In this document: piece by piece, positions 1 through 53,391 of the stretch
Layout of the letters: each line of letters starts with the position of its first letter
How positions within the stretch are numbered: position 1 is the stretch's first letter
Assembly: GCA_013202585.1 (NCBI GenBank)
Contig: JABMPQ010000038.1
Location: 1 to 53,391 of the forward strand
Direction: 5' to 3'
Length of the DNA: 53,391 bases
Source of the DNA: Parcubacteria group bacterium
Lineage (GTDB): Bacteria; Patescibacteriota; JABMPQ01
Translations under genes and position numbers: made by a program
Notes under the pieces: generated by a model
Databases searched by the model: none
The model's input: the letters and a program-made list of their open reading frames with translations, nothing else
Told to the model about the DNA's origin: nothing

Positions 1-90
1 CACCTCTATTACCTACCTCTCGAAGAATGTTATCCTTTGCATATTGGCATTATTTACTTTAATCTAGCCAATTATGCTCAAGGCTCTAGG

Positions 91-110
91 GTGGGGCAAT
101 AGGTTTTGAA
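91..110. repeat. left copy of a perfect 20-bp inverted repeat (gtggggcaataggttttgaa); partner at 53372..53391
   Basis: Reverse complement of 53372..53391 (tcaaaacctattgccccac plus preceding t) equals 91..110 exactly, read directly from the sequence. Confidence 0.75.
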
Positions 111-149
111 TGCGGCATTCTCAGGCTGGCTGGGTTCAAAGAAATATTA

Positions 150-158
150 TGCTATAAT
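150..158 (+). promoter_or_regulatory. extended -10 promoter element TGcTATAAT
   Basis: tgctataat at 150..158. The same TGcTATAAT string recurs at 10789..10797. It sits about 14 nt upstream of the structured element starting at 172. Confidence 0.45.
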
Positions 159-171
159 TAAAGTCTAGCTC

Positions 172-313
172 GATTGCTCTGGTACACCTCGAAAACACGT
201 CGGACTTCCCCAGCGAGGAAATCCGACTCCTTGATCGGTCTCATTCCCCCGCCTACGGCGGGGACCATGCCCATTCGACCGATCAAGGTTTTTCTCGGTA
301 CACCAGAGCAATC
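172..313 (+). promoter_or_regulatory. candidate structured 5' leader / riboswitch-like three-way-junction RNA upstream of the dehydrogenase gene
   Basis: Nested perfect complementarity: outer stem 172..183 gattgctctggt / 302..313 accagagcaatc (12 bp). Hairpin 199..209 / 217..227 (11 bp, 1 mismatch). Stem 229..240 ccttgatcggtc / 277..288 gaccgatcaagg (12 bp) encloses hairpin 247..253 ccccgcc-tac-ggcgggg 257..263. The element ends 18 nt before the ATG at 332. Confidence 0.4.
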
Positions 314-331
314 TCCATTAAAATCAAAGCC

Positions 332-1288
332 ATGAAAATAGCTTTTCTCGACACCTCGACTGTTGGCAATAACATTTGGCTAGATTCAATTGCCAAAGAG
401 GGTGAACTGGAAACCTACAAAATAACCTCGCCAGCAGAAACAGCGGCTAGAATACAAGACGCCGATGTTGTTATTACTAATAAGGTTGAAATTAATATTG
501 GCGATAAAGAACTAGCCCAAGCTGATAAACTTAAGCTAATTTGCGTAGCTGCCACTGGTTATAATAATGTTGACCTCGCCGCTGCCAAGAAAAAAGGGGT
601 GGTAGTCGCTAATGTCTCCGGCTATCCCACTGAGGCCGTTGCCCAAATGGTGTTTGCTTATATTCTTACTTTTTATAACGTTATTTCAGAATACGATCAG
701 TCAGTTAAACAAGGTGAATGGAGCAAATCGCACATTTTTACCTTGCTCAAATATCCTATTGCCGGATTGCCAGATAAAACTTTAGGGATCATTGGTTACG
801 GTGCCATTGGCCAAAAAGTAGCCAAGATTGCCCGTGCTTTTGATATGAAGGTTATAGCTGCTACCCGGACGGGAGCCAAGCACTCCGAGGATTTCCGAGT
901 GGAGTTGCCAGAGTTGCTAACCCAAAGCGATATCATAACTATTCACACTCCCCTAACCGAAGAGACAGAAAACCTAATCGGTGCTAAAGAACTAGCGATG
1001 ATGAAACCGGAAGCTATTTTAATCAACGCCGCTCGCGGGGGAATCGTCAATGAAGATGCTCTCTACCAAGCTCTCAAAGAGAAAAAAATAAAGGCGGCCG
1101 CTTTGGACGTACTAGCGGAGGAACCTCCGAAAAGTGGAAGTAAATTGTTCGAGCTTGATAACATTATTATCACTCCCCATGTTGCCTGGGCCACCCGGGA
1201 AAGTCGGCAGCGCCTTATAGACGGAGTAGCAGAAAATATCAGGAAATTTAAGGTAGGAAAAGGCGTAGAGATCGATCTCTGTACTTAA
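332..1288 (+). CDS. D-isomer-specific 2-hydroxyacid dehydrogenase (glycerate/phosphoglycerate dehydrogenase-like)
   Basis: NAD Rossmann motif GIIGYGAIGQKVAKIA; catalytic region ILINAARGGIVNE and ITPHVAW typical of the family. Confidence 0.9.
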   Translation: MKIAFLDTSTVGNNIWLDSIAKEGELETYKITSPAETAARIQDADVVITNKVEINIGDKELAQADKLKLICVAATGYNNVDLAAAKKKGVVVANVSGYPTEAVAQMVFAYILTFYNVISEYDQSVKQGEWSKSHIFTLLKYPIAGLPDKTLGIIGYGAIGQKVAKIARAFDMKVIAATRTGAKHSEDFRVELPELLTQSDIITIHTPLTEETENLIGAKELAMMKPEAILINAARGGIVNEDALYQALKEKKIKAAALDVLAEEPPKSGSKLFELDNIIITPHVAWATRESRQRLIDGVAENIRKFKVGKGVEIDLCT

Positions 1289-1560
1289 TATTTCTTAGGA
1301 CCAGATTTTTGCGGTTCTTTCTCCTCCGGTTGCGTACTAGAATCGCTCTGATCATCTGACTGGCTGGATTCCAACCACTTCTGTATATCGAAAGACGAGG
1401 ATGAATTATCTGATGAGTCGGTAATAACAAAATATCCGACAATAAGGGTAATCATAAAAAACACTAACACTATACAACTAACACAAAATCCAGTTTTGAT
1501 TCCGCTAGGTGTTCCCTCATAATCTTTATTTATTTTGGGCTTGATGGGAGTGTTATCCAT
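1285..1560 (-). CDS. small single-pass membrane protein with Ser/Asp-rich tail, hypothetical
   Basis: 91-aa ORF with one hydrophobic helix (FCVSCIVLVFFMITLIVGYFVI). Convergent with the dehydrogenase gene, with a 4-nt stop overlap. Confidence 0.45.
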   Translation of the reverse strand: MDNTPIKPKINKDYEGTPSGIKTGFCVSCIVLVFFMITLIVGYFVITDSSDNSSSSFDIQKWLESSQSDDQSDSSTQPEEKEPQKSGPKKY

Positions 1561-1654
1561 GACAATTGAAATTAATTTATCTCACAGCCTGATTCTAACA
1601 AGAAAGTAGCTCTTTGGTAAAGCTCACTATTATATCACCGGATTAAACATAAAA

Positions 1655-2332
1655 ATGAAGAACGTAACTTCTGTCCTATTTCTTATCGGCGCCAATTGTA
1701 TCCCGTTGGTTGGAACTATTTTTCTCGGCTGGGACATTTTGACTGTCCTTTTTGTCTACTGGTTAGAAACGATCGTAATGGGATTTTTTAGTGCTCTCAA
1801 GCTTTTTATTTCTAGTGGCAAATCGGGAGTAATGATCTACGGAGCAATAATATTTACTATTACCTACCCCATTTGGGTTTATGTATATTTGAAAGCTATC
1901 CAGGCTATGGCCGTAGTTATCCAGGGAGAAGAAGCGGCTATCACTGGCACCTCTCTGATAGAAGAGATAACTTTTCTTCTAGCCAATTTTAGTGGCTCGA
2001 TTATACTCGCCCTATTATCACTTTTTATTAGTCATGCTTTCTCCTTCGGCACCAACTTTCTCCGCCAAAAGGAATACAAAACACACCAACACCAAACCTT
2101 TAGTGATTTAATGTATGCTCCCTATAAACGCATAGTTACTATGCACATTGTTCTCTTCGCTGGTTCGTTTTTGGCTGTAATATTCAGTGCTCCCCATTTT
2201 TTCGTAGTTGTGCTAGTCATCTTAAAAATATTAGTCGATTTACTAGCTCACCTGGTCGAACATGGTATGATAAGCAGAGCTAGATTAGCTCAGTCTTCTT
2301 GGTTAGTTCTTTTTGGAGCACCAAAACATTAA
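1655..2332 (+). CDS. polytopic membrane protein, unknown function
   Basis: 225 aa with 5-6 hydrophobic segments. The N-terminus (IPLVGTIFLGWDILTVLFVYWLETIVMGFF) reminds me of a DUF-type membrane family; this is from memory and needs an HMM check. Confidence 0.65.
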   Translation: MKNVTSVLFLIGANCIPLVGTIFLGWDILTVLFVYWLETIVMGFFSALKLFISSGKSGVMIYGAIIFTITYPIWVYVYLKAIQAMAVVIQGEEAAITGTSLIEEITFLLANFSGSIILALLSLFISHAFSFGTNFLRQKEYKTHQHQTFSDLMYAPYKRIVTMHIVLFAGSFLAVIFSAPHFFVVVLVILKILVDLLAHLVEHGMISRARLAQSSWLVLFGAPKH

Positions 2333-2343
2333 TTAAAACAGTA

Positions 2344-3582
2344 ATGATCACAACTTCTATCATCTCACTCGTTATTCTCATCCTACTATCCTCATTTTTC
2401 TCCGGCGCGGAAATTGCGTTGTCTTCTTTGAATCCGATCAAAGTTAAAACACTCGTCAAGCAGCGTAAAAAAGGATCTAAAACCCTCGCTCGCCTGAAAG
2501 AAAAATCAGAGCGGACGATTATCACAATCTTAATTGGTAACAATATTGTAAACGTCGCTTCTGCTTCACTGGCCACTTACATTGCTACCGAAAAATTTGG
2601 TTCTAAAGGGTTGGGAATTGCCACTGGCGTAATGACTCTGATTATTTTAGTATTTGGGGAAATCACTCCCAAAACGCTAGCCACCACGCACGCCGAGCGA
2701 GTTTCCTTATTCATTGCCAGGCCGATCCTAATTCTCAGCTATATATTTTATCCGCTAATTGTTATTTTTGACGCCTTCGCTAGCCTGATCAGCCGGCTAT
2801 TCAAAACCCGTAAGCGCAAAGGGATCTCCGAGACAGAAATCAAAACAATGCTGGAATTTGGCGTTGCAGAAAAGGTAATCGATGAGGAGGAAAAAGATAT
2901 TATGCACCAAGCGATTAGGTTCAGCGACATTAAAGCGGAAACAACCATGACTCCCCTGAAAAAAGTATTCCGGTTGCCAGCGGCCACCCCAGCCAAGGAT
3001 GCTCTGGAGCCAATGCTGGACAGTGGTTTTTCGCGAGCGCCAATTTACGAAGGTCAAGATAAAAAAATCACCGGGATTGTCCTGCTCAAAGATGTTATGT
3101 ACTATATTCATGAAAAAGAAGGAGATAAGCTACTTAGTGAAATCGCTACCGACCCGATCTTTGTGCCGAGGAAAATGGAAATTGATGATGTCTTCAAAGC
3201 TTTCAAGGCCCAGCAAAAACATATTGCTCTAGTTGAGGACGAAGAAAAAGATGAAATTATTGGTTTAGTAACCATGGAGGATTTACTGGAAGAATTAATG
3301 GGTGAGATTACCGACGAGAGCGACATCACTCCTAATACTATTATTAGAATTAGTGAAAATACTATTGCCGTACATGGAGACACCTTAGTAAGTGAGATAA
3401 ATAGCTTTTTTCAGACTTCTCTGCCCATGAAGAAAAAAAGTTTGCGCTTATATGAGCTGATTAAGAATAATTTTCCGGAGTACAAGCAGGGAGCTCAACT
3501 AAAAATGGGTAATATTGTTTTTATCCTAGATAAGGTGGATGATGATAAAATAATGAAGGTGCGGATTAAAAAGAAGGGGTAA
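2344..3582 (+). CDS. CNNM/CorC-HlyC family transporter (DUF21 TM domain + CBS pair + CorC_HlyC domain)
   Basis: N-terminal motif FFSGAEIALSSLN, GEITPK, a CBS-pair region and a C-terminal transporter-associated domain. Start moved to ATG 2344 to remove the overlap with the upstream ORF. Confidence 0.88.
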   Translation: MITTSIISLVILILLSSFFSGAEIALSSLNPIKVKTLVKQRKKGSKTLARLKEKSERTIITILIGNNIVNVASASLATYIATEKFGSKGLGIATGVMTLIILVFGEITPKTLATTHAERVSLFIARPILILSYIFYPLIVIFDAFASLISRLFKTRKRKGISETEIKTMLEFGVAEKVIDEEEKDIMHQAIRFSDIKAETTMTPLKKVFRLPAATPAKDALEPMLDSGFSRAPIYEGQDKKITGIVLLKDVMYYIHEKEGDKLLSEIATDPIFVPRKMEIDDVFKAFKAQQKHIALVEDEEKDEIIGLVTMEDLLEELMGEITDESDITPNTIIRISENTIAVHGDTLVSEINSFFQTSLPMKKKSLRLYELIKNNFPEYKQGAQLKMGNIVFILDKVDDDKIMKVRIKKKG

Positions 3583-3604
3583 GTTAATTTTTCATTTTCG
3601 GGGC

Positions 3605-3642
3605 AACCGGCACGGGTGATTCTACGCCGGTTTTTTGTTTTT
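3605..3642 (+). terminator. rho-independent terminator after the CorC-like gene
   Basis: Stem aaccggc (3605..3611) / gccggtt (3626..3632), followed by ttttttgttttt. Confidence 0.55.
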
Positions 3643-3672
3643 GAGTGGTTGTTTGGCGATGCGATTTTTAGT

Positions 3673-3726
3673 AAAAAAAGACTCACCACGACGAGGATAG
3701 CAATTGCTAGTCCTGGTCGGGTGAGT
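3673..3726 (-). terminator. rho-independent terminator after the GC-rich ORF 3733..4215
   Basis: Long imperfect hairpin actcaccacgacgagga ... tcctggtcgggtgagt with a palindromic loop. A-run 3673..3679 gives a T-run on the minus strand. Confidence 0.55.
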
Positions 3727-3732
3727 AAAAGA

Positions 3733-4215
3733 TCAGCTCTCATCATCGTCATCGTCAGCGGGTGGAGGGCCGGCGTCAGGCGGGGGCGGTGATGAATCCG
3801 GAGCGGGCGGGCCTATGGAGCCAGCGTCGGAGGTGGGTGGCTTCTTGGGCTTGGTAGACTTTTTGAGTGGGGGCGGGGACTTGGTCGGGGACTTCTTCTT
3901 GGGGCTGCAATCGAAGCCCATCCGCAACGCTCCCGTGAAGCCCTTTATCAAGAGACAAACCGCGTCTCTGTCCTGCTCAGCGGCTTGCTTGTACTTAGCC
4001 ACCGCGTGTTTGCAGGCGACAAAGTTCCCCTCTGGGCAGGCCTCGAGCGCTGTCTCGAGCGCCTCGCTGCGGTCGTCCTCGGCCTCCTCAATCATGTTTT
4101 CCGCATTCTCATGCGCGGGGGTCTTTTCCCTACTGCACTCGCCGTAGAGAATCCCGGCACCAAAGATGAATCCTGCAGCCAAAACTGCGACAATAATCGT
4201 CCCGAGTTTTTCCAT
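3733..4215 (-). CDS. GC-rich ORFan: membrane-anchored protein with a Cys-containing helical domain, a Lys/Pro-rich linker and an acidic tail
   Basis: N-terminal TM (LGTIIVAVLAAGFIFGAGILYG). Strong SD (ggaaggag) 6-7 nt upstream of the ATG, and its own terminator. GC is visibly much higher than in the flanks. Confidence 0.65.
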   Translation of the reverse strand: MEKLGTIIVAVLAAGFIFGAGILYGECSREKTPAHENAENMIEEAEDDRSEALETALEACPEGNFVACKHAVAKYKQAAEQDRDAVCLLIKGFTGALRMGFDCSPKKKSPTKSPPPLKKSTKPKKPPTSDAGSIGPPAPDSSPPPPDAGPPPADDDDDES

Positions 4216-4536
4216 TTCTCACTCCTTCCCTTTTTTCAGGGAGTTTTTTCTGATTGTCTGTAAAACCTGCGATTATAGCAGTTTTGGATCATTTTAAATG
4301 CTTTAAAACAAGCCAAAAATCCTAAAATCGCAGGTTTGCCACCAACGCTGGAAAGGGCTTTCTAGACTATAATCTAGGTACTATTCGCGAGCATTACACT
4401 ATACCATAATTGATATTTATGTCAGTACATTCGCTGTTTTGGATTAGCTATTGACATAATAGTAGTATAATGCTATTATGTAATATTCGTAATCTGGAAT
4501 GAACCTCAAAAAAATCGCGAAGTCAAGGAGACAGAT

Positions 4537-5106
4537 ATGGAGATCGTTAGAACTACAGTAGGCTGGGTGATGTCGCTGACGACCGCAAATGTGGTTGTGA
4601 TTGTAATTGTCGTCGGGCTGCTCGTGGCCGGTCTCATAGCTAGCCGCCCGAAAATTATCGAAGCTATAGGAGACTGGATAGCGTCGAGCTGGGTGATGTC
4701 GCTGACGATCACGAGCGTGGTCGTGACAGTGGTAGTCATCGGGTTGATCGGATTCAGCCTGAACAAGTGTAACGACTGGACCGAGCAGGATGTCAAGATC
4801 GTCTCAGTCGTCGATCCTGATGATCCAGACTCCGACATCATGGAAGTGGTCTGGAAGGAGAAGGTCACGATGGTGGGAGCAATGTGGTCGAACTGCGGTT
4901 TGCCCAAGACACTCTACAAGGATGACGCCTTCATTGTGCCGAGATTATTTATTCTCGGCTTCGAAGAAGGAGCCGTCCTCAAGTCGGGAGCCAACCGCGG
5001 CGGGTTTGATATCAACATCACCCCCCAGTGGTTGAAGCCGGCCACCAAACGGTTGACAAAATATATCAACCTTTCTTTCAACTGTCAGTACACCCTCTAC
5101 TTCTGA
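4537..5106 (+). CDS. GC-rich ORFan: two-TM membrane protein with a duplicated TM module and a C-terminal domain of about 110 aa
   Basis: SD aaggag 7 nt upstream of the ATG. Duplicated module W-VMSLT-x-VVV...GL. Terminator downstream. The antisense ORF 4506..4907 lacks these signals. Confidence 0.6.
   Translation: MEIVRTTVGWVMSLTTANVVVIVIVVGLLVAGLIASRPKIIEAIGDWIASSWVMSLTITSVVVTVVVIGLIGFSLNKCNDWTEQDVKIVSVVDPDDPDSDIMEVVWKEKVTMVGAMWSNCGLPKTLYKDDAFIVPRLFILGFEEGAVLKSGANRGGFDINITPQWLKPATKRLTKYINLSFNCQYTLYF
4562..4708 (+). repeat. 21-nt perfect direct repeat (gctgggtgatgtcgctgacga) at 4562..4582 and 4688..4708, 126 nt apart, in frame
   Basis: Read directly. It corresponds to the repeated peptide (G/S)WVMSLT at the start of each TM helix. 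Confidence 0.8.
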
Positions 5107-5136
5107 CAACGATTCCCGCCCTTTCGCCCTGTTCCC

Positions 5137-5169
5137 GAGCCACGCTCTCAATGCGCGGCTCATTTTTTT
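5137..5169 (+). terminator. rho-independent terminator after ORF 4537..5106
   Basis: Stem gagccacgc / gcgcggctc (1 mismatch), followed by atttttttt. Confidence 0.6.
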
Positions 5170-5215
5170 ACGCAAAAACTGCCCTAAACACACAGGCAGC
5201 TTTGTAAGATAATAT

Positions 5216-6727
5216 TTATTTTACCAAACTCTCTCCCGTCATCTCGGCTGGTTGCGGTAAGCCTAACATTTCCAACACCGTCGGCGCCACATCCGACAGC
5301 TTACCTTCTTCCCGATTAGTTTTATATCGCTCGCTCGCCAAGATAAACGGCACTGGATTGATTGTATGGCTAGTCACGGGCTCACCCGTCCCCGTATCAA
5401 AAACTTCCTCGGCATTACCATGGTCAGCGGTAATAATAATATGATAACCTTCAGCCAGCCCCGCCTCCACGATCTCACCCAAAGCCTGATCAATTACCTC
5501 CACTCCTTTTTTCACCGGCTCGATCTTGGCTGTGTGCCCGACCATATCTCCATTACACAAGTTAGAAAATATCACCTGGTGAGTTCCTGCTTTAATATCT
5601 TGGACAATCTCACGAGCAATATCGGGTGTGCGCATTTCCGGCTTCTCATCATGAGTAGCAATATCCGAATAGGAATCTAACATCATTCGATCCTCTCCCT
5701 CTAGCGCCGCCATTTTTTTACAATTGAGAAAATAGGTGAGGTGGTTAAATTTCTCTGTTTCGGTGATACGTAGTTGTTTTAAGCCCGCTTGAGAGATAAC
5801 CTCTCCTAAAGTATTGGCTACTTGCTCTGACGGAAAAGCTACTCGACAGTCAAATTCTTTCCGGTACTGCGACATCGTCACGTAGTCCAAATTGGCAATA
5901 TCTGATTCGAGAAACTTTTGCGACAACTGCACCGCTCGATCCGACCGAAAATTAACAGATATGACAGCATCATTGGAACTAACGCAACCTTCTTCACCCG
6001 GCTCCATTTCAATGATAGAAGGCTTAATAAACTCGTCCGTTTCCTGATGATCATAGGCATCTTCGATCGCTTCCCGGGCGGAAGTATACTTACGACCCTC
6101 CCCCTTGGTAATAGCGGCAAAAGCGGCTTCCGTCCGTTCCAGATTATTGTCCCGATCCATCGCCCAATAGCGACCGGTAACCGAAGCAATCCGGCCCAAA
6201 CCTAATTTATTCATAAAGTCTTGTAGCTCTTTGACATATTTGAGGGCGCTCTTGGGAGCCGTATCTCGCCCATCAGTAAAAACGTGTACTTCCACGCGCG
6301 GCACGCCTATCTTTTTAGCCAATGATAACAAAGCATAAAAATGCTCCTGATGCGAATGTACCCCACCACTACTAACTAGGCCTTGTAAATGCAAACAACT
6401 TTGGTGCTTTTTCACGTGTTCCATTGCTTTGGTAAGCGCTTCATTGCCAGCCATATTATCCCGCTTGATCGCCTGATCTATTTTCATCAAATCCTGAAAA
6501 ATTACCCGGCCAGCGCCAATAGTCATGTGGTTAACTTCCGAAGTGCCCATTTGTCCTGCCGGCAAACCGACTGACATACCAGCAGCCCCCAACACCGCGT
6601 GCGAATAATCGCGCCAAAGCTGATCATAATTAGGTGTTCGCGCCTGCGCAATCGCATTATGATCTTTTTCTTCCCGGTGACCCCAGCCATCGAGAATAAG
6701 CAAAACTATTTTTTCTTGTTTGGTCAT
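5216..6727 (-). CDS. gpmI: 2,3-bisphosphoglycerate-independent phosphoglycerate mutase
   Basis: LLILDGWG, SEVNHMTIGAGR, TDGRDT and ADHGNAE motifs. Start set to the MTKQEK Met (6727) rather than the upstream extension. Confidence 0.92.
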   Translation of the reverse strand: MTKQEKIVLLILDGWGHREEKDHNAIAQARTPNYDQLWRDYSHAVLGAAGMSVGLPAGQMGTSEVNHMTIGAGRVIFQDLMKIDQAIKRDNMAGNEALTKAMEHVKKHQSCLHLQGLVSSGGVHSHQEHFYALLSLAKKIGVPRVEVHVFTDGRDTAPKSALKYVKELQDFMNKLGLGRIASVTGRYWAMDRDNNLERTEAAFAAITKGEGRKYTSAREAIEDAYDHQETDEFIKPSIIEMEPGEEGCVSSNDAVISVNFRSDRAVQLSQKFLESDIANLDYVTMSQYRKEFDCRVAFPSEQVANTLGEVISQAGLKQLRITETEKFNHLTYFLNCKKMAALEGEDRMMLDSYSDIATHDEKPEMRTPDIAREIVQDIKAGTHQVIFSNLCNGDMVGHTAKIEPVKKGVEVIDQALGEIVEAGLAEGYHIIITADHGNAEEVFDTGTGEPVTSHTINPVPFILASERYKTNREEGKLSDVAPTVLEMLGLPQPAEMTGESLVK

Positions 6728-6844
6728 ATTAGTTGATTGACATTGCTTCCAGCATAGTATTTTGACGAATAAATTCAATACCATTGAAAAATCCGGCGGC
6801 GTATGCTAACCTCAGACTTACTGGTGACCGGTGTTGACCAACCT

Positions 6845-6916
6845 GCCCTTGTGGTGAAATGGATATCACTACTGGCTTCGGACCAGTCATTGGGGGTTCG
6901 AATCCCTCCGAGGGCA
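6845..6916 (+). tRNA. tRNA-Arg (anticodon TCG)
   Basis: Manual cloverleaf: acceptor GCCCTTG/CGAGGGC, D arm GTGA-AATGGATA-TCAC, anticodon arm ACTGG-CTTCGGA-CCAGT, T arm GGGGG-TTCGAAT-CCCTC, discriminator A. CCA is not encoded. Confidence 0.85.
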
Positions 6917-6937
6917 TAATAAATACACGAAACAAAA

Positions 6938-7002
6938 CCAGCCATTGGGGGTTCCCACCCTAACGGGTGGTCACCCGCAGGGTGAGAATCCCTCCGAGGG
7001 CA
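6938..7002 (+). pseudogene. duplicated 3' portion (positions about 39-73) of tRNA-Arg, interrupted in the T-loop by a 31-nt double-hairpin insert (6955..6985)
   Basis: ccagCcattgggggttc + [ccaccctaacgggtgg tcacccgcagggtga] + gaatccctccgagggca, versus the intact gene ccagTcattgggggttc|gaatccctccgagggca. No 5' half is present. Confidence 0.7.
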
Positions 7003-7033
7003 AATTAAAACAACATCCATGTTTACTGACAAA

Positions 7034-7192
7034 ATGAAATTTCGCTTTGGCTTTATCTTTATTGGTGTTTTTTTGGTGGTAATTGGTTGCTTCCTCTATC
7101 TAGGCTGGCGGCAAGGAGAAAAAATCGAAAGACACGAAGCTAGCAGCATTACCGAAGATTTGCGGACAATGACTGGCCAACTGACTCGGTAG
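7034..7192 (+). CDS. possible 52-aa single-TM protein (below the ORF-track cutoff)
   Basis: ATG 7034 to TAG 7190..7192, translating to MKFRFGFIFIGVFLVVIGCFLYLGWRQGEK... There is no other support. Confidence 0.3.
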   Translation: MKFRFGFIFIGVFLVVIGCFLYLGWRQGEKIERHEASSITEDLRTMTGQLTR

Positions 7193-7207
7193 GTTTATTA
7201 TTGTAAT

Positions 7208-7240
7208 GAGCCCGTAGCTGTCTGCCGGCAGGCAGGGCTC
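7208..7240. repeat. GC-rich palindromic hairpin containing ctgtctgccggcaggcagg; near-identical to the palindrome inside rsmA (50808..50827)
   Basis: Core ctgcc/ggcag with extension and outer gagcc/ggctc pairing. 18 of 19 positions match 50809..50827. Confidence 0.5.
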
Positions 7241-7265
7241 AGTTGACGCTCTCCTATATTTTAGA

Positions 7266-7322
7266 GGGCCCGTAGCTCAGCTGGTAGAGCGTCCCGATGG
7301 ACATCGGGAAAGTCAGGAGTTC
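7266..7322 (+). pseudogene. orphan 5' fragment (positions 1-56) of a tRNA-Ala-like gene, ending exactly at T-loop TTC
   Basis: The acceptor 5' strand, D arm and T-stem 5' strand are identical to the downstream tRNA-Ala. The anticodon stem differs and the anticodon loop has 8 nt (ATGGACAT versus ATGGCAT). No 3' half follows; the GIY-YIG ORF does. Confidence 0.7.
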
Positions 7323-7344
7323 TGGAATACAATAAATTAATAGC

Positions 7345-7611
7345 ATGGAGGGGTTTGTTTATATTATAAGAAGTCTAAAAAGTGGTCATTTTTATGTTGG
7401 TAGCACCAAAAATGTTCAGAATAGAGTCATTGAGCACAATTTAGGAAAAACACGATCAACAAAATACCGTACGCCTTGGCAGTTAGTCTTTTACAAAAAA
7501 TACGACGACATTAACAAAGCAAAGCGGATTGAATATAAGTTGAAGAAGGCAAAAAGTAGAAAAATAATAGAGAGAATTATTCGAGACAGAGATATAAAGA
7601 TGGGCCCGTAG
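7345..7611 (+). CDS. GIY-YIG nuclease family protein (small stand-alone, UPF0213/COG2827-like)
   Basis: FVYIIRS...GHFYVGST..V..R..EHN and a downstream conserved Glu (IEYKLKK). The stop codon lies within the first 10 nt of tRNA-Ala. Confidence 0.85.
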   Translation: MEGFVYIIRSLKSGHFYVGSTKNVQNRVIEHNLGKTRSTKYRTPWQLVFYKKYDDINKAKRIEYKLKKAKSRKIIERIIRDRDIKMGP

Positions 7612-7677
7612 CTCAGCTGGTAGAGCACATCCATGGCATGGATGGGGTCAGGAGTTCGAATCTCCTCGGGTCCACCA
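7602..7677 (+). tRNA. tRNA-Ala (anticodon GGC), CCA encoded
   Basis: Manual cloverleaf: GGGCCCG/CGGGTCC acceptor with the G3:U70 Ala identity pair, anticodon arm CATCC-ATGGCAT-GGATG, T arm AGGAG-TTCGAAT-CTCCT, ACCA 3' end. Confidence 0.88.
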
Positions 7678-7712
7678 AGGTAGCAAAATGCGGATAATTA
7701 ACAATAAGAAAT

Positions 7713-7856
7713 ATGACTGTACATATAAGTTCTCAAGTTGGTGCTGAGAAAGTAGTCAAAGAAATACAAAAGCAACAAAAATGGCAAATATTACCAGGTA
7801 TCGCTATCCTCGTGGCGATAACTAGTATAATAGTCAGTATTATTCTATCCTGGTAA
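7713..7856 (+). CDS. possible 47-aa single-TM protein (below the ORF-track cutoff)
   Basis: ATG 7713 to TAA 7854..7856 with a C-terminal hydrophobic helix ILPGIAILVAITSIIVSIILSW. No other support. Confidence 0.3.
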   Translation: MTVHISSQVGAEKVVKEIQKQQKWQILPGIAILVAITSIIVSIILSW

Positions 7857-7928
7857 GGCTTGGTCTGGGCTGATGGCTCAACCATACCAGACGCTTGGAA
7901 CATAGTCTTCCGGAAAAAAGAAAAATAA

Positions 7929-8549
7929 ATGGCAATCACGCCCACCGATCAAGCAGAAGAAAAACTCCATCAACAAGGCTACAAAAATATCGCTGGTATC
8001 GACGAAGCTGGTTGTGGCTGCTGGGCCGGTCCGCTCGTCTGCGGAGTGGTTATTTTATCGCCCGGTTTTACTAATTCGGATATAAAAGACTCCAAACTCC
8101 TCACTAGCCAGAAAAGAGAAGAATTATATGCTATAATACAAGCTGAAGTCACCGCTTGGAGTGCTGGACAAGCTTCGCCGACAGAAATAGACACTCTGGG
8201 ACTCACCAAGGCCAAAAGCAAGGCAGTCGAGCGAGCCTTAGATAGCTTGTCTCTGACGCCAGATTATCTGCTTTGTGATGGTAATATAGAAACAGGCAAC
8301 AAAATCCCCGCGACCAATCACATAAAAGGCGACCAGAATATATTATCCATCGCCTGTGCTTCCATTATCGCTAAAGTTACCCGTGATCGGATCATCACTG
8401 AGCTCGGCCAACAATATCCGCAATATAATTTTGCTCAACATAAGGGTTACGGCACCAAAGAACACCAAGAAGCTTTGCAAAAACATGGAGTTTGCGAAAT
8501 CCATCGCCAGTCGTACAAGCCGATCGCAGCCATCTTAAATAACAAATAA
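7929..8549 (+). CDS. rnhB: ribonuclease HII
   Basis: IAGIDEAGCGCWAGPLV active-site motif, with length and C-terminal HR.S region typical of RNase HII. Confidence 0.9.
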   Translation: MAITPTDQAEEKLHQQGYKNIAGIDEAGCGCWAGPLVCGVVILSPGFTNSDIKDSKLLTSQKREELYAIIQAEVTAWSAGQASPTEIDTLGLTKAKSKAVERALDSLSLTPDYLLCDGNIETGNKIPATNHIKGDQNILSIACASIIAKVTRDRIITELGQQYPQYNFAQHKGYGTKEHQEALQKHGVCEIHRQSYKPIAAILNNK

Positions 8550-8572
8550 AAATAAATACCTAACCTAAAACC

Positions 8573-9127
8573 ATGCCCATAGACCCTCCTACCCCTTCGC
8601 CAAAATTTATTGACCCCGATAGCATTCTCGACCAGCTTCAGGTTAAAGAAAATAACGTGGTAGCTGACTTGGGTTGCGGTAGTGGCTATTATGCCTTCGC
8701 AGCTGCCAAAAAGGTTGGCGAGGAAGGGAAAGTATACGCCGTTGATATTCAAAAAACTGTCCTATCAGCTCTACAAAGCAAGATAAAACTTCAAGGAACG
8801 AGAAATATTACTGCCGTCTGGGCTGATATCGAAGTTCCCGGCAGTACTAAAATCGCCGCCAGTTCAGTTGATTTTACTTTATTAGCCGCCATATTCTACC
8901 AGACTCAGAAACACGAACAGATTCTAATCGAAGCTAAACGGATTACCAAAGATAAGGGTAAAATAGTTATTATAGATTGGAAAAGCACCAATGTCCCCTT
9001 GGGACCGCAAACTGAGCTAAGAGTCTCCAAAGATGTTATTCGCCGACAAGCAGAAGCAATTGGCCTGAAGTTTAGTCGAGAAATAAATGTCGGCTCTTAT
9101 CATTACGGATTGGTATTTGAGAAATAA
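8573..9127 (+). CDS. class I SAM-dependent methyltransferase
   Basis: Motif I VADLGCGSGYYA, followed by an acidic residue motif (VYAVDIQ). Confidence 0.8.
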   Translation: MPIDPPTPSPKFIDPDSILDQLQVKENNVVADLGCGSGYYAFAAAKKVGEEGKVYAVDIQKTVLSALQSKIKLQGTRNITAVWADIEVPGSTKIAASSVDFTLLAAIFYQTQKHEQILIEAKRITKDKGKIVIIDWKSTNVPLGPQTELRVSKDVIRRQAEAIGLKFSREINVGSYHYGLVFEK

Positions 9128-9190
9128 AATTAATAATTTTCGCGGGTTGGCCGCAGGTGGCGCTTATCGTTACTTTTTTAATCTACAAAA

Positions 9191-10753
9191 ATGGAAGAGA
9201 GAAAAATTCTCAAAGACTGTGAATATAAATCTTACGACTGGGCTAACAAGCCAGTAATTGCCGAATCGCTATTCAGAGAATACGACCTACGGAATCCCAT
9301 TCAAACAATGACAGATGGAGACAAAACTACTCCGGCTAGTGTAAATATCGATGGCTATCGCGTGCTAGGTCAAGCTTACGGCACTTACGTCCAGCAGAAA
9401 CTCAAGCAAAATAAAATCGTAGTAGCTAATGATTATCGTTCCTACTCCCGCGGTCTGGCTTATGCCTTTATCACTGGCATGTTAGCCTCTGGAGTTGATG
9501 TTATCGATATTGGTACTCAACTGACACCAGTTTTGTATTTTGCCCAATACCATTTCGACCTACTCGGTGGAGTTATCATTACTGCTAGCCACAATGATAA
9601 CGGTTGGGCGGGATTAAAAATCGCTAAGGGACTTTCTCAGACTTTCGAGCCTGATGACATTATTGAATACAAAAAGATGGTTTACGCCGGAAAGTTTTTA
9701 TCCGGCCAAGGTAATTACGCCAGAGTTTACGATTTTAAAGATGTATACTTAAAAGACATCGAGGAGAAAGTAAAACCTTGGCTGGGGAAAAAGAAATTAA
9801 AAATCGTCGTTTCTGGTGGTAACGGTGGTGGTGGCTTGTACTTAGAGGAACTGCTCACCAAATTAGACTTTGAAGTAGTCCCGATTTACAATAAATTAGA
9901 CTGGGATTTCCCTAATTTTAATCCTAATCCGGAGCATCTAAAATTTCTCGAGTTGTTAGGTGAAGAAGTGCGCAAAGTGGGAGCAGATTTTGGCATTGGC
10001 ACTGATGGCGACGGTGATCGACTAGGTTTAGTTGATGAAAACGGTAAAGAAATATTTGCTGATCGAGCCGGGCTATTTATCGCTCGCTACTTAGTCGAAA
10101 ATACACCTGAACCCAAACAGAAAATTATCGTCGACGTTAAATCCACTGGCGCCTCGACCCTGGATCCTGTCCTACAAAAGCATAAAACTGAAGTTATCTT
10201 TTGGAAAACTGGTCATTCTTATATCAAAGCGGCCACTCAAAAACACAACGCCTTGGCTGGCTTTGAACGCAGTGGACACTTTTTTCTACGAGGAAAGTAC
10301 GGCCGAGGTTATGATGACGGCACCCTATCCGCTGCTTGGATAGCTATTATTCTATCTAATTCCGACAAGCCTCTCTCGGTCATGGTCGCTGACCAGCCAA
10401 ATTCCTACCAATCACCTACTTTAAGTCCGGCCGTCAAAGATGACAAAGAAAAATATGAAATTGTTGACAAAGTCACTGCTTATTTTAAAAACTTGCAGGA
10501 AAAGGGCGAGAAATTCGCTGGTTTAGCCATTGAAGATTTAATCACCGTCAATGGCGTTAGATTTGTCTTCGAAGACGGAGCTTGGGGTCTGATTCGTGCT
10601 TCAAGTAACCTACCCACTCTCGTCATCACCTGCGAGTCCTTCAATACTAAGCGGGAAATGTACAATATCATGGAGGCAATCCAAGATCATCTCAAGCAAT
10701 ACGATATTGGTAAGTATGATCAGGAAATGCCGCCTTACGAGAAAGAAAAATAG
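9191..10753 (+). CDS. phosphohexomutase (phosphomannomutase/phosphoglucomutase family)
   Basis: Active-site Ser loop TASHNDNGWAGLK, metal loop GTDGDGDRLG, sugar loop GFERSGH. Confidence 0.87.
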   Translation: MEERKILKDCEYKSYDWANKPVIAESLFREYDLRNPIQTMTDGDKTTPASVNIDGYRVLGQAYGTYVQQKLKQNKIVVANDYRSYSRGLAYAFITGMLASGVDVIDIGTQLTPVLYFAQYHFDLLGGVIITASHNDNGWAGLKIAKGLSQTFEPDDIIEYKKMVYAGKFLSGQGNYARVYDFKDVYLKDIEEKVKPWLGKKKLKIVVSGGNGGGGLYLEELLTKLDFEVVPIYNKLDWDFPNFNPNPEHLKFLELLGEEVRKVGADFGIGTDGDGDRLGLVDENGKEIFADRAGLFIARYLVENTPEPKQKIIVDVKSTGASTLDPVLQKHKTEVIFWKTGHSYIKAATQKHNALAGFERSGHFFLRGKYGRGYDDGTLSAAWIAIILSNSDKPLSVMVADQPNSYQSPTLSPAVKDDKEKYEIVDKVTAYFKNLQEKGEKFAGLAIEDLITVNGVRFVFEDGAWGLIRASSNLPTLVITCESFNTKREMYNIMEAIQDHLKQYDIGKYDQEMPPYEKEK

Positions 10754-10768
10754 CCAAATCATAGTATC

Positions 10769-10797
10769 TTGTCTTTACTGCCCAAACATGCTATAAT
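10769..10797 (+). promoter_or_regulatory. sigma70-like promoter TTGTCT-17-TATAAT with extended TG
   Basis: ttgtct 10769..10774, a 17-nt spacer ending in tgc, tataat 10792..10797. It lies 48 nt upstream of the M23 peptidase ATG. Confidence 0.55.
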
Positions 10798-10844
10798 GTA
10801 GAGGCCTAAGAAACGTGCGACTCTTTAGTAATTAAAGGGTCATC

Positions 10845-12362
10845 ATGCTAAAACAAAAACAAAATCAATTGAAGAGAATCTGTGCTTATTTAACGGCAAT
10901 TGTCCTGATTGCCTGGCCTTTTGGCTCATCTGCTGGTACTACAGCGGATAGTTTTGTTTATCCCCTAAAAAGCTATGTACTTACTTCTGATTTTGGCGAC
11001 GATCGCGGGGGCATCTACCACTTAGGTGAAGATGCCGCTGGGGCAGCTGGTACGGCCGTCTATTCTATTGGAAATGGCTACATTAAACATATTGGCGAAC
11101 ATACTAGATTTGGTACTGTTGTTCTAATTGAACATACTATCACTGGTAGAGGCAAAGTTGTTTCTCTCTATGGTCATTTACGTTCTCCCGATATAAAAGT
11201 AGCGGAAAAGCAATTTGTCAGCAAAGGACAATTAATCGGCTATTTAGGAACCACTGGGGAAAACGGTGGCTGGGGCGAACATTTACACTTTGGTATTCAC
11301 AAGGGTGCTTATGTAGATGTTGATGAGCGATGGATTTATTGGGGTCTAAACCGTTCAATCGCCGAGATGGAAAACTGGTACGATCCATCTGATTTTATTA
11401 ATGGTTACGATCCCGTTAGTTACGATCCCGATGACTTAGGTAAAATTGTTACTAGCGCTGGTTCAGGTGGCAGCGCTCACGTTAGAGTATTTGGTTCCAC
11501 TGGCCAAGCTGTTAAAGGAACGGACTTCTTCGCCTTCGGTGATGAGTCCCCAGGTGGAGCTGATATAGCTGTGGGTGATATCGACCATGATGGTGTCCAG
11601 GAGATTGTAGTCGGAGCTGGTCCGGGCAACAAACCATATGTTAAAATATTCGATAAAAATACGCAAGAGCTAGAAAAAACTTTTCTGGCTTACGGAGATG
11701 ATTTCCGGGGTGGCGTACGAGTAGCCATCGGCAATATTAACGGTGGCGAATATCAAGAAATTATTACTGGAGCTGGTCCAGGTGGGGGCGCCCAAGCTCG
11801 TGTTTTTAGTCATAATGGCAGCGTTATTCTCCCTAAGCTCTTCCCTTTTGGCGAAAATCAGCGCTCGGGGTTAGATGTGGCGGCTGGTGATACCAATGGT
11901 GATGGAATTGACGAAATTATCGTGGGTGCTGGTCCTGGCGGAGAACCAAAAGTGAGAATTTACAATGGTAATGGTCGACTAGCGAGTACCGAAATAACTG
12001 CTTTTGCCACTAACTTCCGCGGTGGAATACGCGTAGCCGCCGGTGATATTGATGGTGATGAGGTGGATGAAATTATTGTTGGGGCAGGTCAGGGCGGTGG
12101 GCCGCACGTACGTGTTTTCGAGCCTAACGGTCGACCCCGACCGATTAATATTTTCCCTTTTCACTCTAGCTTTCGGGGCGGAGTTGATGTCGCTTCCTAT
12201 GATCACAATGAAGATGGTAAAGATGATATCGTTGTTTCCCAAACCTCAGGCGGTCAAGCTTGGGTGAAAGTTGTAAAATACAATAACGAGCAGACAATCT
12301 TGGCCGAATTTAACGCTTACGCCGACTTTCAGGGTGGAGCAAATGTGACAGCGGTTAGGTAG
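10845..12362 (+). CDS. secreted M23 metallopeptidase fused to FG-GAP/VCBS-type beta-propeller repeats
   Basis: Signal peptide; M23 motifs HLGEDAA and GEHLHFGIH; about 6 repeats of the type GD.DGDG..EI(I/V)VGAGPGGGP.VR(V/I)F. Confidence 0.85.
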   Translation: MLKQKQNQLKRICAYLTAIVLIAWPFGSSAGTTADSFVYPLKSYVLTSDFGDDRGGIYHLGEDAAGAAGTAVYSIGNGYIKHIGEHTRFGTVVLIEHTITGRGKVVSLYGHLRSPDIKVAEKQFVSKGQLIGYLGTTGENGGWGEHLHFGIHKGAYVDVDERWIYWGLNRSIAEMENWYDPSDFINGYDPVSYDPDDLGKIVTSAGSGGSAHVRVFGSTGQAVKGTDFFAFGDESPGGADIAVGDIDHDGVQEIVVGAGPGNKPYVKIFDKNTQELEKTFLAYGDDFRGGVRVAIGNINGGEYQEIITGAGPGGGAQARVFSHNGSVILPKLFPFGENQRSGLDVAAGDTNGDGIDEIIVGAGPGGEPKVRIYNGNGRLASTEITAFATNFRGGIRVAAGDIDGDEVDEIIVGAGQGGGPHVRVFEPNGRPRPINIFPFHSSFRGGVDVASYDHNEDGKDDIVVSQTSGGQAWVKVVKYNNEQTILAEFNAYADFQGGANVTAVR

Positions 12363-12385
12363 ACAAAATCAGCTTCTTTATCTAT

Positions 12386-12418
12386 AAAAACTCCTGTTGT
12401 GCCAGGAGTTTTTCTTTA
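12386..12418 (+). terminator. rho-independent terminator
   Basis: Perfect 11-bp stem aaaaactcctg / caggagttttt with a 6-nt loop and a T-rich tail. Confidence 0.8.
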
Positions 12419-12485
12419 CTAAACAATTGTAGAAGTGTAAGGTGAAGACAAGTCCTAATAGAAGGCAGCTATCCTGACAAACACC

Positions 12486-13514
12486 ATGTTAATCCTCGGT
12501 ATCGAAACATCTTGCGACGAAACAGCAGCTGCCGTTGTCAAAAACGGTCGTTTTGTGCTGTCCAATGTTGTTTCTTCGCAAACTGAACTTCACGCTCCCT
12601 ATGGTGGGGTGGTCCCGGAAGTGGCGGCGCGTGATCATGTTAAGAGTATCGTTCCTATTGTCGATCGAGCTTTGAAGGAAGCTGGAACCGACCTAGAAAA
12701 AATAGACGCCATCGCTGTCACTAAAGGACCGGGGCTGATAACTTCATTATTGATTGGTGTTGATACGGCTAAAAGTTTAGCTTACACAGCTGGCAAAAAA
12801 ATCATTGGCCTTAACCACTTAGAAGCTCACGTTTACGCTAGCCAATTACAAGAGAGTGGTGGAGAGAAGCCAGCAGCGCTAAAATTCCCCCTGATTTACT
12901 TGATTGCTTCGGGCGGTCACACTGAGTTAGTTTTAATGGAAGATCATCTTAAACATAAAACTATCGGTGCCACTCGCGACGATGCCGCTGGTGAGGCTTT
13001 TGATAAAGTGGCTAAATTGCTCCAGCTCGACTACCCTGGTGGTCCCATCGTTGCCGAGCGAGCTAATTCTGGCAATTCCCGCTCGTATGCTTTCCCCCGT
13101 CCCATGCTTGACCAAGGCTTCGAATTCAGCTTTTCGGGATTAAAAACTGACGTCTTAAGACTAGTTAAGAAAAATAAATATAAATTTTCCGCGCCGGCCA
13201 TTAACAACATTTGTGCTTCCTTCCAGGCAGCGGTCGTGGATGTTCTTGTCACTAAAACCACTAAAGCGGCTCGAGAACACCAAGCTGAAATGATCGTTAT
13301 TGGAGGCGGGGTTTCGGCTAATCAGCTATTGAGAAATGTCCTAAACAAAAAAACAGCCGCTGAGCTGCCTAATACTGAACTATTGATACCTAAAGTGAAA
13401 TACTCGACCGACAACGCCGCTATGGTAGCCGCCTTAGGATATTATTACGCGCGAGAAGGAAAGTTTGACGGATGGGACAAGTTGAAGGTGGAGCCCAATT
13501 TAAGCTTGGGGTAG
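12486..13514 (+). CDS. tsaD: tRNA N6-adenosine threonylcarbamoyltransferase
   Basis: GIETSCDETAAAVV N-terminus and conserved His/Asp metal site region (GHLEAH-like NHLEAH). Confidence 0.92.
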   Translation: MLILGIETSCDETAAAVVKNGRFVLSNVVSSQTELHAPYGGVVPEVAARDHVKSIVPIVDRALKEAGTDLEKIDAIAVTKGPGLITSLLIGVDTAKSLAYTAGKKIIGLNHLEAHVYASQLQESGGEKPAALKFPLIYLIASGGHTELVLMEDHLKHKTIGATRDDAAGEAFDKVAKLLQLDYPGGPIVAERANSGNSRSYAFPRPMLDQGFEFSFSGLKTDVLRLVKKNKYKFSAPAINNICASFQAAVVDVLVTKTTKAAREHQAEMIVIGGGVSANQLLRNVLNKKTAAELPNTELLIPKVKYSTDNAAMVAALGYYYAREGKFDGWDKLKVEPNLSLG

Positions 13515-13515
13515 A

Positions 13516-14508
13516 TCACCATCGTCCTCGCAAAAAATTATACCCCCAATACCACCCCGGCTGATAAGCCAACTCCAACGCCCCTACCCAATTCTTCTCT
13601 TCCCCGCTAAACCCTTGTTTGAAACGAGTGATCCCTGACCAGGGGTGGTTTTTATCAGCGTCCGCTGGTGCGATTCCGCCGAAATCGTAATACTGCAAAC
13701 CTCTTTTCTTTGCCTCCTTAATCGCTTCCCACTGTAAAAGATGAGGAGCCATTAAACGCCGGTGTTCATAGCTAGAAGCGCCGTGTAAATAAATCGCTCT
13801 ACCCCCAAGAAATGAAATAATAGCAGCCGCGATGACCTCGCCTTTGTATTCAGCTAAAAACAACTCGACTAGATCGTTCTTGCCTAAAATCTCTACTTGC
13901 TGCCGATAATACTCCCGCGGATGAGCACTAAATTTATCTCGTTCAGTTGTCGCCTCCATTAGAGCATAAAATTTATCAACATCTCCGGTATCAACGCTTT
14001 GTCTAATTGCTACTCCCTTACGTCCGGCCAAACGGATATTATAACGAGCCTTATGATGCATACCAGCTAGTAGCTCCTCTTCGCTCTTAGTTAAATCGAG
14101 GAATAGGGTGTCTTTGGGTTGTGTTTGTTTTTTAGCTGATTTGAAGCCAATCTTTTTCCAAGTACCAATATCCCCGATCTCTGGATCAATCCGCAAAAAA
14201 ACTGCCTTTTCTCGCCGGGCTATCTCTTTTATCTTATCAAATAGTAACTGATAATCTGCTGGCTGGCTGGCCAGGTCACCCATTGATCCCCGTGGACAAT
14301 ATAAATAACTCTTACCCAACGGTAAATTATATTTTATCACCTGAGCTACAGCTAAAAACTCATTGTTATCAACAACTGCTAAACGCCAAACCTGCCGACC
14401 ACATTTTTCTTGAAATTCTCCCCACCGCCAGGACTGGAGGAGATGAGCGTGGTGTTTTAAAATAAAACTATCCCAGACGTCTTTATCCCTGACTTTTTTT
14501 ATTTCCAT
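13516..14508 (-). CDS. FemAB-family peptidoglycan interpeptide-bridge aminoacyltransferase
   Basis: FLQSWRWGEF-like motif (LLQSWRWGEFQ) and C-terminal YLHGASS...RLMAPHLLQWEAI...YDFGGI. Start set to MEIKKV (14508) to avoid overlapping ruvA. Confidence 0.8.
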   Translation of the reverse strand: MEIKKVRDKDVWDSFILKHHAHLLQSWRWGEFQEKCGRQVWRLAVVDNNEFLAVAQVIKYNLPLGKSYLYCPRGSMGDLASQPADYQLLFDKIKEIARREKAVFLRIDPEIGDIGTWKKIGFKSAKKQTQPKDTLFLDLTKSEEELLAGMHHKARYNIRLAGRKGVAIRQSVDTGDVDKFYALMEATTERDKFSAHPREYYRQQVEILGKNDLVELFLAEYKGEVIAAAIISFLGGRAIYLHGASSYEHRRLMAPHLLQWEAIKEAKKRGLQYYDFGGIAPADADKNHPWSGITRFKQGFSGEEKNWVGALELAYQPGWYWGYNFLRGRW

Positions 14509-14539
14509 GGGGTAATAATAAATAATCGGTAATTCATCT

Positions 14540-15118
14540 CTATCTCTTCCCAATCCCCTTCAACGCCAACTTCACTCTTTCTCCCACATCCTTAACATCA
14601 TCGGGAATACCCTCCAGAGCTAACACTGCTTCTGGTTTTTTATATCCCAGCCTTATTAGAGCATTAACTGCATCGCTGTCTTTTTCCGATATCGCCACCA
14701 ACTTCCCGTCTATTAACACGTCCATTTTACTCTTCAATTCGAGAATTATTAATTCTGCCTTCTTTCGACCAATACCCGGTACTCGTGTCAGAAAATCAAC
14801 GTTAGAGGTGCCAATTGCCTGCTTAAGATCATCCACCGAGGATATTTCTAATACTGCCAGACCAATTCGTGGACCCACACCAGAAACCGAGGTGATAATT
14901 TCAAAAAAATCTAGTTCGGTCATTGATGAAAAACCAAAGAGATCCAAGGAATCCTCTCGAATGTGTTGATGAATAAATAATTCGATCTCTTCTTTTGAAT
15001 TTCTAATACTACCCAACATCTTATGAGTCGTGTAAACCCGATAGCCTACTCCACTGACAGCCAAAATAATGAAATCTTCACCGGCCAGTTTAATTTTACC
15101 TTTCAAATATGAAATCAT
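14540..15118 (-). CDS. ruvA: Holliday junction DNA helicase subunit RuvA
   Basis: MISYLKGKI... N-terminal OB domain, HhH motifs (GVGPRIGLAVL, VPGIGRKKAE), C-terminal domain III. Confidence 0.9.
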   Translation of the reverse strand: MISYLKGKIKLAGEDFIILAVSGVGYRVYTTHKMLGSIRNSKEEIELFIHQHIREDSLDLFGFSSMTELDFFEIITSVSGVGPRIGLAVLEISSVDDLKQAIGTSNVDFLTRVPGIGRKKAELIILELKSKMDVLIDGKLVAISEKDSDAVNALIRLGYKKPEAVLALEGIPDDVKDVGERVKLALKGIGKR

Positions 15119-15146
15119 ACTTAGTTATATCTTAACAAATTTAGCC

Positions 15147-15174
15147 AAAAAGAAAAACTGGCTTGTCACCAGTT
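15147..15174 (-). terminator. rho-independent terminator downstream of rpoC
   Basis: Minus strand: aactgg-tgacaag-ccagtt followed by tttctttttgg. Confidence 0.55.
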
Positions 15175-15202
15175 CTTCTCGTAAAACGTGCCAGCGGCAT
15201 TA

Positions 15203-18200
15203 TTAAGCTGCTATTCCTTTTCCTTCCCGATAACCGGTCCCACTAGGAATAAGCTTACCAATAATAACATTCTCTTTTAGGCCACGCAGTTTATCTGTTT
15301 TACCTACTATTGAAGCATCAATCAACACTCGAGAAGTTTCTTGGAAAGAAGCAGCCGATAGGAAGCTAGGAGTAGTTAAAGAAGCTTTAGTAACGCCCAA
15401 TAACAGTTCAGTAGCTTCTGGTGGTCGTTTGCCTTTTTTCTTCAGCTCATCTCGAGTAGCGTCGAAACGCACCCGATCCTCAATCGAACCAACTAATAGA
15501 TCACTATCGCCAGGATTTACTATTCTCACTCGAGACAACATCTGCCGAATAATAATTTCAATATGCTTGTCATTTACATCCTGACCTTGACTAGAATAGA
15601 TGAATTGTGTTTCTTTCAGAATATATTTCTGAACCCGCTCGCGACCGCCTACCTGAAATAAGTATTGTAAATCAAGCGTACCCTCAGTTAATTGCTGACC
15701 TTTGGCCACCACTTCACCTTTTTCTACCCAGAGAACAGTGTTGCTCGGTAATTCATATTCTTTTTCGTCTCCCCCTTCATGAACCACAGATAATTTATCA
15801 CCCTCAATTTTAACAAATCCGGCTTTCTTAGCTTTTATATCTTTACCCTTAGAATCTTGAGCAAGTACCGCATCTTTTTCCACTCGATCGCCATTCTTCG
15901 CTTTGGTTTTACCACCAGCAACATCATAATTGTCCTTTTTAACTTCAGTGGAAACAAGACGTAAAATTTTCTGATCTTTTCCTTCTTCAATATGAACTAG
16001 GCCATCGATATCAGCAATAACAGCTGGCTTTTTAATCCCACGGGCTTCAAATAATTCCTCTACTCGAGGTAGACCCTGAGTAATATCATCCTCGCCCGCT
16101 ACACCACCAGTATGGAAGGTACGCATCGTCAACTGAGTACCAGGCTCACCAATAGACTGAGCAGCAATAATACCGACTGCTTCTCCTATTCCCACTGGTG
16201 CATTCTGAGCTAGATCCCAACCATAACATTTCTGACAAACACCTTTACTCAAATTACAAGTCAACATTGACCTAATCTTGATATTATCTAGATCACTCTT
16301 GCCTATTTTTTCCGCTACGTGCCGATCTATCACTTCGTCTTTAGCAACCAGCTTCTTATTATTAAGAACAATATCAACCAAGGCTGTCCGTCCAATTAAA
16401 CGCGAGAAAAAGTCTTTACTCATATCCTCGCTATCTTGACGGTTCACTTCAATACCTCCCTTATCACCACAGTCTATTTTTGTGATTACAATATCTTGTG
16501 AAACATCAATTAAACGACGGGTTAGATAACCGGCGTTGGCTGTCCGCAGAGCAGTATCTGACAAACCCTTTCGAGCGCCATGAGTAGAAATGAAATATTC
16601 TAATACTCCTAATCCTTCTTTAAAGCTATTTTTAACTGGCAACTCAATGGTCTTCCCAGAGGGAGCCGCCATCAAACCTCTCATGCCAGACATCTGGACA
16701 ATTTGCGGCCAGCTACCACGAGCGCCTGACTCCACCATCATATATACCGGGCCATATTTATCCAAGGCGCCAACAGCCACCTCAGTTATTTCGTCCTTGA
16801 TCTTTGACCAAATTTCAATAATTTTGCGATATCTTTCTTCATCCGTCAGTAGACCCGACTTGTACTGTTGTCGGACTTCTTCTACCTGAGCACCGGCTTT
16901 TTTCATTAAGGCTGGCTTTTCCAATGGCACATGTAGATCATCCATACTCCAAGAGAGACCAGATTTAGTGAGGTACTTAAAGCCAATATTTTTTAAATTA
17001 TCAATAAACTCTACCGTCCGCTCCTGACCAAATTCCTCTAAACACTGCGAGATAATTTTGGTGACAGATTTTTTATCTAAAGTTTTATTAATAAACCACA
17101 TTTCCTTAGGCAAAATCCGGTTAAAAATAACTCTTCCAACACACGTCTCTATGATGTCTCCATTGATTCTTACTTTAATTTTAGCCCGGATATCAACTTG
17201 TTTGTTTTGATAGGCCAACAAAGTTTCTTCGATATCAGTAAAATACTTACCCTCACCTGTCATGCCCGGCTTGATGTTAGTCATATAATAACAACCGAGG
17301 ACGATATCTTGCGAAGCGGTGGTGCTTGGCACGCCAGTGGCGGGCTTCAACAGGTTGCTCTCCGCCGCCATCAATTCTTTGGCTTCTTTCCGCGCCATAG
17401 GGGTAATCGGCACGTGCGCCGCCATCTGGTCACCGTCAAAGTCAGCGTTAAAAGCAGCACAGACCATGGGATGAATCTGAATAGCCTTACCTTCGATCAA
17501 TCGAGGTTGAAAAGCTTGGATACTTAAACGATGAAGGGTTGGAGCACGGTTTAGTAATATGCGATGATCATGAATTACTTCTTCCAACATGTCCCAAATC
17601 TCTTCTTTGCCTTCTTCAATCAATCTGGTAGCCGAACGGACATTATAAGCCAGCTCGTTGGTAATAAGTTTATTAATAACAAAAGGTTTAAATAACTCTA
17701 AAGCCATGATCTTAGGAATACCACATTCGTGCAAACCTAAATTAGGTCCAACCACAATTACTGAACGACCAGAATAATCAACCCGCTTACCAAGTAAATT
17801 TTGGCGGAAGCGGCCCTGTTTTCCCTTGAGCATGTCAGCCAAAGATTTAAGTGGCCGTTTTTTGCCAGTTGAAGCAGCAGCAGCGTTACCATGACGAGCA
17901 GAGTTATCAATCAAAGCATCAACTGCTTCCTGCAACATTCTTTTTTCATTACGCCGGATCACTTCTGGAGCATCTAGCTCTATTAAACGTTTCAATCGAT
18001 TATTACGATTGATTACGCGACGATACAGATCATTTAGATCAGAAGCGGCAAAGCGACCACCATCTAATTGAACCATCGGGCGCAAATCTGGCGGTAGAAC
18101 TGGCACAACAGTCACCATCATCCATTCTGGCTTTATCTGAGCTCTAATCATACCTTGAAGCAAATTAACTCGTCGTTTGATTTTCTTGCTCTGGGAAGCC

Positions 18201-19009
18201 GGAACTTGCTTACTCTCAGATTCCAACTGCTTGGCCAATTTTTCCAAATCTATTTCTTCCAATAATTTCCGAATGGTTTCAGCACCAATGCCAGCCTGGA
18301 AAACTTGTCCATATTTTAGAGAAAGATCGCGATATTCTAGCTCAGAAATAATACTCATTTTCTTCAAATTCTTCAAAACAGATTTTTCTTGCTTGAAAAC
18401 TTTTTCCAGTTCAGCTATCTCTTTTTCTTGGTTCTTGTTAATCCGCGAAACATCGTCCTTGCCTGATTTACCTTTAGCCCCCTCTTTGGCACGAAGCTCA
18501 TTAATAAGATCTTTATATTTTTTATTAATACTCTTCTTTTTGGATTTATATTCACCGTCTAATGATTCCAGCGCTTGAGCCTTAGCATCCTCGTCCACAT
18601 TAGTAATGATATAATCAGCAAAATAGATAACTCGTTCTAATTTTTGGAAGGATAAATCTAATAATAAGCCAATCTTGGATGGTACTCCACGCAAAAACCA
18701 GATGTGTGAAACAGGAGCAGCTAGAGCAATATGTCCCATGCGATCACGCCGGACAATTGAACGAGTTACTTCCACCCCACACTTATCGCAGACCACTCCT
18801 TTATAACGAATACGCTTGTATTTACCACAATAGCATTCCCAATCCTTAGTCGGTCCAAAAATCTTCTCGCAAAACAAGCCGTCCTTTTCCGGACGCTGTG
18901 TGCGATAGTTAATCGTTTCGGGCTTTTTCACCTCACCATGAGACCAACCGAGAACAGTATCAGGTGACGCTAGACGTAATTTTATGGCTTTGAAGTCAGA
19001 TAAAATCAT
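15203..19009 (-). CDS. rpoC: DNA-directed RNA polymerase subunit beta'
   Basis: Zn-finger [20 protein letters not shown] and catalytic NADFDGDQM; full length 1268 aa. Confidence 0.98.
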
Positions 19010-19057
19010 GGAAATTAATTTAAAATTGAAAATGTAAAATTAAAAACTGTAGGAAAT

Positions 19058-22000
19058 CTAGCCTTTCCTATTATCCTTGTCCTTACCTTTACTATAATCT
19101 TCACTGGTTTCACTGCCGATTAGATCAACATCTAGAACGAGACTTTTAAGCTCTTTCACCAAAACACCAAATGACTCTGGGATATTCGGCTTTCTAATAT
19201 TATCGCCCTTAATAATTGCTTCATATGTCTTCGAACGTCCCAAAACATCATCTGACTTGATAGTTAGCATTTCTTGCAATGTATGAGCTGCGCCGTAAGC
19301 TTCCAGAGCCCATACCTCCATCTCCCCAAAACGCTGACCGCCAAACTGAGCTTTACCGCCCAAAGGCTGCTGGGTAATCAACGAGTAAGGACCAATAGAG
19401 CGTTGGTGAATCTTGTCTTCTACTAAGTGATACAACTTCAAGACATACATGATACCAACTGTTGTTTGTTCGAGAAATTTCTCCCCGCTTTTACCATCGT
19501 ACAATTGCACTTGGCCATTTTCGGGAATACCGGCTTTAACCAGCTCCTGTTTAATCACCTCTTCGGGAATACCATCTAAGGCCGGAGTAGCCACTGTATA
19601 GCCGAGACGCTGGACAGCCCAGCCTAGGTGAGTTTCCAGAATCTGTCCCAGGTTCATACGAGAGGCCACGCCCAGAGGATTTAAAACAACATCAACTGGC
19701 GTGCCATCTTCCAAGTGAGGCATGTCTTCGGCTGGCACTACTTTAGAAATAACTCCTTTATTTCCGTGGCGGCCAGCTAGTTTATCACCTACCTGAATTT
19801 TACGCATTTGGGCAATAGAAACTTGAATAGTTTTAATAACACCCGTCGGCAACTTGTCGCCTGCCTCTCGGGAAAATATTTTTATGTCGACTACTTTACC
19901 CTGCTCACCATGCTCTAAATAAAGAGAAGAGTCTTTAACGTCGCGGGCTTTTTCGCCAAAGATAGCGCGCAGTAATCTTTCCTCAGCCGTTAATTCTGTC
20001 TCACCTTTAGGCGTAATTTTACCTACTAAAATATCACCCGATGATACTTCGGCGCCCAAACGGATAATGCCTTCTTCGTCTAAGTCTTTAAGTTTTTCCT
20101 CACCCACATTAGGAATATCGCGAGTGACGACTTCCGCACCAAGCTTAGTATCGCGGACATCAATGGCAAAATCTTCAATATGAATAGAGGTATAACGGTC
20201 GTCGCGTACTATCCGATCGGAAATAAGGATAGCATCTTCAAAGTTACCTCCGTGCCAAGACATGAAAGCCACTAAGACATTCTGACCGAGAGCCAGTTCA
20301 CCGTTGTCAGTAGCTGGTCCATCAGCAATCACTTCGCCTTTTTTCAATTTCTGCCCAATGTCTACTATCGGATGCTGATTAATACAAGTAGAAGTATTAG
20401 ATCGGAGATAATTATGCAATTTATAATTATCGACTCCTCCCTTATTATTTCTAATATCAATGTGATCACCATCAACTGCAATTACCTCGCCAGCTTCTTT
20501 GGCAGTTACAACCGCTCCGGAATCGATGGCCACCCGACTCTCTACTCCGGTACCAACTACCGGCGCCTGTGGTTTAACACAGGGGACAGCCTGCCGTTGC
20601 ATATTAGTACCCATCAAAGCTCGATTAGCATCATCGTTCTCTAAGAAAGGAATCAGGGAAGTGGCCACACTAATAATTTGCCGCGGGGAAACATCTAAAT
20701 ATTCGATTTTGCCAGTAGCTTCCATTGACGGTTCACCTTTCACCCGTACCTCTGCTCGATTATTAACAAAAAAGCCATCTTCACCGATCGGGGTAGTGGC
20801 GGGAGAAGTGACTGCTCGTTCTTCCTCAAAAGCATCTAAATAAACAATTTCATCAGTCACACGGGATTTTATTCGTATATCTTTAATGTCAAGCTTCTTT
20901 AATTTGCTAATATCACTCTGTTTGATAACATCACCTTCTTTAATGATGACCTTTTTCCCTTTAACATCTTTAATATCTTTGTAACTAATCTCACCAACTG
21001 CTTTATCAAGTTTATTTTTACTAATAGCTCGTAACACCTTGCGATAGGGAGTTTCAACAAAACCATATTCATTAATTCGTGCGTAAGAGGCAAGATGACC
21101 CACTAAACCAATATTAGGACCTTCCGAAGTAGCGATCGGACAAACTCGACCATAATGAGAAGAGTGAACATCACGGACATCAAAGCCAGCTCGTTCTCGC
21201 GATAGACCACCTGGCCCCATGGCTGATACTCGTCGCTTATGTTCTAGCTCGGATAAAGGATTAGTCTGATCCATGAACTGAGAAAGCTGTGAGGACATAA
21301 AAAATTCGCGAATTGAAGCGATAATTGGTCGCGCATTCACTAACTGGGTCGGGGTCATTGTTTCAATGTCAGCCGTACTCATCCGATCACGAGCAATCCG
21401 CACCATCCGAGTTAAGCCAACTCGCATTTTATTCTGCGCTAGCTCTCCCACTGCCCGCAAGCGCCGATTACCAAGATGATCAATGTCATCAGGTACTCCA
21501 GTAACAACATTAAGACGAATAATCTCCTTCATAATTGCCACCAAGTCTTCCCGCCGGAAAACACGATTCTTTTTATCAATCGGCACATCCATCCCCAAAC
21601 GCTGGTTAGCCTTGAAACGACCAACTTTGCCAAAATCGTAGCGGTCAAAATCAAAAAACATCGCTTCAATTAGTGAGCGAGCATTATCAGCCGTAGCTAA
21701 GTCACCCGGTCGAATTCGCTTGTAAACTTCAATTAACCCTTCATCTTGTGTTTTGGCGTCATCTTTTTCTAGGGTATTAGCAATGAATTTTTTATCCGGC
21801 AGAGTATCAACGTCGGCGAACATCTTCTTGATTTCTTCATCAGAGCCCAAACCAAACGCTTTCATTAAGGAAGTAGCAGCCACTTTACGTTTACGATCAA
21901 TTTTGACACTGATTACACCCTTAAGATCAGTTTCAAATTCCAACCAAGCACCACGGTTAGGAATTACCTTAGCGCCAAACAACTGTTCTCCTTTATTTAC

Positions 22001-22435
22001 ATTAGAAGTAAAAATAACACCCGGCGAACGAATCAGTTGACTAACTACTACTCTTTCCACTCCATTAACTATAAAAGTGCCTCGGTCAGTCATTAACGGA
22101 AATTCACCAAGATATATTTCCTGCTCTTTTAACTCGCCGGTCTCTTTATTAACTAACTGGACTTTGGCTTTGACGGCTGCTTCGTAGGTGGCGTTCTTAG
22201 ACTTGGACATCTCTTCGTCCATTTTCGGTTCGTCAATGATGAAGTCAGTGAAATTGAGTTCCAGCTTTTTTTCGGAAAAATCACGAACGGGAGAGATTTC
22301 AGCAAATAGCTCCATAATTCCTTCGCGTAAAAACCACTCGTAGGAATCAATTTGGATTTCGGTCAAAGGAGGTAAGTCAATGATCTCATGGCGCTGGGAG
22401 AAAAATTTACGAGGTAAACGTTTAGTAGAGGACAT
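19058..22435 (-). CDS. rpoB: DNA-directed RNA polymerase subunit beta
   Basis: Conserved blocks [28 protein letters not shown] and [18 protein letters not shown]; 1125 aa. Confidence 0.98.
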
Positions 22436-22481
22436 TTTTTGCGTCTTAAGAAGTTATAAATTCAGGGGATAGTGCCCTGTT

Positions 22482-22529
22482 TTAAGGGACTGTTACCGAA
22501 TGTGCTTTCGCTCGGTAATAGACCCTTAA
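22482..22529 (-). promoter_or_regulatory. hairpin in the long AT-rich rpoB upstream region (possible leader structure)
   Basis: ttaaggg (22482..22488) / cccttaa (22523..22529) plus inner ttaccga (22493..22499) / tcggtaa (22512..22518). Confidence 0.3.
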
Positions 22530-22870
22530 GTAACAAAATCGAGACGTAACCAAATAAAACAAAAGACTCTTTCCAGTTAAAGAATGAGTTTTTGCCTACT
22601 TAGGAGGTCTTAGCCAACGTAATTAATTTTCATAAGCTTATCCTAGCAGTTTTTGTTAAGGCGTCAAGGGAATTTTGGGGATTTAGTAAGTGATCTCTTG
22701 CTGTATACATCCTGTAGACAATTTGATGCAAAATAGAACCCAAAAGGGCATAATTTCCTTATTTTAAGCCTAAAAGTGATAAAAAGGGCAAAATCTCTTT
22801 ACTTTTCGGCTAAAATGAGGTACATTATAGATACTCAGAACCTTGAAAAAACCAGCTTTGGAGGCTGAAA

Positions 22871-23392
22871 ATGGATAAGCTTATTGTTTGTGCGTCGTTT
22901 CTGGCTCTTTTTCTCGTCGCCTGCGGTGGTGAGATCGACACTGGTTCTGAACCAGTGTCGGAGCCCACCTCGCCCCCTCAGTACGCGACCGATCCGGACG
23001 GGGGATCCAGCCAGCCCGAGCCTGACGCCGGACCCGAATACGCGAAGTTCGGGCAACCCTGCGACGGCACAACGATCCGTTGTACCGGCAACTTTGTCTG
23101 CACCGACTACGGCTACTGCAGCTTCCAAAGTTGCAGCAGTTGCAACCAGTCGGATATGTTTCCCTGGCTGAAAGGAACTAAGACGGGCTATTGCTTGTCT
23201 AGCACTTGGCTAGGTGGGGTCTGTGGGTATACCTGCAAGGAAGAGGACTTCTATGGGAAATCCGAAACCTGGCCTTGCCCAATCGGGTTGGCCTGCAAGT
23301 ACAAACACGGCCCCTATTCGGCCTCCGGCTCGATAAAGTACCTCTGGTTCTGCATCAATCCAACCTACCCCGTTCCGTCGCCAACCTCCTGA
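22871..23392 (+). CDS. GC-rich ORFan: Cys-rich secreted lipoprotein
   Basis: Lipobox signal MDKLIVCASFLALFLVAC|GG, a Pro/acidic linker, then about 18 Cys. SD ggagg lies 6 nt upstream of the ATG. Overlapping ORFs in other frames look like GC-shadow ORFs. Confidence 0.7.
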   Translation: MDKLIVCASFLALFLVACGGEIDTGSEPVSEPTSPPQYATDPDGGSSQPEPDAGPEYAKFGQPCDGTTIRCTGNFVCTDYGYCSFQSCSSCNQSDMFPWLKGTKTGYCLSSTWLGGVCGYTCKEEDFYGKSETWPCPIGLACKYKHGPYSASGSIKYLWFCINPTYPVPSPTS

Positions 23393-23431
23393 CTCCTCTC
23401 CCGCTCCTTCGCCCTCTCTCCCCACGCCATA

Positions 23432-23459
23432 GGTATGCAATCCGCGTACCTCTTTTTTT
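23432..23459 (+). terminator. rho-independent terminator after the lipoprotein ORF
   Basis: ggtatgc-aatcc-gcgtacc (7 bp including one G-U), followed by tcttttttt. Confidence 0.6.
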
Positions 23460-23553
23460 ACTCTCTACCCTTGCCTCCCGCTCGATTAAACGCTATACTG
23501 GATGCTAGCTGTGTTCGCTATCCCCACTTATCTAAATACCTCTAAACTCAATC

Positions 23554-26385
23554 ATGGCCAACAAAATCTCGATTAAAAACGCTCGGGTTCACAATTTAAA
23601 AAACATCAGCTTAGACATTCCTCGCGACAAACTAGTAGTTATCACTGGCCTCTCTGGTTCCGGTAAATCCTCTCTGGCTTTTGACGCTCTCTACGCTGAA
23701 GGTCAACGTCGCTACGTAGAAAGCCTCTCTACCTACGCTCGTCAATTTCTCGATGTGATGGAAAAGCCAGACGTTGAGCAAATAACCGGACTTTCGCCGA
23801 CGATTGCGATTGATCAAAAAAATGTGGCGCGTAATCCCCGTTCCACTGTTGGCACTATCACCGAAATTTATGACCACCTTCGGTTACTCTACGCTCGTCT
23901 CGGCCAGCCCCACTGCCCCCAATGCCAACAACCGGTAACCAGGCAATCCGTCAAACAGATCATTTGCCAAATTAAAAAACAAGCAGCTAACTCATCATTT
24001 TATATCCTCGCGCCTCTCATCCGCGAACAAAAAGGACAACACCGGAATATTATTACTGGTATTGCCAACGCCGGCTACTCTCACCTCCGTTTGGATGGTG
24101 TTTTTTATGACGTCAAAGAGGCAACTGATATCAAAATTGACAACCGGGAACCGCACACTATTGAAATCGTTATTAATCAATTTGATAAAGGTAAAGTTGA
24201 CGACGCTCACCTAGCTAGCATTGTAGAAACAGCTCTGGAACTCGGCAATGGACTGGTCGCTGTTCATTCAATAGAAAAAAAGGAAGATGTACTATACAGC
24301 CAATTATTTAATTGCTCGCGTTGCAATGTTAACATCTCCGAATTAGATCCCCGACACTTTTCTTTTAACAGTCCCTACGGTGCTTGTCCCAAATGTTCCG
24401 GCCTCGGCACCAAGCTCGAAGTTGATCCTGATTTGATTATTCCTAATGAAAAACTGACTTTAGCGCAAGGAGCCATCCGCCCTTGGTCTAGTTCCGCCGC
24501 TGGTCAACAGAATAAATATCTGGATATTTTAGAAGCGCTGACTGATAAGTATGACTTTTCCTTGCATACTATGGTAAAGGATCTGGCGCCAGCTGATTTG
24601 GAAAAGATATTATCCGGCACTAAAAAAGAAACTATCAAGGTGCGCGACGAGTCCGGTCAAGAAAAATCAATCAAATTTAAGGGGGTGCTACAAGATTTGG
24701 CTGATCAGTACCGCCAGACAGATTCCGACTACATTCGCAGTGAAATTGAACGCTACATGCGAGTCAAACAATGTCCAACTTGCCAGGGCAAAAGATTAAA
24801 TGAAATTGCTTTAGGAGTCACGGTCGCCGGACAGACTATTGATTCCATTACTAGCCTAACTATTGCTAAAGCCTTAACTTTTTTTAAACAACTTCCCCAC
24901 ACTAAACAATTTACAGCCAGAGAAAAAAAGATCACCAGCCAAATTTTTCAGGAAATTATCAGTCGATTAAATTTTCTCCAAGATGTGGGTTTGGAATATC
25001 TGACTCTTGACCGAGGAGCAAACTCACTAGCAGGTGGCGAAGCGCAAAGAATCAAATTAGCTACCCAAATTGGCCTGGGCTTGGTCGGTATTATTTACGT
25101 TCTCGATGAGCCTTCGATTGGCTTACACCAAAGAGATGTGGCTAAACTCATTTCCACTTTGAAAGAACTACGCGACCTCCATAATTCAGTGATTGTCGTT
25201 GAACACGACACTAGCACTATCTTGGCGGCTGATCACGTTATTGATATTGGCCCCGGAGCTGGGAAATACGGCGGCGAGGTTATTTTTACCGGCACTCCTA
25301 GCCAGTTGAAAAAACACTCTAAATCGCTGACTGGTCAGTATCTAGCCGCTAAGAAAAAAATAGCTGTCCCTAGTAAGCATCGTCCGGGCAATGACAAAAA
25401 AATCACCATTAAAAAGGCAGCGGAATATAATTTAAAAGATGTTACTGTTGACATCCCCTTAGCTAAGCTGGTCTGTGTCACCGGTGTCTCCGGTTCTGGC
25501 AAAAGTACTCTGATCGATGATGTTCTGGGACGGGCTTTATCACACAAATTCCACCGCGCTAAGGCTCTGCCTGGTAAACACGAGAGCATTACTGGCCTGG
25601 AACACATCAACAAAGTCGTTCGCATCGACCAGTCACCTATTGGCCGCACTCCCCGCTCTAACCCCGCCACTTATACTGGAATGTTCAATTATATCCGCGA
25701 TCTTTTTGCCCAGACTCCCGAAGCAAAGATGCATGGCTACAAAGCGGGCAAATTCAGCTTTAACGTTAGAGGAGGACGCTGTGAGGCCTGTCAAGGAGAT
25801 GGTTTTGTTAAAATCGACATGAACTTCCTGGCTGATGTCTATGTAGAATGTGACGAGTGTCATGGCAAGCGCTACGGTCAAGAGACTCTGGAAATTCACT
25901 ACAGAGGCAAAAACATCGCTGAGGTTTTGGCAATGACAATTAACGAAGCGCTTACCTTCTTTAGCACTACCCCATCTATCAAGCAGAAGCTTAAAACGCT
26001 ACAAAATGTGGGACTGGGTTATCTCCAGCTTGGTCAACCAGCTACCACTCTCTCCGGTGGGGAAGCGCAAAGGATTAAGTTGGCTACCGAGCTTTCTCGT
26101 CGGGCTACTGGTAAAACGCTTTATATCCTCGATGAGCCTACAACTGGCCTACATTTCGATGATATCAAAAAACTACTGGGTGTACTCAATAAGTTAGTCG
26201 ACGCCAGTAACACTGTCTTGGTAATTGAGCATAATCTCGACGTTATTAAGTGTGCTGATTGGGTAATTGACCTGGGGCCAGAAGGAGGCGCCAAGGGTGG
26301 TTACGTGGTAGCGGAAGGGACGCCCCGCGAAATTACTAAATGCGAAAAATCGTATACGGGGAAATATCTTAAAAAGTGTCTGTAA
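23554..26385 (+). CDS. uvrA: excinuclease ABC subunit A
   Basis: Two ABC ATPase modules ([24 protein letters not shown]), Zn-finger Cys clusters, [12 protein letters not shown] twice. Confidence 0.98.
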
Positions 26386-26388
26386 AAC

Positions 26389-27384
26389 ATGGCTGGGTTA
26401 GCTAGTATGGACAACCAAGCTGATTTAGAAAAGGCGATTCTGTCAACGATTGTCTATTTTGATATGTTCGATTATCCGCTGACGGCGACGGAGATTTGGC
26501 AGGGGTTGTATTGGGAGATGAGAGATGGAAGATCTAAGATTTTAGATTATTCAATTGCAGATATTATAGAATGCTTGGAAAATAGTAACAAAATAAAAAG
26601 TCTGGCCGATAATAAAAACGGCTTCTATTTTCGGCGCGGGCGAGAGGAGATAATCCAAACTAGGCACCAACGATATCTGATCGGTCAGTCCAAGTGGCAA
26701 CGGGCGCAACGAATAACTAAGACATTACGCCTCGTGCCCTTTATACGCATGATCGCTGTTTGTAATAAAATTGCTTACAACAACGCCGGCGATGACAGTG
26801 ACATTGATCTCTTTATTATTATCAAGCCTGGCCGAATTTGGACAACTAGAACGTTAGTTACTATTATTACTGGTTTACTTGGAGTTAGACGGCACGGTCG
26901 CAAAATAAAAGACCGAGTGTGCTTGAGCTTTTATATCACGGGGAAGGCGATGAATTTGGAAAAATTATCGGCGACCAAGCCGGACACGCATTTTATGTAC
27001 TGGATAACCCAGATCGCCCCTATTTTTAGCCTAAATGAGACTGCTACGGCTTTTTGGCAAGCTAATAAGTGGATTAAAAACCATCTACCTAACTTTACTT
27101 CTTACCAGGGGGTTGACTACCAACGTCAGATTATTGATAGCCAGCTGACAAGCTTCGTGCGCCAGACAGCAGAAAAAATACTATCCGGTGGCCTAGGAAA
27201 TATTATCGAGCGTAAACTAAAAAAACTCCAACTAAAAAAAATGAGCGCTAAAACCAATAGCGCTCGTTGGAAAAATAATACCAATGTGGTTGTATCAGAT
27301 AATATTTTGAAATTTCACGAGCGGGATGCACGGATGGAATTGCGACGGGAATTTTTAACTAGACTGAAAGACATTTACGGCTAG
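26389..27384 (+). CDS. hypothetical protein with a putative Pol-beta-type nucleotidyltransferase core
   Basis: G(D)DSDIDLFIII pattern typical of the minimal NTase fold. No further recognisable motifs. Starts 3 nt after uvrA. Confidence 0.5.
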   Translation: MAGLASMDNQADLEKAILSTIVYFDMFDYPLTATEIWQGLYWEMRDGRSKILDYSIADIIECLENSNKIKSLADNKNGFYFRRGREEIIQTRHQRYLIGQSKWQRAQRITKTLRLVPFIRMIAVCNKIAYNNAGDDSDIDLFIIIKPGRIWTTRTLVTIITGLLGVRRHGRKIKDRVCLSFYITGKAMNLEKLSATKPDTHFMYWITQIAPIFSLNETATAFWQANKWIKNHLPNFTSYQGVDYQRQIIDSQLTSFVRQTAEKILSGGLGNIIERKLKKLQLKKMSAKTNSARWKNNTNVVVSDNILKFHERDARMELRREFLTRLKDIYG

Positions 27385-28892
27385 GCTGCTACTGCTTCAA
27401 GCTCTGCCTCCGGTAGAGAATGAAATGCGACTACGGTAATATCATCATCGTGTGAGCGAGAATCGCCTTCATTTTGAGCAACTTTATAGGCTGCTTCGGC
27501 TATTTTGCGCGGCAATTCTTCGGTGTCTGGCGTATTCGATACTATCTCAAGAACCTGAGCTTGACTAAGATTATCTCGGCCGTCAGTACTGATCAAATAA
27601 ATGTCACCATCCTTAATTTCTTCATCAAAAAAGTGGGGTTGAACTCTATAATCCATCTCTATTGTCCCATCCTCTTTTTTAGTGGCAACACCCTCCCCAT
27701 CTAATGCTTTAGTAGCGGCGGCACTAAGATCCTTTACGCGTTCCGGACTTTTACCACCGAGCATGCTCTTTAGGGGCTCCATCTGAAACCTGTCGCCCTC
27801 ATAAAGCCATTGGAGTACTTCTGGCGGTAAGGCATCTTCCGGATTATCTTCATTAACTTCAGAGATAGGAGGTTTGCCAGCAGCAACTCTTTCTTTGTTA
27901 ACATATCCCACGATAGATCTAATAAGTGTGTCTTTTTCGGTGGTGAGCTCCCTAATCTGCCCTTCTCTGACGAGATCTCCTCTGCTATCACCGATAGAAG
28001 CTCCTAATATGTGCCTCTTTCCATCTGTACCACGATATTCGTGCGCCATGACGGCAGTGGTTTTCATACCTTGCATTGTATCCTTCATTTTATTTTCGGC
28101 ACGCATCTTGGCTATCTTGGCTTCGGCTTCTTTTTTCATCCTTGCTCCTTCTGTCTGTATTTTTTGCTCTGCTTCTTGTTGAGCTCTAGCATAAGACTCT
28201 CGAAAAGCAGCCATTCTTTTTTCACCAGCAGTTCCACTAGCTTTTTTTTGTACATCACTAGCTAGATCCTTAATTCTATCAACATAAGCTTTCTCAGTCT
28301 TAATCATTTTGTTGTATCTCTCATTGACCAAAACCATCTCTCTGGTAATTTCATCCTCAATCCTGGCTGTCTCTTCTTTTCTACTATTATCTATGGCCTT
28401 ATTCGCACCAGCCATAGCTGCTAGCAAAGCTTTTTCTACTTCTTCCCGCGAAGAGTTTACAGTAATCCCTTTTTGTTCCATCTCTGAGCGAAAAGATTCG
28501 GTTGTCAAAAAACTAGCGATATCACCGCCACCGTGACTACCCATGCCATCAGCCACACAAACACTACCATTGCCATTAAAGAAAGAGTCTTCATTTCTTT
28601 CATGTTTAGCAGACGCTATCGAATGACCTTCTACTGCCGGACCCAGTTTCTCCTTTTCTTGACCAACGTCCTTGTTGTCTCTTATTGTTTCATCTTCTCG
28701 AGAAGGCAGAGTATTATCAACGACCAGCCTGGGTTTTTCCCAAATTTTGGTTTTATCGGGATCTTCTTGTTGCGGACTTTCCTGCCCTGGATTCCACCGC
28801 ACTCTAGTGGGTCCATCATCATATTTTTCTTTGACCCGAGATACTTCTGGCATATTATATGTATTATAATTACTATGTCTCCATTCTATCAC
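27381..28892 (-). CDS. PP2C-family Ser/Thr phosphatase with an N-terminal extension and a large internal coiled-coil insertion
   Basis: PPM motifs in order: NEDSF, VADGMGSHGGG, GMKTTAV, IGDSRG, ISTDGRDNL, DDITVVAF. Confidence 0.8.
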   Translation of the reverse strand: MIEWRHSNYNTYNMPEVSRVKEKYDDGPTRVRWNPGQESPQQEDPDKTKIWEKPRLVVDNTLPSREDETIRDNKDVGQEKEKLGPAVEGHSIASAKHERNEDSFFNGNGSVCVADGMGSHGGGDIASFLTTESFRSEMEQKGITVNSSREEVEKALLAAMAGANKAIDNSRKEETARIEDEITREMVLVNERYNKMIKTEKAYVDRIKDLASDVQKKASGTAGEKRMAAFRESYARAQQEAEQKIQTEGARMKKEAEAKIAKMRAENKMKDTMQGMKTTAVMAHEYRGTDGKRHILGASIGDSRGDLVREGQIRELTTEKDTLIRSIVGYVNKERVAAGKPPISEVNEDNPEDALPPEVLQWLYEGDRFQMEPLKSMLGGKSPERVKDLSAAATKALDGEGVATKKEDGTIEMDYRVQPHFFDEEIKDGDIYLISTDGRDNLSQAQVLEIVSNTPDTEELPRKIAEAAYKVAQNEGDSRSHDDDITVVAFHSLPEAELEAVAA

Positions 28893-28950
28893 ATATTCTT
28901 AGAAAAGTCAAGGTTGCCGTCTTTTCTGACGTACCAAAGCGGTAATCTAC

Positions 28951-30294
28951 CTACAATACCTTCCCAATCGCCTCTTTAACTGTATCTACCATTAATATCT
29001 CACAGTCCCTTTCTTTGGGCTGATCTTTTGTTTTAGGTAGCAATATCTTCTTAAAGCCTAGCTTTTTAGCTTCGCTGATTCTTCTGGTTAGTTGCGAGAT
29101 AGACCGCACTTCCCCGGCTAGTCCAACTTCACCTAAAACAATCATCTCTGGGTCTAAGGTTTTATTTAAGAACGACGAGGCCACCGAAAGACACACAGCC
29201 AAATCAACAGCTGGTTCTTTGATTTTAAAACCACCGACAATATTCAAATAGACGTCACGGTCGTGTAGTTTCAACCCCGCCCGTTTAGTTAGAACCGCTA
29301 TCAGCAACTGAAGGCGATTAACATCATAACCAGAAGCCGTCCGCTTGGGATAACCAAATACTGTGCGTGACGTCAGACCTTGCACTTCGACCAGAAAAGA
29401 ACGATTACCTTCCAAAGTAGCGGTAACTACTGAACCCGGCGCGCCCACTTTGCGCTCCGCCAAAAACAAGCCAGCTGGATTTTTGACCTCTACTAAGCCA
29501 TTTTCTTTCATTTCGAAAACACCGACCTCATTAGTCGAGCCAAATCTATTTTTCACGCTGCGCAAGATGCGAAAAGAATGATAACGATCACCTTCTAAAT
29601 ACAAAACCACGTCTACCAAATGCTCCAACGTCTTCGGTCCCGCCACATTGCCTTCCTTAGTAACATGACCAACCAAGATGATTGGGATATTATACGATTT
29701 AGCCAGCTCGATCAATTTGTAAGCAGCTTCACGGACTTGAGTGATGCTGCCTGCCATCGAAGAAATATCGCCGGACAGCATTGTCTGAATGGAATCAATA
29801 ATGACCAGGCCCGGCTTGTTCTCTCTGATCGTAGTAGTGATATTGTCAACGTTCATCTCCGACAAAAAACGTAGTTGATCAGTTTTAACTCCCAGTCGCT
29901 GTGCCCGCATCTGTATCTGTTCGGCTGATTCTTCGCCCGACACGTATAGCACCGACGGCGCCTGATTAGCACAACCAGCCTGCAATAATAAAGTTGACTT
30001 ACCAATTCCCGGCTCTCCGCCAAGCAAAATAACTGAGCCGGGTACAATACCACCCCCCAACACTTGATTAAGTTCAACAATACCCGTGCCTATCCTTTTG
30101 CCGGCAACACCGCCAGTCTTGGCCAAAGCTACTGGCTTAATAGCTTGACCCGATCTCGCCCGACTAGTGGCCGGCTCCGACTTGCTTTCAGCGGCCAAGC
30201 AATTCCACTCACCGCAAGCCTCACATTTCCCACTCCAACGCAAAAACTCCGCCCCGCATTTCTGACAAACGTAAGTTTTGCCTGATTTGGCCAT
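28951..30294 (-). CDS. radA: DNA repair protein RadA/Sms
   Basis: N-terminal Zn finger CQKCGAEFLRWSGKCEACGEWN, Walker A GGEPGIGKSTLLLQ, KNRFG motif, Lon-like C-terminal domain. Confidence 0.95.
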   Translation of the reverse strand: MAKSGKTYVCQKCGAEFLRWSGKCEACGEWNCLAAESKSEPATSRARSGQAIKPVALAKTGGVAGKRIGTGIVELNQVLGGGIVPGSVILLGGEPGIGKSTLLLQAGCANQAPSVLYVSGEESAEQIQMRAQRLGVKTDQLRFLSEMNVDNITTTIRENKPGLVIIDSIQTMLSGDISSMAGSITQVREAAYKLIELAKSYNIPIILVGHVTKEGNVAGPKTLEHLVDVVLYLEGDRYHSFRILRSVKNRFGSTNEVGVFEMKENGLVEVKNPAGLFLAERKVGAPGSVVTATLEGNRSFLVEVQGLTSRTVFGYPKRTASGYDVNRLQLLIAVLTKRAGLKLHDRDVYLNIVGGFKIKEPAVDLAVCLSVASSFLNKTLDPEMIVLGEVGLAGEVRSISQLTRRISEAKKLGFKKILLPKTKDQPKERDCEILMVDTVKEAIGKVL

Positions 30295-30359
30295 AATAGT
30301 TTTCTTTAGTTCATTTAGTATAGCTGAGAAAAATTAAGCCGTCAAAATTAACTAACTAC

Positions 30360-30388
30360 AAAAAATCCCCCATTAATTAACAGGGGAC
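30360..30388 (-). terminator. rho-independent terminator closing the T4SS-like operon
   Basis: Minus strand: gtcccc-tgttaattaat-ggggat followed by ttttt, located 25-50 nt after the stop of ORF 30413..31603. Confidence 0.6.
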
Positions 30389-30412
30389 AAATCAAAGGCT
30401 ATTTCTAGACGC

Positions 30413-31603
30413 CTATTCCCAAGCCACCAAATCGACCGAATATAAATTCAAATCAAGGAAATTGATAAAATAGAGTTTGGTTTCGTCTGCGCTAAGAAAC
30501 ATCTCCTTGACGCCAATGTCAGGATTCTCAGCAACCACACTAACCAGCTGCTCATCGTCACCACTGGCTAAGTCTAACCGCCAGATACTTTCCAAAGTCA
30601 TATAATTAAGATTGCCCTCGCTTTCTTCCAAATCAACTAGTTCGCCATAGGTGTAATAAATTGACTTATCCTCTGATCCCCATAGCGCCTGCTCTATGTA
30701 GGCATTCCCCAAATTGATGTCTTGACGATTGTCACCATTGTTATCAATTATAAAAAGCTGCGGCTGACTGTCGTCGCCGTAAGTCTCGCAAAGTAATTTT
30801 TGACCAGTGGGAGAAATCAAAACGGCTGTTATGCCGCTAATTACCTGCTTGACTTTCTGTTCGCTGAAATCGTAACGGTAGAGGGCTCTAGCTTCGTTGT
30901 CTTCATAAAAATAGTATAAGTTATTGTCGGCATAGCCTACAAACTCCACCTCGGCCAACTCCGACGCTGAATCTAAAGTCACCAAATTCTCCCAATCAGA
31001 GCCATTGGCGTTGGCTCGCGAAATATAGTTTGTTTCTAGGTCTTCATCGAAATAATGGTAAGCAATCTTATTGTTGTCTAGCCAGGTAATATCAACATAT
31101 TTTTCACTCAGAATTAACGACTCTCGGGTATTGAAATCAAGCAATATTTTATTATGCGGAGCCAGCCGACTAAAAATAGCTTTTTGTTGCTCTGATTCTG
31201 TTGTTTCCTCTTCGCCCTTGCCATCATAAACAACAGCTGCTCGACCATCCAGTGACCAACGAACATCCAAAATATCAGTAAGCTCTTGGAAAGGCAGTAG
31301 AGATGTTCTCTTGCCATCGATCAAATCGAATTGATACAAATCGTTTGTATCCAGAGATTGATAGTAAAATGCTTGCTCGGCGGGAATAAACTTAGTTTGA
31401 GTGACAGCTTCATTTATTTCCCGCACAATACTAATCGATTCACTAGCCACCAGACCCTCTATTTTCGTTTGTTCTTCGACATTTGCCATCTTAATCGCTT
31501 GACGGGGCAGCCACCAATAATTAATTATTAAAAACGCTGTGAAAATAATCACGTTAGCAACAACGATAGCGATAAATAATTTTTTCTTGGTAGTTGACTC
31601 CAT
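30413..31603 (-). CDS. N-terminally anchored beta-propeller protein (TolB/PD40-like repeats), hypothetical
   Basis: N-terminal TM (LFIAIVVANVIIFTAFLIINYWW), then repeated strands of the type LYxxDLxxGxxxxL (DLYQFDLIDGKRTSL, ALYRYDFSEQKVKQV, LFIIDNNGDNRQDI, NLYSVDL). Confidence 0.65.
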   Translation of the reverse strand: MESTTKKKLFIAIVVANVIIFTAFLIINYWWLPRQAIKMANVEEQTKIEGLVASESISIVREINEAVTQTKFIPAEQAFYYQSLDTNDLYQFDLIDGKRTSLLPFQELTDILDVRWSLDGRAAVVYDGKGEEETTESEQQKAIFSRLAPHNKILLDFNTRESLILSEKYVDITWLDNNKIAYHYFDEDLETNYISRANANGSDWENLVTLDSASELAEVEFVGYADNNLYYFYEDNEARALYRYDFSEQKVKQVISGITAVLISPTGQKLLCETYGDDSQPQLFIIDNNGDNRQDINLGNAYIEQALWGSEDKSIYYTYGELVDLEESEGNLNYMTLESIWRLDLASGDDEQLVSVVAENPDIGVKEMFLSADETKLYFINFLDLNLYSVDLVAWE

Positions 31604-31606
31604 AGT

Positions 31607-33502
31607 TTATTTCATTTTAGGGGTCTCAGTTTTGCCGCCCGATTCCTCGCAATATTTCCGTTGAAATTTAGCTGCCTTGTATATATATTTAATTGATCCT
31701 GAATGACACCAAGATGGTTTAGTAGTAGAGGAAGTGCAATTTTTCGCGCCAGAGTTATAGGCTCCAGCTGCCACTGATAAATGATTGCCACAACTTTTTA
31801 GCGTCCTTTTGAGAAAATAAATACCCATATCAACGGCGTCTTCAATATTATTATCAAACCACTTCTTGCATACTGTTGGATACTTTTCACAGACAGAGCG
31901 GCCCGGTTTGATCGTGCAACAGTTCGTATTAATCGTAGACCTTTTGTAGCTACCACAATAGGTTTTTGCTGTGTCGGGATTATATTTTCCAGAAAACTTA
32001 AGTGGCTCTTTTGTACAGATAGCGGGAACAGCCTTGCCGGAAGGTGGCTTCCAAACTCTAAAAATATAAGACGCCGTACTCGGTTGAAATTGCATAATAC
32101 CATAAGCACCCGTTACCGATTCAACGTTATAGTCTTTTCCTAGGCCAGTCTCCACCAGCATAATGGCCTTTACGTAAGTAGAATCCAGTCCTTGTCGATT
32201 AGCGGCAGCAATGATTGCCCCGTCCCACTTGTGCTTTGGCACTAACTCCTTATCACACTTCTTAATATCCGGAACTGGCACTGGACAAGCACCCACTGTC
32301 TGAAAACCGGCCGTACAACACCATTTGTCGTTCAAACCCAAAACATCATCATATTTCCCATTGATACAAGAAGTTCCACTACCACACTTAGCTTCTTTGC
32401 TTTCGCAATCGGACTGACTAGAATATGATTCAAGATAATCACAGACATTAATGGGAGTACTATCCGATCCGCCGCCAGTCACCATCTTGAGCACAGGAAT
32501 TTCAATTTTACACTCCAGCAAATACGGATTCAACACCATAAACCCAACATACGCCGTCATAGCTATAAATAAGCCAGTTAAGGCGCCACCGATCAAGTCC
32601 TTGGCCTTAGTCAGTTTGGCCGAATCACCAGCTGACGCTAGCCACACCACACCACCCAAAATGATAACTAGCATGGCTAACCCACCAGCAATTTTAATGG
32701 CAAAATCAAATATTTTCTTCCAGTAATCGCAAACATCTTTAACTTCACCAAAAAAGCCGGAAGTAAAATTAGTTGGGACTGATTCAGGAGTACCGAAAGT
32801 AACTGAATCACCAGCGTCTTTAGCACTAATCACCGGACAAGCGTCAGCCGGATGAGGGGTACTTTTTGTACCTGCTGGTAAGATATCAACAGCTGACTTG
32901 ACCGCTTTGGCGATAATACCATAGCCCGTACCGGTAAGATGTAAACCATCTTTACCAGTATTGGCTGCATACCCTGGCTTTTTCGGATCTTCGAGGATAG
33001 AGTAGGCGTCTACAACTTTACTGGCTCCGACACTACCCAATTTGCTATTTACATCTTTAGTTTTTTGTTTGATTTTGTCAGTGGATTTAGAATTCCCGCC
33101 CGAAGGAGAAACATTAACCACAATGACATTACCAGCCCCGGCACTCTTGGCCTTACTAACCATGCTTTTGACACTGCTGACAATGTTATCAGTGCCGACA
33201 CTACTATAAATATCATTAATTCCTGCCCAGATAACCACAGTATGAAATTCGCCGCCGCCACACTTTAAAAACCCATCAAATTTACCATTCAAATTTTTTG
33301 CCTGCCACCCACCATAGACCTGAGCAGTATAGGAATTACTCTTGTCGCTACTTCTCAACACTGGGCTATATCCCACCGACAAAGAATCACCTACCAATAA
33401 AACCTTTTTACTAGCTGTATCCGCCGGACTAGCAAAAGCCAGTAGCCCCAAAGCCACTGCGGTGAAAACAACAAATTTAAAATATTTTTTGGGAGTAAAC
33501 AT
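31607..33502 (-). CDS. multidomain exported protein: SGNH/GDSL hydrolase + VirB2/TrbC-like two-TM pilin module + Cys-rich region + lytic transglycosylase (SLT, VirB1-like)
   Basis: SGNH blocks LLVGDSLSVGY, GINDIY, DGLHLT. Pilin-like hairpin IAGGLAMLVIILGGVVWLASAGDSAKLTKAKDLIGGALTGLFIAMTAYVGFMVLNPYLLE. SLT motif MLVETG...GAYGIMQFQPSTA. Start set to MFTPKK (33502). Confidence 0.75.
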   Translation of the reverse strand: MFTPKKYFKFVVFTAVALGLLAFASPADTASKKVLLVGDSLSVGYSPVLRSSDKSNSYTAQVYGGWQAKNLNGKFDGFLKCGGGEFHTVVIWAGINDIYSSVGTDNIVSSVKSMVSKAKSAGAGNVIVVNVSPSGGNSKSTDKIKQKTKDVNSKLGSVGASKVVDAYSILEDPKKPGYAANTGKDGLHLTGTGYGIIAKAVKSAVDILPAGTKSTPHPADACPVISAKDAGDSVTFGTPESVPTNFTSGFFGEVKDVCDYWKKIFDFAIKIAGGLAMLVIILGGVVWLASAGDSAKLTKAKDLIGGALTGLFIAMTAYVGFMVLNPYLLECKIEIPVLKMVTGGGSDSTPINVCDYLESYSSQSDCESKEAKCGSGTSCINGKYDDVLGLNDKWCCTAGFQTVGACPVPVPDIKKCDKELVPKHKWDGAIIAAANRQGLDSTYVKAIMLVETGLGKDYNVESVTGAYGIMQFQPSTASYIFRVWKPPSGKAVPAICTKEPLKFSGKYNPDTAKTYCGSYKRSTINTNCCTIKPGRSVCEKYPTVCKKWFDNNIEDAVDMGIYFLKRTLKSCGNHLSVAAGAYNSGAKNCTSSTTKPSWCHSGSIKYIYKAAKFQRKYCEESGGKTETPKMK

Positions 33503-33589
33503 AGTAATCGCTAAACAAGGCGACCTAAGGAGGCTGTTACCAGACACCTCAAGCCGCCTTGCAGGATAAACTTATTATCTATTGGCTAA

Positions 33590-34909
33590 CTATTCCTTCT
33601 CCTCAATCATCCCCTGAGGAATATTCAAGGCGTATGTTTTATTATCGATACGATTTTTGAAATAGAATATCTTGCCATCACTGGAAACAGAACCTTTGTC
33701 ACTGACATCAACATCAAAAGTATCGCCGAAATAATCAGAAGCAGCTATTAGATCTATGGCCAAGGTTTCGGTGTCAATTTTATAAAAGGCATCAGTGGAA
33801 ATAAAATTCTCTTCGCGATAATCATTAGGCATAACCATATTGTTTGGCCAAAAATCTGGTACCCCACAGTAAACTGTTTTATTATCTTTAGCCCAAGCGC
33901 ATTTACTCACCAAGGTGTCAATTTCCAAATAACGCGGTGCGCTTAGACCGATTCTGTCCATGATATACAGGCCCAATTTGCGTGGGTTCTTCACATCTGA
34001 CTGGTTGAATATAACTTTGCTTTTGTCTGGCGATCGTCCATTCTTAGAATTAGCACCATACTGTTCACCTACCACAGTTCGATACGAGTCATCATCAGTC
34101 CTGACTATTGTTTGAATATTTCTTTCTTCGTAACCAGTAGCTTTTTTAGGGTCAACTACAATAGCTACTTCTTTTTCCCCAATCCAGTCTAGTTTTATAT
34201 CAGATCGGGAATAATGATAAAGTGATTGATAATTGCCGGTATCATAAGGATCAGCGACGGAAATATTGGAAATATCATTCTCCTCATCTTTGTAAATATA
34301 AGCAATCTGGCTTTGGTCAGGGGAAAGAGTGACGGACTGAAATTTCTTATCGTATTCAACAGTTTCTTGAGTTTGGAGGTCAAAAATAGCATATTCTTTG
34401 TCTTGACCGTCATTGTCTGAGAAAGCGATTACGGCCTTATCCTTATTAGGAGACCATTCGAGTTCGTAAACATTTTGAAAATTGGCAGAAGTGATCGCTT
34501 CCTGGTTGTTGCCATCGAGATCAGACATATAAAGTTCGCCCTTAGCCGGATCATAGTAGTAAAGATTATTACCATCGGGGGATAGAGTGGTGGACATGGC
34601 ATCATCCTCGATAACAGCTCTGACCGTAGCCTCGTCAATTTCGATGGGCTCTATTTCCTCACCTTCCTCGAGGGCTAACCGTCGGTCTTCTTCGATCTTG
34701 GCAATTTTTTCTTCCAAGGTCGTCCCCTTTTCTACCTCTTCCTCAGTCAACTCGAGACGCACTTTCTCTTCGGAAGTAACTTTGGCTTCTTCCGGAATCT
34801 CGTCAGCCGTTGGCTTCTTAATTAGTGAAGTATAAACAAACCAGCCAGCCACCGCTAAGACTACGACCGCGATTGAGGCAATGATAATGATTTTTGTTTT
34901 ATTAGTCAT
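33590..34909 (-). CDS. N-terminally anchored beta-propeller protein (PD40-like repeats), paralogous in architecture to 30413..31603
   Basis: TM (IIIIASIAVVVLAVAGWFVY), an acidic coiled linker, then repeats such as LSPDGNNLYYYDPAKGELYMSDLDGNNQEAIT, WSPNKDKAVIAF and LSPDQSQIAYIY. Confidence 0.7.
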   Translation of the reverse strand: MTNKTKIIIIASIAVVVLAVAGWFVYTSLIKKPTADEIPEEAKVTSEEKVRLELTEEEVEKGTTLEEKIAKIEEDRRLALEEGEEIEPIEIDEATVRAVIEDDAMSTTLSPDGNNLYYYDPAKGELYMSDLDGNNQEAITSANFQNVYELEWSPNKDKAVIAFSDNDGQDKEYAIFDLQTQETVEYDKKFQSVTLSPDQSQIAYIYKDEENDISNISVADPYDTGNYQSLYHYSRSDIKLDWIGEKEVAIVVDPKKATGYEERNIQTIVRTDDDSYRTVVGEQYGANSKNGRSPDKSKVIFNQSDVKNPRKLGLYIMDRIGLSAPRYLEIDTLVSKCAWAKDNKTVYCGVPDFWPNNMVMPNDYREENFISTDAFYKIDTETLAIDLIAASDYFGDTFDVDVSDKGSVSSDGKIFYFKNRIDNKTYALNIPQGMIEEKE

Positions 34910-34953
34910 GTTTTTTTTATTTGCGTGGTAAGGAGACGTTTATTACTAAGTTT

Positions 34954-35727
34954 CTATATTTCTTCGCAAGTTGATATATTAACGCCACCGAAACCGGCAA
35001 CCCTGTCTACTATATTAATAAGGGTAAAGCCAAACACGCCTGCTGACTTCTTACCTACATCTTTGCACTTGGTGCCTGGCGGACATTTTTGGGGGAAACT
35101 AATGCCACCATACCCTGTCTTTGTGTTACAGGCGTTACTAGTGCTTGAGTTCTGCCAGCCTGAACCATAAGCAGCTATGCCACACACATCGCCTTCTTTG
35201 GCATAGCAATACCCCTTAATACATTGGGTCTTTATAGATTCTTTACGTTTCTCATCCTTGCCCGCAGTACATTCATAAATGTAAAGATCAAAACCTTTGC
35301 ACTCACTCGCACTGGAACATTTTTTGGCATTATCACCCCACTTATCATCTGCTTCCGACGTCGCTTGTTGCATATCCGGCACTTTAATATTAAGCTCAAC
35401 TAATCGAGGATCCAAGGTTCGCAGGATAACGTACGAGCCCATCACTAGAACCAGACCAATCAGCGCTCCGGCAAACATCTCCTTGGCCTTAGTCACATGC
35501 TCTTCATTGCCAGAAGAACGCATATAATTTACTCCGGCCAACACAAGCGCACCCATCGCCACTGCTCCGACAATAGACGATCCAAATATGTAAAATGTTT
35601 TTACATACTGAGTAACATCGCTACTTTCACCAAAAAATCCAGCTGCTCCAAACACGCGCGCTGGAATTAACAACAACAGCCCCAAAAGCATCCCAGCCAA
35701 TTTGTAAAAATGTCGAAACATAGTCAC
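34954..35727 (-). CDS. VirB2/TrbC-like T4SS pilin module fused to a C-terminal Cys-rich ectodomain
   Basis: Signal peptide, then the two-TM hairpin IVGAVAMGALVLAGVNYMRSSGNEEHVTKAKEMFAGALIGLVLVMGSYVILRTLDPRLVE. It shares the pattern TKAK(E/D)..GAL.GL ... L(D/N)P.L.E with the module in ORF 31607..33502. The C-terminal 130 aa have 12 Cys. Confidence 0.65.
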   Translation of the reverse strand: MTMFRHFYKLAGMLLGLLLLIPARVFGAAGFFGESSDVTQYVKTFYIFGSSIVGAVAMGALVLAGVNYMRSSGNEEHVTKAKEMFAGALIGLVLVMGSYVILRTLDPRLVELNIKVPDMQQATSEADDKWGDNAKKCSSASECKGFDLYIYECTAGKDEKRKESIKTQCIKGYCYAKEGDVCGIAAYGSGWQNSSTSNACNTKTGYGGISFPQKCPPGTKCKDVGKKSAGVFGFTLINIVDRVAGFGGVNISTCEEI

Positions 35728-35730
35728 TAA

Positions 35731-38700
35731 TTAATCTCTACCTCGACTTCCCACCACACCAGAAGCGAAAACTAACACCAAAGCAGCAATACTTAAAGTA
35801 ATAAATACGTTAAAGACATTGCGTACACTATCGGGAACAAAGCTTTCAATAAAGCTCTTAGCTCCCGACACTCCGCCAGCTGTGCTATCCTCTGTCACCT
35901 TTATTGTTACAGTTGTTTCGCTGCCCTCTAGCTTTTGTCCCTTATCATCCAGGCTATCAATTTGCACTTTTATCACTTCGGATGTTTGTTTCTTGTCACC
36001 CGCGGTAAACTCCATGATGCCAATCCGGTTAGTCGTAGTTGAGGTATCCACCTTTTCACCGTTCCGGTACCAAGTATAAACAAATTTTTGTTTGTTGACT
36101 GGCAGAAAATACTGGGCGGTAGCCTTTACTTCCACCTTCGTCCCCCGCTTGGCGCTATAAGTGACGGTGCCATCTTTTTGAGTCGGCCCTTTAGAGAATC
36201 CTTTGGCTGGTTTTAATTCAGCGTAAGCAGCTAATACTTTAATACCTTCTCGTTTACGAGCAACTAGCTTATTACTCCCATCGTAAACTTTAACTTCAAC
36301 ATAATGACTGTCCTTCCCGCGTGGATCGGAAGGGCTAGTACCTTTGTCGTTGACTGAGGCAACCGCACCAGCAGTTGGTTCTACTTGAATTGATTTAAAA
36401 TCTTTACCTTTGCCACTTTTGTCTTTCTGTTCCACACCATCAACTGACCAACGATAAGTTAAGTTATCAGCAAACCTTTTCTGCTTAACTTCCTTGCTAT
36501 CGTTGAGAGACGTTTTAGCTCCCGTCTCCACCCCACAAGCACCTTCATCATAACCATCAAGCTCGGCAGTATACTTTACCTTATCGTACTGACGGACACC
36601 TCCTTTATCGCTAGTATTTACGTCTTTCTTAGATTTATCATCGGCAGGATCACATTTGCCGAGTTTTTGGGGATTATCATTACAGACAACTTCTTTCATA
36701 AAACTCAGATCCATCAAAATTGGGATCTCCGCTGTAGCCATCGTAGTCTGCGCTGTTGTCGGATCGGTGACTTCCAGCATCACTTTAGCCCCCACACAAG
36801 GCTGACTTACTCCTTGGCTGGCGGTAAACTCCAGAGAACTTTTACCAAACCCAGATTGCTTGCCAAGCGCCTCGGCCATTGCAAAGTAGGTTGGGTTACA
36901 AGGACAAGCCTCACTGGAATACTGACTGCCAGTCGCGCTTGGTACTGGATAATCATTAAGATACCACTGATAGAAGAGAGAGTCAGGATCAACGTTTTCT
37001 AGGTTACCAACTGCTGCTTTAACTAATACTTTATTATCAGCAATGGTAACATTGCTCGGCGTAACGGAAAGCATTACTTGCAGTGACAGCCCGCCGCCTT
37101 CTTTCATTAGAGTTTTCGAATCCGCCCGAACAAAATTAACTTCGCCCTTATAAAGAGATCGAGTGCTTTTACCATAAGAACGAACTACTACGGAATAATC
37201 CTCGCCCGTTTTAATTTTATTGAGTTTCAGACTAACTGTGTTCTGCTCCATGCCATAGAAATCAGCCGCATCTGAAACGCCATCGTTGTCAGTATCAGCT
37301 ATCGTGGGATCAGTGCCAGCCACAAATTCAAAGTAATTACTGCCATCACCGCCCACTTTATTTTTAGAACGTTCCACACCTGGTCCAATCCCTAAAGTTT
37401 TCATATCTATGAAGGTGGTTCTAGACAACTGCTGATAATACACCGAGAAGTCGATAGTATCATCATCCCAATCGTCCCCCGCCCGCACCGAATCCAAGAA
37501 ATCTCTTAATTCTTGTGGGTGGAGGGTACCGTCAGTAGTATTACAGCAAGGAGGGAAATAAACTTCTGGTTCCGATTCATCCTCATCACTCTCACCCCTG
37601 TCAATTATCTTGCCAGCCAACTCACCAAAATACTTCATTTCCCACAGATCCGGCATACCATCATCATCCCTATCTTTGTATCCTACTGTCCCAGTTGCTT
37701 CCACCATTTTACCTTCTTTCGGATCATTAGCTTCAGTGTCGTCAAGTTTGGTAAAGACACGCGATAGGTTTATTCTACTGCCACGACTCCCTTTATTTAT
37801 TCCATCTCTGTTGCCCTGCCAATCTTCTTCCTTGCTAGCCCATTTACCTCTATATATCAGCAAAAGAGCCTGACCAAAGGCCTGCAGGTTGTCATGGTCG
37901 CAGGGCTCGCCAGCGCCACTATAGGAATACTGTGTTATATTGAACGAATCTTCGTAATCCTTCACACAAGCATCATACGAATAATTCTGTGGTATACGCG
38001 GAGGGTTGCCCCCAAAATTGCCCTGCCAGTATTTTACAAACTCTCCGGCATCATAAGTTACTTGAGGGAAACTCTTGTATCTCACTTTTACTTTATTTAC
38101 TCCATTCTCTTTTTTTCTTTTATTCCAGAGAACGTCTATACTTTCGGAAGAAGAAGCTATCTTGCCTATCTCTTCATAGGAAAAGGACTCATAAATAACA
38201 TATAGATCCTGATCAGTCGGGCAGCTAGCCGCTATTTTATTATTAGCCTTACTCCACTCGACCGCTTCGTATCCCAAATTGGCCATCTTTTTTAGATAAG
38301 TGCTAGTGTAGCTCTTATCTAGACAACGATACGAACCAACACTATCAGTAGTAAAAGCAGTTTTTTCTTTACCTAGAGGGTCAGGCAAATTGTCATCCTT
38401 CTCGGCCATTTGGTAATTAGAGCCCCGGGTAGGCATTCTATCAGCTATTATGCGAGGGCTGCTGAATGAAATGTTGTTCACACCGATCATCGCCGCAATT
38501 CCCTCTTGAACCAACATGGTATAATACTGATCATGCGAATAAACAAAACCATACTTATCAAAACGACTACCGTATGTATCCGTCACCATCTGACTTCTAA
38601 TTAGGCCAGAATCATGCCAACCCTGCGAACCTATCGGCCAGGGCGGGGATTGACAAAGGCCCTCGCCACCATAAAGCCGTCCCCATTGGTTGGTTATCTT

Positions 38701-39162
38701 GGGAACATATTTAGCGTTAAATACTTTCTTTTGCTTACGAAAACTCTTGCCTTTGCTATCTTTCTCAATTGTTTCTACATAAACCTCCTCGACATCTTTA
38801 CTGTTTTTCTTCCTAACTATTTCCGTCCCATCGGGATACTCTATACCCTTCCAATCGACTACTGCCATCGTAATTTTATCAGATGACCCAGCATAGAAAG
38901 TATTAAGCGGTTTGCCGTCAATACACCAATTATCAAAAACACCACTACCTAAGAAATTTTCGTGCTCAGCCATCATAGAAATTTTGGCACCGGGGTGAAC
39001 GGTTTTGGGTATCGTTTTTATTTTCACTGTCGGATAAGCTGGCTTTGCAACTTCATCAGCTGCCTGGGTAATACCAAACACGGCCATTGTCCCGACAGCC
39101 AATCCGATAGCTAAACAGCTAGCCAACACTACATATTTGTATTTTTTCAAGAAATCTCGCAT
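35731..39162 (-). CDS. 1143-aa secreted surface protein with a C-terminal membrane anchor (adhesin-like), function unknown
   Basis: N-terminal signal/TM, C-terminal TM (VFNVFITLSIAALVLVFASGVVG). Internal acidic Ca-binding-like motifs (DRDDDGMPDLWEMKYFG, DTDNDGVSDAADFYG) and a beta-rich C-terminal half. Confidence 0.75.
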   Translation of the reverse strand: MRDFLKKYKYVVLASCLAIGLAVGTMAVFGITQAADEVAKPAYPTVKIKTIPKTVHPGAKISMMAEHENFLGSGVFDNWCIDGKPLNTFYAGSSDKITMAVVDWKGIEYPDGTEIVRKKNSKDVEEVYVETIEKDSKGKSFRKQKKVFNAKYVPKITNQWGRLYGGEGLCQSPPWPIGSQGWHDSGLIRSQMVTDTYGSRFDKYGFVYSHDQYYTMLVQEGIAAMIGVNNISFSSPRIIADRMPTRGSNYQMAEKDDNLPDPLGKEKTAFTTDSVGSYRCLDKSYTSTYLKKMANLGYEAVEWSKANNKIAASCPTDQDLYVIYESFSYEEIGKIASSSESIDVLWNKRKKENGVNKVKVRYKSFPQVTYDAGEFVKYWQGNFGGNPPRIPQNYSYDACVKDYEDSFNITQYSYSGAGEPCDHDNLQAFGQALLLIYRGKWASKEEDWQGNRDGINKGSRGSRINLSRVFTKLDDTEANDPKEGKMVEATGTVGYKDRDDDGMPDLWEMKYFGELAGKIIDRGESDEDESEPEVYFPPCCNTTDGTLHPQELRDFLDSVRAGDDWDDDTIDFSVYYQQLSRTTFIDMKTLGIGPGVERSKNKVGGDGSNYFEFVAGTDPTIADTDNDGVSDAADFYGMEQNTVSLKLNKIKTGEDYSVVVRSYGKSTRSLYKGEVNFVRADSKTLMKEGGGLSLQVMLSVTPSNVTIADNKVLVKAAVGNLENVDPDSLFYQWYLNDYPVPSATGSQYSSEACPCNPTYFAMAEALGKQSGFGKSSLEFTASQGVSQPCVGAKVMLEVTDPTTAQTTMATAEIPILMDLSFMKEVVCNDNPQKLGKCDPADDKSKKDVNTSDKGGVRQYDKVKYTAELDGYDEGACGVETGAKTSLNDSKEVKQKRFADNLTYRWSVDGVEQKDKSGKGKDFKSIQVEPTAGAVASVNDKGTSPSDPRGKDSHYVEVKVYDGSNKLVARKREGIKVLAAYAELKPAKGFSKGPTQKDGTVTYSAKRGTKVEVKATAQYFLPVNKQKFVYTWYRNGEKVDTSTTTNRIGIMEFTAGDKKQTSEVIKVQIDSLDDKGQKLEGSETTVTIKVTEDSTAGGVSGAKSFIESFVPDSVRNVFNVFITLSIAALVLVFASGVVGSRGRD

Positions 39163-39206
39163 GCCTTTATTTTACTTTATTTTACTGATCTCGCAAAGGA
39201 AAAATG

Positions 39207-39863
39207 TTAACCAGCAACTTCTGCTATAGATTTTGCCCATTTCTCTATTTCTCCGTAGATTGATATTAGAAAAATTAAAATCGCTGCTATGGGTATAGCA
39301 TAAAGCAACGTTTTGCCAATAGCAGCTCCGAGAACAGGTAAAACTACATTTGCTATAAACCAGCGGAAAGCCTGTTTTAACAGCTTGGCTCCTATTTTCC
39401 CTAAGGCCTTGCCCATCTGGGAACCTTTTTTTATTGAACTTTTAGCTAGTTTTTTACCACTTTTCGCTACTACTTTCCGCGCTTGCTGCGCCCGTTGTCC
39501 TTGATTCCTTCTCAGCTCCTCGGCTTGAGCTTGAGCCTGCATATAATAAAATTCTTCATCCATAGCCATAGCCCCGCCATCAGGTTCTAAGTTAGCAGTC
39601 GTAATAGTCTTGGCGATATTACAGCCCGGCCGAGAACCTGTTTCTTCGCCCGCCACCAGCTCGGCAATAGCTTCGATGTCTTTATACTCATTTAGCTGAT
39701 TATATCGATAGCGCCGCCAGACTTTCAACCATCGCCGAGCTGGTAGATAACTACTTAAACCTAGCTTATTCTTTTTTTTATTTTTCAACTTCAAAGACCG
39801 GAAATACTCGGTAAAGTGTTCCTCCCTCTCTGATAGACTTATGTTGTTGTTTACTTCAGCCAT
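39207..39863 (-). CDS. hypothetical membrane protein (basic cytoplasmic N-terminus, two C-terminal TM helices)
   Basis: 218 aa with a Lys-rich central region and the C-terminal segment FIANVVLPVLGAAIGKTLLYAIPIAAILIFLISIY. Confidence 0.55.
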   Translation of the reverse strand: MAEVNNNISLSEREEHFTEYFRSLKLKNKKKNKLGLSSYLPARRWLKVWRRYRYNQLNEYKDIEAIAELVAGEETGSRPGCNIAKTITTANLEPDGGAMAMDEEFYYMQAQAQAEELRRNQGQRAQQARKVVAKSGKKLAKSSIKKGSQMGKALGKIGAKLLKQAFRWFIANVVLPVLGAAIGKTLLYAIPIAAILIFLISIYGEIEKWAKSIAEVAG

Positions 39864-39878
39864 AAAGTCGAAAAATTA

Positions 39879-39945
39879 CTTGCGAAGTGAGTGAGATCCC
39901 GATCTGATCGGGACGAATGAGCAAGCGAACAAGAGACAGAGTCTC
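39879..39945. repeat. GC-rich intergenic patch with small hairpins (tcccgatc-t-gatcggga; gagac-aga-gtctc)
   Basis: Inverted repeats read directly at 39897..39913 and 39933..39945, in an otherwise AT-rich spacer between two operon genes. Confidence 0.4.
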
Positions 39946-40668
39946 TTATTTCCAAAAAGCTCCGTCTAACTTCCACTCCTTACTTTCTTTAACAAAATAC
40001 ATTTCTAATAATTGATAATCTTTTTGGGGTGATTGAGTTACTTCGGTAATTTCTTCCTGTTGGCAAGTAACCAATACTTTATAGCTGGTTGAGCCAGAAT
40101 CTATGGCTGCTGAAGATAAAGCCTTAGTAGTAATGCCATAAAAGGCGCCGTCACTGGTAGTAGAGGCTGATCCGGACGTTTTGCCGTCTATCCAAGCTGC
40201 CATTTTTTGCGAAGCATAAGGTTTTATGTCCTGCAAGTTTTTAAAGGGCTGCTTGTCCTTATTAGTATAAGTGCCATATATTTCTGCCAAAGTCTCAGCT
40301 AATTTCAAAACCTGACTTTCTTCAGTTGAGCTAGACTGAGTATCAGTGGTAGACAAGTTGGTTTCATTGGTACTAATAGTGGCGTTAGTAGATTCTTCCG
40401 TCGTATTAGTTTCGGTGGTGTTGGTGTCAGTGGCGGTCTCTTCAGTATCCTGCCCTTCGTCCGTGGTATTAGTGTCGGTAGTACTCTCAGTATCCAAAGA
40501 CGGCGAGGTAAATGTCACCTCCTCGTCTGGACTATTAGTAACAACCTCGTCAGTAGTAGCTGGCGCTTCTTCATCTTTTTTACAGCCGAAAGCAGCCAAC
40601 AGCACGACCAGCAAGCAAGCTATGACTGTCGGGATAATTTTAGGAGTGTTGATTTTTTTCTGTAACAT
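39946..40668 (-). CDS. lipoprotein with a Thr/Glu-rich linker and a C-terminal globular domain, hypothetical
   Basis: Lipobox VVLLAAFGC, a low-complexity T/E/S-rich 90-aa linker, and a C-terminal domain of about 120 aa. Confidence 0.7.
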   Translation of the reverse strand: MLQKKINTPKIIPTVIACLLVVLLAAFGCKKDEEAPATTDEVVTNSPDEEVTFTSPSLDTESTTDTNTTDEGQDTEETATDTNTTETNTTEESTNATISTNETNLSTTDTQSSSTEESQVLKLAETLAEIYGTYTNKDKQPFKNLQDIKPYASQKMAAWIDGKTSGSASTTSDGAFYGITTKALSSAAIDSGSTSYKVLVTCQQEEITEVTQSPQKDYQLLEMYFVKESKEWKLDGAFWK

Positions 40669-40682
40669 ATATTTATTTGAAA

Positions 40683-42647
40683 CTAAGCGTCTGCGGACAT
40701 TTCTTCTGGTTCTGCCGGCTCCCCACCTGGTTCTGCCGATCCTTCTTTTTGCTTTTGGGAGTATTCTTGCTTAGCTTTTTCAATTTCCAACATTTGACGT
40801 GGGTCAGTGGTAATAACTTGATCCTCTGAATAAGAAGCTACTACTTTCATCGCCACATGCTTTGGTCCGGCAAAAAATATCCCTTCCCCAACGTCAGATT
40901 CCAGTAATAAATACTTTTCTTGTTCGGTTAGGTGGAAAGTTTTGGTCAAAACATCGATGCTGGCTGGTGACTGCTTCATTAGTATCTGCATCGCCGAATT
41001 AGTCACAATCGCTTTGCCATAATCGGAGGTCAGAAAGTCATTAACATCCTGGCTGATAGTCGTTAGGCCAACGTAATATTTACGACCTCTCTTGGCCAAG
41101 CTAAACATGAAGCGAGCCGAGTCCTCATATTGCATCATCCACCAAGCTTCATCAACCACGATCATTCGTTTTTTCAGCTGCGCCCGGACAATATTCCAAA
41201 TATAATTAAGCACCACGTACATCGCGATCGGTCGTAATTCATCTTCCAAGTCACGGATACTGACCACTACCAAGCCCGTATCTAGATCAACATTAGTCAG
41301 TTCATTAAATAGGCCAGCAAAAGTTCCCTCGGTATATTTTCTAACTCGGGGTATCAGGTCTTCTGTCCCCGACATTCCTTCTAAAATATCCTGAAAGTCT
41401 TTCATTGTCGGCGGGGTTATCTGTGATAAATCGCTATCGCCAGTAATATCACGTTTAGCATATGTCTCATTCAAAGCTTGATCAATTAAAGCGTCCTCTT
41501 CTTTCGTCATCCGCCCTAACATCAAACGCAATAAACCTTTTAAATTGATGACGGCGGAACGAATAATATCCTTGGTAGTCATATCAGATACGGCTGGTGG
41601 TAAATCAAAAGGATTAATCCGATACTTAGAATCAAGTGATACTCGCAGAAAAGTGCCACCGACCGCTTCAGCTAAATATTTATACTCATTTTCCGGATCA
41701 ACCACAATGACATCGGTGCCAAACATCAAGCTACGCAGAATTTCCAGTTTGACCGCATAACTTTTGCCCGCTCCCGAAGTAGCAAAAACAACTGAATTAG
41801 CATTTGGTAAAGAAAAGCGATCAAACAAGATCAGGCTATTATTATGGCGGTTAATACCATACAAAATTCCCTCGTTAGAAGTTAGTTCGGAAGAAACAAA
41901 GGGATAAGAAGTAGACAACGGACTAGAATTCATACTATTAATGATTTTGAGTTCGTCCTTGCCATAAGGTAAAGTAGAATTGAAACCTTGTTCCATTTGG
42001 AAAACAGCTTTCTTAGAATAAATTAGGCGTTGGCCCAACATACTTTCAATCGTTTTTGTCTTTTCTTCTAAGTCTTTTTTAGTACCAGCGTAAAGAGTGA
42101 TGTAAAGAGCAAAATAGAAAAATCTTTCCGTCCCTTGCACTAACTTGTCACGTAATTCTTCTACATCCTGTATAGCAGTTTGCAACATGGGATCACGTAC
42201 TTGGCCTTTTTCTGCCTGCGCCGAGATGGTTGATTGAATCTGACCAGTCTTGCCTTTCAACGTTTTCAATATCTGTTGCGTTTCTACCGGTGTGATGAAC
42301 ATAGCCACGTCTAGTTCTTCGTTAAGGTTGACTATCGGAGCAAACCAGCCCGTGGTGACATAGCGTGGGTAGGTGAAGACAAATAACGTCCGCACAAATT
42401 GCTGGTTAAGGCGAATGTGGTCCGCTTCGATTTTCATGGCTGCCGGGGCAATAATATCCCGAACGGTTACTACCCCTTTCCGGAAAATTTCCTCCGTTTT
42501 CAGGAGTTGCTTCTTTTCCGCCTCGGTCAAATTAGAGAAACTCTTTTTACCAATAGGAACACTAGCAGCGCTGTCATCAACTGGCGGAGGAGCTGCTTCT
42601 ACGGTTGGTTCATTATTTTCCGAAATATTCTGATTATCCATATCCAA
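40683..42647 (-). CDS. VirB4/TrbE/PrgJ-family type IV secretion ATPase
   Basis: VirB4 N-domain pattern (IAPAAMKIEADHIRLNQQFVRTLFVFTYPRYVTTGWF), Walker A FATSGAGKSY, Walker B MIVVDEAWWMM, C-terminal ISQ...D motif region. Confidence 0.9.
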   Translation of the reverse strand: MDMDNQNISENNEPTVEAAPPPVDDSAASVPIGKKSFSNLTEAEKKQLLKTEEIFRKGVVTVRDIIAPAAMKIEADHIRLNQQFVRTLFVFTYPRYVTTGWFAPIVNLNEELDVAMFITPVETQQILKTLKGKTGQIQSTISAQAEKGQVRDPMLQTAIQDVEELRDKLVQGTERFFYFALYITLYAGTKKDLEEKTKTIESMLGQRLIYSKKAVFQMEQGFNSTLPYGKDELKIINSMNSSPLSTSYPFVSSELTSNEGILYGINRHNNSLILFDRFSLPNANSVVFATSGAGKSYAVKLEILRSLMFGTDVIVVDPENEYKYLAEAVGGTFLRVSLDSKYRINPFDLPPAVSDMTTKDIIRSAVINLKGLLRLMLGRMTKEEDALIDQALNETYAKRDITGDSDLSQITPPTMKDFQDILEGMSGTEDLIPRVRKYTEGTFAGLFNELTNVDLDTGLVVVSIRDLEDELRPIAMYVVLNYIWNIVRAQLKKRMIVVDEAWWMMQYEDSARFMFSLAKRGRKYYVGLTTISQDVNDFLTSDYGKAIVTNSAMQILMKQSPASIDVLTKTFHLTEQEKYLLLESDVGEGIFFAGPKHVAMKVVASYSEDQVITTDPRQMLEIEKAKQEYSQKQKEGSAEPGGEPAEPEEMSADA

Positions 42648-42649
42648 AA

Positions 42650-43438
42650 TTAACCAGTATCTATATTAAGTCTCTCTAATTCAGCTAGAACTTCTGTCCC
42701 CGCCAAATCTGGATTGTAATTAGCGTAAAATAATTCTACCGTCTCTTGCGTATCTAACTTAGCAGCTCGAATGCCCATTCCTCGTAATCCTCCTACTACC
42801 TGAGTAACCCGTTGGTTTAATTCTTGAATGGCTTTATCATAATTGGTTATTTCCATTTTGACTTCCTTGGCCGGAGCTACCATCTGCTTAGCCCGTTCTA
42901 CTACTGACATTCCTCCAATTTTAGGTGCTCCCATATAAGGAACCACTACATAATAGTGATTAGTGGTGATATTGGACATCTCTACTAGTTGCTTGATATA
43001 TTCTCGGTATTCAGCTATCTGCATCCGCAACAGTTCGTTCTCTTGCATTTTTTCCGATTCACCTAGCTTGGTTAGATAAGCTTTGATGTTCAAGATTCGT
43101 GACTGCACGATGATTTGGATGGGGAACTCTAGAGAGTTAAGAAAATCCTGATAGCCAAAAACCATTGATTTCTGCTCATCTTCTGACATCAGGGCGAAAT
43201 TCACCGAGGAAGCCATGACAATTGAACGATAACTACCATCGTTCAATTCTACTACTCCATCTTTTATCCCTTTAATTTTTAAATATTTCTGGGTGCTCAC
43301 TCCCGCTTTACTGGCAGAGCCACTGGAACTGCTTTGACCGGGCAAAAGCTGCGTCAGGGAAGAAAAAAATGACTTTTTCTTGGCTGGCGGTTTTTTGCTT
43401 TTCTCAGCTGGCTTCGGTTGTGTTGGTTGATCAGGCAT
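42650..43438 (-). CDS. VirB4 N-terminal-domain-like protein without an ATPase domain (hypothetical T4SS accessory protein)
   Basis: IKDGVVELNDGSYRSIVMASSVNFALMSEDEQKSMVFGYQDFLNSLEFPIQIIVQSR resembles the N-terminal region of Gram-positive VirB4 homologs; this is pattern recall, not a search. No Walker motifs. The stop is 2 nt from the VirB4 start. Confidence 0.55.
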   Translation of the reverse strand: MPDQPTQPKPAEKSKKPPAKKKSFFSSLTQLLPGQSSSSGSASKAGVSTQKYLKIKGIKDGVVELNDGSYRSIVMASSVNFALMSEDEQKSMVFGYQDFLNSLEFPIQIIVQSRILNIKAYLTKLGESEKMQENELLRMQIAEYREYIKQLVEMSNITTNHYYVVVPYMGAPKIGGMSVVERAKQMVAPAKEVKMEITNYDKAIQELNQRVTQVVGGLRGMGIRAAKLDTQETVELFYANYNPDLAGTEVLAELERLNIDTG

Positions 43439-43490
43439 TTATAAAATAAATTTGAATTTCTGTCCTGAGCGAAGTCGAAGGATGGAATTT

Positions 43491-43910
43491 TTACGCTCTG
43501 TCTAACGTGTTGGAAATATCCTGCAATTTGCTCTTCACTAATCGTCTACCTCCTGGTAAAACCATTGTCTCTATCTCCTTTTGAACTGTGACTTTTTTTT
43601 CTTTGGAAAGGGTTTTGATTTTATCGAGGGCTGGTTCCCGAAACCAAACTCGCAAGCGCGGGTTGGTGTGGAAATGAATAAAGGAAACTAGAAAAATCTG
43701 AAAAGGTCGGCCGTTAATTTTGACAAAGGAGAAAGTAACTACTATCACCACCACTATCAGAGCCAGAATAACAAACAGGCTCAGATCAGCTAGAGACCAA
43801 GCAATCAGGAGGGTTACTCCCCCGGCCACCATATATAAAAACTGGCGCACTGTCAGCGGGCCAATCACCTTATCCTCAACTTCAATGAATTGGGGGACAG
43901 CAAATTGCAT
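43491..43910 (-). CDS. PrgI-family (VirB3-like) two-TM T4SS protein
   Basis: MQFAVPQFIEVEDKVIGPLTVRQFLYMVAGG followed by two TM helices, which is the characteristic PrgI family signature. ATG 43910 is preferred over the GTG 43940 extension. Confidence 0.7.
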   Translation of the reverse strand: MQFAVPQFIEVEDKVIGPLTVRQFLYMVAGGVTLLIAWSLADLSLFVILALIVVVIVVTFSFVKINGRPFQIFLVSFIHFHTNPRLRVWFREPALDKIKTLSKEKKVTVQKEIETMVLPGGRRLVKSKLQDISNTLDRA

Positions 43911-43928
43911 GGGAGGGGTATTAGGTTG

Positions 43929-43967
43929 CCCGCCCGCCACGGCTTCGCCGTAGGCGAGTCGGGCGGG
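43929..43967 (-). promoter_or_regulatory. very GC-rich nested hairpin between ORF 43974..45191 and the PrgI-like gene
   Basis: cccgcccg (43929..43936) / cgggcggg (43960..43967) enclosing tcgcc-gta-ggcga (43945..43957). Confidence 0.4.
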
Positions 43968-43973
43968 TAGGAG

Positions 43974-45191
43974 TTAAAATATCCTACTAATTTCCACGAC
44001 CGCTTTGAATTCGGCTTCGGTTAAATAGGGTTGGTTATTTTGTTGACATTCGGCTGCAACTTCCCGGATCGGTTTTTTCGTTTTCATACTAGCCTCGCCC
44101 ATTGCGATATACAGCCTATAGAGCGGAGATTGTTGCCAGTTATTTTTGGCCTGGCTTTTTTCTAAAGGGGAAACGCCAATGAGTTTGATAATTTGTCGCT
44201 TGATCTGCTCAGCCGCCTGATGGGGATCGGGAGATAGTCCCTGCAAATATCCCACTGACAAATTAGCTATGCTAGCAACTGAGTTTATAGTAAACTTTTC
44301 CGGCGCTGGTGAGGCTGGCTTTTTTACCACCTGATCGCCTTTAGTGTCTTTGAGATCAACTACACTGGGTTGGGGTCGTCCGGTTGACACTGGCTGCTTT
44401 CTAGCCGCGCCAGTTGGTTCGCTGGCAGGCGGCTTGGCGGCTTTAGATTTTATAGCTGCCTCCGGCCGAGCTGGGCTGGATTCTAGCCCAACAAACGGGG
44501 CAAATATTTCTAACCCCCAATTATCAAGCGCGCCCACCTCCCAAGAAGATATTTTTAGTAGATCATAGAAATATAGTGTGTCGTGCAAAAGATTTTTCTC
44601 TTCTTCATTCAACCCCTGGCAACTGGGACTCTGAGCAATATATCGGTTTCGCTCTATACTTTTATGGAAACCAGCTCCTAAGAAATTATCATAGTTCGCG
44701 ATCCAGTTTCTGACCTGAGAAGGTTTTTGTTCTCCTTCGGATCTAACAGTAATTTGCTTATCACCAATCTGCTCCCTATTTTCCTTAAGGCTGGCAACAA
44801 TTTTTTTCTTGTAATCGTCACGTACTTCTATTGGAATGCTCATGAGCTTTGTCCTAACCCGCTCAAAGATATCTCTTTCCTTATTGCCCAAAAACTCAAC
44901 GAAGTGACTGCTGATAAAATCCAATACTTCCTGATCAACCAAGGCGGCCAGAGCCACGAATTGAAATTGCACCAACACTTGGTCATATTTCTTAGAAAGA
45001 TCTGGGTCGCTAGCTTTGATGTTAAGTTCGGACAACTTTTTTTGCAGCAATCGAACCATATCATAGGCGTCATCTATGGTATTGTCCCTAAGAAAATCGC
45101 GATACAACTTCTCCAGCTGTGGCAGGGTATCCTTATCACCAACTCTGGTGATATCTATATTATTTTCTTTTAATGTGTCTTCCAACATCAA
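43974..45191 (-). CDS. soluble hypothetical protein with a central Pro/Lys-rich linker
   Basis: 405 aa with no TM segment. Operon position is between the VirB6-like and PrgI-like genes. I recognise no motif. Confidence 0.6.
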   Translation of the reverse strand: MMLEDTLKENNIDITRVGDKDTLPQLEKLYRDFLRDNTIDDAYDMVRLLQKKLSELNIKASDPDLSKKYDQVLVQFQFVALAALVDQEVLDFISSHFVEFLGNKERDIFERVRTKLMSIPIEVRDDYKKKIVASLKENREQIGDKQITVRSEGEQKPSQVRNWIANYDNFLGAGFHKSIERNRYIAQSPSCQGLNEEEKNLLHDTLYFYDLLKISSWEVGALDNWGLEIFAPFVGLESSPARPEAAIKSKAAKPPASEPTGAARKQPVSTGRPQPSVVDLKDTKGDQVVKKPASPAPEKFTINSVASIANLSVGYLQGLSPDPHQAAEQIKRQIIKLIGVSPLEKSQAKNNWQQSPLYRLYIAMGEASMKTKKPIREVAAECQQNNQPYLTEAEFKAVVEISRIF

Positions 45192-45232
45192 TACTTCTTC
45201 CTTTATTTAATACCAAACTAATTAGCTGATCT

Positions 45233-47716
45233 CTACGGTGTAGCACCGGCAGCAAAGCCGGCAGCCATATTCGTAACATGATCTCCAGCCCATTCAATAA
45301 CATTCCTACCAATGCCCCATTTGCCATCTGTCGGAGTCGGTGGAACCACAGCACCAGTATGATCAGTGACCTTTCCAGTGCCTAGCCTTTCCATTTCGCA
45401 AGCCTTGCCGTACATAACTGCCATACGCTCCACATGACTATTATTACTTTCCGTCTGAGTAGCAACCTTTCTGCTTTTCTCCTGCTCCTCTTTGATTAAT
45501 CCTTGTCTCTTCTTTCCTTTACTGCCTTTTATAGCTTTTCCTAAATCTTCTAATTCTCTAGTTGATTTCGCTAGAGCATCTGCCAACTTTTTTACAAAAG
45601 CCGGTTTTATTTGTTCAACTGCTCTCTTTTTTATTGTATCTAAATTCCGCTCGCCTTTTGAATTTATGGCCATATAGGCTTTCAACGGATCACCTCGACC
45701 ATATTCACCCACTCGAGCCGCTTTTTCTCTATCTTCATGCTCAAGCAAATACCAGCCAGCTTGGTGAACATCTTTGAGCTTGCCAGCCGATTCTCTAACA
45801 ATAGCGTTACTATGCATGTCACCCATATAGGCCCGATTACCCATTTTGGCTTTTTTATCTTCGACAATCTCTTCTTGTTCCGCATCCGTCGTATATCTCC
45901 ATTTGCCCTTGTCATTGGTAACCATGCCTGCCGTTCCGAAATGTCCAGCCGCCAAGGTAATCTCTTGTAAATCAGCTACTGTCTGACAAGCCAAAGAACC
46001 TTCTCCTAATTCCAGCTGAAGAGCTTTTTTTAGTAATTGAGGATCAAATTCGGGTTTGCTATCCTTTGTTACTAAATCAGTCCCGTCCTCTTTTTTTATT
46101 CCCATTTTCATGAAAGCTTCTCTATGCTTGTCAAAAAATGCCGGCAGACTTAACAAGTCATTAAGATTATTGGTACCCGCTAATTTACGCAAGTGAGCTC
46201 CTTTTTCTATTTCATTGGCTGCCCCCATATACCCATCTACCAGAGCGGGACTGGACTCAGTGCCAATCTCATTCTCTTTCTCTACCTCTAAGCTTCTTCT
46301 CGCCCTTCTAGCATAATTGGTTTTTTCGTGTCCCAGGCTCATCACATTATTTAGCATATCATGCATCTGACCGCCCGGTTGCGTGTAGGCATCGCTTTCT
46401 AATCTAGCCCTTCTCGTCCGCCAAGCTTCTGGTATCATAGTTGCTGTAGCCGCACCACGGGCAGCCAGTCCAGCTCCTTGAGCAAGAAGATGTAGAGGAA
46501 GGGTAGAAACCGCCCCCAACGCCTTTCCTACTATCCCTTTACCCATCAACCCTTTATTCAATGCGCTCACGCCCTGGGCCATACGTCCCTTGCCCGCTCG
46601 CAAGGCTGTTCTCCGCGCAAAATTACCGCCCAACATCGCCGCTCCTAAACCAACCTTGGTCGCCAGACCCATTCCTCGCCTCGCCAATCCCATCGTCATC
46701 CCAGCTGCCATCGGTGAAAGCGCCTTGGCCATCAGAATCGCCAGATACAAGAAAGTAATCATCACCGCCATCCGGTAAAAACCGTCGGCGGTTAGTAGGC
46801 TGATATTGCCCCGCAACTCTCCCGTCGTTTTCACTTTCATTAAAATACCCTTGCTAGTTGTATCCTCAGTAATGTGATAGGCGACCATACAAGACAAATA
46901 AACCAGAAAACCAGCTACTGGCCCATAAAAGACATACTTAAAAAACTCGTCCCACCACCGCTTAGCGTATTGCTGGGTAGCTGGCAAAATATTAAGAACA
47001 AAGGCGGCTGGTGATAATACCACTAGTACCATCAATACAACATTCCTCATTATAATCAAAGTCGACAGCAAACTAAAAGCCATCATTATCAAAAACATAA
47101 CGAAAATTGTGGCTAAGATAGCAATACTAGCCTCCGTTACTACGTTACTTCCAGGCTCTAATGAACTCCAAGCTGAGCCCGCTATCTTGTGTGGCATCGT
47201 GTTAAAAAGAGCCAAAGAAAACGTGTCCGAATAGTTATAGCCCTTAAAATTAATAAACGTCATCATCAGCACATTGGAAAAATCAATAAAAACCCCCGCG
47301 ATAGTCTTACTAAAATTCACCAACAGAGCAGCATAAATTAACTTCGGCAGCAGTGCTTTATATTGATAAGCCTCGATACGCAGAATAGTGGCAAAAGCAA
47401 TTACCAACAGAGATATAACAAAGAACATATTGAGTACATCGCGAGTGATTCCCCAACCAGCAATAACCACCGGATCATTTATAATATCCGGCGCATTGTG
47501 ATAAACGTGATCAAATAATTTACCAGACAGAACAAAAAAGAAAGTCTCGATTTCTAAAATAAAAGCGAAAATATAGCCAAATAATAAGAAAGTATAATTT
47601 TTAAGTGTCGTCCAGCCATTAGCAAAGGACACTCTAGGTAACAAAGTACCAAACACCACTAGAGCGTAGAATGCGATTTGAAAAAAGATTTTTTTGTTCT
47701 TTGTTTTATTGGCCAC
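45233..47716 (-). CDS. VirB6/TrbL-like polytopic membrane protein with a hydrophilic C-terminal extension of about 450 aa
   Basis: Signal-like N-terminus, then at least 7 hydrophobic helices over about 370 aa, then a Gly/Ala-rich segment and a long charged domain. GTG start. Assigned from topology and operon context. Confidence 0.55.
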   Translation of the reverse strand: MANKTKNKKIFFQIAFYALVVFGTLLPRVSFANGWTTLKNYTFLLFGYIFAFILEIETFFFVLSGKLFDHVYHNAPDIINDPVVIAGWGITRDVLNMFFVISLLVIAFATILRIEAYQYKALLPKLIYAALLVNFSKTIAGVFIDFSNVLMMTFINFKGYNYSDTFSLALFNTMPHKIAGSAWSSLEPGSNVVTEASIAILATIFVMFLIMMAFSLLSTLIIMRNVVLMVLVVLSPAAFVLNILPATQQYAKRWWDEFFKYVFYGPVAGFLVYLSCMVAYHITEDTTSKGILMKVKTTGELRGNISLLTADGFYRMAVMITFLYLAILMAKALSPMAAGMTMGLARRGMGLATKVGLGAAMLGGNFARRTALRAGKGRMAQGVSALNKGLMGKGIVGKALGAVSTLPLHLLAQGAGLAARGAATATMIPEAWRTRRARLESDAYTQPGGQMHDMLNNVMSLGHEKTNYARRARRSLEVEKENEIGTESSPALVDGYMGAANEIEKGAHLRKLAGTNNLNDLLSLPAFFDKHREAFMKMGIKKEDGTDLVTKDSKPEFDPQLLKKALQLELGEGSLACQTVADLQEITLAAGHFGTAGMVTNDKGKWRYTTDAEQEEIVEDKKAKMGNRAYMGDMHSNAIVRESAGKLKDVHQAGWYLLEHEDREKAARVGEYGRGDPLKAYMAINSKGERNLDTIKKRAVEQIKPAFVKKLADALAKSTRELEDLGKAIKGSKGKKRQGLIKEEQEKSRKVATQTESNNSHVERMAVMYGKACEMERLGTGKVTDHTGAVVPPTPTDGKWGIGRNVIEWAGDHVTNMAAGFAAGATP

Positions 47717-47758
47717 TAAATTTGCTAAATTCTAACTGCAAATAACTAGACAGTTTTA

Positions 47759-48853
47759 TTATTTCTTTTCCACCGCTTTGGTTTTCGTCAAATCGGGAGG
47801 AGAAGTCGTACCAGTTGGAGTTACCACGTCAGAAGGAAATTCAATTAATCTATTATCCCCCGTCTTCGTATAAGTAGGAATAATAGCAGTGCTAGAATCA
47901 TCACCATCATCAAGCAAAAATTCTGCTAACCATTTCTTTAAAGGGTCAAGGGCATAACTTTCGATGGCTGTCCCCAACGCCATTTTTGACAAGTTCATTA
48001 CATCTAAGGCTATCTGACTTCTCAAAGTTTCACCAAACTCATCACCAGCTGCACCATGATTTTTGATGATCGCAGCGGCTAATTGACCTTCCACGTTAAT
48101 TTTACGACAGTGATCAGGACGGAACATGGGGTCAACCATGCCGTCATCATCTAAATCATACCAAGAGAGCGTACGACCCCAAGCCTTAGCCTGAGCGCTA
48201 TTAACAGAACAATCTCTAGCTGTAAACAAGCCCTTGCCATTAAACAGTTCGGTTTTAGCTGAATCTTTTTTCTCTTCGCCCAAATCCATAATACTCAACG
48301 CTGCCTCCAGTGAAAGGTTAATATCATTATTTGAGCCAGACACCGTAGTAGTCAACATATTGGGAAGTTCCTTGCGTATCGCGTCCATTTTATCATCAAG
48401 ACTTAAGACGGCAAATTGAGCGATCTTACTCTGATCGAAAGTACACTTCGGATCATGACCTTCCGCGACAAATTTAGTTAAAGCCAACTTCAAATTCCAA
48501 TTAATATTTACGCAAAGCGAATGAGCCGTCAGTCTTTTAAAGACCACGTTGGCTGCCTGAAATAGCACCTTCTCCGTAAACCACTGAGCCAACTGCTCGG
48601 AGGTCATCAAAAAATCAGATCGGGAGGCCGCCGCCATCATAACGTCCCTGATCAAAGGATAAAGGGCTGCTTTCCATACCACCAGTAAAATATTCTCCAA
48701 CAGCGTGGTTAGATCTTGCATGATGGTTACTGGCCAGACAGCTTTAGCCGGCTTAGGAAAAGCAAACACTCCTAGACCAGAAAAGACGATCACAACACAA
48801 ACAACCAGAAAAGTGAGAAGTATTTTGGTTCTAAAGCTATGAGCGGAAAACAT
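47759..48853 (-). CDS. secreted hypothetical protein
   Basis: Signal peptide (…GVFAFPKPAKA|VW). 364 aa with a few Cys and no recognisable motif. Confidence 0.6.
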   Translation of the reverse strand: MFSAHSFRTKILLTFLVVCVVIVFSGLGVFAFPKPAKAVWPVTIMQDLTTLLENILLVVWKAALYPLIRDVMMAAASRSDFLMTSEQLAQWFTEKVLFQAANVVFKRLTAHSLCVNINWNLKLALTKFVAEGHDPKCTFDQSKIAQFAVLSLDDKMDAIRKELPNMLTTTVSGSNNDINLSLEAALSIMDLGEEKKDSAKTELFNGKGLFTARDCSVNSAQAKAWGRTLSWYDLDDDGMVDPMFRPDHCRKINVEGQLAAAIIKNHGAAGDEFGETLRSQIALDVMNLSKMALGTAIESYALDPLKKWLAEFLLDDGDDSSTAIIPTYTKTGDNRLIEFPSDVVTPTGTTSPPDLTKTKAVEKK

Positions 48854-48862
48854 TGTTTTTGA

Positions 48863-50029
48863 TTATTTTGTTTTTAAATTTTTCTCTTCCGCTATCTGAT
48901 CCAGCTCGGCTAAATAACTATCAACAATTTGTACCTTGAGTAGATATGCTAGTTCGGCATAACCATTCATGATCGCAATAGCGCCGTCTTGGTTAACGGT
49001 AGTTGAACCACCATTATTATTTATTTCTTCTGCTAAGTATTCGGAGCGTCGCAAGGAAGCGACAATTTTTTTATGCAAACCGATGATTCTTTCTTCTCGC
49101 GGTACTTCCAAGGCCTCAACTTGATCCAGAGAGTTAGAAATTGCGACAGTGAATTGGTACATTAGTGAACTACCGACACCACTTGTCGAGAGCATATCAT
49201 AGCTACTAGCCTGCTCTTGGAAATTAAAGCTCTGATACAAAATATTGCCCATAGTGGTGATATAGTCCCGCACTTGCTCATCACTAGTGCCAGCCGCAAT
49301 TTTAATCTCACTCTCTGCAATCTCTGCTAACTGTACCTGGCCAGCCACCGTTTCTACATTGTCTTGCGACTGGATATAATTGGTCATGTCATCTTGCAAA
49401 GATCCAACGTCCTGAGCAGAAAAAGCATCTTCTAAATAGCTAACTTGCTGTCTATCTGTCTGGCTTACCTCTAAGACATTATCTTCGCTAGCCCCATCAC
49501 TATCACTGTCGTTATCGTTGTCCAAGTTTGTTTCTGCTGAACGGCCATCTTGGTCGGCATTAGCCACCGCGTTGATCGCCACGTAATCAGATAAATCAGC
49601 TTGCAACGGATCATGGCCAGAAGCAATTTCTTCGCCGTCACCATAGCCATCAAAATCAGAATCGGCCAAGCGGGGATCAGTGCCGTATCTATCCTCGTCC
49701 TTGCCAACTAGTCCATCTTGATCAAGATCAACATCATCATCGGATTGGATTTGCAAGGGGTTAAAACCATTCTTTACCTCTTCACCATCAAGATGACTAT
49801 CACCATCGGAATCAGCGTTATAAATGTTGGTGCCCAGTTCTCTCTCTTGGTCATCTGATAATCCATCATTATCGGAATCGATTCCCTCAGTCATAATAGT
49901 AGCAACTTTTTTACCATCCTTATCTCCCTGTCCAAAATCAATTTTCTTAGCAATCACAAAACCACTGATTGATATAATCGAAATCACTACCACAACAATT
50001 ACCGACAACTTAAAACGTTTCGATTGCAT
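48863..50029 (-). CDS. membrane-anchored protein with thrombospondin type 3-like Ca-binding repeats and a helical C-terminal domain
   Basis: N-terminal TM. Four DxDxDGxxDxxE-type repeats (DSDNDGLSDDQE, DSDGDSHLDGEE, DLDQDGLVGKDED, DSDFDGYGDGEE), each followed by G.(N/D)P. Confidence 0.7.
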   Translation of the reverse strand: MQSKRFKLSVIVVVVISIISISGFVIAKKIDFGQGDKDGKKVATIMTEGIDSDNDGLSDDQERELGTNIYNADSDGDSHLDGEEVKNGFNPLQIQSDDDVDLDQDGLVGKDEDRYGTDPRLADSDFDGYGDGEEIASGHDPLQADLSDYVAINAVANADQDGRSAETNLDNDNDSDSDGASEDNVLEVSQTDRQQVSYLEDAFSAQDVGSLQDDMTNYIQSQDNVETVAGQVQLAEIAESEIKIAAGTSDEQVRDYITTMGNILYQSFNFQEQASSYDMLSTSGVGSSLMYQFTVAISNSLDQVEALEVPREERIIGLHKKIVASLRRSEYLAEEINNNGGSTTVNQDGAIAIMNGYAELAYLLKVQIVDSYLAELDQIAEEKNLKTK

Positions 50030-50062
50030 TGTTTATTTTCTGGCTACTAATGAATCAGACTT

Positions 50063-50091
50063 ATTATAGTACAAATACTAAATAGTGACAA
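50063..50091 (-). promoter_or_regulatory. near-consensus sigma70 promoter TTGTCA-17-TATAAT for the T4SS-like operon
   Basis: Minus strand: ttgtca (50086..50091), a 17-nt spacer, tataat (50063..50068). It lies about 33 nt upstream of the ATG at 50029. Confidence 0.5.
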
Positions 50092-50162
50092 ACGTTAACT
50101 GGTTTTCCCTGTTAACAGATGGCTATTTTAAGCCAAGTGTTGATAACTTGTTGCAAAATAGT

Positions 50163-51035
50163 CTATTTTTTGTGGATAACTACGGAGTTGTAAAGTTTTT
50201 CCCACTCGTTTAAGGAAAAAGTTTCCGCTCTTCTGGTCGGATCAAGATTGGCCGACACTAATATTTTCTGGGCTTCCTGGCCGGAAATTTTATAGCCAGC
50301 AGCTAAATTATTATGCAGTTGTTTACGTCGACTAGCAAAGCTGATTTTCAGGAGGCGAAAAAAATTCTCAATATCGTCGACTTTGATTGCTGGTTGAGGA
50401 TAGACTTTGATTTTTAGTATAGCTGCTTCCACTGCCGGCGGCGGATAGAAAGACCTTCTATCTACAACGGTAATTATCTTGGGCTCACCATAAAATTGAA
50501 CCGATAGAGATAAGAGGCTGTGGTCACCAGGCTCAGCCACCACCCGCTTGGCTACTTCTTTTTGGACAATTAGAATCAGCTCAGTGGGTTTTGCCTCTGC
50601 TTCCAAAATGAATCTTAAAAAATGCGAAGTGATATAAAAGGGTAGGTTGGCGACGATTTTGTAGTTACGGTCTCCTAGACCAGCAGTGATAAAATCTAAT
50701 TTGAAAATGTCCTGGGATAATATTTCGATATTTTCTTGCCGGCTGAATCTTTTGTTTAAGTGTGTGGCTAATTGCCTGTCTTTTTCAACAGCCAATACTC
50801 GGTCGGCCCTGCCTGCCGGCAGGCAGGCTTGTTCGGCGATCGCCTCCGTCAACGCTCCTAGACCCGGACCAACTTCTAAAATTGTATCCTGTTGGTTGAC
50901 GTCAGCAGCAGCGATCATTTTAGTCACTACCGATTGATCAATTAAAAAATTCTGGCCGAGTCTTTTGTTGACAGATAGACCTTCGGCTCGTAATAATTGT
51001 TTTATTTCCTTTATGTTGTGAAAATAAGTGGTCAT
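50163..51035 (-). CDS. rsmA: 16S rRNA (adenine1518/1519-N6)-dimethyltransferase
   Basis: LGQNFLID, EVGPGLGALTE, IVANLPFYITS motifs. Confidence 0.9.
   Translation of the reverse strand: MTTYFHNIKEIKQLLRAEGLSVNKRLGQNFLIDQSVVTKMIAAADVNQQDTILEVGPGLGALTEAIAEQACLPAGRADRVLAVEKDRQLATHLNKRFSRQENIEILSQDIFKLDFITAGLGDRNYKIVANLPFYITSHFLRFILEAEAKPTELILIVQKEVAKRVVAEPGDHSLLSLSVQFYGEPKIITVVDRRSFYPPPAVEAAILKIKVYPQPAIKVDDIENFFRLLKISFASRRKQLHNNLAAGYKISGQEAQKILVSANLDPTRRAETFSLNEWEKLYNSVVIHKK
50808..50827. repeat. perfect 20-nt GC-rich palindrome cctgcctgccggcaggcagg inside the rsmA coding sequence
   Basis: Self-complementary over all 20 nt. It encodes part of the ACLPAGRA segment. A near-identical copy sits at 7218..7236. 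Confidence 0.75.
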
Positions 51036-51140
51036 TTAATTCATCTTATCAATTATTGGTTGGCTTGGTACATTTATAGAGGTTGTTGACTTGGTGTGTT
51101 TTCGAAGCATACCAGAACAGCTACTACAAACTTTAAACAC

Positions 51141-52643
51141 ATGCAGATCAAAACCTTCATCAAAAAACTAGAGGGCACTAAGCTATCATTCTGGCAATTT
51201 TTAATTGCGCTGGTGTCGATAGCTGCGTTGCGAATTTTTGCCGAGACATTTTCTGATCTCGATAACCGTTGGCAGATATTGCCACCCGATTCTTTTATTC
51301 ATTATTGTCTGTGGTTCATCTTAACATTTCTTACTATATCTTTGGTACTAGTTATTGCCACACGCGAGAAAGTGGTAACAGTGCTAAAGATGCAAATCAT
51401 GTTTTTTCCGATAATCTTGCTGGCTCCGTTTATTGATTTAATTGTTAGTAGTGGATTGGGAGCAAATATTGCTTATATTATGGGGCGGGACATGGCCGAG
51501 CTGGGACGAATGTTCCTCACTTATTTCGGCTCGTTGGATAATTTTGAAATATCGATTGGGATGCGGCTAGAATTGGTGTTGGCCTGTTTCTTTGCTGCTT
51601 ACTATGTTTATTTAAAAAGGGGGAAAGTGTGGCCGACTGTGCTGGCTCCTTTCCTGGTCTATACTATCGCTTTTGTCTATTTAGCTTTACCTAATATTAT
51701 TCTACCACTGGGCGATTTAGAATATGACGATAAATTATTCTCGTTTCTAATCTTGGTTCTTACTTTATTAAGCTTACTCGTTTTATTTTTGCTTTACAGT
51801 CGGCAAAAATTTATTGCCTGCTGGAAAAACGCCCGGCCCTACCGCATCGTTCATTACCAAGCTATGTTATTAGGGGGTCTGTTGCTAGGCAAAGTGCTGC
51901 TCGGTTATGAAATAGTGGGTTGGCAATTGGCGGCAGCAATGATAGCTCTACTATTAGCTTGGCTGGCTCAGGTTGGCCTCAACGACCTTAGTGATACTAG
52001 AATCGATGCCATTTCCAATCAAGATCGTCCTTTAATCAAGAAAACGCTCACTGTCCCAGAATACAAAATCATCACTGTCATCTTAACTCTGCTGGCTCTA
52101 TTACTTGCCTACACCGTATCCTATTACTACCTGATTTTCATAGCCGTATTCATGATAATTTATACTATTTACTCCTGGCCACCTTTGCGCTTAAAGCGCG
52201 TGCCGGTGCTGTCGATTTTCCTGATTGCCGGTGCTGCTCTGGTCATTCTCATGGCCGGCTTCTCTCTGCCCGACCATAAATATTTAACTTCCTTGCCTCC
52301 TTATACTATCGCTCTAATTCTGATCGCTTTCTCCTTGGCCGCTCATGTCAAAGACGTTAAAGACATCGCTGGTGATAAAGCAGCTGGCATTCTCACTATA
52401 CCGACTATGCTTGGCGCGCGCGCAGGCAAAAAAGTAGTGGGAATTTTAGTGGGAATTTCGTATTTGTCTGTCGTCTTAATAATCCCTCGTTTTTTTGGTT
52501 GGTTACTGTTGGTAGCTATTATCGGCGGCGTCATTAATTACTGGCTAATCAACCGGAAAAACTATCAGGAGAAGTACGTGTTTATTACTTACTTCATTTT
52601 CTTGGTGATTTTGATTTATTATTTGGGGAAGATTTATATTTAG
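51141..52643 (+). CDS. UbiA-family prenyltransferase domain fused to an N-terminal polytopic extension of about 230 aa
   Basis: Asp-rich motifs NDLSDTRIDAISNQDRP and KDVKDIAGDKAAGILT in the C-terminal 270 aa. The N-terminal part has at least 6 extra TM helices. ATG 51141 is preferred over GTG 51096. Confidence 0.75.
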   Translation: MQIKTFIKKLEGTKLSFWQFLIALVSIAALRIFAETFSDLDNRWQILPPDSFIHYCLWFILTFLTISLVLVIATREKVVTVLKMQIMFFPIILLAPFIDLIVSSGLGANIAYIMGRDMAELGRMFLTYFGSLDNFEISIGMRLELVLACFFAAYYVYLKRGKVWPTVLAPFLVYTIAFVYLALPNIILPLGDLEYDDKLFSFLILVLTLLSLLVLFLLYSRQKFIACWKNARPYRIVHYQAMLLGGLLLGKVLLGYEIVGWQLAAAMIALLLAWLAQVGLNDLSDTRIDAISNQDRPLIKKTLTVPEYKIITVILTLLALLLAYTVSYYYLIFIAVFMIIYTIYSWPPLRLKRVPVLSIFLIAGAALVILMAGFSLPDHKYLTSLPPYTIALILIAFSLAAHVKDVKDIAGDKAAGILTIPTMLGARAGKKVVGILVGISYLSVVLIIPRFFGWLLLVAIIGGVINYWLINRKNYQEKYVFITYFIFLVILIYYLGKIYI

Positions 52644-52668
52644 CCAGCCAGAAAGCTCCGCTGCCAAT

Positions 52669-52694
52669 AAAAAAAAGACACGTAGTGTGTCTTT
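52669..52694 (-). terminator. hairpin terminator (possibly bidirectional) between the UbiA-like gene and ORF 52731..53351
   Basis: aaagacac-gtagt-gtgtcttt with an 8-nt A-run upstream on plus, giving a T-run on minus. Only TTT follows on the plus strand. Confidence 0.55.
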
Positions 52695-52730
52695 GGGAAG
52701 GTGCTAGTTGCGTGATGGGAAATTGTCCCT

Positions 52731-53351
52731 CTAGGCGGTAAGCTTCCCCTCGTACAGCATTTGTTCGAGAGTTATCACTCTATCCCCCCAGATGCCGTCA
52801 TGTCTGTCACCGTAGACCACAACCAAACGATCCAACAACACTTCAAGTCTCTGACAAAGTTTTGGGAAACTATCGCCGAGATAGTTCTTTCGAAGCAGGG
52901 GGTACAAGACCGCGTAGCCAGCTATGAGTCCTGGCGCCGGTTGGGGATCATGTTCGCTAACCGGCTGACAGGTAGTAGGATTCCAGTTCTCCCAGCCTCC
53001 AATCCGCTTCTCCGCCGCCTTGACGTAGCAACGCTCGAAGTTGTCCAGACCGTGCTGGAACAACAACGTGTATGCCGCTGTGATCACTCCACGATCAGCA
53101 GGATAACCCTCGTTATGAAGCTTGCTGAGGTCACTCACTGTAGTTGTGAAGTCCAAGGGAGTAATCACCGTTTTACTTAGATCCTTCGTGAATCGGACAG
53201 CAACGCCAGTGGCTAACCTGGCCAACCTATTCAGGCCGCTGGCTACCACCGTCTCTGATATATTTTCCACTCTCGCCTCCTCGTGTTTTTGTGCCGCTAG
53301 GTCTATCCTAGCGCAACAGTATACCTTATAGTCCCTGACTGTCTTTGTCAA
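52731..53351 (-). CDS. GC-enriched ORFan, soluble hypothetical protein (TTG start in the ORF track)
   Basis: 206-aa ORF with no signal peptide or recognisable motif. GC looks moderately higher than in neighbouring genes. An overlapping plus-strand ORF looks like a shadow. Confidence 0.5.
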   Translation of the reverse strand: MTKTVRDYKVYCCARIDLAAQKHEEARVENISETVVASGLNRLARLATGVAVRFTKDLSKTVITPLDFTTTVSDLSKLHNEGYPADRGVITAAYTLLFQHGLDNFERCYVKAAEKRIGGWENWNPTTCQPVSEHDPQPAPGLIAGYAVLYPLLRKNYLGDSFPKLCQRLEVLLDRLVVVYGDRHDGIWGDRVITLEQMLYEGKLTA

Positions 53352-53371
53352 TAAATATCTTTAGCGTCGCC

Positions 53372-53391
53372 TTCAAAACCTATTGCCCCAC
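53372..53391. repeat. right copy of the perfect 20-bp inverted repeat (partner 91..110); truncated by the window end
   Basis: Exact reverse complement of 91..110. The match runs to the last base of the window, so its real length is unknown. Confidence 0.75.

Follow-up and report, generated by a model that had tools for sequence, protein, structure and literature searches.

Positions 3583–5215 of the window, a 53,391-nt stretch from an ultra-small Parcubacteria group bacterium of freshwater (contig JABMPQ010000038.1), form an accessory block of 1,633 bp between two convergent genes, a CorC-like gene and gpmI (Table 1). The block holds two divergent monocistronic genes, designated ORF A and ORF B, each with its own promoter-like site, a strong Shine-Dalgarno (SD) sequence and an intrinsic terminator. 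Several shadow ORFs accompany them; otherwise they are the only two ORFs of the block, and neither contains a domain known to Pfam. The initial annotation, drawn up from the sequence alone, had described two divergent genes with shadow ORFs, SD sites (ggaaggag and aaggag) and terminators of their own, and all of these are found again: both ORFs and several shadow ORFs are present, both SDs lie 6 nt from the ATG and both terminators fold. In the following, G000 denotes the genome that carries the window, G001 a complete congener, and G002, L018 and L019 further congeneric sequences. The CorC-type gene on the left (Pfam matches of 1.9e-53, 3.9e-16 and 6.6e-05) has a GC3 of 0.44 and no SD, and its ortholog in G001 is 84% identical. 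The gpmI gene on the right, whose start was set at MTKQEK following its orthologs, matches iPGM_N (1.7e-74) and Metalloenzyme (4.9e-69), has a GC3 of 0.46 and is also without an SD. Its orthologs in G002, L019 and G001 are 91%, 87% and 84–85% identical, respectively. The terminators of both flanking genes fall within the variably present block, and that of the CorC gene is kept in L018.

Table 1. Features of the CorC–gpmI locus, with positions counted from the first letter of the window.
Feature	Position	Strand	Evidence
CorC/CNNM-type transporter gene, left flank	2299–3582	+	Pfam: CNNM, 2x CBS, CorC_HlyC
CorC gene intrinsic terminator, CCGGC...GCCGG hairpin then T6	3600–3640	+	sequence, fold
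ORF A intrinsic terminator, long hairpin then U7	3673–3726	-	fold
ORF A, 160 aa, TGA stop, GC3 0.70	3733–4215	-	ORF, sequence
ORF A SD, GGAAGGAG, 6 nt before ATG	4222–4229	-	sequence
Inverted repeat with 36-nt arms in the predicted ORF A 5′ leader	4263–4337		arms 83% complementary
Promoter-like site of ORF A, CTGACA-16-TATAGT, TG before -10	4398–4425	-	promoter scan 10/12
Promoter-like site of ORF B, TTGACA-17-TATTAT, TG-extended, and conserved leader	4451–4507	+	scan 11/12
ORF B SD, AAGGAG, 6 nt before ATG	4525–4530	+	sequence
ORF B, 189 aa, TGA stop, GC3 0.70	4537–5106	+	ORF, repeat
ORF B intrinsic terminator, GAGCC...GGCUC hairpin then U7	5137–5169	+	fold, -15 kcal/mol
gpmI intrinsic terminator, CUGCC...GGCAG hairpin then U5	5170–5207	-	fold, -13.6 kcal/mol
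gpmI, cofactor-independent phosphoglycerate mutase, right flank	5216–6727	-	Pfam

ORF A consists of a predicted N-terminal transmembrane (TM) anchor (residues ~1–27), an acidic helical domain (33–94), a Lys/Pro-rich spacer and the terminal residues DDDDDES; the Pro/Lys-rich tail and its acidic end had been noticed earlier and are borne out by the sequence. The anchor is placed by its hydrophobic segment, and the secondary structure is taken solely from an AlphaFold2 model of low confidence (pLDDT 54). Five cysteines are conserved, namely C27 (where the anchor ends), C60, C68, C87, and C103 just past the helical domain. Four of the five (C27, C60, C68 and C87) are counted here with the helical domain. 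The sole homolog, P0002, is 67% identical, and dN/dS is 0.21. Assignment of ORF A as a lipoprotein was rejected, as the candidate site, LYGEC in G000 and LYGDC in P0002, is acidic at -1 in both and does not fit the lipobox [LVI][ASTVI][GAS]C. The SD of the L018 homolog is GGGAAAGGAG. The terminator of ORF A (-27.4 kcal/mol, z -5.8; none of 200 shuffles folds as well) is kept in L018, and at the promoter positions L019 reads TTGACA...TATAAT in the alignment. The inverted repeat in the predicted leader folds at -34 kcal/mol (z -6.7), is followed by UUUU on the minus strand and may act as an attenuator or operator. It occurs once in the genome, and a search of positions 3400–5400 against Rfam gave only sub-threshold matches to miRNA precursors, all on this hairpin.

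The predicted two-TM hairpin of ORF B arose from an internal duplication, visible as a 63-nt direct repeat (4562–4624 and 4688–4750, 78% identical) that confirms the duplicated helix proposed earlier. It is followed by a C-terminal domain of ~110 aa with a conserved cysteine pair (C120, C183). Two homologs were found, P0004 (71% identical) and P0005 (37%, with one TM), and dN/dS is 0.28; the AlphaFold2 model, built on a two-sequence alignment, is unusable (pLDDT 37). The promoter-like site overlaps a 14+14-nt palindrome (4454–4481). Its -10/leader segment (4474–4507, 34 nt) is identical at 29 of 34 positions in G002 and at 32 of 34 in L019, so that the leader is 94% conserved in L019 even though the protein is 37% identical. 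The AAGGAG motif and the terminator are both retained in G002 and L019. The leader segment and the hairpin upstream of ORF A are each unique in G000 and G001, which rules out either as a repeated element.

A sharp rise in GC content between the CorC-like gene and gpmI had been noted by eye, and a sliding-window profile bears it out. In 300-bp windows, GC is 0.57–0.63 at 3601–4200 and 0.50–0.52 at 4501–5550, and drops to 0.35 in the divergent intergenic region; the left flank has 0.35–0.45 and the genome 0.428. The excess falls on synonymous positions: ORF A has GC1/GC2/GC3 values of 0.60/0.50/0.70 and ORF B values of 0.48/0.38/0.70, against genome means of 0.51/0.36/0.42 (GC3 median 0.41, sd 0.09), which places both genes within the top 1.8% for GC3. 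The composition of the block differs clearly from that of its host genome, synonymous sites included, as in an acquired islet. The block is not unique in this respect, as the genome contains 84 GC-rich segments of 350 bp or longer.

Among the congeners, the block is polymorphic. G001 has an exactly empty site, in which gpmI (4874–6388, plus strand) abuts the CorC gene (6389–7669, minus strand) stop to stop, separated by 0 bp. In G000, in G002 (with L018) and in L019 the site is occupied. ORF B adjoins gpmI in G002 (71% amino acid identity) and in L019 (37%), the latter being about as distant as G001, and ORF A adjoins the CorC gene in L018. The inspection of relatives that the initial annotation had recommended shows the block to be a real unit, empty in G001 and filled in other congeners. 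Because G002 and L018 may be one species, there may be only three independent lineages with the island instead of four. GC3 is 0.66–0.74 in every same-locus copy (G002, L018 and L019), and 0.39–0.52 in the flanking genes there. Between G000 and G002, dS is 0.67 for ORF B and also 0.67 for gpmI. ORF A has a dS of 0.97, compared with 1.12 for the CorC gene. The gpmI protein tree is a polytomy, and the nucleotide tree places G001 outside the island-bearing lineages with weak support (60/53). The empty site of G001 fits either gain in the island-bearing lineages or loss in G001.

Searches of 5.8 billion protein clusters and 1.84 billion representatives returned no homologs of ORF A or ORF B from outside the genus, and no further family members were found in IMG/VR, in PLSDB, in JGI metagenome contigs (searched by profile and by leader DNA pattern) or in a third, word-index search. 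All of the homologs lie within the same genus, and none represents a donor lineage. Within the genome there are no paralogs, only low-complexity Pro-rich matches. Searches of Pfam, NCBIfam, PADLOC, PHROGs and PDB sequences were sub-threshold throughout. The suggestion of an effector/immunity function found no significant match in the first four of these, and an effector/immunity or toxin-antitoxin pair was rejected, as the genes are divergent, have separate terminators and contain no recognised domain. As for marks of insertion, the block contains no mobility gene, integrase, transposase, tRNA target, target-site duplication or terminal repeat.

Both ORFs are typical of a genome-wide class of ~50 genes per genome that are GC3-rich, SD-led, insulated, Cys-rich and mostly absent from the congener. 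The bulk genome around these genes is packed densely and has effectively no SDs. Within the genome pair, the class was defined by a GC3 of at least 0.6, a 5–6-mer SD, a terminator-like hairpin of its own and a large gap to either side, and both ORFs have all four features. Their third-base profile also matches that of the class (C 0.38, G 0.31). The absence of SDs from housekeeping genes, claimed in the initial annotation, extends to 40 of the 44 genes called in the window, including rpoB, rpoC, uvrA and both flanking genes, and all four genes that do have a 5–6-mer SD have a GC3 of at least 0.58. SDs become more frequent with increasing GC3: 7% of genes have one when GC3 is below 0.45, and 74% when it is at least 0.65 (Fisher p = 3e-17). 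Relative to a chance control in G000 and G001, SDs precede 57–60% of class genes (8–12% by chance) and 7–10% of bulk genes (5% by chance). Large gaps on both sides are found for 89% of the class versus 25% of bulk genes, and terminator-like hairpins for 58% versus 11%; SD, terminator and gap features co-occur in two genomes. Cysteine makes up 2.2% of class proteins and 1.06% of bulk proteins (p = 1e-11). Of 30 genes with a GC3 of at least 0.65, only 4 have a reciprocal-best ortholog in G001, versus 73–81% of bulk genes, and the ortholog share climbs as GC3 nears that of the bulk (13%, 30%, 73%). Class genes that are shared hold both their GC3 (0.71 to 0.73) and their SD in the congener. On average, GC1 and GC2 of the class are also raised. 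One member, an enoyl-CoA hydratase (ECH) gene with a GC3 of 0.90, is most closely related to genes of Pseudomonadota, Myxococcota and Acidobacteriota; judged by such sequence relationships, cross-phylum import from high-GC donors does occur at the level of the class. The 3′ end of the 16S rRNA is GGATCACCTCCTTTCT in both G000 and G001, with the anti-SD CCUCC intact; the 16S of G000 gave no Rfam match, and its 3′ terminal fragment was located at a contig end by motif search.

The block is probably an old accessory islet of at least genus-level age, vertically inherited, variably present and likely to encode surface products. It would comprise two self-contained, back-to-back monocistronic expression units with near-consensus sigma-70-type promoters, each presumably ordered as promoter, leader, strong SD, gene and own intrinsic terminator, and each SD could pair with the intact CCUCC anti-SD of the lineage's 16S rRNA. 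ORF A is predicted to be a single-pass membrane protein, with the helical domain and its cysteines, the spacer rich in Lys and Pro and the acidic tip all directed outward. ORF B would be anchored by its duplicated TM hairpin and carry a C-terminal ectodomain of ~110 aa, maybe disulfide-bonded. These topologies follow from the hydrophobic segments, the conserved cysteines and the positive-inside rule. Both appear to be small, fast-evolving ORFans restricted to the genus, and on these sequence features they are most likely accessory proteins of the cell surface or envelope. The class most plausibly traces back to imported genes, at least one member being clearly of non-Patescibacteria origin. 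The islet itself would have entered, or have existed since, before the split of G000, G002 and L019, and its composition seems not to have drifted noticeably toward that of the host since then.

Several other explanations were weighed against an old islet. A GC-rich segment of another organism could have been joined to the contig by misassembly or binning, in line with the location of many other class genes near contig ends and the 79% completeness of the MAG. However, contigs assembled independently from four runs read through both junctions with 100% identity, and run-by-run contigs of three additional samples extend across the left junction (3478–3762, 3508–3818), the right junction (5084–5327, 5088–5801) and the join between ORF A and the intergenic region (4142–4473) with zero differences. 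G002, L018 and L019 reproduce the gene–flank joins, and the block junctions recur in two other assemblies. The block is not chimeric, a concern raised in the initial annotation, and an artefact is extremely unlikely. The initial annotation favoured recent horizontal import, with an SD-using organism of higher GC as the donor, possibly an episymbiont's host. Its description of a foreign-looking, SD-led unit of variable presence holds, and the atypical composition, the SDs, the exactly empty site in G001 and the cross-phylum origin of another class member are all in keeping with an import. The word "recent" fails, because same-locus copies in two or three congeneric lineages (G002, L018 and L019) have equal GC3, kept signals, amino acid identities of 37–71% and dS values matching those of their flanks. 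Homologs of the same composition, conserved at the locus, had been named in advance as telling against recent acquisition, and they are largely what these three contain. No extra-genus homolog was found in the databases searched, and the cluster and representative databases hold none from a donor or host; a recent import is very unlikely. Highly expressed genes of many bacteria combine a strong SD with biased codons, and the near-consensus promoters of both genes would also suit very highly expressed native genes marked by codon bias. Yet the genes for EF-Tu, EF-G, GroEL, DnaK, S12, enolase and GAPDH have GC3 values of 0.37–0.47 and mostly no SD, and a ribosomal-protein cluster of 24 genes has a mean GC3 of 0.39 and SDs in 4% (taken from G001, ribosomal protein L2 being absent from the incomplete G000 MAG). 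Ribosomal-protein genes and EF-Tu lie outside the class, and asparaginase, aminotransferase and radical-SAM genes lie within it, which makes expression level a highly improbable cause.

It is possible, if rather unlikely, that the class is instead a maintained expression class, its high GC3 and SDs held by selection or a biased process, in a genome with two translation regimes where foreign origin is not the cause of the composition. SD-dependent, leadered monocistronic mRNAs may, for example, need GC-rich coding sequence for stability or structure. Such maintenance would account for a GC3 of 0.66–0.74 in three ORF B lineages while the 4-fold sites of the flanking gpmI are ~70% randomised. Under a simple decay model, ORF B would need an ancestral GC4 of ~0.94, which favours active maintenance over a fading foreign signature, and fast-evolving shared class genes would need 0.89–0.99. 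The GC1 and GC2 of ORF B are host-like and its GC3 alone is raised, the reverse of the pattern expected when a gene from a very GC-rich source has been partly ameliorated. A syntenic lipoprotein gene (22871–23392) is saturated at 4-fold sites (identity 0.31 versus 0.28 expected), and its GC3 is still 0.68 in G000 and 0.65 in G001. The joint occurrence of SDs, terminators and gaps in both genomes and the strongly conserved leader of ORF B point the same way. On the other hand, 87% of genes with a GC3 of at least 0.65 are absent from the complete congener, the rise of the ortholog share toward bulk GC3 matches the prediction of import with later amelioration, at least one gene of the class clearly comes from a foreign phylum, and the raised average GC1 and GC2 of the class also count against maintenance. 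The pooled requirement of the decay model, 0.81–0.84, is attainable, and the polarised substitution test (synonymous changes in ORF B, polarised against L019) comprises only ~4 informative events. A genus-wide version of this reading is doubtful: two expression regimes would share one 1.2-Mb genome, an SD-less, AT3-rich, dense core versus a small set of insulated, monocistronic, SD-dependent, GC3-rich cassettes for accessory enzymes and for fast-evolving surface proteins rich in Cys, with the CorC–gpmI islet as part of the regulon and the ORF B leader as a regulatory element, and the GC3 and SDs of the cassettes would be maintained through mRNA/translation selection or biased repair or conversion.

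The old islet resembles several known systems in part. Phage morons are self-contained promoter-gene-terminator cassettes inserted between genes. Like them, ORF A and ORF B are autonomous promoter-gene-terminator units that lie between unrelated genes and differ from their surroundings in composition; unlike them, they are flanked by the chromosomal housekeeping genes CorC and gpmI and not by prophage genes. The block has no viral relatives in IMG/VR and only non-significant matches in PHROGs. The amelioration framework for horizontally acquired compositional islands is reportedly that of Lawrence and Ochman. Acquired genomic islets share with the block a sharply bounded atypical composition, presence/absence among congeners and ORFan content, and other members of its class have cross-phylum relatives. 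Unlike such islets, it has no integrase, tRNA target, flanking repeats or identifiable donor, it holds its GC3 of ~0.7 next to largely randomised flanking 4-fold sites, and its composition is tightly linked to SDs, own terminators and wide gaps in an SD-less genome. Genomic islands and horizontally transferred genes have been catalogued in Patescibacteria, and the passages of that report consulted here do not describe a link between GC3, SDs and insulation (PMC12455944). In its SD-less bulk genes, ribosomal-protein genes included, with A/T-rich upstream regions, the genome resembles SD-poor Bacteroidota and a subgroup of Parcubacteria that lacks the anti-SD; the motif was detected in only 48% of Parcubacteria (PMC9297842). 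It differs from these SD-poor regimes in that CCUCC is intact and a minority of accessory genes use strong canonical SDs.

Atypical composition is routinely read as a sign of recent transfer, and here that reading fails on age, although the genes are nonetheless accessory. Should the link between GC3, SDs, insulation and turnover prove general in Patescibacteria, it would provide an inexpensive, sequence-only marker of the accessory genome in uncultured episymbionts, a genome fraction that is probably rich in surface proteins, and it would raise the question of how SD-less and SD-dependent translation coexist on the same ribosomes. Dating based on amelioration may then not apply to genes of the class. 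ORF A and ORF B represent new genus-restricted families, which makes two candidate proteins for cell-surface, host-contact or phage-contact functions.

The GC-rich island recorded in the initial annotation between the CorC-like gene and gpmI is real, and its anatomy was described correctly. The window corresponds to contig C34 in a metagenome-assembled genome (G000; 1.22 Mb, 78 contigs, GC 0.428); the name that NCBI gives to a protein from a congener places the genus in the Parcubacteria group. Two divergent genes, ORF A and ORF B, fill the block, together with several shadow ORFs, as is expected in GC-rich DNA. In 300-bp windows, GC peaks at 0.63, drops to 0.35 in the central intergenic region and returns to 0.50–0.52. 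The compositional excess lies at synonymous sites. GC3 is 0.70 in both genes, placing them within the top 1.8% (genome median 0.41, sd 0.09), while GC1 (0.48) and GC2 (0.38) of ORF B are ordinary for this genome.

Features of the islet and of related loci in the source genome
Feature	Location	Strand	Description
CorC/CNNM-type gene	window 2299-3582	plus	Pfam assignment; left flank, convergent with gpmI
ORF A	window 3733-4215	minus	160 aa; divergent from ORF B; Pro-rich/acidic-tail protein
Inverted repeat	window 4263-4337		36-nt arms; -34 kcal/mol, z -6.7
Palindrome	window 4454-4507 (with the conserved -10/leader stretch of ORF B)		14+14 nt
ORF B	window 4537-5106	plus	189 aa; divergent from ORF A
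gpmI	window 5216-6727	minus	Pfam assignment; right flank
Cys-rich lipoprotein gene	window 22871-23392	plus	173 aa; lipobox LVAC; GC3 0.68; SD GGAGG
Enoyl-CoA hydratase-family gene (ECH)	C13:28741-29892		most extreme class member; GC3 0.90; near contig end
Pro-rich/acidic-tail protein genes (GC3 0.55-0.73, ORF A included)	C18:1821-3185; C44:285-1181; C57:2875-3342

A chimeric assembly was ruled out. Logan contigs, each assembled from one of four freshwater-metagenome runs, match the block with zero differences and together span its left and right junctions as well as the point where ORF A meets the intergenic region. The joins between the genes and their flanks recur in two other assemblies: the congeneric assembly L018 has the CorC 3′-end and ORF A on one stretch, and in the congeners G002 and L019 ORF B is joined to gpmI.

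The Shine-Dalgarno (SD) sites and terminators attributed to both genes were confirmed. The SD is GGAAGGAG in ORF A and AAGGAG in ORF B, each with its ATG 6 nt downstream; the intergenic region holds two promoter-like sites facing away from each other (CTGACA-16-TATAGT and TTGACA-17-TATTAT), and by folding each gene has a hairpin of its own with a U7 run behind it. The background is SD-poor, as had been noted: 40 of the 44 genes in the window lack an SD, and all four that have one show a GC3 of at least 0.58. The terminators of CorC and gpmI also lie within the block. In the complete congener G001, these two genes are convergent with adjacent stops (C44:6388/6389) and no intergenic terminator, and in the source genome both terminators belong to the variably present segment. 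The inverted repeat, with UUUU behind it on the minus strand, falls in the leader predicted for ORF A and is single-copy in the genome; its region is flanked by contig breaks, a G002 contig start on one side and an L018 contig end on the other. The palindrome overlaps the ORF B promoter. The adjoining 34-nt stretch, which covers the -10 and leader of ORF B, is 32/34 (94%) identical in L019, where the protein is merely 37% identical, which suggests a conserved regulatory element.

The distribution of the islet does not support the earlier reading of a recent acquisition. The gpmI–CorC site of G001 is an exact empty site, with stops abutting (0 bp between), and no repeats or scars were found there. 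G002 carries an ORF B homolog (71% amino acid identity) that adjoins gpmI at a contig start, and L018 an ORF A homolog (67%) that adjoins the CorC 3′-end; the two may be the same species, since L018 coverage starts ~20 bp past the end of the G002 CorC contig. L019, whose gpmI is 87% identical to that of G000 and thus about as distant as G001, has an ORF B family member with one TM, convergent with gpmI. GC3 is 0.66–0.74 in every copy of the islet genes and 0.39–0.52 in flanking genes, and SDs and terminators are retained in all copies. The dN/dS ratios (ORF A 0.21, ORF B 0.28) and the match of dS to the flanks (0.67 for both ORF B and gpmI between G000 and G002; 0.97 for ORF A, near 1.12 for CorC) indicate that the islet genes co-diverged vertically with their flanks under purifying selection, with dN at three to four times the flank value. 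The gpmI nucleotide tree is ((G000,G002) 99.6/96, L019) 60/53, then G001; a single gain after G001 branched off and a single loss in G001 are both possible.

The proposed host or other high-GC donor found no support either: no homologs of ORF A or ORF B beyond the congeneric members in G002, L018 and L019 turned up when 5.8 billion protein clusters were searched by word index and 1.84 billion representatives by a complete HMMER run, nor in 60 related genomes, IMG/VR, PLSDB or JGI metagenome contigs.

The gpmI that adjoins the block belongs to a second, divergent type. G001 (C23:20375-21943) and G008 each have two gpmI genes, ~46% identical within the genome, and the only copies in the three other genomes searched, G003 (same family) and G004 and G005 (same order), are ~42% identical to the islet-adjoining gene. 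No second copy was found in G000, a 79% complete MAG.

The G000 genome contains 84 GC-rich segments, and the share of genes with a 5–6-mer SD rises from 7% at GC3 < 0.45 to 74% at GC3 ≥ 0.65 (Fisher p = 3e-17). In the class of ~50 genes per genome with GC3 ≥ 0.6, 57–60% carry an SD in G000 and G001 alike, at a chance rate of 8–12% in a same-size control window; for the remaining bulk this rate is 5%, and since their SD share lies near it, bulk genes are essentially SD-less. Large gaps on both sides (89% vs 25% in the bulk) and terminator-like hairpins (58% vs 11%) also mark the class, as does a Cys content twice that of the bulk. Its third-base composition (C 0.38, G 0.31) is the same as in ORF A and ORF B. 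The preferred stop is TAG in the class (30/50) and TAA in the bulk (62%); ORF A and ORF B end in TGA. The anti-SD CCTCC is intact at the 16S 3′-end of both genomes, a motif reported in only 48% of Parcubacteria (PMC9297842). Expression-level codon bias is excluded as the class signature because EF-Tu, EF-G, GroEL, DnaK, S12, enolase, GAPDH and 24 ribosomal-protein-cluster genes have a GC3 of 0.33–0.50 and almost no SD.

Reciprocal best hits against the whole G001 genome revealed high turnover: an ortholog exists for 73–81% of genes at GC3 0.35–0.55, 30% at 0.55–0.65 and 13% at ≥ 0.65. The class found in G001 is largely a different one; the shared class genes retain GC3 (0.71 to 0.73) and SD. 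At the low extreme (GC3 < 0.35, 188 genes), just 26% have a G001 ortholog vs ~80% in the mid-range, and these genes are likewise mostly accessory. Ten class members scanned include ECH, thiolase, asparaginase, class-III aminotransferase, M20 peptidase and radical-SAM enzymes as well as ORFans and Cys-rich lipoproteins. The nearest relatives of the ECH gene (57–75% identical) are in Pseudomonadota (71%), Myxococcota (62–75%) and Acidobacteriota, with no Patescibacteria among them, which points to a real foreign origin of at least some class members; the gene itself represents a very recent import across phyla or, alternatively, a chimeric contig end.

The islet is probably old, accessory and ultimately of a foreign type. 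The ortholog-retention gradient (13%, 30%, 73%) is what amelioration predicts, and it counts against the rather unlikely alternative that class composition is actively maintained. Maintenance is favoured by ORF B, whose GC1 and GC2 are native-like, and by the lipoprotein gene between rpoB and uvrA, the third class cassette in the window: its syntenic G001 ortholog is 40% identical (flanks 83–91%) and its 4-fold sites are saturated (0.31 vs 0.28 expected), yet GC3 in G001 is still 0.65. Flanking 4-fold sites are ~70% randomised between G000 and L019 (identity 0.48 vs 0.27 expected). If GC4 simply decayed exponentially to the bulk value of 0.46, the ancestral GC4 would have been ~0.94 for ORF B, and 0.81–0.84 for shared class genes overall and 0.89–0.99 for their fast-evolving subset, values that are strained but not impossible.

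ORF A is, as first described, an anchored protein with a Pro/Lys-rich tail and acidic end: an N-terminal hydrophobic anchor (LYGEC, not a lipobox) precedes a predicted four-helix acidic region (low-confidence model), a Lys/Pro-rich spacer and an acidic tip. Five Cys, from the anchor end (C27) through the acidic region to the spacer start (C103), are conserved in its homolog P0002. The duplicated helix reported for ORF B stems from a 63-nt direct repeat, which gives rise to a TM hairpin, compared with just one TM in the L019 relative; the C-terminal domain of ~110 aa holds two Cys that all three family members conserve. The C-terminal parts of both proteins are predicted to lie outside the cell, and given how fast they evolve, both may act at the cell surface, associated with the wall or in contact with a partner or phage. 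A Pro-rich spacer with a poly-Asp/Glu C-terminal end (e.g. ...KDDDEDDDDSDDEDE) is common to four G000 proteins and may be a shared surface-display or anchoring tail; an N-terminal TM anchor is present in both of those examined, ORF A and the C18 protein.

Patescibacteria have documented genomic islands and horizontal transfer (PMC12455944), and partial anti-SD loss in Parcubacteria has been described (PMC9297842). Unlike in Parcubacteria with that loss, an intact anti-SD, an SD-less core and the coupled class coexist here. No description of GC3 excess coupled to SD use, transcriptional insulation and high turnover was found in the literature searched. The islet is a clear and unusually well-dated instance of this accessory gene class.

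Follow-up and report, generated by a model that had tools for sequence, protein, structure and literature searches.

Homing endonucleases of the I-TevI and Seg type join a GIY-YIG catalytic domain to C-terminal DNA-binding modules in proteins of about 200–250 aa, the Seg proteins being larger and multi-domain, and Slx1, a structure-specific nuclease on branched DNA that works with Slx4, is likewise much larger than the 88-aa GIY-YIG protein described here. For the UPF0213 proteins, we know of no association with tRNA or hairpins. T4 SegB is a free-standing GIY-YIG homing endonuclease encoded in a phage tRNA cluster, which acts on dsDNA, recognises a 27-bp site and has GGTTCRANTCC in its target (PMC2330249). 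The Ssn nucleases (cd10448) are single-domain GIY-YIG proteins of 94 aa with genes flanked by hairpin-forming inverted repeats of 20–50 nt (NTS-ssnA-NTS); the hairpin is bound and the adjoining ssDNA cleaved, with dsDNA and RNA left uncut (Chenal et al., 2025; PMC11893778). They have been likened by their own authors to RAYT/REP and IS200/IS605, and neither tRNA nor CPR is mentioned in that work (PMC11893778).

The locus compared here with these systems lies in a 53,391-nt stretch of DNA from a Parcubacteria group bacterium (the window), with iPGM, RNase HII and methyltransferase genes as neighbours. Read on the plus strand, it opens with a partial copy of tRNA-Ala, hereafter the tRNA mimic (7266–7322), which comprises tRNA positions 1–26 and 44–56 with the anticodon arm replaced, and continues with an AT-rich spacer of 22 nt up to the ORF start codon (7323–7344), the gene for the single-domain GIY-YIG nuclease (7345–7611) and an intact tRNA-Ala(GGC), the resident functional gene (7602–7677). 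The last two codons of the ORF and its TAG stop fall within tRNA positions 2–10, the stop being U8-A9-G10 of the intact tRNA, which bears out the first-pass annotation in its placing of a GIY-YIG ORF after the tRNA fragment with its stop inside tRNA-Ala. The cassette thus defined consists of a tRNA-mimic repeat, a short spacer and a single-domain GIY-YIG gene fused to the 5′ end of a functional tRNA. ARAGORN and Rfam call only two tRNA genes at the locus, tRNA-Arg(TCG) (6844–6917) and tRNA-Ala(GGC), the latter with 63.4 bits (Rfam), G3:U70 and normal T and anticodon arms; 7266–7322 is called by neither, even at E ≤ 10. Three occurrences of GCCCGTAGCT were counted in the window, where chance alone would give 0.06, and a scan for promoters and terminators gave no signal above shuffled expectation. 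The intact tRNA and the missing 3′ partner in the window dispose of a split or permuted tRNA, and a group I or tRNA intron is rejected on an insert that is too short and wrongly positioned, with a full tRNA downstream.

The protein matches the Pfam GIY-YIG family (PF01541, E 4.6e-16, residues 3–72). Across 34 homologues, its catalytic residues Y6, Y17, R27 and E63, and likewise G19, vary little or not at all. Its AF2 model (pLDDT 94) is one compact domain of E-E-H-E-H-H topology that matches the folds of 1zg2 (UPF0213 protein BH0048), Slx1 and the I-TevI and UvrC domains, with BH0048 and Slx1 as the best structural matches (Foldseek ranks 1–10). The features that define the GIY-YIG superfamily, namely GIY and YIG motifs spaced by 10–11 residues, a conserved arginine, a metal-binding glutamate and a three-stranded β-sheet between helices, are all present in this protein, which consists of the catalytic domain only, without the C-terminal DNA-binding module of the I-TevI/Seg type. 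The UPF0213 proteins BH0048 (1zg2) and EF2693 (1ywl) are its nearest solved relatives (E 1.4e-13), so that the UPF0213/YhbQ-type and Slx1 nuclease domains resemble it most closely in both sequence and fold. NCBIfam yielded no match above cutoff (TIGR01453, 25.7 bits against a cutoff of 56), PHROGs yielded weak generic endonuclease matches only, and PADLOC yielded none, which indicates that no known defence system is involved. A search at E ≤ 1e-3 recovered 5131 homologues (cluster representatives), sampled almost entirely from CPR genomes. Compared with a distant relative that carries the same cassette (L001), the ORF shows a dN/dS of 0.04 with dS saturated and is under strong purifying selection.

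The identity of the tRNA mimic with tRNA-Ala positions 1–56, as first annotated, holds outside the arm, where 7266–7290 equals 7602–7626 (25/25) and 7312–7322 equals 7647–7657 (11/11). A breakpoint after the T-loop TTC is also upheld, although its exactness is not: similarity resumes weakly as GAAT past a 2-nt insertion (TTC-tg-GAATA) and runs to 7328, and the L001 equivalent reads TT-GAATA, which places the breakpoint at about 55–60 and not strictly at 56/57. The replaced arm, first annotated as having an anticodon loop of 8 nt with an additional A, makes better sense as a palindrome of 18 nt (TCCCGAT-GGAC-ATCGGGA, 7292–7309) with a 7-bp stem and a tetraloop, which folds on both strands (−6.4 and −6.2 kcal/mol) and lies 35 nt upstream of the ORF ATG, and whose CCGA/TCGG core is invariant in a family-wide motif. 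With such an arm and the 3′ third missing, 7266–7322 forms no full cloverleaf, and a frameshift-suppressor tRNA with an 8-nt loop is rejected on the same two features. The palindrome is identical between the window and L001 (18/18), where the tRNA mimic is retained despite saturated synonymous sites in the ORF, and the 22-nt spacer has diverged between the two (equivalent spacers in other loci measure 5–25 nt). The ORF and the hairpin are thus both under purifying selection, and we propose the hairpin as the putative recognition element of the nuclease.

The arrangement recurs across the Patescibacteria (CPR). Thirty loci were found through protein motifs alone, with a 4-sequence alignment as query, and in 28 of them a tRNA gene lies on the same strand within 64 nt of the ORF, whose stop codon is U8A9G10 of the tRNA in 10 of the 28. 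GIY-YIG copies beside tRNA pieces truncated at the T loop, which the first-pass annotation proposed to search for, recur in many independent loci. Homologous cassettes with a hairpin in place of the anticodon arm are found at tRNA genes of at least six identities (Ala, Pro, Asp, Val, Arg and Ile), and protein clades largely track tRNA identity. A CCGAY..RTCGG hairpin is present in the tRNA mimic at most loci, and in a tRNA-like context it occurs only beside the ORF. In an alignment of 27 hairpin arms taken from 24 loci, 99.5% of the cells are paired, with four invariant and four covarying pairs and 37 compensatory cells, a level of pairing reached in 0 of 500 shuffles; complementarity is kept to the innermost pair around a centre of 2–3 nt. 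A second tRNA-mimic piece (positions ~17–76) often follows the tRNA in homologous loci, and the window lacks this 3′ piece. A second subfamily of the protein, with its own palindrome (TCCGCC..GGCGGA), shows presence and absence in Arg-Met-Lys tRNA arrays, and solo tRNA mimics without ORF (L111, L113) and degenerate ORFs (L055) are also seen.

Comparison of each tRNA mimic with its neighbouring tRNA shows 98% identity at positions 1–26, 96% at 44–55 and about 60% in the arm, or about 97% outside the arm over 14 loci, and the C/T difference in the D loop between the window and L001 covaries in both tRNA copies. Concerted evolution with the neighbouring tRNA thus extends to the tRNA-derived flanks and not to the arm. 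These observations bear directly on the simplest account of the locus, in which an ancient tandem duplication of tRNA-Ala was followed by neutral decay of the upstream copy, with a GIY-YIG gene lying between the two by chance. The two tandem tRNA-Ala-like sequences and the abundance of tRNA fragments at CPR tRNA loci fit that account, which nonetheless has to face one and the same non-tRNA arm in 24 loci beside tRNAs of different identity, the near-identity outside the arm in those 14 loci, an arm fully conserved where spacer and synonymous sites are scrambled, and the adjacency to tRNA genes in nearly all of the 30 loci. We regard it as highly improbable and as effectively refuted by the comparative data.

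Orthologous sites located through RNase HII homologues show that three close relatives (L157, L159/L160 and L161) carry a single normal tRNA-Ala, without GIY-YIG ORF and without fragment, in a common gene order of iPGM, tRNA-Arg, a 57-aa ORF, tRNA-Ala and RNase HII. Their RNase HII is 77–86% identical to that of the window, the 57-aa ORF matches at up to 54 of 57 residues, and the hairpin was not found beside their tRNA genes. These empty syntenic sites identify 7266–7601, a segment of 336 bp bounded by a 25-bp direct repeat (tRNA positions 1–25), as a present/absent unit, and the proposal that ORF and fragment form a genuine presence/absence polymorphism at tRNA-Ala, associated with a nuclease encoded within the unit, is borne out with synteny kept. 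The locus thus shows, among related genomes, the presence or absence at a conserved site by which GIY-YIG homing endonucleases are recognised. A metagenome scan with the tRNA-Arg pattern found that pattern CPR-wide and returned no Arg-Ala synteny, and it brought out the presence and absence in Arg-Met-Lys arrays.

The empty alleles also weigh on a second account, in which a SegB-like enzyme cuts T-loop DNA (GGTTC/GAATCC) and a unit made of the ORF and a replacement for tRNA positions 1–56 was inserted by repair at 56/57, leaving the resident 5′ part stranded upstream. The breakpoints of the 5′ tRNA-mimic pieces do cluster at positions 52–60, beside the T-loop GGTT(C) in many independent loci, and hairpins are inserted exactly after the T-loop GTTC of tRNA remnants in the window (6954/6955) and in three other loci (L055, L111 and L157). 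The motif is moreover one that T4 SegB already recognises (GGTTCRANTCC; PMC2330249), so that T-loop DNA, not known to the first-pass annotation as an established homing site, already has that standing for a GIY-YIG enzyme. A stranded resident half should, however, keep a normal anticodon arm, as seen in the empty alleles of L159 and L161, whereas the arm of the fragment is the family palindrome, found also at unrelated tRNAs. The normal arm of the empty allele and the palindrome at six tRNA identities imply that the fragment is borne or made by the cassette, and the view of it as a displaced resident 5′ half has to be given up. Insertion at 56/57 is not required either, since the 25-bp direct repeat fits recombination anywhere within the repeat; the T loop of the downstream tRNA is unaltered and would remain a target, and no DNA-binding domain accompanies the catalytic one in the 88-aa protein. 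We thus judge a SegB-like insertion to be quite unlikely, and the earlier interpretation as a whole to be partly supported. As a comparison, SegB resembles the cassette in having a nuclease gene among tRNA genes, T-loop DNA in its target and inheritance as a present/absent unit with adjacent tRNA sequence, and lacks the tRNA-mimic repeats, the palindromic arm and the overlap of ORF and tRNA.

Further tRNA fragments and hairpin inserts lie upstream of the cassette. A partial 3′ duplicate of tRNA-Arg (6937–7003, plus strand, positions ~39 to 76, z −3.3) carries a 31-nt double hairpin (6955–6985) exactly after its T-loop TTC; homologues of this insert are present in L159 and L055 and absent in L001. 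Next to the tRNA mimic, a 58-nt upstream repeat unit on the same strand (7199–7265, assigned by repeat family D1 and fold) includes tRNA-Ala positions 1–12 (7208–7219) followed by a GC-rich hairpin (about 7207–7241), a third and shorter 5′ fragment that spans 7199–7250. Two tandem units like this repeat are found in L161, and a tRNA-Phe remnant in L111 has the same CTGCC-GGCAGG hairpin inserted into its T loop.

The distribution of the cassette has been considered in the light of a third account, in which it is domesticated or acts at the RNA level, as a cis-regulatory or processing leader or as a modulator of recombination or transformation (as proposed for NTS/SsnA), and is inherited vertically and sometimes lost without being mobile. 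The site is filled in the window and also in L001–L004, and L001 is a far more distant relative (57-aa ORF 20/57) that has the whole cassette; saturation of dS between the two copies gives no sign of recent transfer, and for occupancy of the window and L001 against three closer empty relatives, repeated precise loss of an ancient cassette is as ready an explanation as gain. Such loss would be easy through the 25-bp direct repeat, and conservation of hairpin and ORF in the face of saturated dS, protein clades that largely follow tRNA identity, and an ORF that starts 22 nt past the leader and stops inside the tRNA, where RNase P processing would interact with translation, all agree with this account. 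Against it stand the pairing kept to the innermost pair, which an RNA hairpin would not need, the solo tRNA mimics and degenerate ORFs expected of decaying selfish elements, and the many tRNA genes and second subfamily with its own palindrome, which indicate repeated colonisation. We consider a domesticated or RNA-level role without mobility unlikely, if less so than insertion by a SegB-like enzyme.

On balance, we lean towards reading 7266–7611 as one copy of a widespread CPR cassette of tRNA mimic, spacer and nuclease, either selfish, homing-like and specialised on tRNA genes or the domesticated descendant of such an element; on this reading the cassette is not a decayed tRNA duplicate. Likened by architecture, its nearest known system would be the hairpin-flanked Ssn ssDNA nuclease family. 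Both have a single GIY-YIG domain of about 90 aa without extra DNA-binding domain, flanking hairpins with tiny loops (5′ only in the window; on both sides of the ORF in at least seven loci, among L008, L009, L011, L019, L020, L027, L029, L021 and L024), and a hairpin sequence type that differs by protein subfamily. In contrast to Ssn, the cassette carries its hairpins within copies of the adjacent tRNA gene, where they stand in for the anticodon arm, and its nuclease gene is fused with a functional tRNA; in the 53-kb window the hairpin has a single copy in tRNA context and no dispersed ones, and the nearest solved relatives of the protein are UPF0213 proteins. The published SRM consensus (HGTCWY..YYVSBRH..WNVSBRG..RNCYNB) has 0 matches within ±400 nt of the 30 loci, and the cassette hairpin is of another sequence class than the Ssn SRM; a tblastn search of plasmids aimed at bona fide Ssn genes gave no match. 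RAYT and IS200/IS605 share with the cassette a small nuclease gene between ssDNA-recognised palindromic hairpins with solo hairpin remnants nearby, but have an HUH/Y1 fold, no dependence on tRNA genes and no target-derived homology arms. Integrase islands at tRNA genes likewise combine a partial tRNA duplicate with one intact tRNA, but they duplicate the 3′ part, span kilobases and carry a gene for a tyrosine or serine integrase, whereas the cassette duplicates the 5′ part in 336 bp and its one ORF is the GIY-YIG nuclease; with no integrase present, an integrase att site is rejected.

Under the cassette reading, the nuclease, like those of the Ssn family, may bind its own hairpin, the likeliest form being extruded or single-stranded DNA, and would then nick or cut nearby, presumably in the D-loop or T-loop flanks of the tRNA mimic. 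Breaks could be repaired via tRNA-derived homology (25 bp and 11 bp here), and repair would either place a copy of the cassette in a tRNA gene that has none or delete it precisely, both outcomes always regenerating one intact tRNA. From the centre of the palindrome, the tRNA-mimic segments extend 16–23 nt leftwards and 16–22 nt rightwards, a variation that does not demonstrate a fixed cleavage geometry and is too large for a fixed staggered cut with a 39-bp target duplication. What emerges looks like a selfish DNA cassette of a design that we have not found described in the literature. We raise more tentatively, as a possibility that we doubt, that it represents a new class of minimal mobile element with the single-domain GIY-YIG nuclease as its one protein, which recognises a hairpin in a mimic of its target tRNA gene, spreads by cutting hairpin or cloverleaf DNA, uses homology to the universally conserved D-arm and T-arm sequences, has colonised many tRNA identities across CPR bacteria and leaves fragments and scars behind; if so, tRNA fragments and T-loop and D-loop hairpin scars would be leftovers of such elements.

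The stand-alone GIY-YIG family of about 90 aa, very large and uncharacterised, hence gains a genomic role and a candidate substrate, the CCGA/TCGG hairpin in tRNA-like DNA. In CPR assemblies, the cassette also accounts for tRNA fragments and for "tRNA-???" calls with 8-nt loops, a source of confusion in annotation when left unexplained, and it offers a case of concerted evolution between a selfish mimic and a tRNA gene that is essential. If the proposal is correct, the pairing of a hairpin with a small nuclease known from Ssn would be extended to a new phylum and a new class of target, and, should the nuclease prove to be a hairpin-guided cutter of ssDNA, the subfamily-specific palindromes would provide a ready panel of specificities.

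The locus has the layout described in the first-pass annotation. ARAGORN and Rfam detect only two tRNA genes in the whole window, tRNA-Arg(TCG) at 6844-6917 and tRNA-Ala(GGC) at 7602-7677, and the intervening tRNA-like fragment (7266-7322; hereafter tRNA*) copies the latter in two blocks, 7266-7290 matching 7602-7626 (25/25) and 7312-7322 matching 7647-7657 (11/11). Neither program calls the fragment as a tRNA, even in a permissive Rfam scan. The 88-aa ORF that follows (7345-7611; Pfam GIY-YIG domain, E 4.6e-16) ends in ATG-GGC-CCG-TAG, its stop codon being positions 8-10 of tRNA-Ala and hence lying inside the tRNA, as had been claimed. The copy was also said to stop exactly at 56|57; it does end near the T-loop TTC, but similarity resumes beyond it (TTC-tg-GAATA), which places the breakpoint at about 55-60. 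Between the two blocks, in the place of the anticodon arm of intact tRNA-Ala(GGC), the fragment carries TCCCGATGGACATCGGGA, and what had been read as an arm with an 8-nt loop folds as an 18-nt palindrome with a 7-bp stem and a tetraloop on either strand. The window cassette comprises tRNA*, spacer and ORF, plus the intact tRNA, with no trailing 3' tRNA* piece.

This anatomy recurs at many tRNA genes. An exhaustive HMMER search yielded 5131 cluster representatives at E<=1e-3, the best 150 of which are mostly 85-100 aa long. Many called homologues end in ...IK[MLI]G-x-stop or run on through tRNA sequence, and several start with "MDIGKV...", the translated arm of the fragment. Some (P0004, P0024, P0029) span 170-214 aa with two matched stretches, and may either contain GIY-YIG domains in tandem or result from gene calling that merged two neighbouring cassettes. 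Protein motifs alone were used to gather 31 genomic loci, nearly all from Patescibacteria (CPR) MAGs. Of the 30 analysed, 28 have a tRNA gene on the same strand no more than 64 nt from the ORF. The tRNA is downstream in 22 loci, in 10 of which the stop codon is tRNA U8A9G10, and upstream in six, in most of which a tRNA-like 3' piece provides the ORF's TAG from its D-loop GGTTAG. The neighbouring tRNAs are diverse (Ala-GGC/TGC, Pro-CGG, Asp-GTC, Val-GAC/CAC/TAC, Arg-GCG and Ile-TAT/GAT). Aligning each intact tRNA locally with its own flanking sequence reveals a generic order: tRNA* (position 1 to ~52-60), 5-25-nt spacer, ORF, intact tRNA, short spacer and tRNA* (~17-76). In two loci, L012 (2335-2411) and L030 (2304-2378), a full-length tRNA* has a normal tRNA and the GIY-YIG gene as neighbours and is reported by ARAGORN as tRNA-??? 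with anticodons 'gaac' (8-nt loop) and 'ta' (6-nt loop), respectively; that of L012 has its own acceptor stem, unlike the neighbouring tRNA-Val.

Regardless of the identity of the neighbouring tRNA, every tRNA* carries, in place of an anticodon arm, (N)(N)CCGA(Y)(R)-N2-3-(Y)(R)TCGG(N)(N). The eight pairs are 99.5% complementary (27 arms, 24 loci), four of them being invariant (CCGA/TCGG) and four showing compensatory changes (37 cells). No shuffle reaches this pairing (0/500), and slid registers drop to 25-47%. The arm is a conserved palindrome rather than the product of decay. The strict form CCGAT..ATCGG occurs in the analysed loci only <~200 nt from the ORF, and in the 53 kb of the window only at 7294; the looser CCGAY..RTCGG also has chance matches without tRNA context (window 222, 39898). 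Across 14 loci, tRNA* is 98% identical to the neighbouring tRNA at positions 1-26 and 96% at 44-55, against ~60% in the arm; tRNA* is therefore a mosaic whose flanks are held identical to that tRNA, presumably by gene conversion, and whose hairpin is held different, presumably by selection. A more distant protein clade has CCCGAC..GTCGGG and GCCGAC..GTCGGC hairpins with no tRNA-likeness, and another, at tRNA-Lys, has TCCGCC..GGCGGA.

A GIY-YIG protein 78% identical to that of the window, P0002, is encoded on four metagenomic contigs, L001-L004. L001 and L003 preserve the arrangement in full (tRNA-Arg, small membrane ORF, 5' fragment, GIY-YIG, tRNA-Ala(GGC)), and the shorter L002 and L004 have the GIY-YIG gene adjoining tRNA-Ala(GGC). 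Between the window and L001 the ORFs share 77% DNA identity (dS ~3, saturated; dN/dS 0.04) and the spacer and small ORF are scrambled, while the fragment has hardly changed, with 18/18 identity in its palindromic arm: purifying selection acts on both ORF and hairpin. The tRNA* flanks evolve in concert with the neighbouring tRNA. At a D-loop C/T difference, each organism carries its own base in both fragment and intact tRNA, a pattern indicative of gene conversion between these copies. Immediately after the tRNA-Ala of the cassette, where the window has RNase HII, L001 (1659-2435) and L002 (441-1217) encode an IS1595-family transposase (Zn_ribbon_IS1595 and DDE_Tnp_IS1595) on the opposite strand.

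Unoccupied sites were reached through RNase HII homologues on L157, L159/L160 and L161 (85, 86 and 77% identity). Their order is iPGM(-), tRNA-Arg, 57-aa ORF, tRNA-Ala(GGC) and RNase HII, with extra genes within L157 and L161. These loci lack the GIY-YIG ORF (HMM E<=10) and have no hairpin beside the tRNA genes, loose CCGAY..RTCGG matches being found only elsewhere on the contigs; in L159, 21 nt separate the 57-aa ORF from a single downstream tRNA-Ala with a normal anticodon arm. Given the identity of the 57-aa ORF to that of the window (L157 54/57, L159 39/57, L161 37/57, L001 20/57), the window and a distant relative share the cassette, and three closer ones lack it. What is polymorphic is a unit of 336 bp (7266-7601), bounded by a 25-bp repeat of tRNA positions 1-25. 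The first-pass annotation had proposed that the cassette displaced the 5' half of a resident tRNA-Ala; since the arm of the unoccupied allele is normal, this origin is excluded for the palindromic fragment. The original observation stands, its interpretation only in part. Gain of the cassette and its precise, repeat-mediated loss fit the data alike. A second, independent case of presence and absence involves Arg-Met-Lys tRNA arrays, which are compact (8-13-nt spacers) in L039, L041, L062, L079 and L099, contain a GIY-YIG gene with tRNA-Lys-derived hairpin repeats in L108, and hold a decayed copy, with a pseudogenised ORF, in L055.

Solo tRNA* remnants occur in L111 and L113. Those of L113 (12079-12215, 12375-12410) follow tRNA-Val and tRNA-Ala(TGC) without a GIY-YIG ORF, and one has the arm TCCCGATATAATGTCGGGA within flanks almost identical to the window tRNA* (TAGAGCG...AAGGTCAGGAG). 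Other fragments carry different hairpins. Window positions 6937-7003 repeat the 3' part of tRNA-Arg, from the 3' strand of the anticodon stem to the acceptor end. A 31-nt double hairpin (CCACCC-TAAC-GGGTGG, TCACCC-GCA-GGGTGA) interrupts this partial copy exactly after the T-loop TTC, at a distance of 15 nt from the 57-aa ORF downstream. Inserts related to it occupy the same position in L159 (tRNA-Arg), L055 (tRNA-Arg, tRNA-Met) and L161, and none is present in L001. Directly upstream of the window tRNA*, 7199-7265 holds a 58-nt unit of tRNA-Ala positions 1-12 and a GC hairpin (CTGTCTGCC/GGCAGGCAG); two tandem units of this kind precede the single tRNA-Ala of L161 (800-915), and the hairpin sequence is also inserted after the T-loop GTTC of a tRNA-Phe remnant in L111 (~1255-1280). 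L157, the closest relative, has at 3004-3180 a tRNA-Ala(GGC) allele whose acceptor and T stems differ from those of the window. Behind it lie positions 44-76 of the window-type tRNA-Ala, a 3' remnant into which a 40-nt hairpin has been inserted after the T-loop GTTC. The arrangement resembles the replacement of a tRNA gene in which the 3' part of the old copy was left stranded.

The AlphaFold model of the 88-aa protein is confident (pLDDT 94) and consists of one GIY-YIG domain, and the chain has no space left for a DNA-binding domain. Among solved proteins, UPF0213 BH0048 and EF2693 come closest, then Slx1 nuclease domains, with much weaker matches to I-TevI and UvrC; NCBIfam, PADLOC and plasmids gave no match. 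The cassette follows the same logic, a small GIY-YIG gene with hairpins, as the Ssn nucleases, 94-aa single-domain GIY-YIG proteins with hairpin-flanked genes (NTS-ssnA-NTS) that cleave ssDNA immediately upstream of the hairpin they bind, leaving dsDNA and RNA uncut, and that have been likened to RAYT/REP and IS200/IS605 (PMC11893778). The cassette departs from Ssn in having hairpins inside tRNA mimics and a nuclease gene fused to that of a tRNA, and the repeat consensus published for Ssn (SRM) does not fit the cassette loci; neither tRNA nor CPR figures in that work (PMC11893778). Literature searches turned up no account of GIY-YIG genes accompanied by tRNA-like hairpin repeats. The suggestion that T-loop DNA is a nuclease target has a precedent and is therefore not new, since T4 SegB, a phage dsDNA GIY-YIG homing endonuclease, targets the T-loop motif GGTTCRANTCC (PMC2330249).

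We propose a mechanism in which the nuclease would recognise its own hairpin and cut the D-loop or T-loop flanks beside it, and repair via tRNA-derived homology would copy or delete the cassette, restoring one intact tRNA every time. Where both tRNA* pieces are present, the palindrome lies at the centre of the duplicated segment (16-23 nt left, 16-22 nt right). Symmetric two-strand cuts are compatible with this arrangement, but the boundaries vary too much to serve as proof. The cassette is best classed as a variation on the theme of hairpin-flanked single-domain GIY-YIG nucleases (Ssn-like) or of free-standing homing nucleases, one that has specialised on the tRNA genes of CPR bacteria, in whose assemblies tRNA-??? 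calls may mark such cassettes generally.

Follow-up and report, generated by a model that had tools for sequence, protein, structure and literature searches.

What does a type IV secretion system (T4SS) do in a patescibacterium when its operon lies among housekeeping genes and no relaxase or coupling protein (T4CP) is found beside it? An earlier note on this DNA, made from the letters alone, described 14 such genes and read them as a host-contact, secretion or pilus apparatus rather than a conjugation system. The operon is real, and it is a further example of the chromosomal, relaxase-free T4SSs already described across the Patescibacteria (CPR). The non-conjugative reading is upheld by the missing transfer genes and by the fit to those published systems, whereas the novelty of the locus was overrated: systems of this class are already in print (Wang 2023 Cell, PMC10633639; Quinonero-Coronel 2025 Microb Genom, PMC12102498; a 2025 FEMS review), with a survey of 3,035 genomes that takes in the radA context of the class ABY1. 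In that survey, the core set of VirB4, TrsD, PrgI, VirB6 and VirB2-like pilins was found on the chromosome, with relaxases scarce, in 2,417 of the 3,035 genomes (PMC12102498), and a 2024 perspective called the role of the Patescibacteria T4SS "completely unknown".

Operon layout and chromosomal setting

Within the window, that is, the whole stretch of 53,391 nt that was analysed, positions 30413-50029 are filled by 14 minus-strand ORFs (O1 to O14) of 149 to 1143 aa each. The tight same-strand packing claimed earlier stands, but the spacers, given as 2-80 nt, measure 2-82 nt. From the spacing alone we infer that O1-O14 are co-transcribed. The proposed sigma-70-like promoter upstream of O1 (TTGTCA-17-TATAAT, 50063..50091, minus strand) is present in its exact sequence inside the 133-nt gap between ksgA and O1, and with a score of 11/12 it is the top-scoring promoter match of the region. 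The total of promoter-like matches in the region is not in excess (49 vs. 40.7 ± 7.2 in shuffles), and the site at 50091..50063 is therefore singled out by its position and score, not by statistics; a second 11/12 site lies within O9 (39728..39699). No terminator-like site was found in the ksgA-O1 gap, so read-through from ksgA is possible. At the opposite end, the hairpin terminator placed by the earlier note at 30360..30388 was confirmed as an intrinsic-terminator-like hairpin with a T6 tract (30359..30388, minus strand), in which a stem of 10 pairs (4 GC) at 30388..30365 is followed by TTTTTT; the fold of 30350-30415 has an energy of -17 kcal/mol (z = -2.0).

The operon is bordered upstream by ksgA (rRNA adenine dimethylase; 50163..51035, minus strand; Pfam RrnaAD, 4e-55), a conserved neighbour and not a part of the machine, and downstream by radA (28951..30294, minus strand; Pfam AAA_25, KaiC, ChlI and Lon_C), likewise conserved, which has its own promoter-like site past the terminator (30345..30317). 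The flanking housekeeping genes (ksgA, ubiA, radA, uvrA, rpoBC, ruvA) occupy about 30 kb on the downstream side and 3.3 kb on the upstream side, with a uvrD-type helicase past the right end. As had been reported, no ORF of at least 140 aa in the 53-kb window matches a relaxase, T4CP (VirD4), VirB11 or integrase family (Pfam, NCBIfam). A T4CP gene may lie elsewhere in the genome: across 2,918 Patescibacteria genomes the 2025 survey counted 5,713 VirD4-type homologues, most of them at a distance from virB4 (PMC12102498). A repeat search found no direct or att-like repeats bounding the operon, an Rfam scan returned two tRNAs and nothing else, and the GC content is uniform.

The nearest named relatives of the host, a patescibacterium outside the Saccharibacteria, are Kerfeld-, Falkow- and Komeilibacteria, which belong to the class ABY1. 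A synteny check across related genomes revealed conservation of the whole 14-gene cassette: ksgA, O1 to O14 and radA are syntenic in the loci L001 to L005, L007 and L033, and relatives whose VirB4 is as little as 70% identical keep the arrangement. Adjacency to radA is kept to about 60% VirB4 identity and holds despite accessory rearrangement in three loci (L019, L023 and L072). Overall, the T4SS is adjoined by ksgA in 35 loci and by radA in 12. Conserved synteny may be all that keeps radA adjacent, as ksgA is equally persistent without a plausible functional link. The housekeeping flanks, the absence of flanking repeats and the recurring ksgA...radA cassette argue for a chromosomal, vertically inherited system.

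The translocon core

O7, O6, O5, O3 and, as a candidate, O8 supply the parts of a cytoplasmic-membrane translocon. The components named in the earlier note, namely a VirB4 with Walker A and B motifs, a PrgI/VirB3, a VirB6/TrbL, two VirB2-like pilins and an SLT domain, are supported by profiles, VirB6 at the family level. O7 (40683..42647, minus strand, 654 aa, or 652 aa from the start that gene callers place 2 codons later) is the VirB4 ATPase, with matches to NCBIfam conju_CD1110 (1.7e-108; 363.9 bits vs. a cutoff of 325) and to Pfam P-loop_TraG (4e-26) and CagE_TrbE_VirB (7e-8), a Walker A motif ATSGAGKS and a Walker B motif MIVVDE. It is 55-95% identical to the VirB4 of 203 Patescibacteria genome contigs and 27-36% identical to the best plasmid VirB4s among the matches listed, all of them from Bacillota or Actinomycetota. 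It is strongly implied that O7 falls within a Patescibacteria VirB4 clade nested in MPF-FATA.

O6 (42650..43438, minus strand, 262 aa) ends 2 nt before the start codon of O7 and encodes a TrsD-like protein that corresponds to the extension found at the N terminus of long monoderm VirB4s: it matches positions 11-118 of the NCBIfam CD1110 VirB4 model (1.1e-9) and positions 104-279 of the Mbov_0397 VirB4 model (1.5e-9), and the remainder of both models is covered by O7. The match to NCBIfam TrsD itself (1.9e-4) is under the cutoff, a precomputed Pfam match is TraC-like, and homologues of O6 occur in 76 of 80 loci. Comparison of the O6 and O7 families by hhalign gave no likeness (E = 0.36); the link between TrsD and the VirB4 N-domain rests on the NCBIfam models instead. 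O5 (43491..43940, minus strand, 149 aa), a PrgI/VirB3-like protein with two TM segments, has homologues in 71 of 80 loci and matches Pfam PrgI (1.5e-11; 45 bits vs. a cutoff of 27) and TcpE (1.9e-4). The gene order was correctly described as Gram-positive-like, with the PrgI-like gene before virB4, but the two are not directly adjacent, the TrsD-like O6 lying between them as in trsC-trsD-trsE of pGO1.

O3 (45233..47716, minus strand, 827 aa) is an extended VirB6/TrbL-like polytopic protein with about 7 TM segments and a hydrophilic C-terminal region of about 480 aa. The VirB6 call is made at the family level: half of the family (16/32 members) matches Pfam TrbL (PF04610; best 1e-8), two members match TrbL_4 and one TrbL_3, and the O3 protein itself has a weak precomputed match to TrbL_3 and a weak NCBIfam match to CD3337/EF1877, and is below the Pfam threshold in a local scan. 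O8 (39946..40668, minus strand), missed by the earlier note as a translocon part, is a lipoprotein (AFGC lipobox) in which alignment and AF2 modelling indicate a T/E-rich linker and a C-terminal NTF2-like domain (pLDDT > 90). Foldseek matched this domain to TcpC (3ub1, 4e-4), PrgL (7aed, 1.3e-3), CagV (6iqt) and TraH (5aiw), all within 4e-4 to 6e-3, and unrelated NTF2 folds score equally; Pfam and PDB profile searches gave no family match at the sequence level. O8, whose gene immediately follows virB4 in 14 loci, is thus a candidate VirB8-like protein with a common fold.

Between VirB6 and PrgI, in 29 of 80 loci, lies O4 (43974..45191, minus strand, 405 aa), a cytoplasmic all-helical two-domain protein of an unnamed family, with a Pro-rich linker and no TM segment in a TM scan. 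The family comprises at least 1309 representative clusters at E ≤ 1e-3, and none of the 58 members scanned matches Pfam. The AF2 model of O4 (pLDDT 67) has no fold match in the PDB (best Foldseek E = 0.69); the alignment behind it was shallow because the word-indexed homologue search found only 6 relatives for O4 (and 4 for O13). Nothing useful was added by a local Pfam scan of O2, O3, O4, O6, O8 and O9 at E ≤ 10, and PDB sequence-profile searches with the O3, O4 and O8 families and with O10 gave only noise.

Surface proteins and pilin-hydrolase fusions

The remaining genes encode surface and accessory proteins. O1 (48863..50029, minus strand, 388 aa) is anchored at its N terminus and carries four TSP3-type Ca-binding repeats (D-x-D-x-DG at residues 51, 73, 101 and 123; Pfam TSP3_bac, 1.3e-4), with weak matches to MtsD/CglD and homologues in 14 loci. 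O2 (47759..48853, minus strand, 364 aa), an exported or anchored protein with an N-terminal hydrophobic segment and no match in Pfam or NCBIfam, has homologues only in the 5 nearest loci. O9 (39207..39863, minus strand, 218 aa), a basic, fast-evolving protein in which a TM scan places a C-terminal TM hairpin, matches no family in the profile scans and has homologues only in L001 (83%) and L002 (34%). O10 (35731..39162, minus strand, 1143 aa) is a surface protein with an N-terminal signal or TM segment, two TSP3-like Ca motifs and a C-terminal TM anchor, which makes it a candidate adhesin; its homologues, in 14 loci, are of full length in L001 (73%), L002 (43%) and L033 (30%), it has no sequence match in the PDB, and its position and size match those of the essential SEML1_0007 of Southlakia epibionticum. 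O12 (33590..34909, minus strand, 439 aa; weak PD40/DPPIV_N matches) is an N-terminally anchored TolB-like beta-propeller present in 29 loci, and O14 (30413..31603, minus strand, 396 aa) is a second, a distant paralogue (BLASTP E = 1e-5) included in the same family profile, A8, which matches TolB structures at 1.6e-15. The earlier description of the accessory genes as ORFans does not hold, given the synteny of the cassette, the size of the O4 family and the TolB likeness of O12 and O14.

The two VirB2-like pilin modules are each part of a longer protein. O11 (34954..35727, minus strand, 257 aa) joins the module (Pfam T4SS_pilin, 1.1e-7) to a Cys-rich C-terminal extension of 150 aa and has a weak match to the NCBIfam Mbov_0395 pilin-like model (3e-4). 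O13 (31607..33547, minus strand, 646 aa) consists of a signal peptide, an SGNH/GDSL esterase (Lipase_GDSL_2, 1.2e-9), a VirB2-like pilin hairpin (T4SS_pilin, 1.7e-6), a Cys-rich linker and an SLT lytic transglycosylase (4e-12), with the motifs GDS(53), GIND(109), DGLH(200), ET(466) and GAYGIMQ(480) present. Both modules score above the PF18895 cutoff of 26.6 bits (O11, 32.3; O13, 28.4) and are 37% identical to each other (E = 2e-21). The architecture of O13 is repeated in P0024, P0025, L004 and L006. Among 42 pilin-module proteins, domain matches comprise 8 SLT, 5 GDSL, 2 M15, 1 VanY and 1 amidase, and the enzymes fused to the pilin in relatives include an amidase, M15/VanY peptidases and a C39-like peptidase. 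The domains carried by pilin modules span 150-300 aa.

For both enzyme domains of O13, the TM topology predicts a position on the outer side of the membrane. The fusion to SLT suggests that its SGNH domain could be a peptidoglycan O-acetyl esterase, SGNH hydrolases being functionally broad. The recurrent fusion of a pilin module to a peptidoglycan hydrolase, here as SGNH esterase-pilin-SLT, may be a new feature. A speculative extension, which we regard as rather unlikely, is that the VirB2-like hairpin acts as a carrier that hands wall enzymes to the T4SS, with the fibre, or subunits dislocated by VirB4, forming an enzymatic drill that opens the (O-acetylated) peptidoglycan of the host at a junction for drawing host material; if true, hydrolases would have a new delivery route and VirB2-type pilins a new role.

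Possible traffic and comparison with known systems

The locus is probably a chromosomal, vertically inherited T4SS of a Patescibacteria clade, derived from monoderm (MPF-FATA) conjugation machinery in an ABY1-like lineage, that serves as a contact-dependent conduit between epibiont and host and not for conjugation. The host-interface part of this reading is based on a comparison with L002, in which the surface parts O9, O10, O11 and O13 diverge (34-47% identity) while the core is conserved (76-89%), with housekeeping neighbours at 69-74%. In such a conduit, VirB4 would pull the pilin modules out of the membrane, either to assemble a short fibre that crosses the wall or to set the tethered enzymes free. 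Enzymes of the O13 type would open the peptidoglycan at the contact site, de-O-acetylation permitting cutting by the transglycosylase; this wall-cutting step is proposed because hydrolase domains recur among the pilin-module proteins. The Ca-binding O10 and O1 and the propellers O12 and O14 would hold or scaffold the junction between epibiont and host.

For the traffic through this conduit we tentatively favour, over protein export, the uptake of host macromolecules (DNA, nucleotides or other building blocks), because the cluster has no coupling protein, radA stays adjacent and import systems without a T4CP have precedents. The main rival, which is somewhat unlikely, is that the same apparatus injects proteins (toxins, hydrolases or effectors that manipulate the host) into the host bacterium or onto its surface, in the manner of T4SSs that kill bacteria or translocate effectors. 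Export is the commonest non-conjugative role of T4SSs and has been speculated on in print for Saccharibacteria, the pilin-tethered hydrolases could themselves be cargo, and exporters lacking a T4CP are known (Ptl, Brucella VirB); against it, the operon has neither a coupling protein nor an effector/immunity pair recognisable by Pfam or NCBIfam, the distant T4CP homologue of S. epibionticum is not essential although its T4SS is, and the chief need of an epibiont is to acquire building blocks.

Less probable still is an adhesion or envelope organelle, in which the VirB2-like fibre, the Ca-binding proteins and the propellers would serve attachment or wall remodelling with no translocated substrate. 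In other systems VirB4 suffices to make a pilus, and surface proteins, the fastest-evolving parts, account for half of the operon; on the other hand, VirB6, VirB3 and VirB8-like proteins form the translocation channel of characterised T4SSs, their counterparts here, of which the VirB8-like one is a candidate, are strongly conserved, and type IV pili already provide Patescibacteria with adhesion and motility. That this is an ordinary ICE with its relaxase, T4CP and att sites outside the window is very improbable and, as an alternative raised by the earlier note, largely refuted for the window. In its favour, O7 exceeds the cutoff of a conjugal-transfer ATPase model and a few Patescibacteria carry relaxases (109 in 103 genomes; PMC12102498); against it, the flanks are of housekeeping type on both sides with no integrase, flanking repeats or shift in GC, and the ksgA...radA slot is identical across divergent genomes.

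No T4SS other than that of the Patescibacteria is known to be indispensable to the cell that carries it, a picture that this locus leaves unchanged. What the locus offers is a 14-gene version, syntenic throughout, from a lineage outside the Saccharibacteria, and a clearer list of parts: TrsD as a split VirB4 N-domain, the candidate VirB8-like lipoprotein, the TolB-like propellers, the large O4 family and the pilin-hydrolase fusions. Structural and genetic studies of the way in which ultra-small epibionts draw on their hosts can take these parts as targets.

Among known systems, a cluster on the 898-kb replicon of Pontibacillus sp. ALD_SL1 (NZ_CP062975, L086), a replicon typed as non-mobilizable, encodes two pilin-like proteins, a membrane protein of large size, a small protein, a peptidoglycan endopeptidase, a TrsD-like protein (31% to O6) and VirB4 (36% to O7), with no relaxase annotated within 12 kb; its host, in contrast, is a free-living member of the Bacillota, and homologues of O1, O4, O8, O10 and O12 are absent. 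The T4CP-less uptake systems, ComB of H. pylori and the archaeal Ced, likewise use a VirB4-family ATPase without relaxase or coupling protein and are precedents for import, but ComB has the diderm VirB2-4/6-10 set and Ced relies on CedA proteins; beyond VirB4, no specific homology to either was seen. Membership in either type was not supported, as no VirB7, VirB9, VirB10 or CedA matches were obtained and the likeness of O7 to the CedB model (4e-11; 42 bits vs. a cutoff of 700) is that of VirB4s in general. With the MPF-FATA systems of monoderms (trsC-trsD-trsE of pGO1/pSK41, prgH-I-J-K-L of pCF10 and CD1110-type ICEs of C. difficile) the operon shares the VirB4 type, the absence of VirB7, VirB9 and VirB10, and the order VirB6, VirB3, TrsD, VirB4 and then the candidate VirB8-like protein and hydrolase; unlike them, it has no relaxase, T4CP or oriT in the window, and has VirB2-like pilins, a chromosomal housekeeping location and other surface proteins.

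The cluster SEML1_0006-0019 of S. epibionticum ML1 is also chromosomal, has 14 genes and no relaxase or T4CP, and shares with the operon a VirB6-like protein, PrgI, an unnamed protein of about 290 aa before VirB4, VirB4 itself, then downstream a protein of about 1100 aa and a peptidoglycan hydrolase, as well as an NTF2-like protein and PF18895 pilins. In S. epibionticum the pilins are six short proteins encoded in tandem on the opposite strand, whereas here they are two long fusion proteins; the hydrolase is a lysozyme/glucosaminidase where here it is SGNH-pilin-SLT; the NTF2 protein is encoded upstream, between two VirB6-like genes; and no TolB-like propellers are listed. For epibiotic growth, Tn-seq showed SEML1_0006-0019 to be essential and comEC to be dispensable (PMC10633639); the essentiality of that T4SS is independent of comEC, and its demonstration is confined to S. 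epibionticum. In the main text of the survey (PMC12102498), the O4 family, the TolB-like propellers and the pilin-hydrolase fusions all go unnamed. The ABY1 arrangement described there, in which radA, recG and comF lie near the T4SS and ksgA is a frequent neighbour of virB4, shows no categorical difference from the operon: both are chromosomal with ksgA and radA nearby, relaxases are rare, VirB1 and VirB8 homologues occur in some lineages, and VirB4, TrsD, PrgI/VirB3, VirB6 and VirB2-like pilins are common to the two.

Organization of the operon and its flanks

The T4SS-like operon consists of fourteen ORFs (O1 to O14, numbered from promoter to terminator), all on the minus strand between 30413 and 50029. 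The tight, same-strand packing described in an earlier note held, with the spacer range corrected from 2-80 to 2-82 nt. The proposed TTGTCA-17-TATAAT promoter was confirmed at 50091..50063 as the top sigma-70-like match of the region (11/12). As the total number of such matches shows no excess (49 vs 40.7 ± 7.2 in shuffled controls), this promoter stands out by how well it scores and by lying in the 133-nt gap between ksgA and O1, and not by match count. No terminator-like site was found in that gap, so read-through from ksgA is possible. At the other end, the hairpin terminator was also confirmed (10 pairs at 30388..30365, then T6), and past it radA has its own promoter-like site (30345..30317). 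A second 11/12 promoter-like site, TTGAAA-18-TATAAT, lies inside O9 (minus strand, 39699-39728), about 540 nt upstream of O10, and may allow transcription of the surface-protein half to begin within the operon.

Both flanks are housekeeping, with ksgA and ubiA upstream and, on the downstream side, radA (28951-30294; adjoining the T4SS), a PP2C-like gene, uvrA (23554-26385), rpoB/rpoC, ruvA (14540-15118), femAB, tsaD, glycolytic genes and tRNAs. The window spans practically all of a 53,376-bp JGI contig, and a second assembly continues its right end into a uvrD-type helicase (L081, 55-2220). The repair and recombination genes ruvA, uvrA and radA, together with this helicase, echo the proximity of ABY1 T4SS loci to recombination and competence genes in a recent survey of Patescibacteria (Quinonero-Coronel et al. 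2025, PMC12102498). As had been noticed from the sequence, DNA-transfer genes are absent from the window: among ORFs of at least 140 aa, none matched the relaxase, coupling-protein, VirB11 or integrase families. A repeat search of the window found no att-like repeats bounding the operon, and GC content is uniform throughout. Six ORFs of 160-503 aa (26389-27384, 27381-28892, 22871-23392, 3733-4215, 4537-5106 and 52731-53351) are typical CPR "dark" proteins, none resembling a relaxase, T4CP or integrase and none with a Pfam family at E<=0.01, save a weak PP2C_2 match for 27381-28892.

Translocon core and conservation of its genes

The assignment of O7 (40683-42647) as a VirB4 ATPase was borne out by the NCBIfam model "VirB4-like conjugal transfer ATPase, CD1110 family" (363.9 bits vs a curated cutoff of 325), with additional Pfam matches to P-loop_TraG (4e-26) and CagE_TrbE_VirB (7e-8), a Walker A motif ATSGAGKS and a Walker B motif MIVVDE. 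The PrgI/VirB3-like call for O5 (43491-43940) is likewise supported by Pfam above cutoff (1.5e-11). O6 (42650-43438), missing from the first list of T4SS parts, aligns to positions 11-118 in the CD1110 model as well as 104-279 in the Mbov_0397 VirB4 model, and O7 spans the remainder of both (166-733 and 279-892). Because the two proteins cover complementary parts of the VirB4 models, and because O6 has a weak NCBIfam match to TrsD and a precomputed Pfam "TraC-like" match, O6 is assigned on sequence grounds as the TrsD-like N-terminal piece split off long monoderm VirB4s. The PrgI-like gene is upstream of that for VirB4, as claimed, with O6 lying between them, an order identical to that of trsC-trsD-trsE in pGO1.

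O3 (45233-47716) has about seven TM segments followed by a hydrophilic tail of roughly 480 aa. The window protein itself was below Pfam thresholds in a local scan; its VirB6-like identity is upheld at the family level, since 16 of 32 family members match TrbL/VirB6 (best 1e-8) and the exact protein has a weak precomputed TrbL_3 match. O8 (39946-40668) encodes a lipoprotein whose AFGC lipobox is conserved, and its C-terminal domain was modelled as an NTF2-like fold (pLDDT above 90), for which Foldseek retrieved the VirB8-type proteins TcpC (3ub1), PrgL (7aed), CagV (6iqt) and TraH (5aiw) with E values from 4e-4 to 6e-3. As unrelated NTF2 proteins score the same against this model, O8 is a plausible, not a proven, VirB8 equivalent; the homologous cluster of Southlakia epibionticum also encodes an NTF2-like protein (SEML1_0012). 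Conserved between virB6 and prgI, O4 (43974-45191) encodes a cytoplasmic, all-helical protein of two domains joined by a Pro-rich linker. A profile scan detected no Pfam domain in its family and its model had no fold match in the PDB. The family is very large: at least 1309 representative clusters (50% identity) match at E<=1e-3, of which 318 also pass E<=1e-10. O4 is a candidate for an unnamed core component of Patescibacteria T4SSs.

A search of GTDB species genomes with O7 returned 203 relatives, of which 80 loci, mostly with Patescibacteria/CPR titles, were kept for conservation counts. The nearest are MAGs of the "Parcubacteria/Patescibacteria group" (95, 89 and 83% identity), and the nearest named ones, at 61-65%, are Kerfeld-, Falkow- and Komeilibacteria, which belong to class ABY1 (Table S1 of PMC12102498). 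Homologues of O5, O6 and O7 occur in 71-80 of the 80 loci, those of O3 and O4 in 29-35, and those of O11, O12 and O13 in 24-29, and the entire ksgA-O1...O14-radA cassette is syntenic in seven loci (L001, L002, L033, L003-L005 and L007). Given this synteny and recurrence, the accessory genes, previously regarded as ORFans, are instead lineage-specific families. Identity to L002 is 76-89% for the core (O5, O6, O7), 69-74% for housekeeping neighbours and 34-47% for the surface parts O9, O10, O11 and O13, a gradient that fits a conserved motor with fast-evolving, presumably host-facing parts. In 12 loci radA adjoins the virB4 module, even where the accessory surface genes have been lost or relocated. 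Equally persistent, ksgA switches side: it precedes the T4SS in ABY1-like loci, and Moranbacteria-like L038-L064 have it about 5 kb downstream. A functional link or simply a conserved stretch of chromosome may account for this.

Pilin modules, hydrolase fusions and surface proteins

The suspected pair of VirB2-like pilins was verified as PF18895 (T4SS_pilin) modules, each above cutoff, in O11 (34954-35727) and O13 (31607-33547); the two modules share 37% identity (E = 2e-21). The SLT domain, also recovered by profile, belongs to O13, whose layout is signal peptide, SGNH/GDSL esterase, pilin hairpin, Cys-rich linker and SLT lytic transglycosylase. All catalytic motifs checked are there (GDS, GIND, DGLH, ET at residue 466, and GAYGIMQ), and the positive-inside rule predicts an outward orientation for both enzymes. 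Among 42 pilin-module proteins gathered from VirB4 loci, 40 matched T4SS_pilin; they include 8 SLT, 5 GDSL, 2 Peptidase_M15, 1 VanY and 1 Amidase_2 domains, most of the remainder having Cys-rich extensions, and one database relative carries Peptidase_C39_2. The 2025 survey does not mention such fusions in its main text (PMC12102498), and they may be new.

Two window genes outside the operon also concern the cell wall. A FemAB-family peptidyltransferase (13516-14553; 1.3e-48) implies that the organism's peptidoglycan is interpeptide-bridged and of Gram-positive type, which bears on which wall the O13 enzymes would attack. A 505-aa protein encoded at 10845-12362, 18 kb off the T4SS, combines Peptidase_M23 (7.5e-19) with FG-GAP repeats (9e-17) and is likely another exported endopeptidase acting on peptidoglycan, with a propeller of the integrin-like kind.

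As to the other accessory proteins, the family profile of O12 (33590-34909) and O14 (30413-31603) matched TolB beta-propellers (1.6e-15), and TSP3-type Ca-binding motifs are present in O1 (48863-50029) and O10 (35731-39162), the latter a 1143-aa protein with a signal/TM segment and a C-terminal TM anchor. Profile searches gave no family assignment for O2 (47759-48853) or O9 (39207-39863).

Proposed mechanism and comparison with known systems

What the analysis shows is the parts list with its predicted topology; the mechanism that follows is inferred. A channel of VirB3-, VirB6- and VirB8-like parts would be energised by VirB4 and TrsD, which would also dislocate the pilin modules; peptidoglycan would be opened at the contact site by the pilin-tethered SGNH esterase and SLT, and Ca-binding surface proteins together with the TolB-like propellers would hold the junction. 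Lytic transglycosylases require a free MurNAc C6-OH, which makes an esterase a logical partner for SLT; this step draws on what is established about O-acetyl-peptidoglycan esterases.

For the direction of traffic we tentatively favour uptake by the epibiont, because the operon lacks a coupling protein, because in S. epibionticum the T4SS is essential and the T4CP dispensable, and because the epibiont is without nucleotide, lipid and amino-acid synthesis. That radA remains adjacent even in the rearranged loci L019, L023 and L072 points the same way, but weakly, since ksgA is an equally persistent neighbour. Protein export through the same apparatus ranks second, as a somewhat less probable reading.

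Systems of this class are already published. The operon is real and the earlier note read it correctly in outline, but it is of a known kind. VirB4 was found in 2,417 of 3,035 Patescibacteria genomes as a clade inside MPF-FATA, with TrsD, PrgI/VirB3, VirB6 and VirB2-like pilins nearby, relaxases rare, ksgA a frequent neighbour and radA/recG/comF neighbours in ABY1 (PMC12102498); these systems are listed among recognised T4SS types in a 2025 FEMS review. The homologous 14-gene cluster of S. epibionticum, Gram-positive-like in composition, with pilins and without relaxase or coupling protein, is essential for epibiotic growth by Tn-seq (Wang et al. 2023, PMC10633639). In gene content and chromosomal setting the window operon fits this class, and O7 very probably belongs to its VirB4 clade; judged by the genes in the window, it does not qualify as a conjugative element. 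What such systems do is an important question for the class at large, to which the window by itself adds just refinements and one testable idea.

Among the matches listed, the closest non-CPR VirB4 (36% to O7) is that of Pontibacillus sp. ALD_SL1, a free-living member of the Bacillota with a compact cluster (L086, NZ_CP062975.1 344304-370088, genes at locus positions 7498-17051) on an 898-kb replicon typed as non-mobilizable. Flagellar genes adjoin this cluster, which encodes a TrsD-like protein (31% to O6, 7e-31), an Mbov_0395 pilin-like protein, a second pilin module (O11 match, 6e-6), a 779-aa protein and a 1050-aa DD-metalloendopeptidase, with no annotated relaxase within 12 kb. The 2025 survey was undecided on whether the monoderm ancestor already had a pilin (PMC12102498); the two pilin-like genes, the TrsD-like gene, the endopeptidase and the lack of an annotated relaxase in Pontibacillus hint that VirB2-like pilins were already part of the monoderm ancestor or relatives of the Patescibacteria system.

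Follow-up and report, generated by a model that had tools for sequence, protein, structure and literature searches.

The window analysed here is a stretch of 53,391 nt from an ultrasmall freshwater Patescibacteria bacterium; it is chromosomal and bordered by housekeeping genes. The gene described in this study lies in its T4SS-like operon (31607..33502, minus strand) and encodes 631 aa plus a stop, as delimited from the ORF list, Pfam matches, translation and contigs. Its reading frame is uninterrupted and can be opened either at a GTG codon (31607..33547, minus strand) or at the first ATG (31607..33502); the orthologue N termini, MFVPKKYF and MSVVPKKYL, favour the ATG as the start codon of the target. 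From the N to the C terminus, the protein is composed of a signal peptide, an SGNH domain, a VirB2-like hairpin, a Cys-rich module and an SLT domain that contains a Cys-rich insert. The signal peptide (33431..33502, minus strand; residues 1–24, MFTPKKYFKFVVFTAVALGLLAFA, followed by SPAD) is predicted to be cleaved after AFA, and the nearby residues P26 and A27 are invariant in the family. Hydropathy analysis places a signal-like hydrophobic segment at residues 6–29 and membrane helices at residues 263–295 and 303–329. Cysteines are concentrated after residue 220 (21 of 22), and both the hairpin helices and their loop are free of them. In the full-length AF2 model, the pTM is 0.37, at which inter-domain placement is meaningless and is left uninterpreted. 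An NCBIfam scan returned nothing useful for the target, and the locus was absent from the RNA runs searched.

The same minus-strand operon encodes a PrgI/VirB3-like small membrane protein (43491..43940; Pfam PF12666, 45.1 bits), a VirB4-type ATPase (40683..42647; Pfam TraG P-loop, AAA_10 and CagE_TrbE_VirB) and a pilin-like protein (34954..35727) with a signal peptide, a hairpin and a C-terminal domain of about 150 aa that holds 10 Cys (PF18895, 32.3 bits). The secretion-apparatus context proposed in the first-pass annotation is borne out by these genes. A hairpin HMM scan of the window found no hairpin ORFs besides the target and 34954..35727. The target is flanked by two paralogous, membrane-anchored propeller-type proteins: a PD40/DPPIV_N-like protein upstream (33590..34909, minus strand; Pfam, iterated HMM and synteny) and its paralogue directly downstream (30413..31603, minus strand; iterated HMM and synteny), the start codon of which lies 3 nt past the target stop, with radA next. 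We considered whether the downstream gene could encode a small immunity protein and rejected this, as its product is a membrane-anchored protein of about 400 aa and a paralogue of the upstream propeller protein. Neither a relaxase nor VirD4 is present in the window, and tblastn did not find the family in phage and plasmid collections. The operon fits published Patescibacteria T4SS loci, including the adjoining ksgA (compared with PMC12102498).

So long an ORF could in principle be an artefact, a frameshift or chimera that joins separate genes. Contig-level data from four metagenome runs match it exactly: positions 31400..33700 are covered by one 22.5-kb contig (depth 19) and by fragments from three other freshwater runs, without differences, indels or joints. 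Independent assemblies repeat the same architecture in proteins that are 82%, 70% and 22–30% identical. At the level of contigs, chimeric assembly or a frameshift is ruled out by these two lines of data, and the probability that we leave to an artefact is practically negligible. The proposal of the first-pass annotation that a single polypeptide holds SGNH, hairpin, Cys-rich and SLT parts therefore stands, in an uninterrupted 631-aa ORF with an architecture kept in relatives. Pfam finds the SGNH, T4SS_pilin and SLT domains, all above their gathering scores, and the motifs quoted in that annotation (GDSLS, GINDIY, DGLHLT, the Cys-rich stretch ending in WCC, ETG and GIMQF) are located where it had placed them.

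The SGNH/GDSL esterase domain (32885..33409, minus strand; residues 32–206) matches Lipase_GDSL_2 (PF13472) over residues 37–195 with 39.4 bits, against a gathering cutoff of 32.9, and also matches PF00657. It has the features of the SGNH superfamily, comprising a profile match above cutoff, a predicted alpha/beta/alpha fold and four blocks: block I GDSLS at 38–42 (S40), block II with G65, block III GINDIY at 94–99 (N96) and block V DGLH (D185 and H188) within DGLHLT at 185–190. Residues G38, D39, S40, G65, G94, N96 and H188 are invariant among homologues that are only 22–30% identical. The AF2 pLDDT over the domain is 70–89, and a Foldseek search with this model gives a probability of 1.0 to SGNH esterases, with target-normalised TM scores of 0.60–0.79 for most of the matches listed. 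By sequence and Foldseek, the nearest structures are carbohydrate O-acetyl esterases, namely Axe2, sialate O-acetylesterase and Bacteroides acylhydrolases; the PDB sequence matches are 3p94, 4ppy and 4iyj, and further fold neighbours are TesA/lysophospholipase L1 and PAF acetylhydrolase.

Ape1 chains occur neither among the PDB sequence matches (E ≤ 1) nor among the top 50 Foldseek matches. Ape1 carries GDS(H/F) as motif I and Dx(V/T)H as motif VII (PMC1199599), where the target reads GDSL and DGLH, with no detectable similarity to Ape1 that would place it with the Ape1-type (CE3) enzymes. The SGNH domain may work like Ape1, but its sequence does not group with that family, and it could thus act on a different acetylated glycan or on a lipid. 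In one such reading, which we consider distinctly improbable, the protein attacks two envelope layers, the domain having lipase or phospholipase activity or esterase activity on some other acetylated envelope polymer, such as teichoic acid, capsule or exopolysaccharide. This would agree with its generic GDSL lipase/acylhydrolase Pfam families, with the presence of TesA/lysophospholipase L1 and PAF acetylhydrolase beside the carbohydrate esterases and with the missing Ape1 match. However, small SGNH proteins of the carbohydrate acetyl-esterase type are its best neighbours in sequence and fold. In hairpin proteins, the partner of SGNH is nearly always SLT rather than a peptidase or amidase cargo, which speaks for a dependence on glycan strands in particular.

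A further reading, extremely improbable in our estimate, makes the SGNH domain a PatB/OatA-C-type O-acetyltransferase that re-acetylates and shields the wall around the cut made by the lytic transglycosylase (LT). PatB, the later name of Ape2, is among the Foldseek neighbours (8tlb, rank 47). Block V DGLH also resembles the DG(I/V)H of the ‘Ape2’ family (PMC1199599), but DGxH occurs in hydrolase neighbours too. The domain retains each of the four hydrolase blocks, the Gly of block II and the GxND of block III among them, and an MBOAT/AT3 partner was not found in the window, all of which argues against an acetyltransferase.

At the other end of the protein, the SLT domain (31610..32242, minus strand; residues 421–631) matches PF01464 over residues 429–479 and a second stretch, at 46.2 bits (cutoff 21.3). 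It carries the motifs of GH23 family-1 LTs, with a catalytic Glu in an E-S/T motif (VETG at 450–453, E451), a GLMQ-type motif (GIMQF at 468–472) and an AYNxG motif (AYNSG at 581–585). E451, G465, Q471 and G585 are invariant among homologues that are only 22–30% identical. Searched against the PDB, the SLT profile matches Neisseria LtgA, MltC and Slt70 at E-values of 1e-13 to 1e-12, with LtgA as the closest solved relative; weaker matches include goose-type lysozymes, which are also GH23. Judged by these motifs and matches, the domain falls in GH23 family 1, as a predicted lytic transglycosylase with 1,6-anhydroMurNAc products. A Cys-rich insert of about 70 aa (31847..32056, minus strand; residues 483–552, from the alignment) sits after the GxMQ..P.T motif and before the helix that precedes AYNxG, and its pattern SC..GYC..CC..C..Y..CK.W is conserved in the SLT subfamily of the target. 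In LtgA, the same two blocks flanking the insert site are only about 14 residues apart. The AF2 pLDDT is low at residues 501–538 of the insert.

The VirB2-like (T4SS_pilin) two-helix hairpin (32510..32734, minus strand; residues 257–331) matches PF18895 over residues 261–317 with a borderline 26.7 bits (cutoff 26.6). Its helices span residues 257–289 and 294–324 in the AF2 model, and the short loop between them (SAGDSAKLTKAKD) is predicted to be cytoplasmic. The homology to ORF 34954..35727 that had been claimed at first pass is clear, with 37% identity over 120 aa by BLASTP (E 9e-22). Word-indexed searches returned 4–5 proteins with the full protein or alignment and only short pilins with the hairpin profile, from which unbiased architecture frequencies are unobtainable; an exhaustive phmmer search was therefore used, in which the hairpin is the best-conserved part of the target. 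Some hairpin relatives also match TrbC (PF04956). The target has a pilin-type layout, with a signal peptide, two hydrophobic helices, a short polar loop and a profile match. It is not a small stand-alone pilin of about 100–170 aa, having 631 aa and enzymes on both termini; typical members from the hairpin profile search stand alone, with 95–171 aa. Pilin chains are absent from the matches of the hairpin profile to the PDB at E ≤ 10, so that the label ‘VirB2-like’ rests on family annotation.

Two cysteines, C258 and C331, flank the hairpin and covary in relatives: both are present in 34, neither in 115 and a single one in 2. The hairpin is followed by a Cys-rich module (32243..32509, minus strand; residues 332–420) with nine Cys and a KWCC motif, in which CDYLES...KWCC spans residues 354–396. 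Module and hairpin form a travelling cassette that is found in relatives with other cargo. Protein P0006 is 50% identical to the target over residues 240–418, and the Cys-rich module is also common to P0004 and to the slot proteins of loci L008 and L010.

The position of the target in the operon is conserved. Eight Patescibacteria loci, from other assemblies of this group that cover the slot (L001, L002, L003/L004, L005, L006 and L008–L010), retain the layout of propeller protein, hairpin hydrolase, propeller protein and radA, downstream of virB4, and a hairpin-tethered wall hydrolase fills the slot in all eight. The slot variants are SGNH-hairpin-SLT; a permuted hairpin-SLT-SGNH; hairpin-SLT-amidase (Amidase_2), as a second gene in one locus; and a hairpin with a divergent SLT-like, an NlpC/P60-like or a C39-like (C39_2) domain. 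This cargo does not track relatedness: L008 has a RadA that is 81% identical to that of the window, yet carries NlpC/P60-like cargo. The slot position itself is kept across lineages in which RadA is merely 54–60% identical.

The order SGNH-hairpin-SLT is found in the window protein (P0001) and in P0002, P0003, P0005, P0007, P0012, P0017, P0034, P0046 and P0070. The permuted order, which fills the same slot and retains the catalytic Ser, Asn and His of the SGNH domain, is found in P0018, P0030, P0040 and P0111. Among the relatives from the exhaustive phmmer search, only P0028 and P0131 combine SGNH and hairpin without a detected SLT domain. The first-pass annotation had left undecided whether the fusion is conserved or split; the esterase-hairpin-LT trio is conserved, recurring in two domain orders, at one syntenic position, in no fewer than five lineages of Patescibacteria. 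Among the best 120 of 150 hairpin proteins, Pfam also detects cargo domains that are absent from the target (C39_2 in 5, NlpC/P60 in 5, Amidase_2 in 4, and M23, VanY, M15 and Amidase_5 in 2 each). Neither PMC12102498 nor the other literature searched describes pilin-hydrolase fusions, and the supplements of PMC12102498 leave the SLT and GDSL Pfam families unmentioned. The architecture, called unusual at first pass, is indeed so against described systems, but it is not a one-off; we regard it as a new form within a broad set of hairpin-tethered wall hydrolases.

We think it probable, though by no means secure, that the protein is the VirB1-equivalent, wall-opening component of a chromosomal T4SS-like apparatus, in which the esterase frees the glycan for the LT and the hairpin holds both. 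The signal peptide would export the N-terminal SGNH esterase, and the hairpin would cross the membrane out-in-out, which would leave the C-terminal Cys-rich module and LT outside as well; a C258–C331 disulfide would probably staple the two outer ends of the hairpin. The putative esterase would strip O-acetyl groups from the MurNAc C6-OH, and would be needed first because the LT requires a free C6 hydroxyl to make the 1,6-anhydro bond; the predicted GH23 LT would then cut the glycan strand. Given its homology to the pilin-like partner, the hairpin would hold the two activities in place at the apparatus, presumably by the contacts that a VirB2-type subunit makes. We infer peptidoglycan de-O-acetylation from the co-occurrence of SGNH with SLT and from the blocking of LTs by O-acetylation (PMC7083599); in Neisseria, the esterase Ape1 and the LT LtgA form a mutually activating complex (PMC7083599).

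As expected of a T4SS-associated wall hydrolase, the target shares an operon with VirB4 and PrgI and occupies a slot that recurs in eight other loci. Most Patescibacteria genomes with VirB2 homologues have no VirB1 homologue (PMC12102498), a gap that a hydrolase hidden in a protein scoring as ‘VirB2’ would fill. The conserved slot would thus supply the missing wall-opening activity. The chromosomal setting between housekeeping genes, together with the part that family-1 LTs and Ape-type esterases play in normal wall turnover (PMC7083599), could instead suggest that the protein is an autolysin with a housekeeping role in the growth or division of the producer; the hairpin would then serve as a mere anchor, and the position in the T4SS operon would be meaningless. 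We find this very improbable: the anchor is no generic membrane helix but a member of a family specific to T4SSs, and the slot in the virB4 operon beside the pilin-like gene is conserved despite the divergence of RadA.

If the protein is the wall-opening component, the wall that it cuts may be that of the producer or of a host. Cargo that changes between close relatives is easier to reconcile with adaptation to various target walls than with a fixed role in assembly at the own wall. This observation also leads to a bolder reading, which we hold to be unlikely: that the protein is an ‘evolved pilin’ effector, of which VirB4 extracts the hairpin subunit, which then polymerises with or instead of the neighbouring pilin and displays the enzymes outside the cell, where they attack the host wall. 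Some or all T4SS filament or stalk subunits would then carry lineage-variable hydrolases, with the hairpin as a delivery or assembly adaptor like an evolved VgrG, an extension to which we give a similarly small chance. The lineage-specific slot hydrolases, independent of relatedness, and the many peptidoglycan hydrolase domains foreign to the target among the best 120 hairpin proteins would agree with such a role. Furthermore, in L002 no hairpin ORF other than the tri-domain protein lies within 10 kb to either side, and in L003 no other lies in the 10 kb upstream, to the contig end. VirB2/TraA-type subunits have both termini on the outside of the pilus, which makes fusions at either end geometrically conceivable. 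T4SS pilin genes are essential in the sole Patescibacteria species tested (PMC10633639; PMC12857230).

Several points weigh against a filament subunit. No Patescibacteria T4SS pilus has been demonstrated so far, a search of the PDB with the hairpin profile detected no sequence similarity to solved pilins, and with 25–30 kDa domains at both ends of every subunit a helical filament would be crowded. The linkers, of about 50 and 90 residues, are short. Because Gram-positive conjugative T4SSs likewise act on their own wall with a variety of multi-domain hydrolases, variation in cargo is not enough to discriminate.

The T4SS is essential in the only Patescibacteria species tested genetically (PMC10633639), and its role has been described as completely unknown (PMC11665869). 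A wall-opening role for the target would provide a concrete, testable tie between this apparatus and cell-wall degradation, possibly of a host wall, and the hairpin cargo could mark which wall type each lineage must breach. Should the hairpin prove to be a filament subunit, these epibionts would use their essential T4SS as a physical drill through the host wall, fitted with enzymes that suit the peptidoglycan chemistry of the host, and the SGNH-LT pair would be the version for O-acetylated walls.

The VirB2/TrbC pilins and the PF18895 arrays of Patescibacteria (PMC12102498; PMC10633639) share with the target a signal peptide, two helices, a short polar loop and proximity to virB4. PF18895 members typically stand alone at 95–171 aa, whereas the target has globular enzymes on both termini; polymerisation is putative throughout the family.

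A secretion-system component fused to variable wall-hydrolase cargo is known from the evolved VgrG of T6SS. T4SS effectors of Xanthomonas and Stenotrophomonas (X-Tfe) combine a conserved delivery domain with variable peptidoglycan-degrading domains; in the target family, too, a constant part related to the apparatus is joined to cargo of this kind that varies by lineage. The constant module differs, being a pilin-like hairpin in the target, a spike protein in VgrG and a C-terminal secretion signal in X-Tfe. Unlike in those systems, no small immunity gene is evident beside the target, and delivery to another cell is putative.

PrgK of pCF10, TraG of pIP501 and CwlT of ICEBs1 belong to one class, the multi-domain hydrolases of Gram-positive conjugative T4SSs. 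Like the target, they join an SLT or muramidase domain to a second wall-active domain and presumably open the wall for the apparatus. All three, like the target, are membrane-anchored and come from a monoderm-type operon that also encodes VirB4 and PrgI (PrgK and TraG as cited in PMC12102498). They are anchored by one N-terminal membrane helix and have CHAP, NlpC/P60 or LytM as the second domain, where the target has a VirB2-like hairpin and an SGNH esterase domain. The target further differs in its enzymes on both sides of the anchor, its Cys-rich SLT insert and the lack of a relaxase or coupling protein nearby. Agrobacterium-type VirB1 likewise belongs to the GH23 LTs, is encoded among T4SS genes and has the catalytic Glu, GxMQ and AYNxG, but it is soluble and periplasmic and has neither a pilin module nor an esterase.

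The pairing of enzymes has its counterpart in Neisseria, where the SGNH esterase Ape1 and the family-1 LT LtgA cooperate and de-O-acetylation permits cleavage (PMC7083599). By its domains the target has a comparable pair, an SGNH domain and a family-1 LT domain, although its SGNH domain is not of the Ape1 family and lacks the CBM35 insertion. LtgA and Ape1 are two proteins that act in wall turnover in a diderm periplasm (PMC7083599), whereas the target is one polypeptide in a T4SS operon. The repeated pairing of SGNH and LT domains, in two orders, lends independent genomic support to the esterase-before-transglycosylase logic of the Neisseria system.

The minus-strand ORF 31607..33502 is uninterrupted, encodes 631 amino acids counted from the first ATG, and is part of a T4SS-like operon, a single long minus-strand operon running from approximately 50029 down to 30413. 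The window is chromosomal and derives from freshwater metagenomes; it belongs to a Patescibacteria (Parcubacteria-type) genome, has approximately 43% G+C and has a Parcubacteria MAG as its nearest public genome; housekeeping genes occupy its flanks (rpoB/rpoC, ruvA, a FemAB-family gene, uvrA, radA, ksgA, tsaD and genes for glycolytic enzymes). The operon encodes, all on the minus strand, a PrgI/VirB3-like protein (43491..43940), a VirB4-type ATPase (40683..42647) and a polytopic membrane protein of 827 aa (45233..47716) that has no Pfam match. Within its first 340 residues the last has at least seven stretches resembling membrane helices, followed by a large C-terminal part, and it is a candidate for an extended VirB6-like channel subunit. 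The operon further encodes a surface protein of 1143 aa, a pilin-like protein and the 631-aa protein itself, placed between two membrane-anchored propeller-type proteins. The gene content and the position of ksgA beside virB4 are as in described Patescibacteria T4SS loci (PMC12102498); no relaxase or VirD4 gene lies within the window. Outside the operon, a secreted protein with Peptidase_M23 and FG-GAP repeats (10845..12362, +) is another wall-active or adhesion-type protein.

Pfam places Lipase_GDSL_2 on residues 37–195 and SLT on residues 429–479 plus a second stretch, both above gathering scores, and T4SS_pilin on residues 261–317, barely above the cutoff. This bears out the first-pass annotation, which had read SGNH and SLT domains in one ORF and whose quoted motifs are each in place; the homology that it proposed between the hairpin and the pilin-like ORF 34954..35727 (−) also holds, at 37% identity over 120 residues (E 9e-22). 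Hydropathy gives a signal-like segment at 6–29 and membrane helices at 263–295 and 303–329. Of 22 cysteines, 21 follow residue 220, and none falls in the hairpin helices or loop. The AF2 model, built on an 8-sequence alignment, is modest (pLDDT 61.5), with confident SGNH (70–89) and SLT (76–90) cores, two long hairpin helices (257–289 and 294–324) and disordered linkers. Foldseek neighbours of the N-terminal domain are small SGNH esterases, including Bacteroides acylhydrolases, the acetylxylan esterase Axe2 and a sialate O-acetylesterase, with PatB only at rank 47, a placement with which a PDB sequence search agrees. In a profile search the SLT segment is closest, among solved proteins, to Neisseria LtgA, MltC and E. 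coli Slt70 (E 1e-13 to 1e-12). Its subfamily has a conserved, Cys-rich insert of approximately 70 residues between two catalytic-core motifs (residues 483–552; 31847..32056, −; SC..GYC..CC..C..Y..CK.W), whereas LtgA has approximately 14 residues at the same place. AF2 confidence in this insert is low.

An assembly join or frameshift as the origin of the ORF is ruled out by exact contig matches and by the same architecture in independent assemblies. A 22.5-kb contig at depth 19 and fragments from three further freshwater runs cover 31400..33700 with zero differences, indels or joints, and orthologs at 82% and 70% identity, from independent assemblies, carry the same four Pfam families; gene order around the 82% ortholog is identical to that of the window. 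By its sequence, the protein is predicted to be exported and tethered to the membrane, and both its SGNH esterase and its family-1 lytic transglycosylase are intact.

Searched exhaustively with phmmer, a set of 1.84 billion cluster representatives yielded 6012 matches at E ≤ 1e-3, of which 229 reach E ≤ 1e-10; the hairpin is the best-conserved region. Re-analysing the best matches domain by domain and scanning them with Pfam recovered the SGNH–hairpin–SLT order in P0005, P0007, P0012, P0017, P0034, P0046 and P0070 (approximately 22–33% identity) and a permuted hairpin–SLT–SGNH order in P0018, P0030, P0040 and P0111; among the best matches analysed, only P0028 and P0131 combine SGNH and hairpin without a detected SLT. 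The first-pass annotation had proposed a survey of related genomes; the fusion recurs in relatives, also in permuted form. Residues G38, D39, S40, G65, G94, N96, H188, E451, G465, Q471 and G585 are invariant in the same-order family, and the SGNH Ser, Asn and His are kept in the permuted proteins. The hairpin is present in 110 of the 120 best matches, many of which also carry wall-hydrolase families that our protein lacks: Peptidase_C39_2 (5), NlpC/P60 (5), Amidase_2 (4), and M23, VanY, M15 and Amidase_5 (2 each). When it stands alone, a hairpin-family protein typically has just 95–171 aa; P0022, P0025, P0079, P0023 and P0027 carry two to four tandem hairpins in one polypeptide of 500–890 aa, and look as if pilin gene arrays of the kind described in Patescibacteria had been fused.

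We compared eight loci from Patescibacteria assemblies other than this one, which carry the labels Parcubacteria, Doudnabacteria, 'Saccharibacteria' and Patescibacteria group, using the window operon proteins and HMMs built in this analysis. The shared gene order is virB4, a 240-aa protein, a large surface protein, an optional pilin-like gene, a propeller, a slot, a second propeller and radA, and it persists even where RadA identity drops to 54–60%. In the window, the slot is flanked by two membrane-anchored PD40/DPPIV_N-like propeller-type paralogs of one family (33590..34909 and 30413..31603, both −), which could form a scaffold through the wall, or be a partner or inhibitor of the hydrolase. 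The surface protein (35731..39162, −; 1143 aa, weak bacterial TSP3-repeat match) has a hydrophobic segment at each end and 15 Cys, is syntenic in every related locus and diverges fast (23–73% identity); it may serve the apparatus as an adhesin or surface component. The pilin-like neighbour differs from a plain pilin in that its hairpin is followed by a C-terminal domain of approximately 150 aa, which contains 10 Cys and matches no Pfam family, and its counterparts are longer still (598 aa in L006, 378 aa in L010).

A hairpin protein occupies the slot at every locus compared, and its cargo varies. The order is SGNH–hairpin–SLT in the window, L001, L002 and L003/L004, and hairpin–SLT–SGNH in L005 and L006, so that esterase and transglycosylase stay paired at the same syntenic position whichever of the two orders applies. 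The cargo is an NlpC/P60-like domain in L008 (phmmer E 8.8e-19 to a region that Pfam names NLPC_P60/CHAP; its own Pfam matches are sub-threshold), a divergent SLT-like domain in L009 (homologous, at E 9.6e-43, to a protein in which Pfam assigns the matching region to SLT) and Peptidase_C39_2 in L010. L008 is the second-closest genome (RadA 81%, hairpin 65% identical), yet its cargo differs; the trio is kept in distant L002 (RadA 58%). The tri-domain protein is the sole hairpin ORF within 10 kb on each side in L002, and in the 10 kb upstream, to the contig end, in L003. Doudnabacteria locus L005 repeats the unit as propeller, hairpin hydrolase, propeller, hairpin hydrolase, propeller, radA, with propellers of the same paralog family (448..1719, 3736..4986 and 6832..8043) and a second slot-type gene, after a further propeller, encoding hairpin–SLT–Amidase_2. 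MAG JAQVVF01 has the SGNH–hairpin–SLT gene on two contigs in the same local context (L003 9968..11044 and L004 672..2471), which means either that the operon is present twice or that the bin mixes strains.

Within the hairpin, C258 (32714..32716, just before helix 1) and C331 (32510..32512, just after helix 2) show nearly perfect covariation: of 151 aligned hairpins, 34 have both, 115 neither and 2 a single one, a count inflated by shared ancestry. This suggests that, in one large T4SS_pilin subgroup, a disulfide staples the hairpin at its outer ends, in the oxidising environment outside the cytoplasm; the covariation fits such an end-to-end bond and would therefore support an out-in-out topology. 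Head-to-tail cyclisation occurs in some VirB2/TrbC pilins, and we speculate that the staple may mimic it.

The protein is most likely a functional VirB1/PrgK-type component of the operon. The esterase may strip 6-O-acetyl groups off MurNAc, after which the transglycosylase would cut the glycan strand, with both enzymes positioned at the apparatus by the hairpin. 6-O-acetyl on MurNAc blocks lytic transglycosylases, because these require a free C6-OH (PMC7083599). Neither sequence nor motifs place the SGNH domain in the Ape1 family, so its substrate could instead be a lipid or some other acetylated polymer. Variable cargo in close relatives and the breadth of hydrolases accord better with adaptation to target walls that differ than with a constant role in own-wall assembly. 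The same two observations, cargo differing between close relatives and many hydrolase types on one hairpin, also leave room for 'evolved pilins', hairpin hydrolases that the T4SS would display or deliver to attack a host wall; we consider this unlikely, as Gram-positive conjugative systems likewise use varied hydrolases on their own wall, a pilus in Patescibacteria is so far undemonstrated and the hairpin profile found no solved pilin. In the Patescibacteria T4SS survey (PMC12102498), VirB1 homologues are absent from most genomes in which VirB2 homologues occur. A protein such as ours scores above the PF18895 cutoff and would be tallied as a pilin.

One ortholog in NCBI is automatically named 'transglycosylase SLT domain-containing protein'. 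We found no description of pilin–hydrolase fusions in the Patescibacteria T4SS survey (PMC12102498) or its supplements, nor in the Southlakia genetics paper, T4SS reviews, a Patescibacteria perspective or keyword-searched literature, an incomplete coverage in which absence is not proof. The parts are of known kinds, namely an SGNH esterase, a GH23 lytic transglycosylase and a T4SS_pilin hairpin, and the whole compares with the T4SS-associated wall hydrolases PrgK and TraG. The unfused analogue of its enzyme pair is the Neisseria LtgA–Ape1 complex, whose two members are mutually activating (PMC7083599); LtgA is also the nearest solved relative of the SLT domain. What is new is a pilin-type hairpin as anchor or adaptor for wall hydrolases, enzymes on both sides of that hairpin, an esterase–transglycosylase pair that survives permutation of domain order, and a fusion in a conserved operon slot with swappable cargo.
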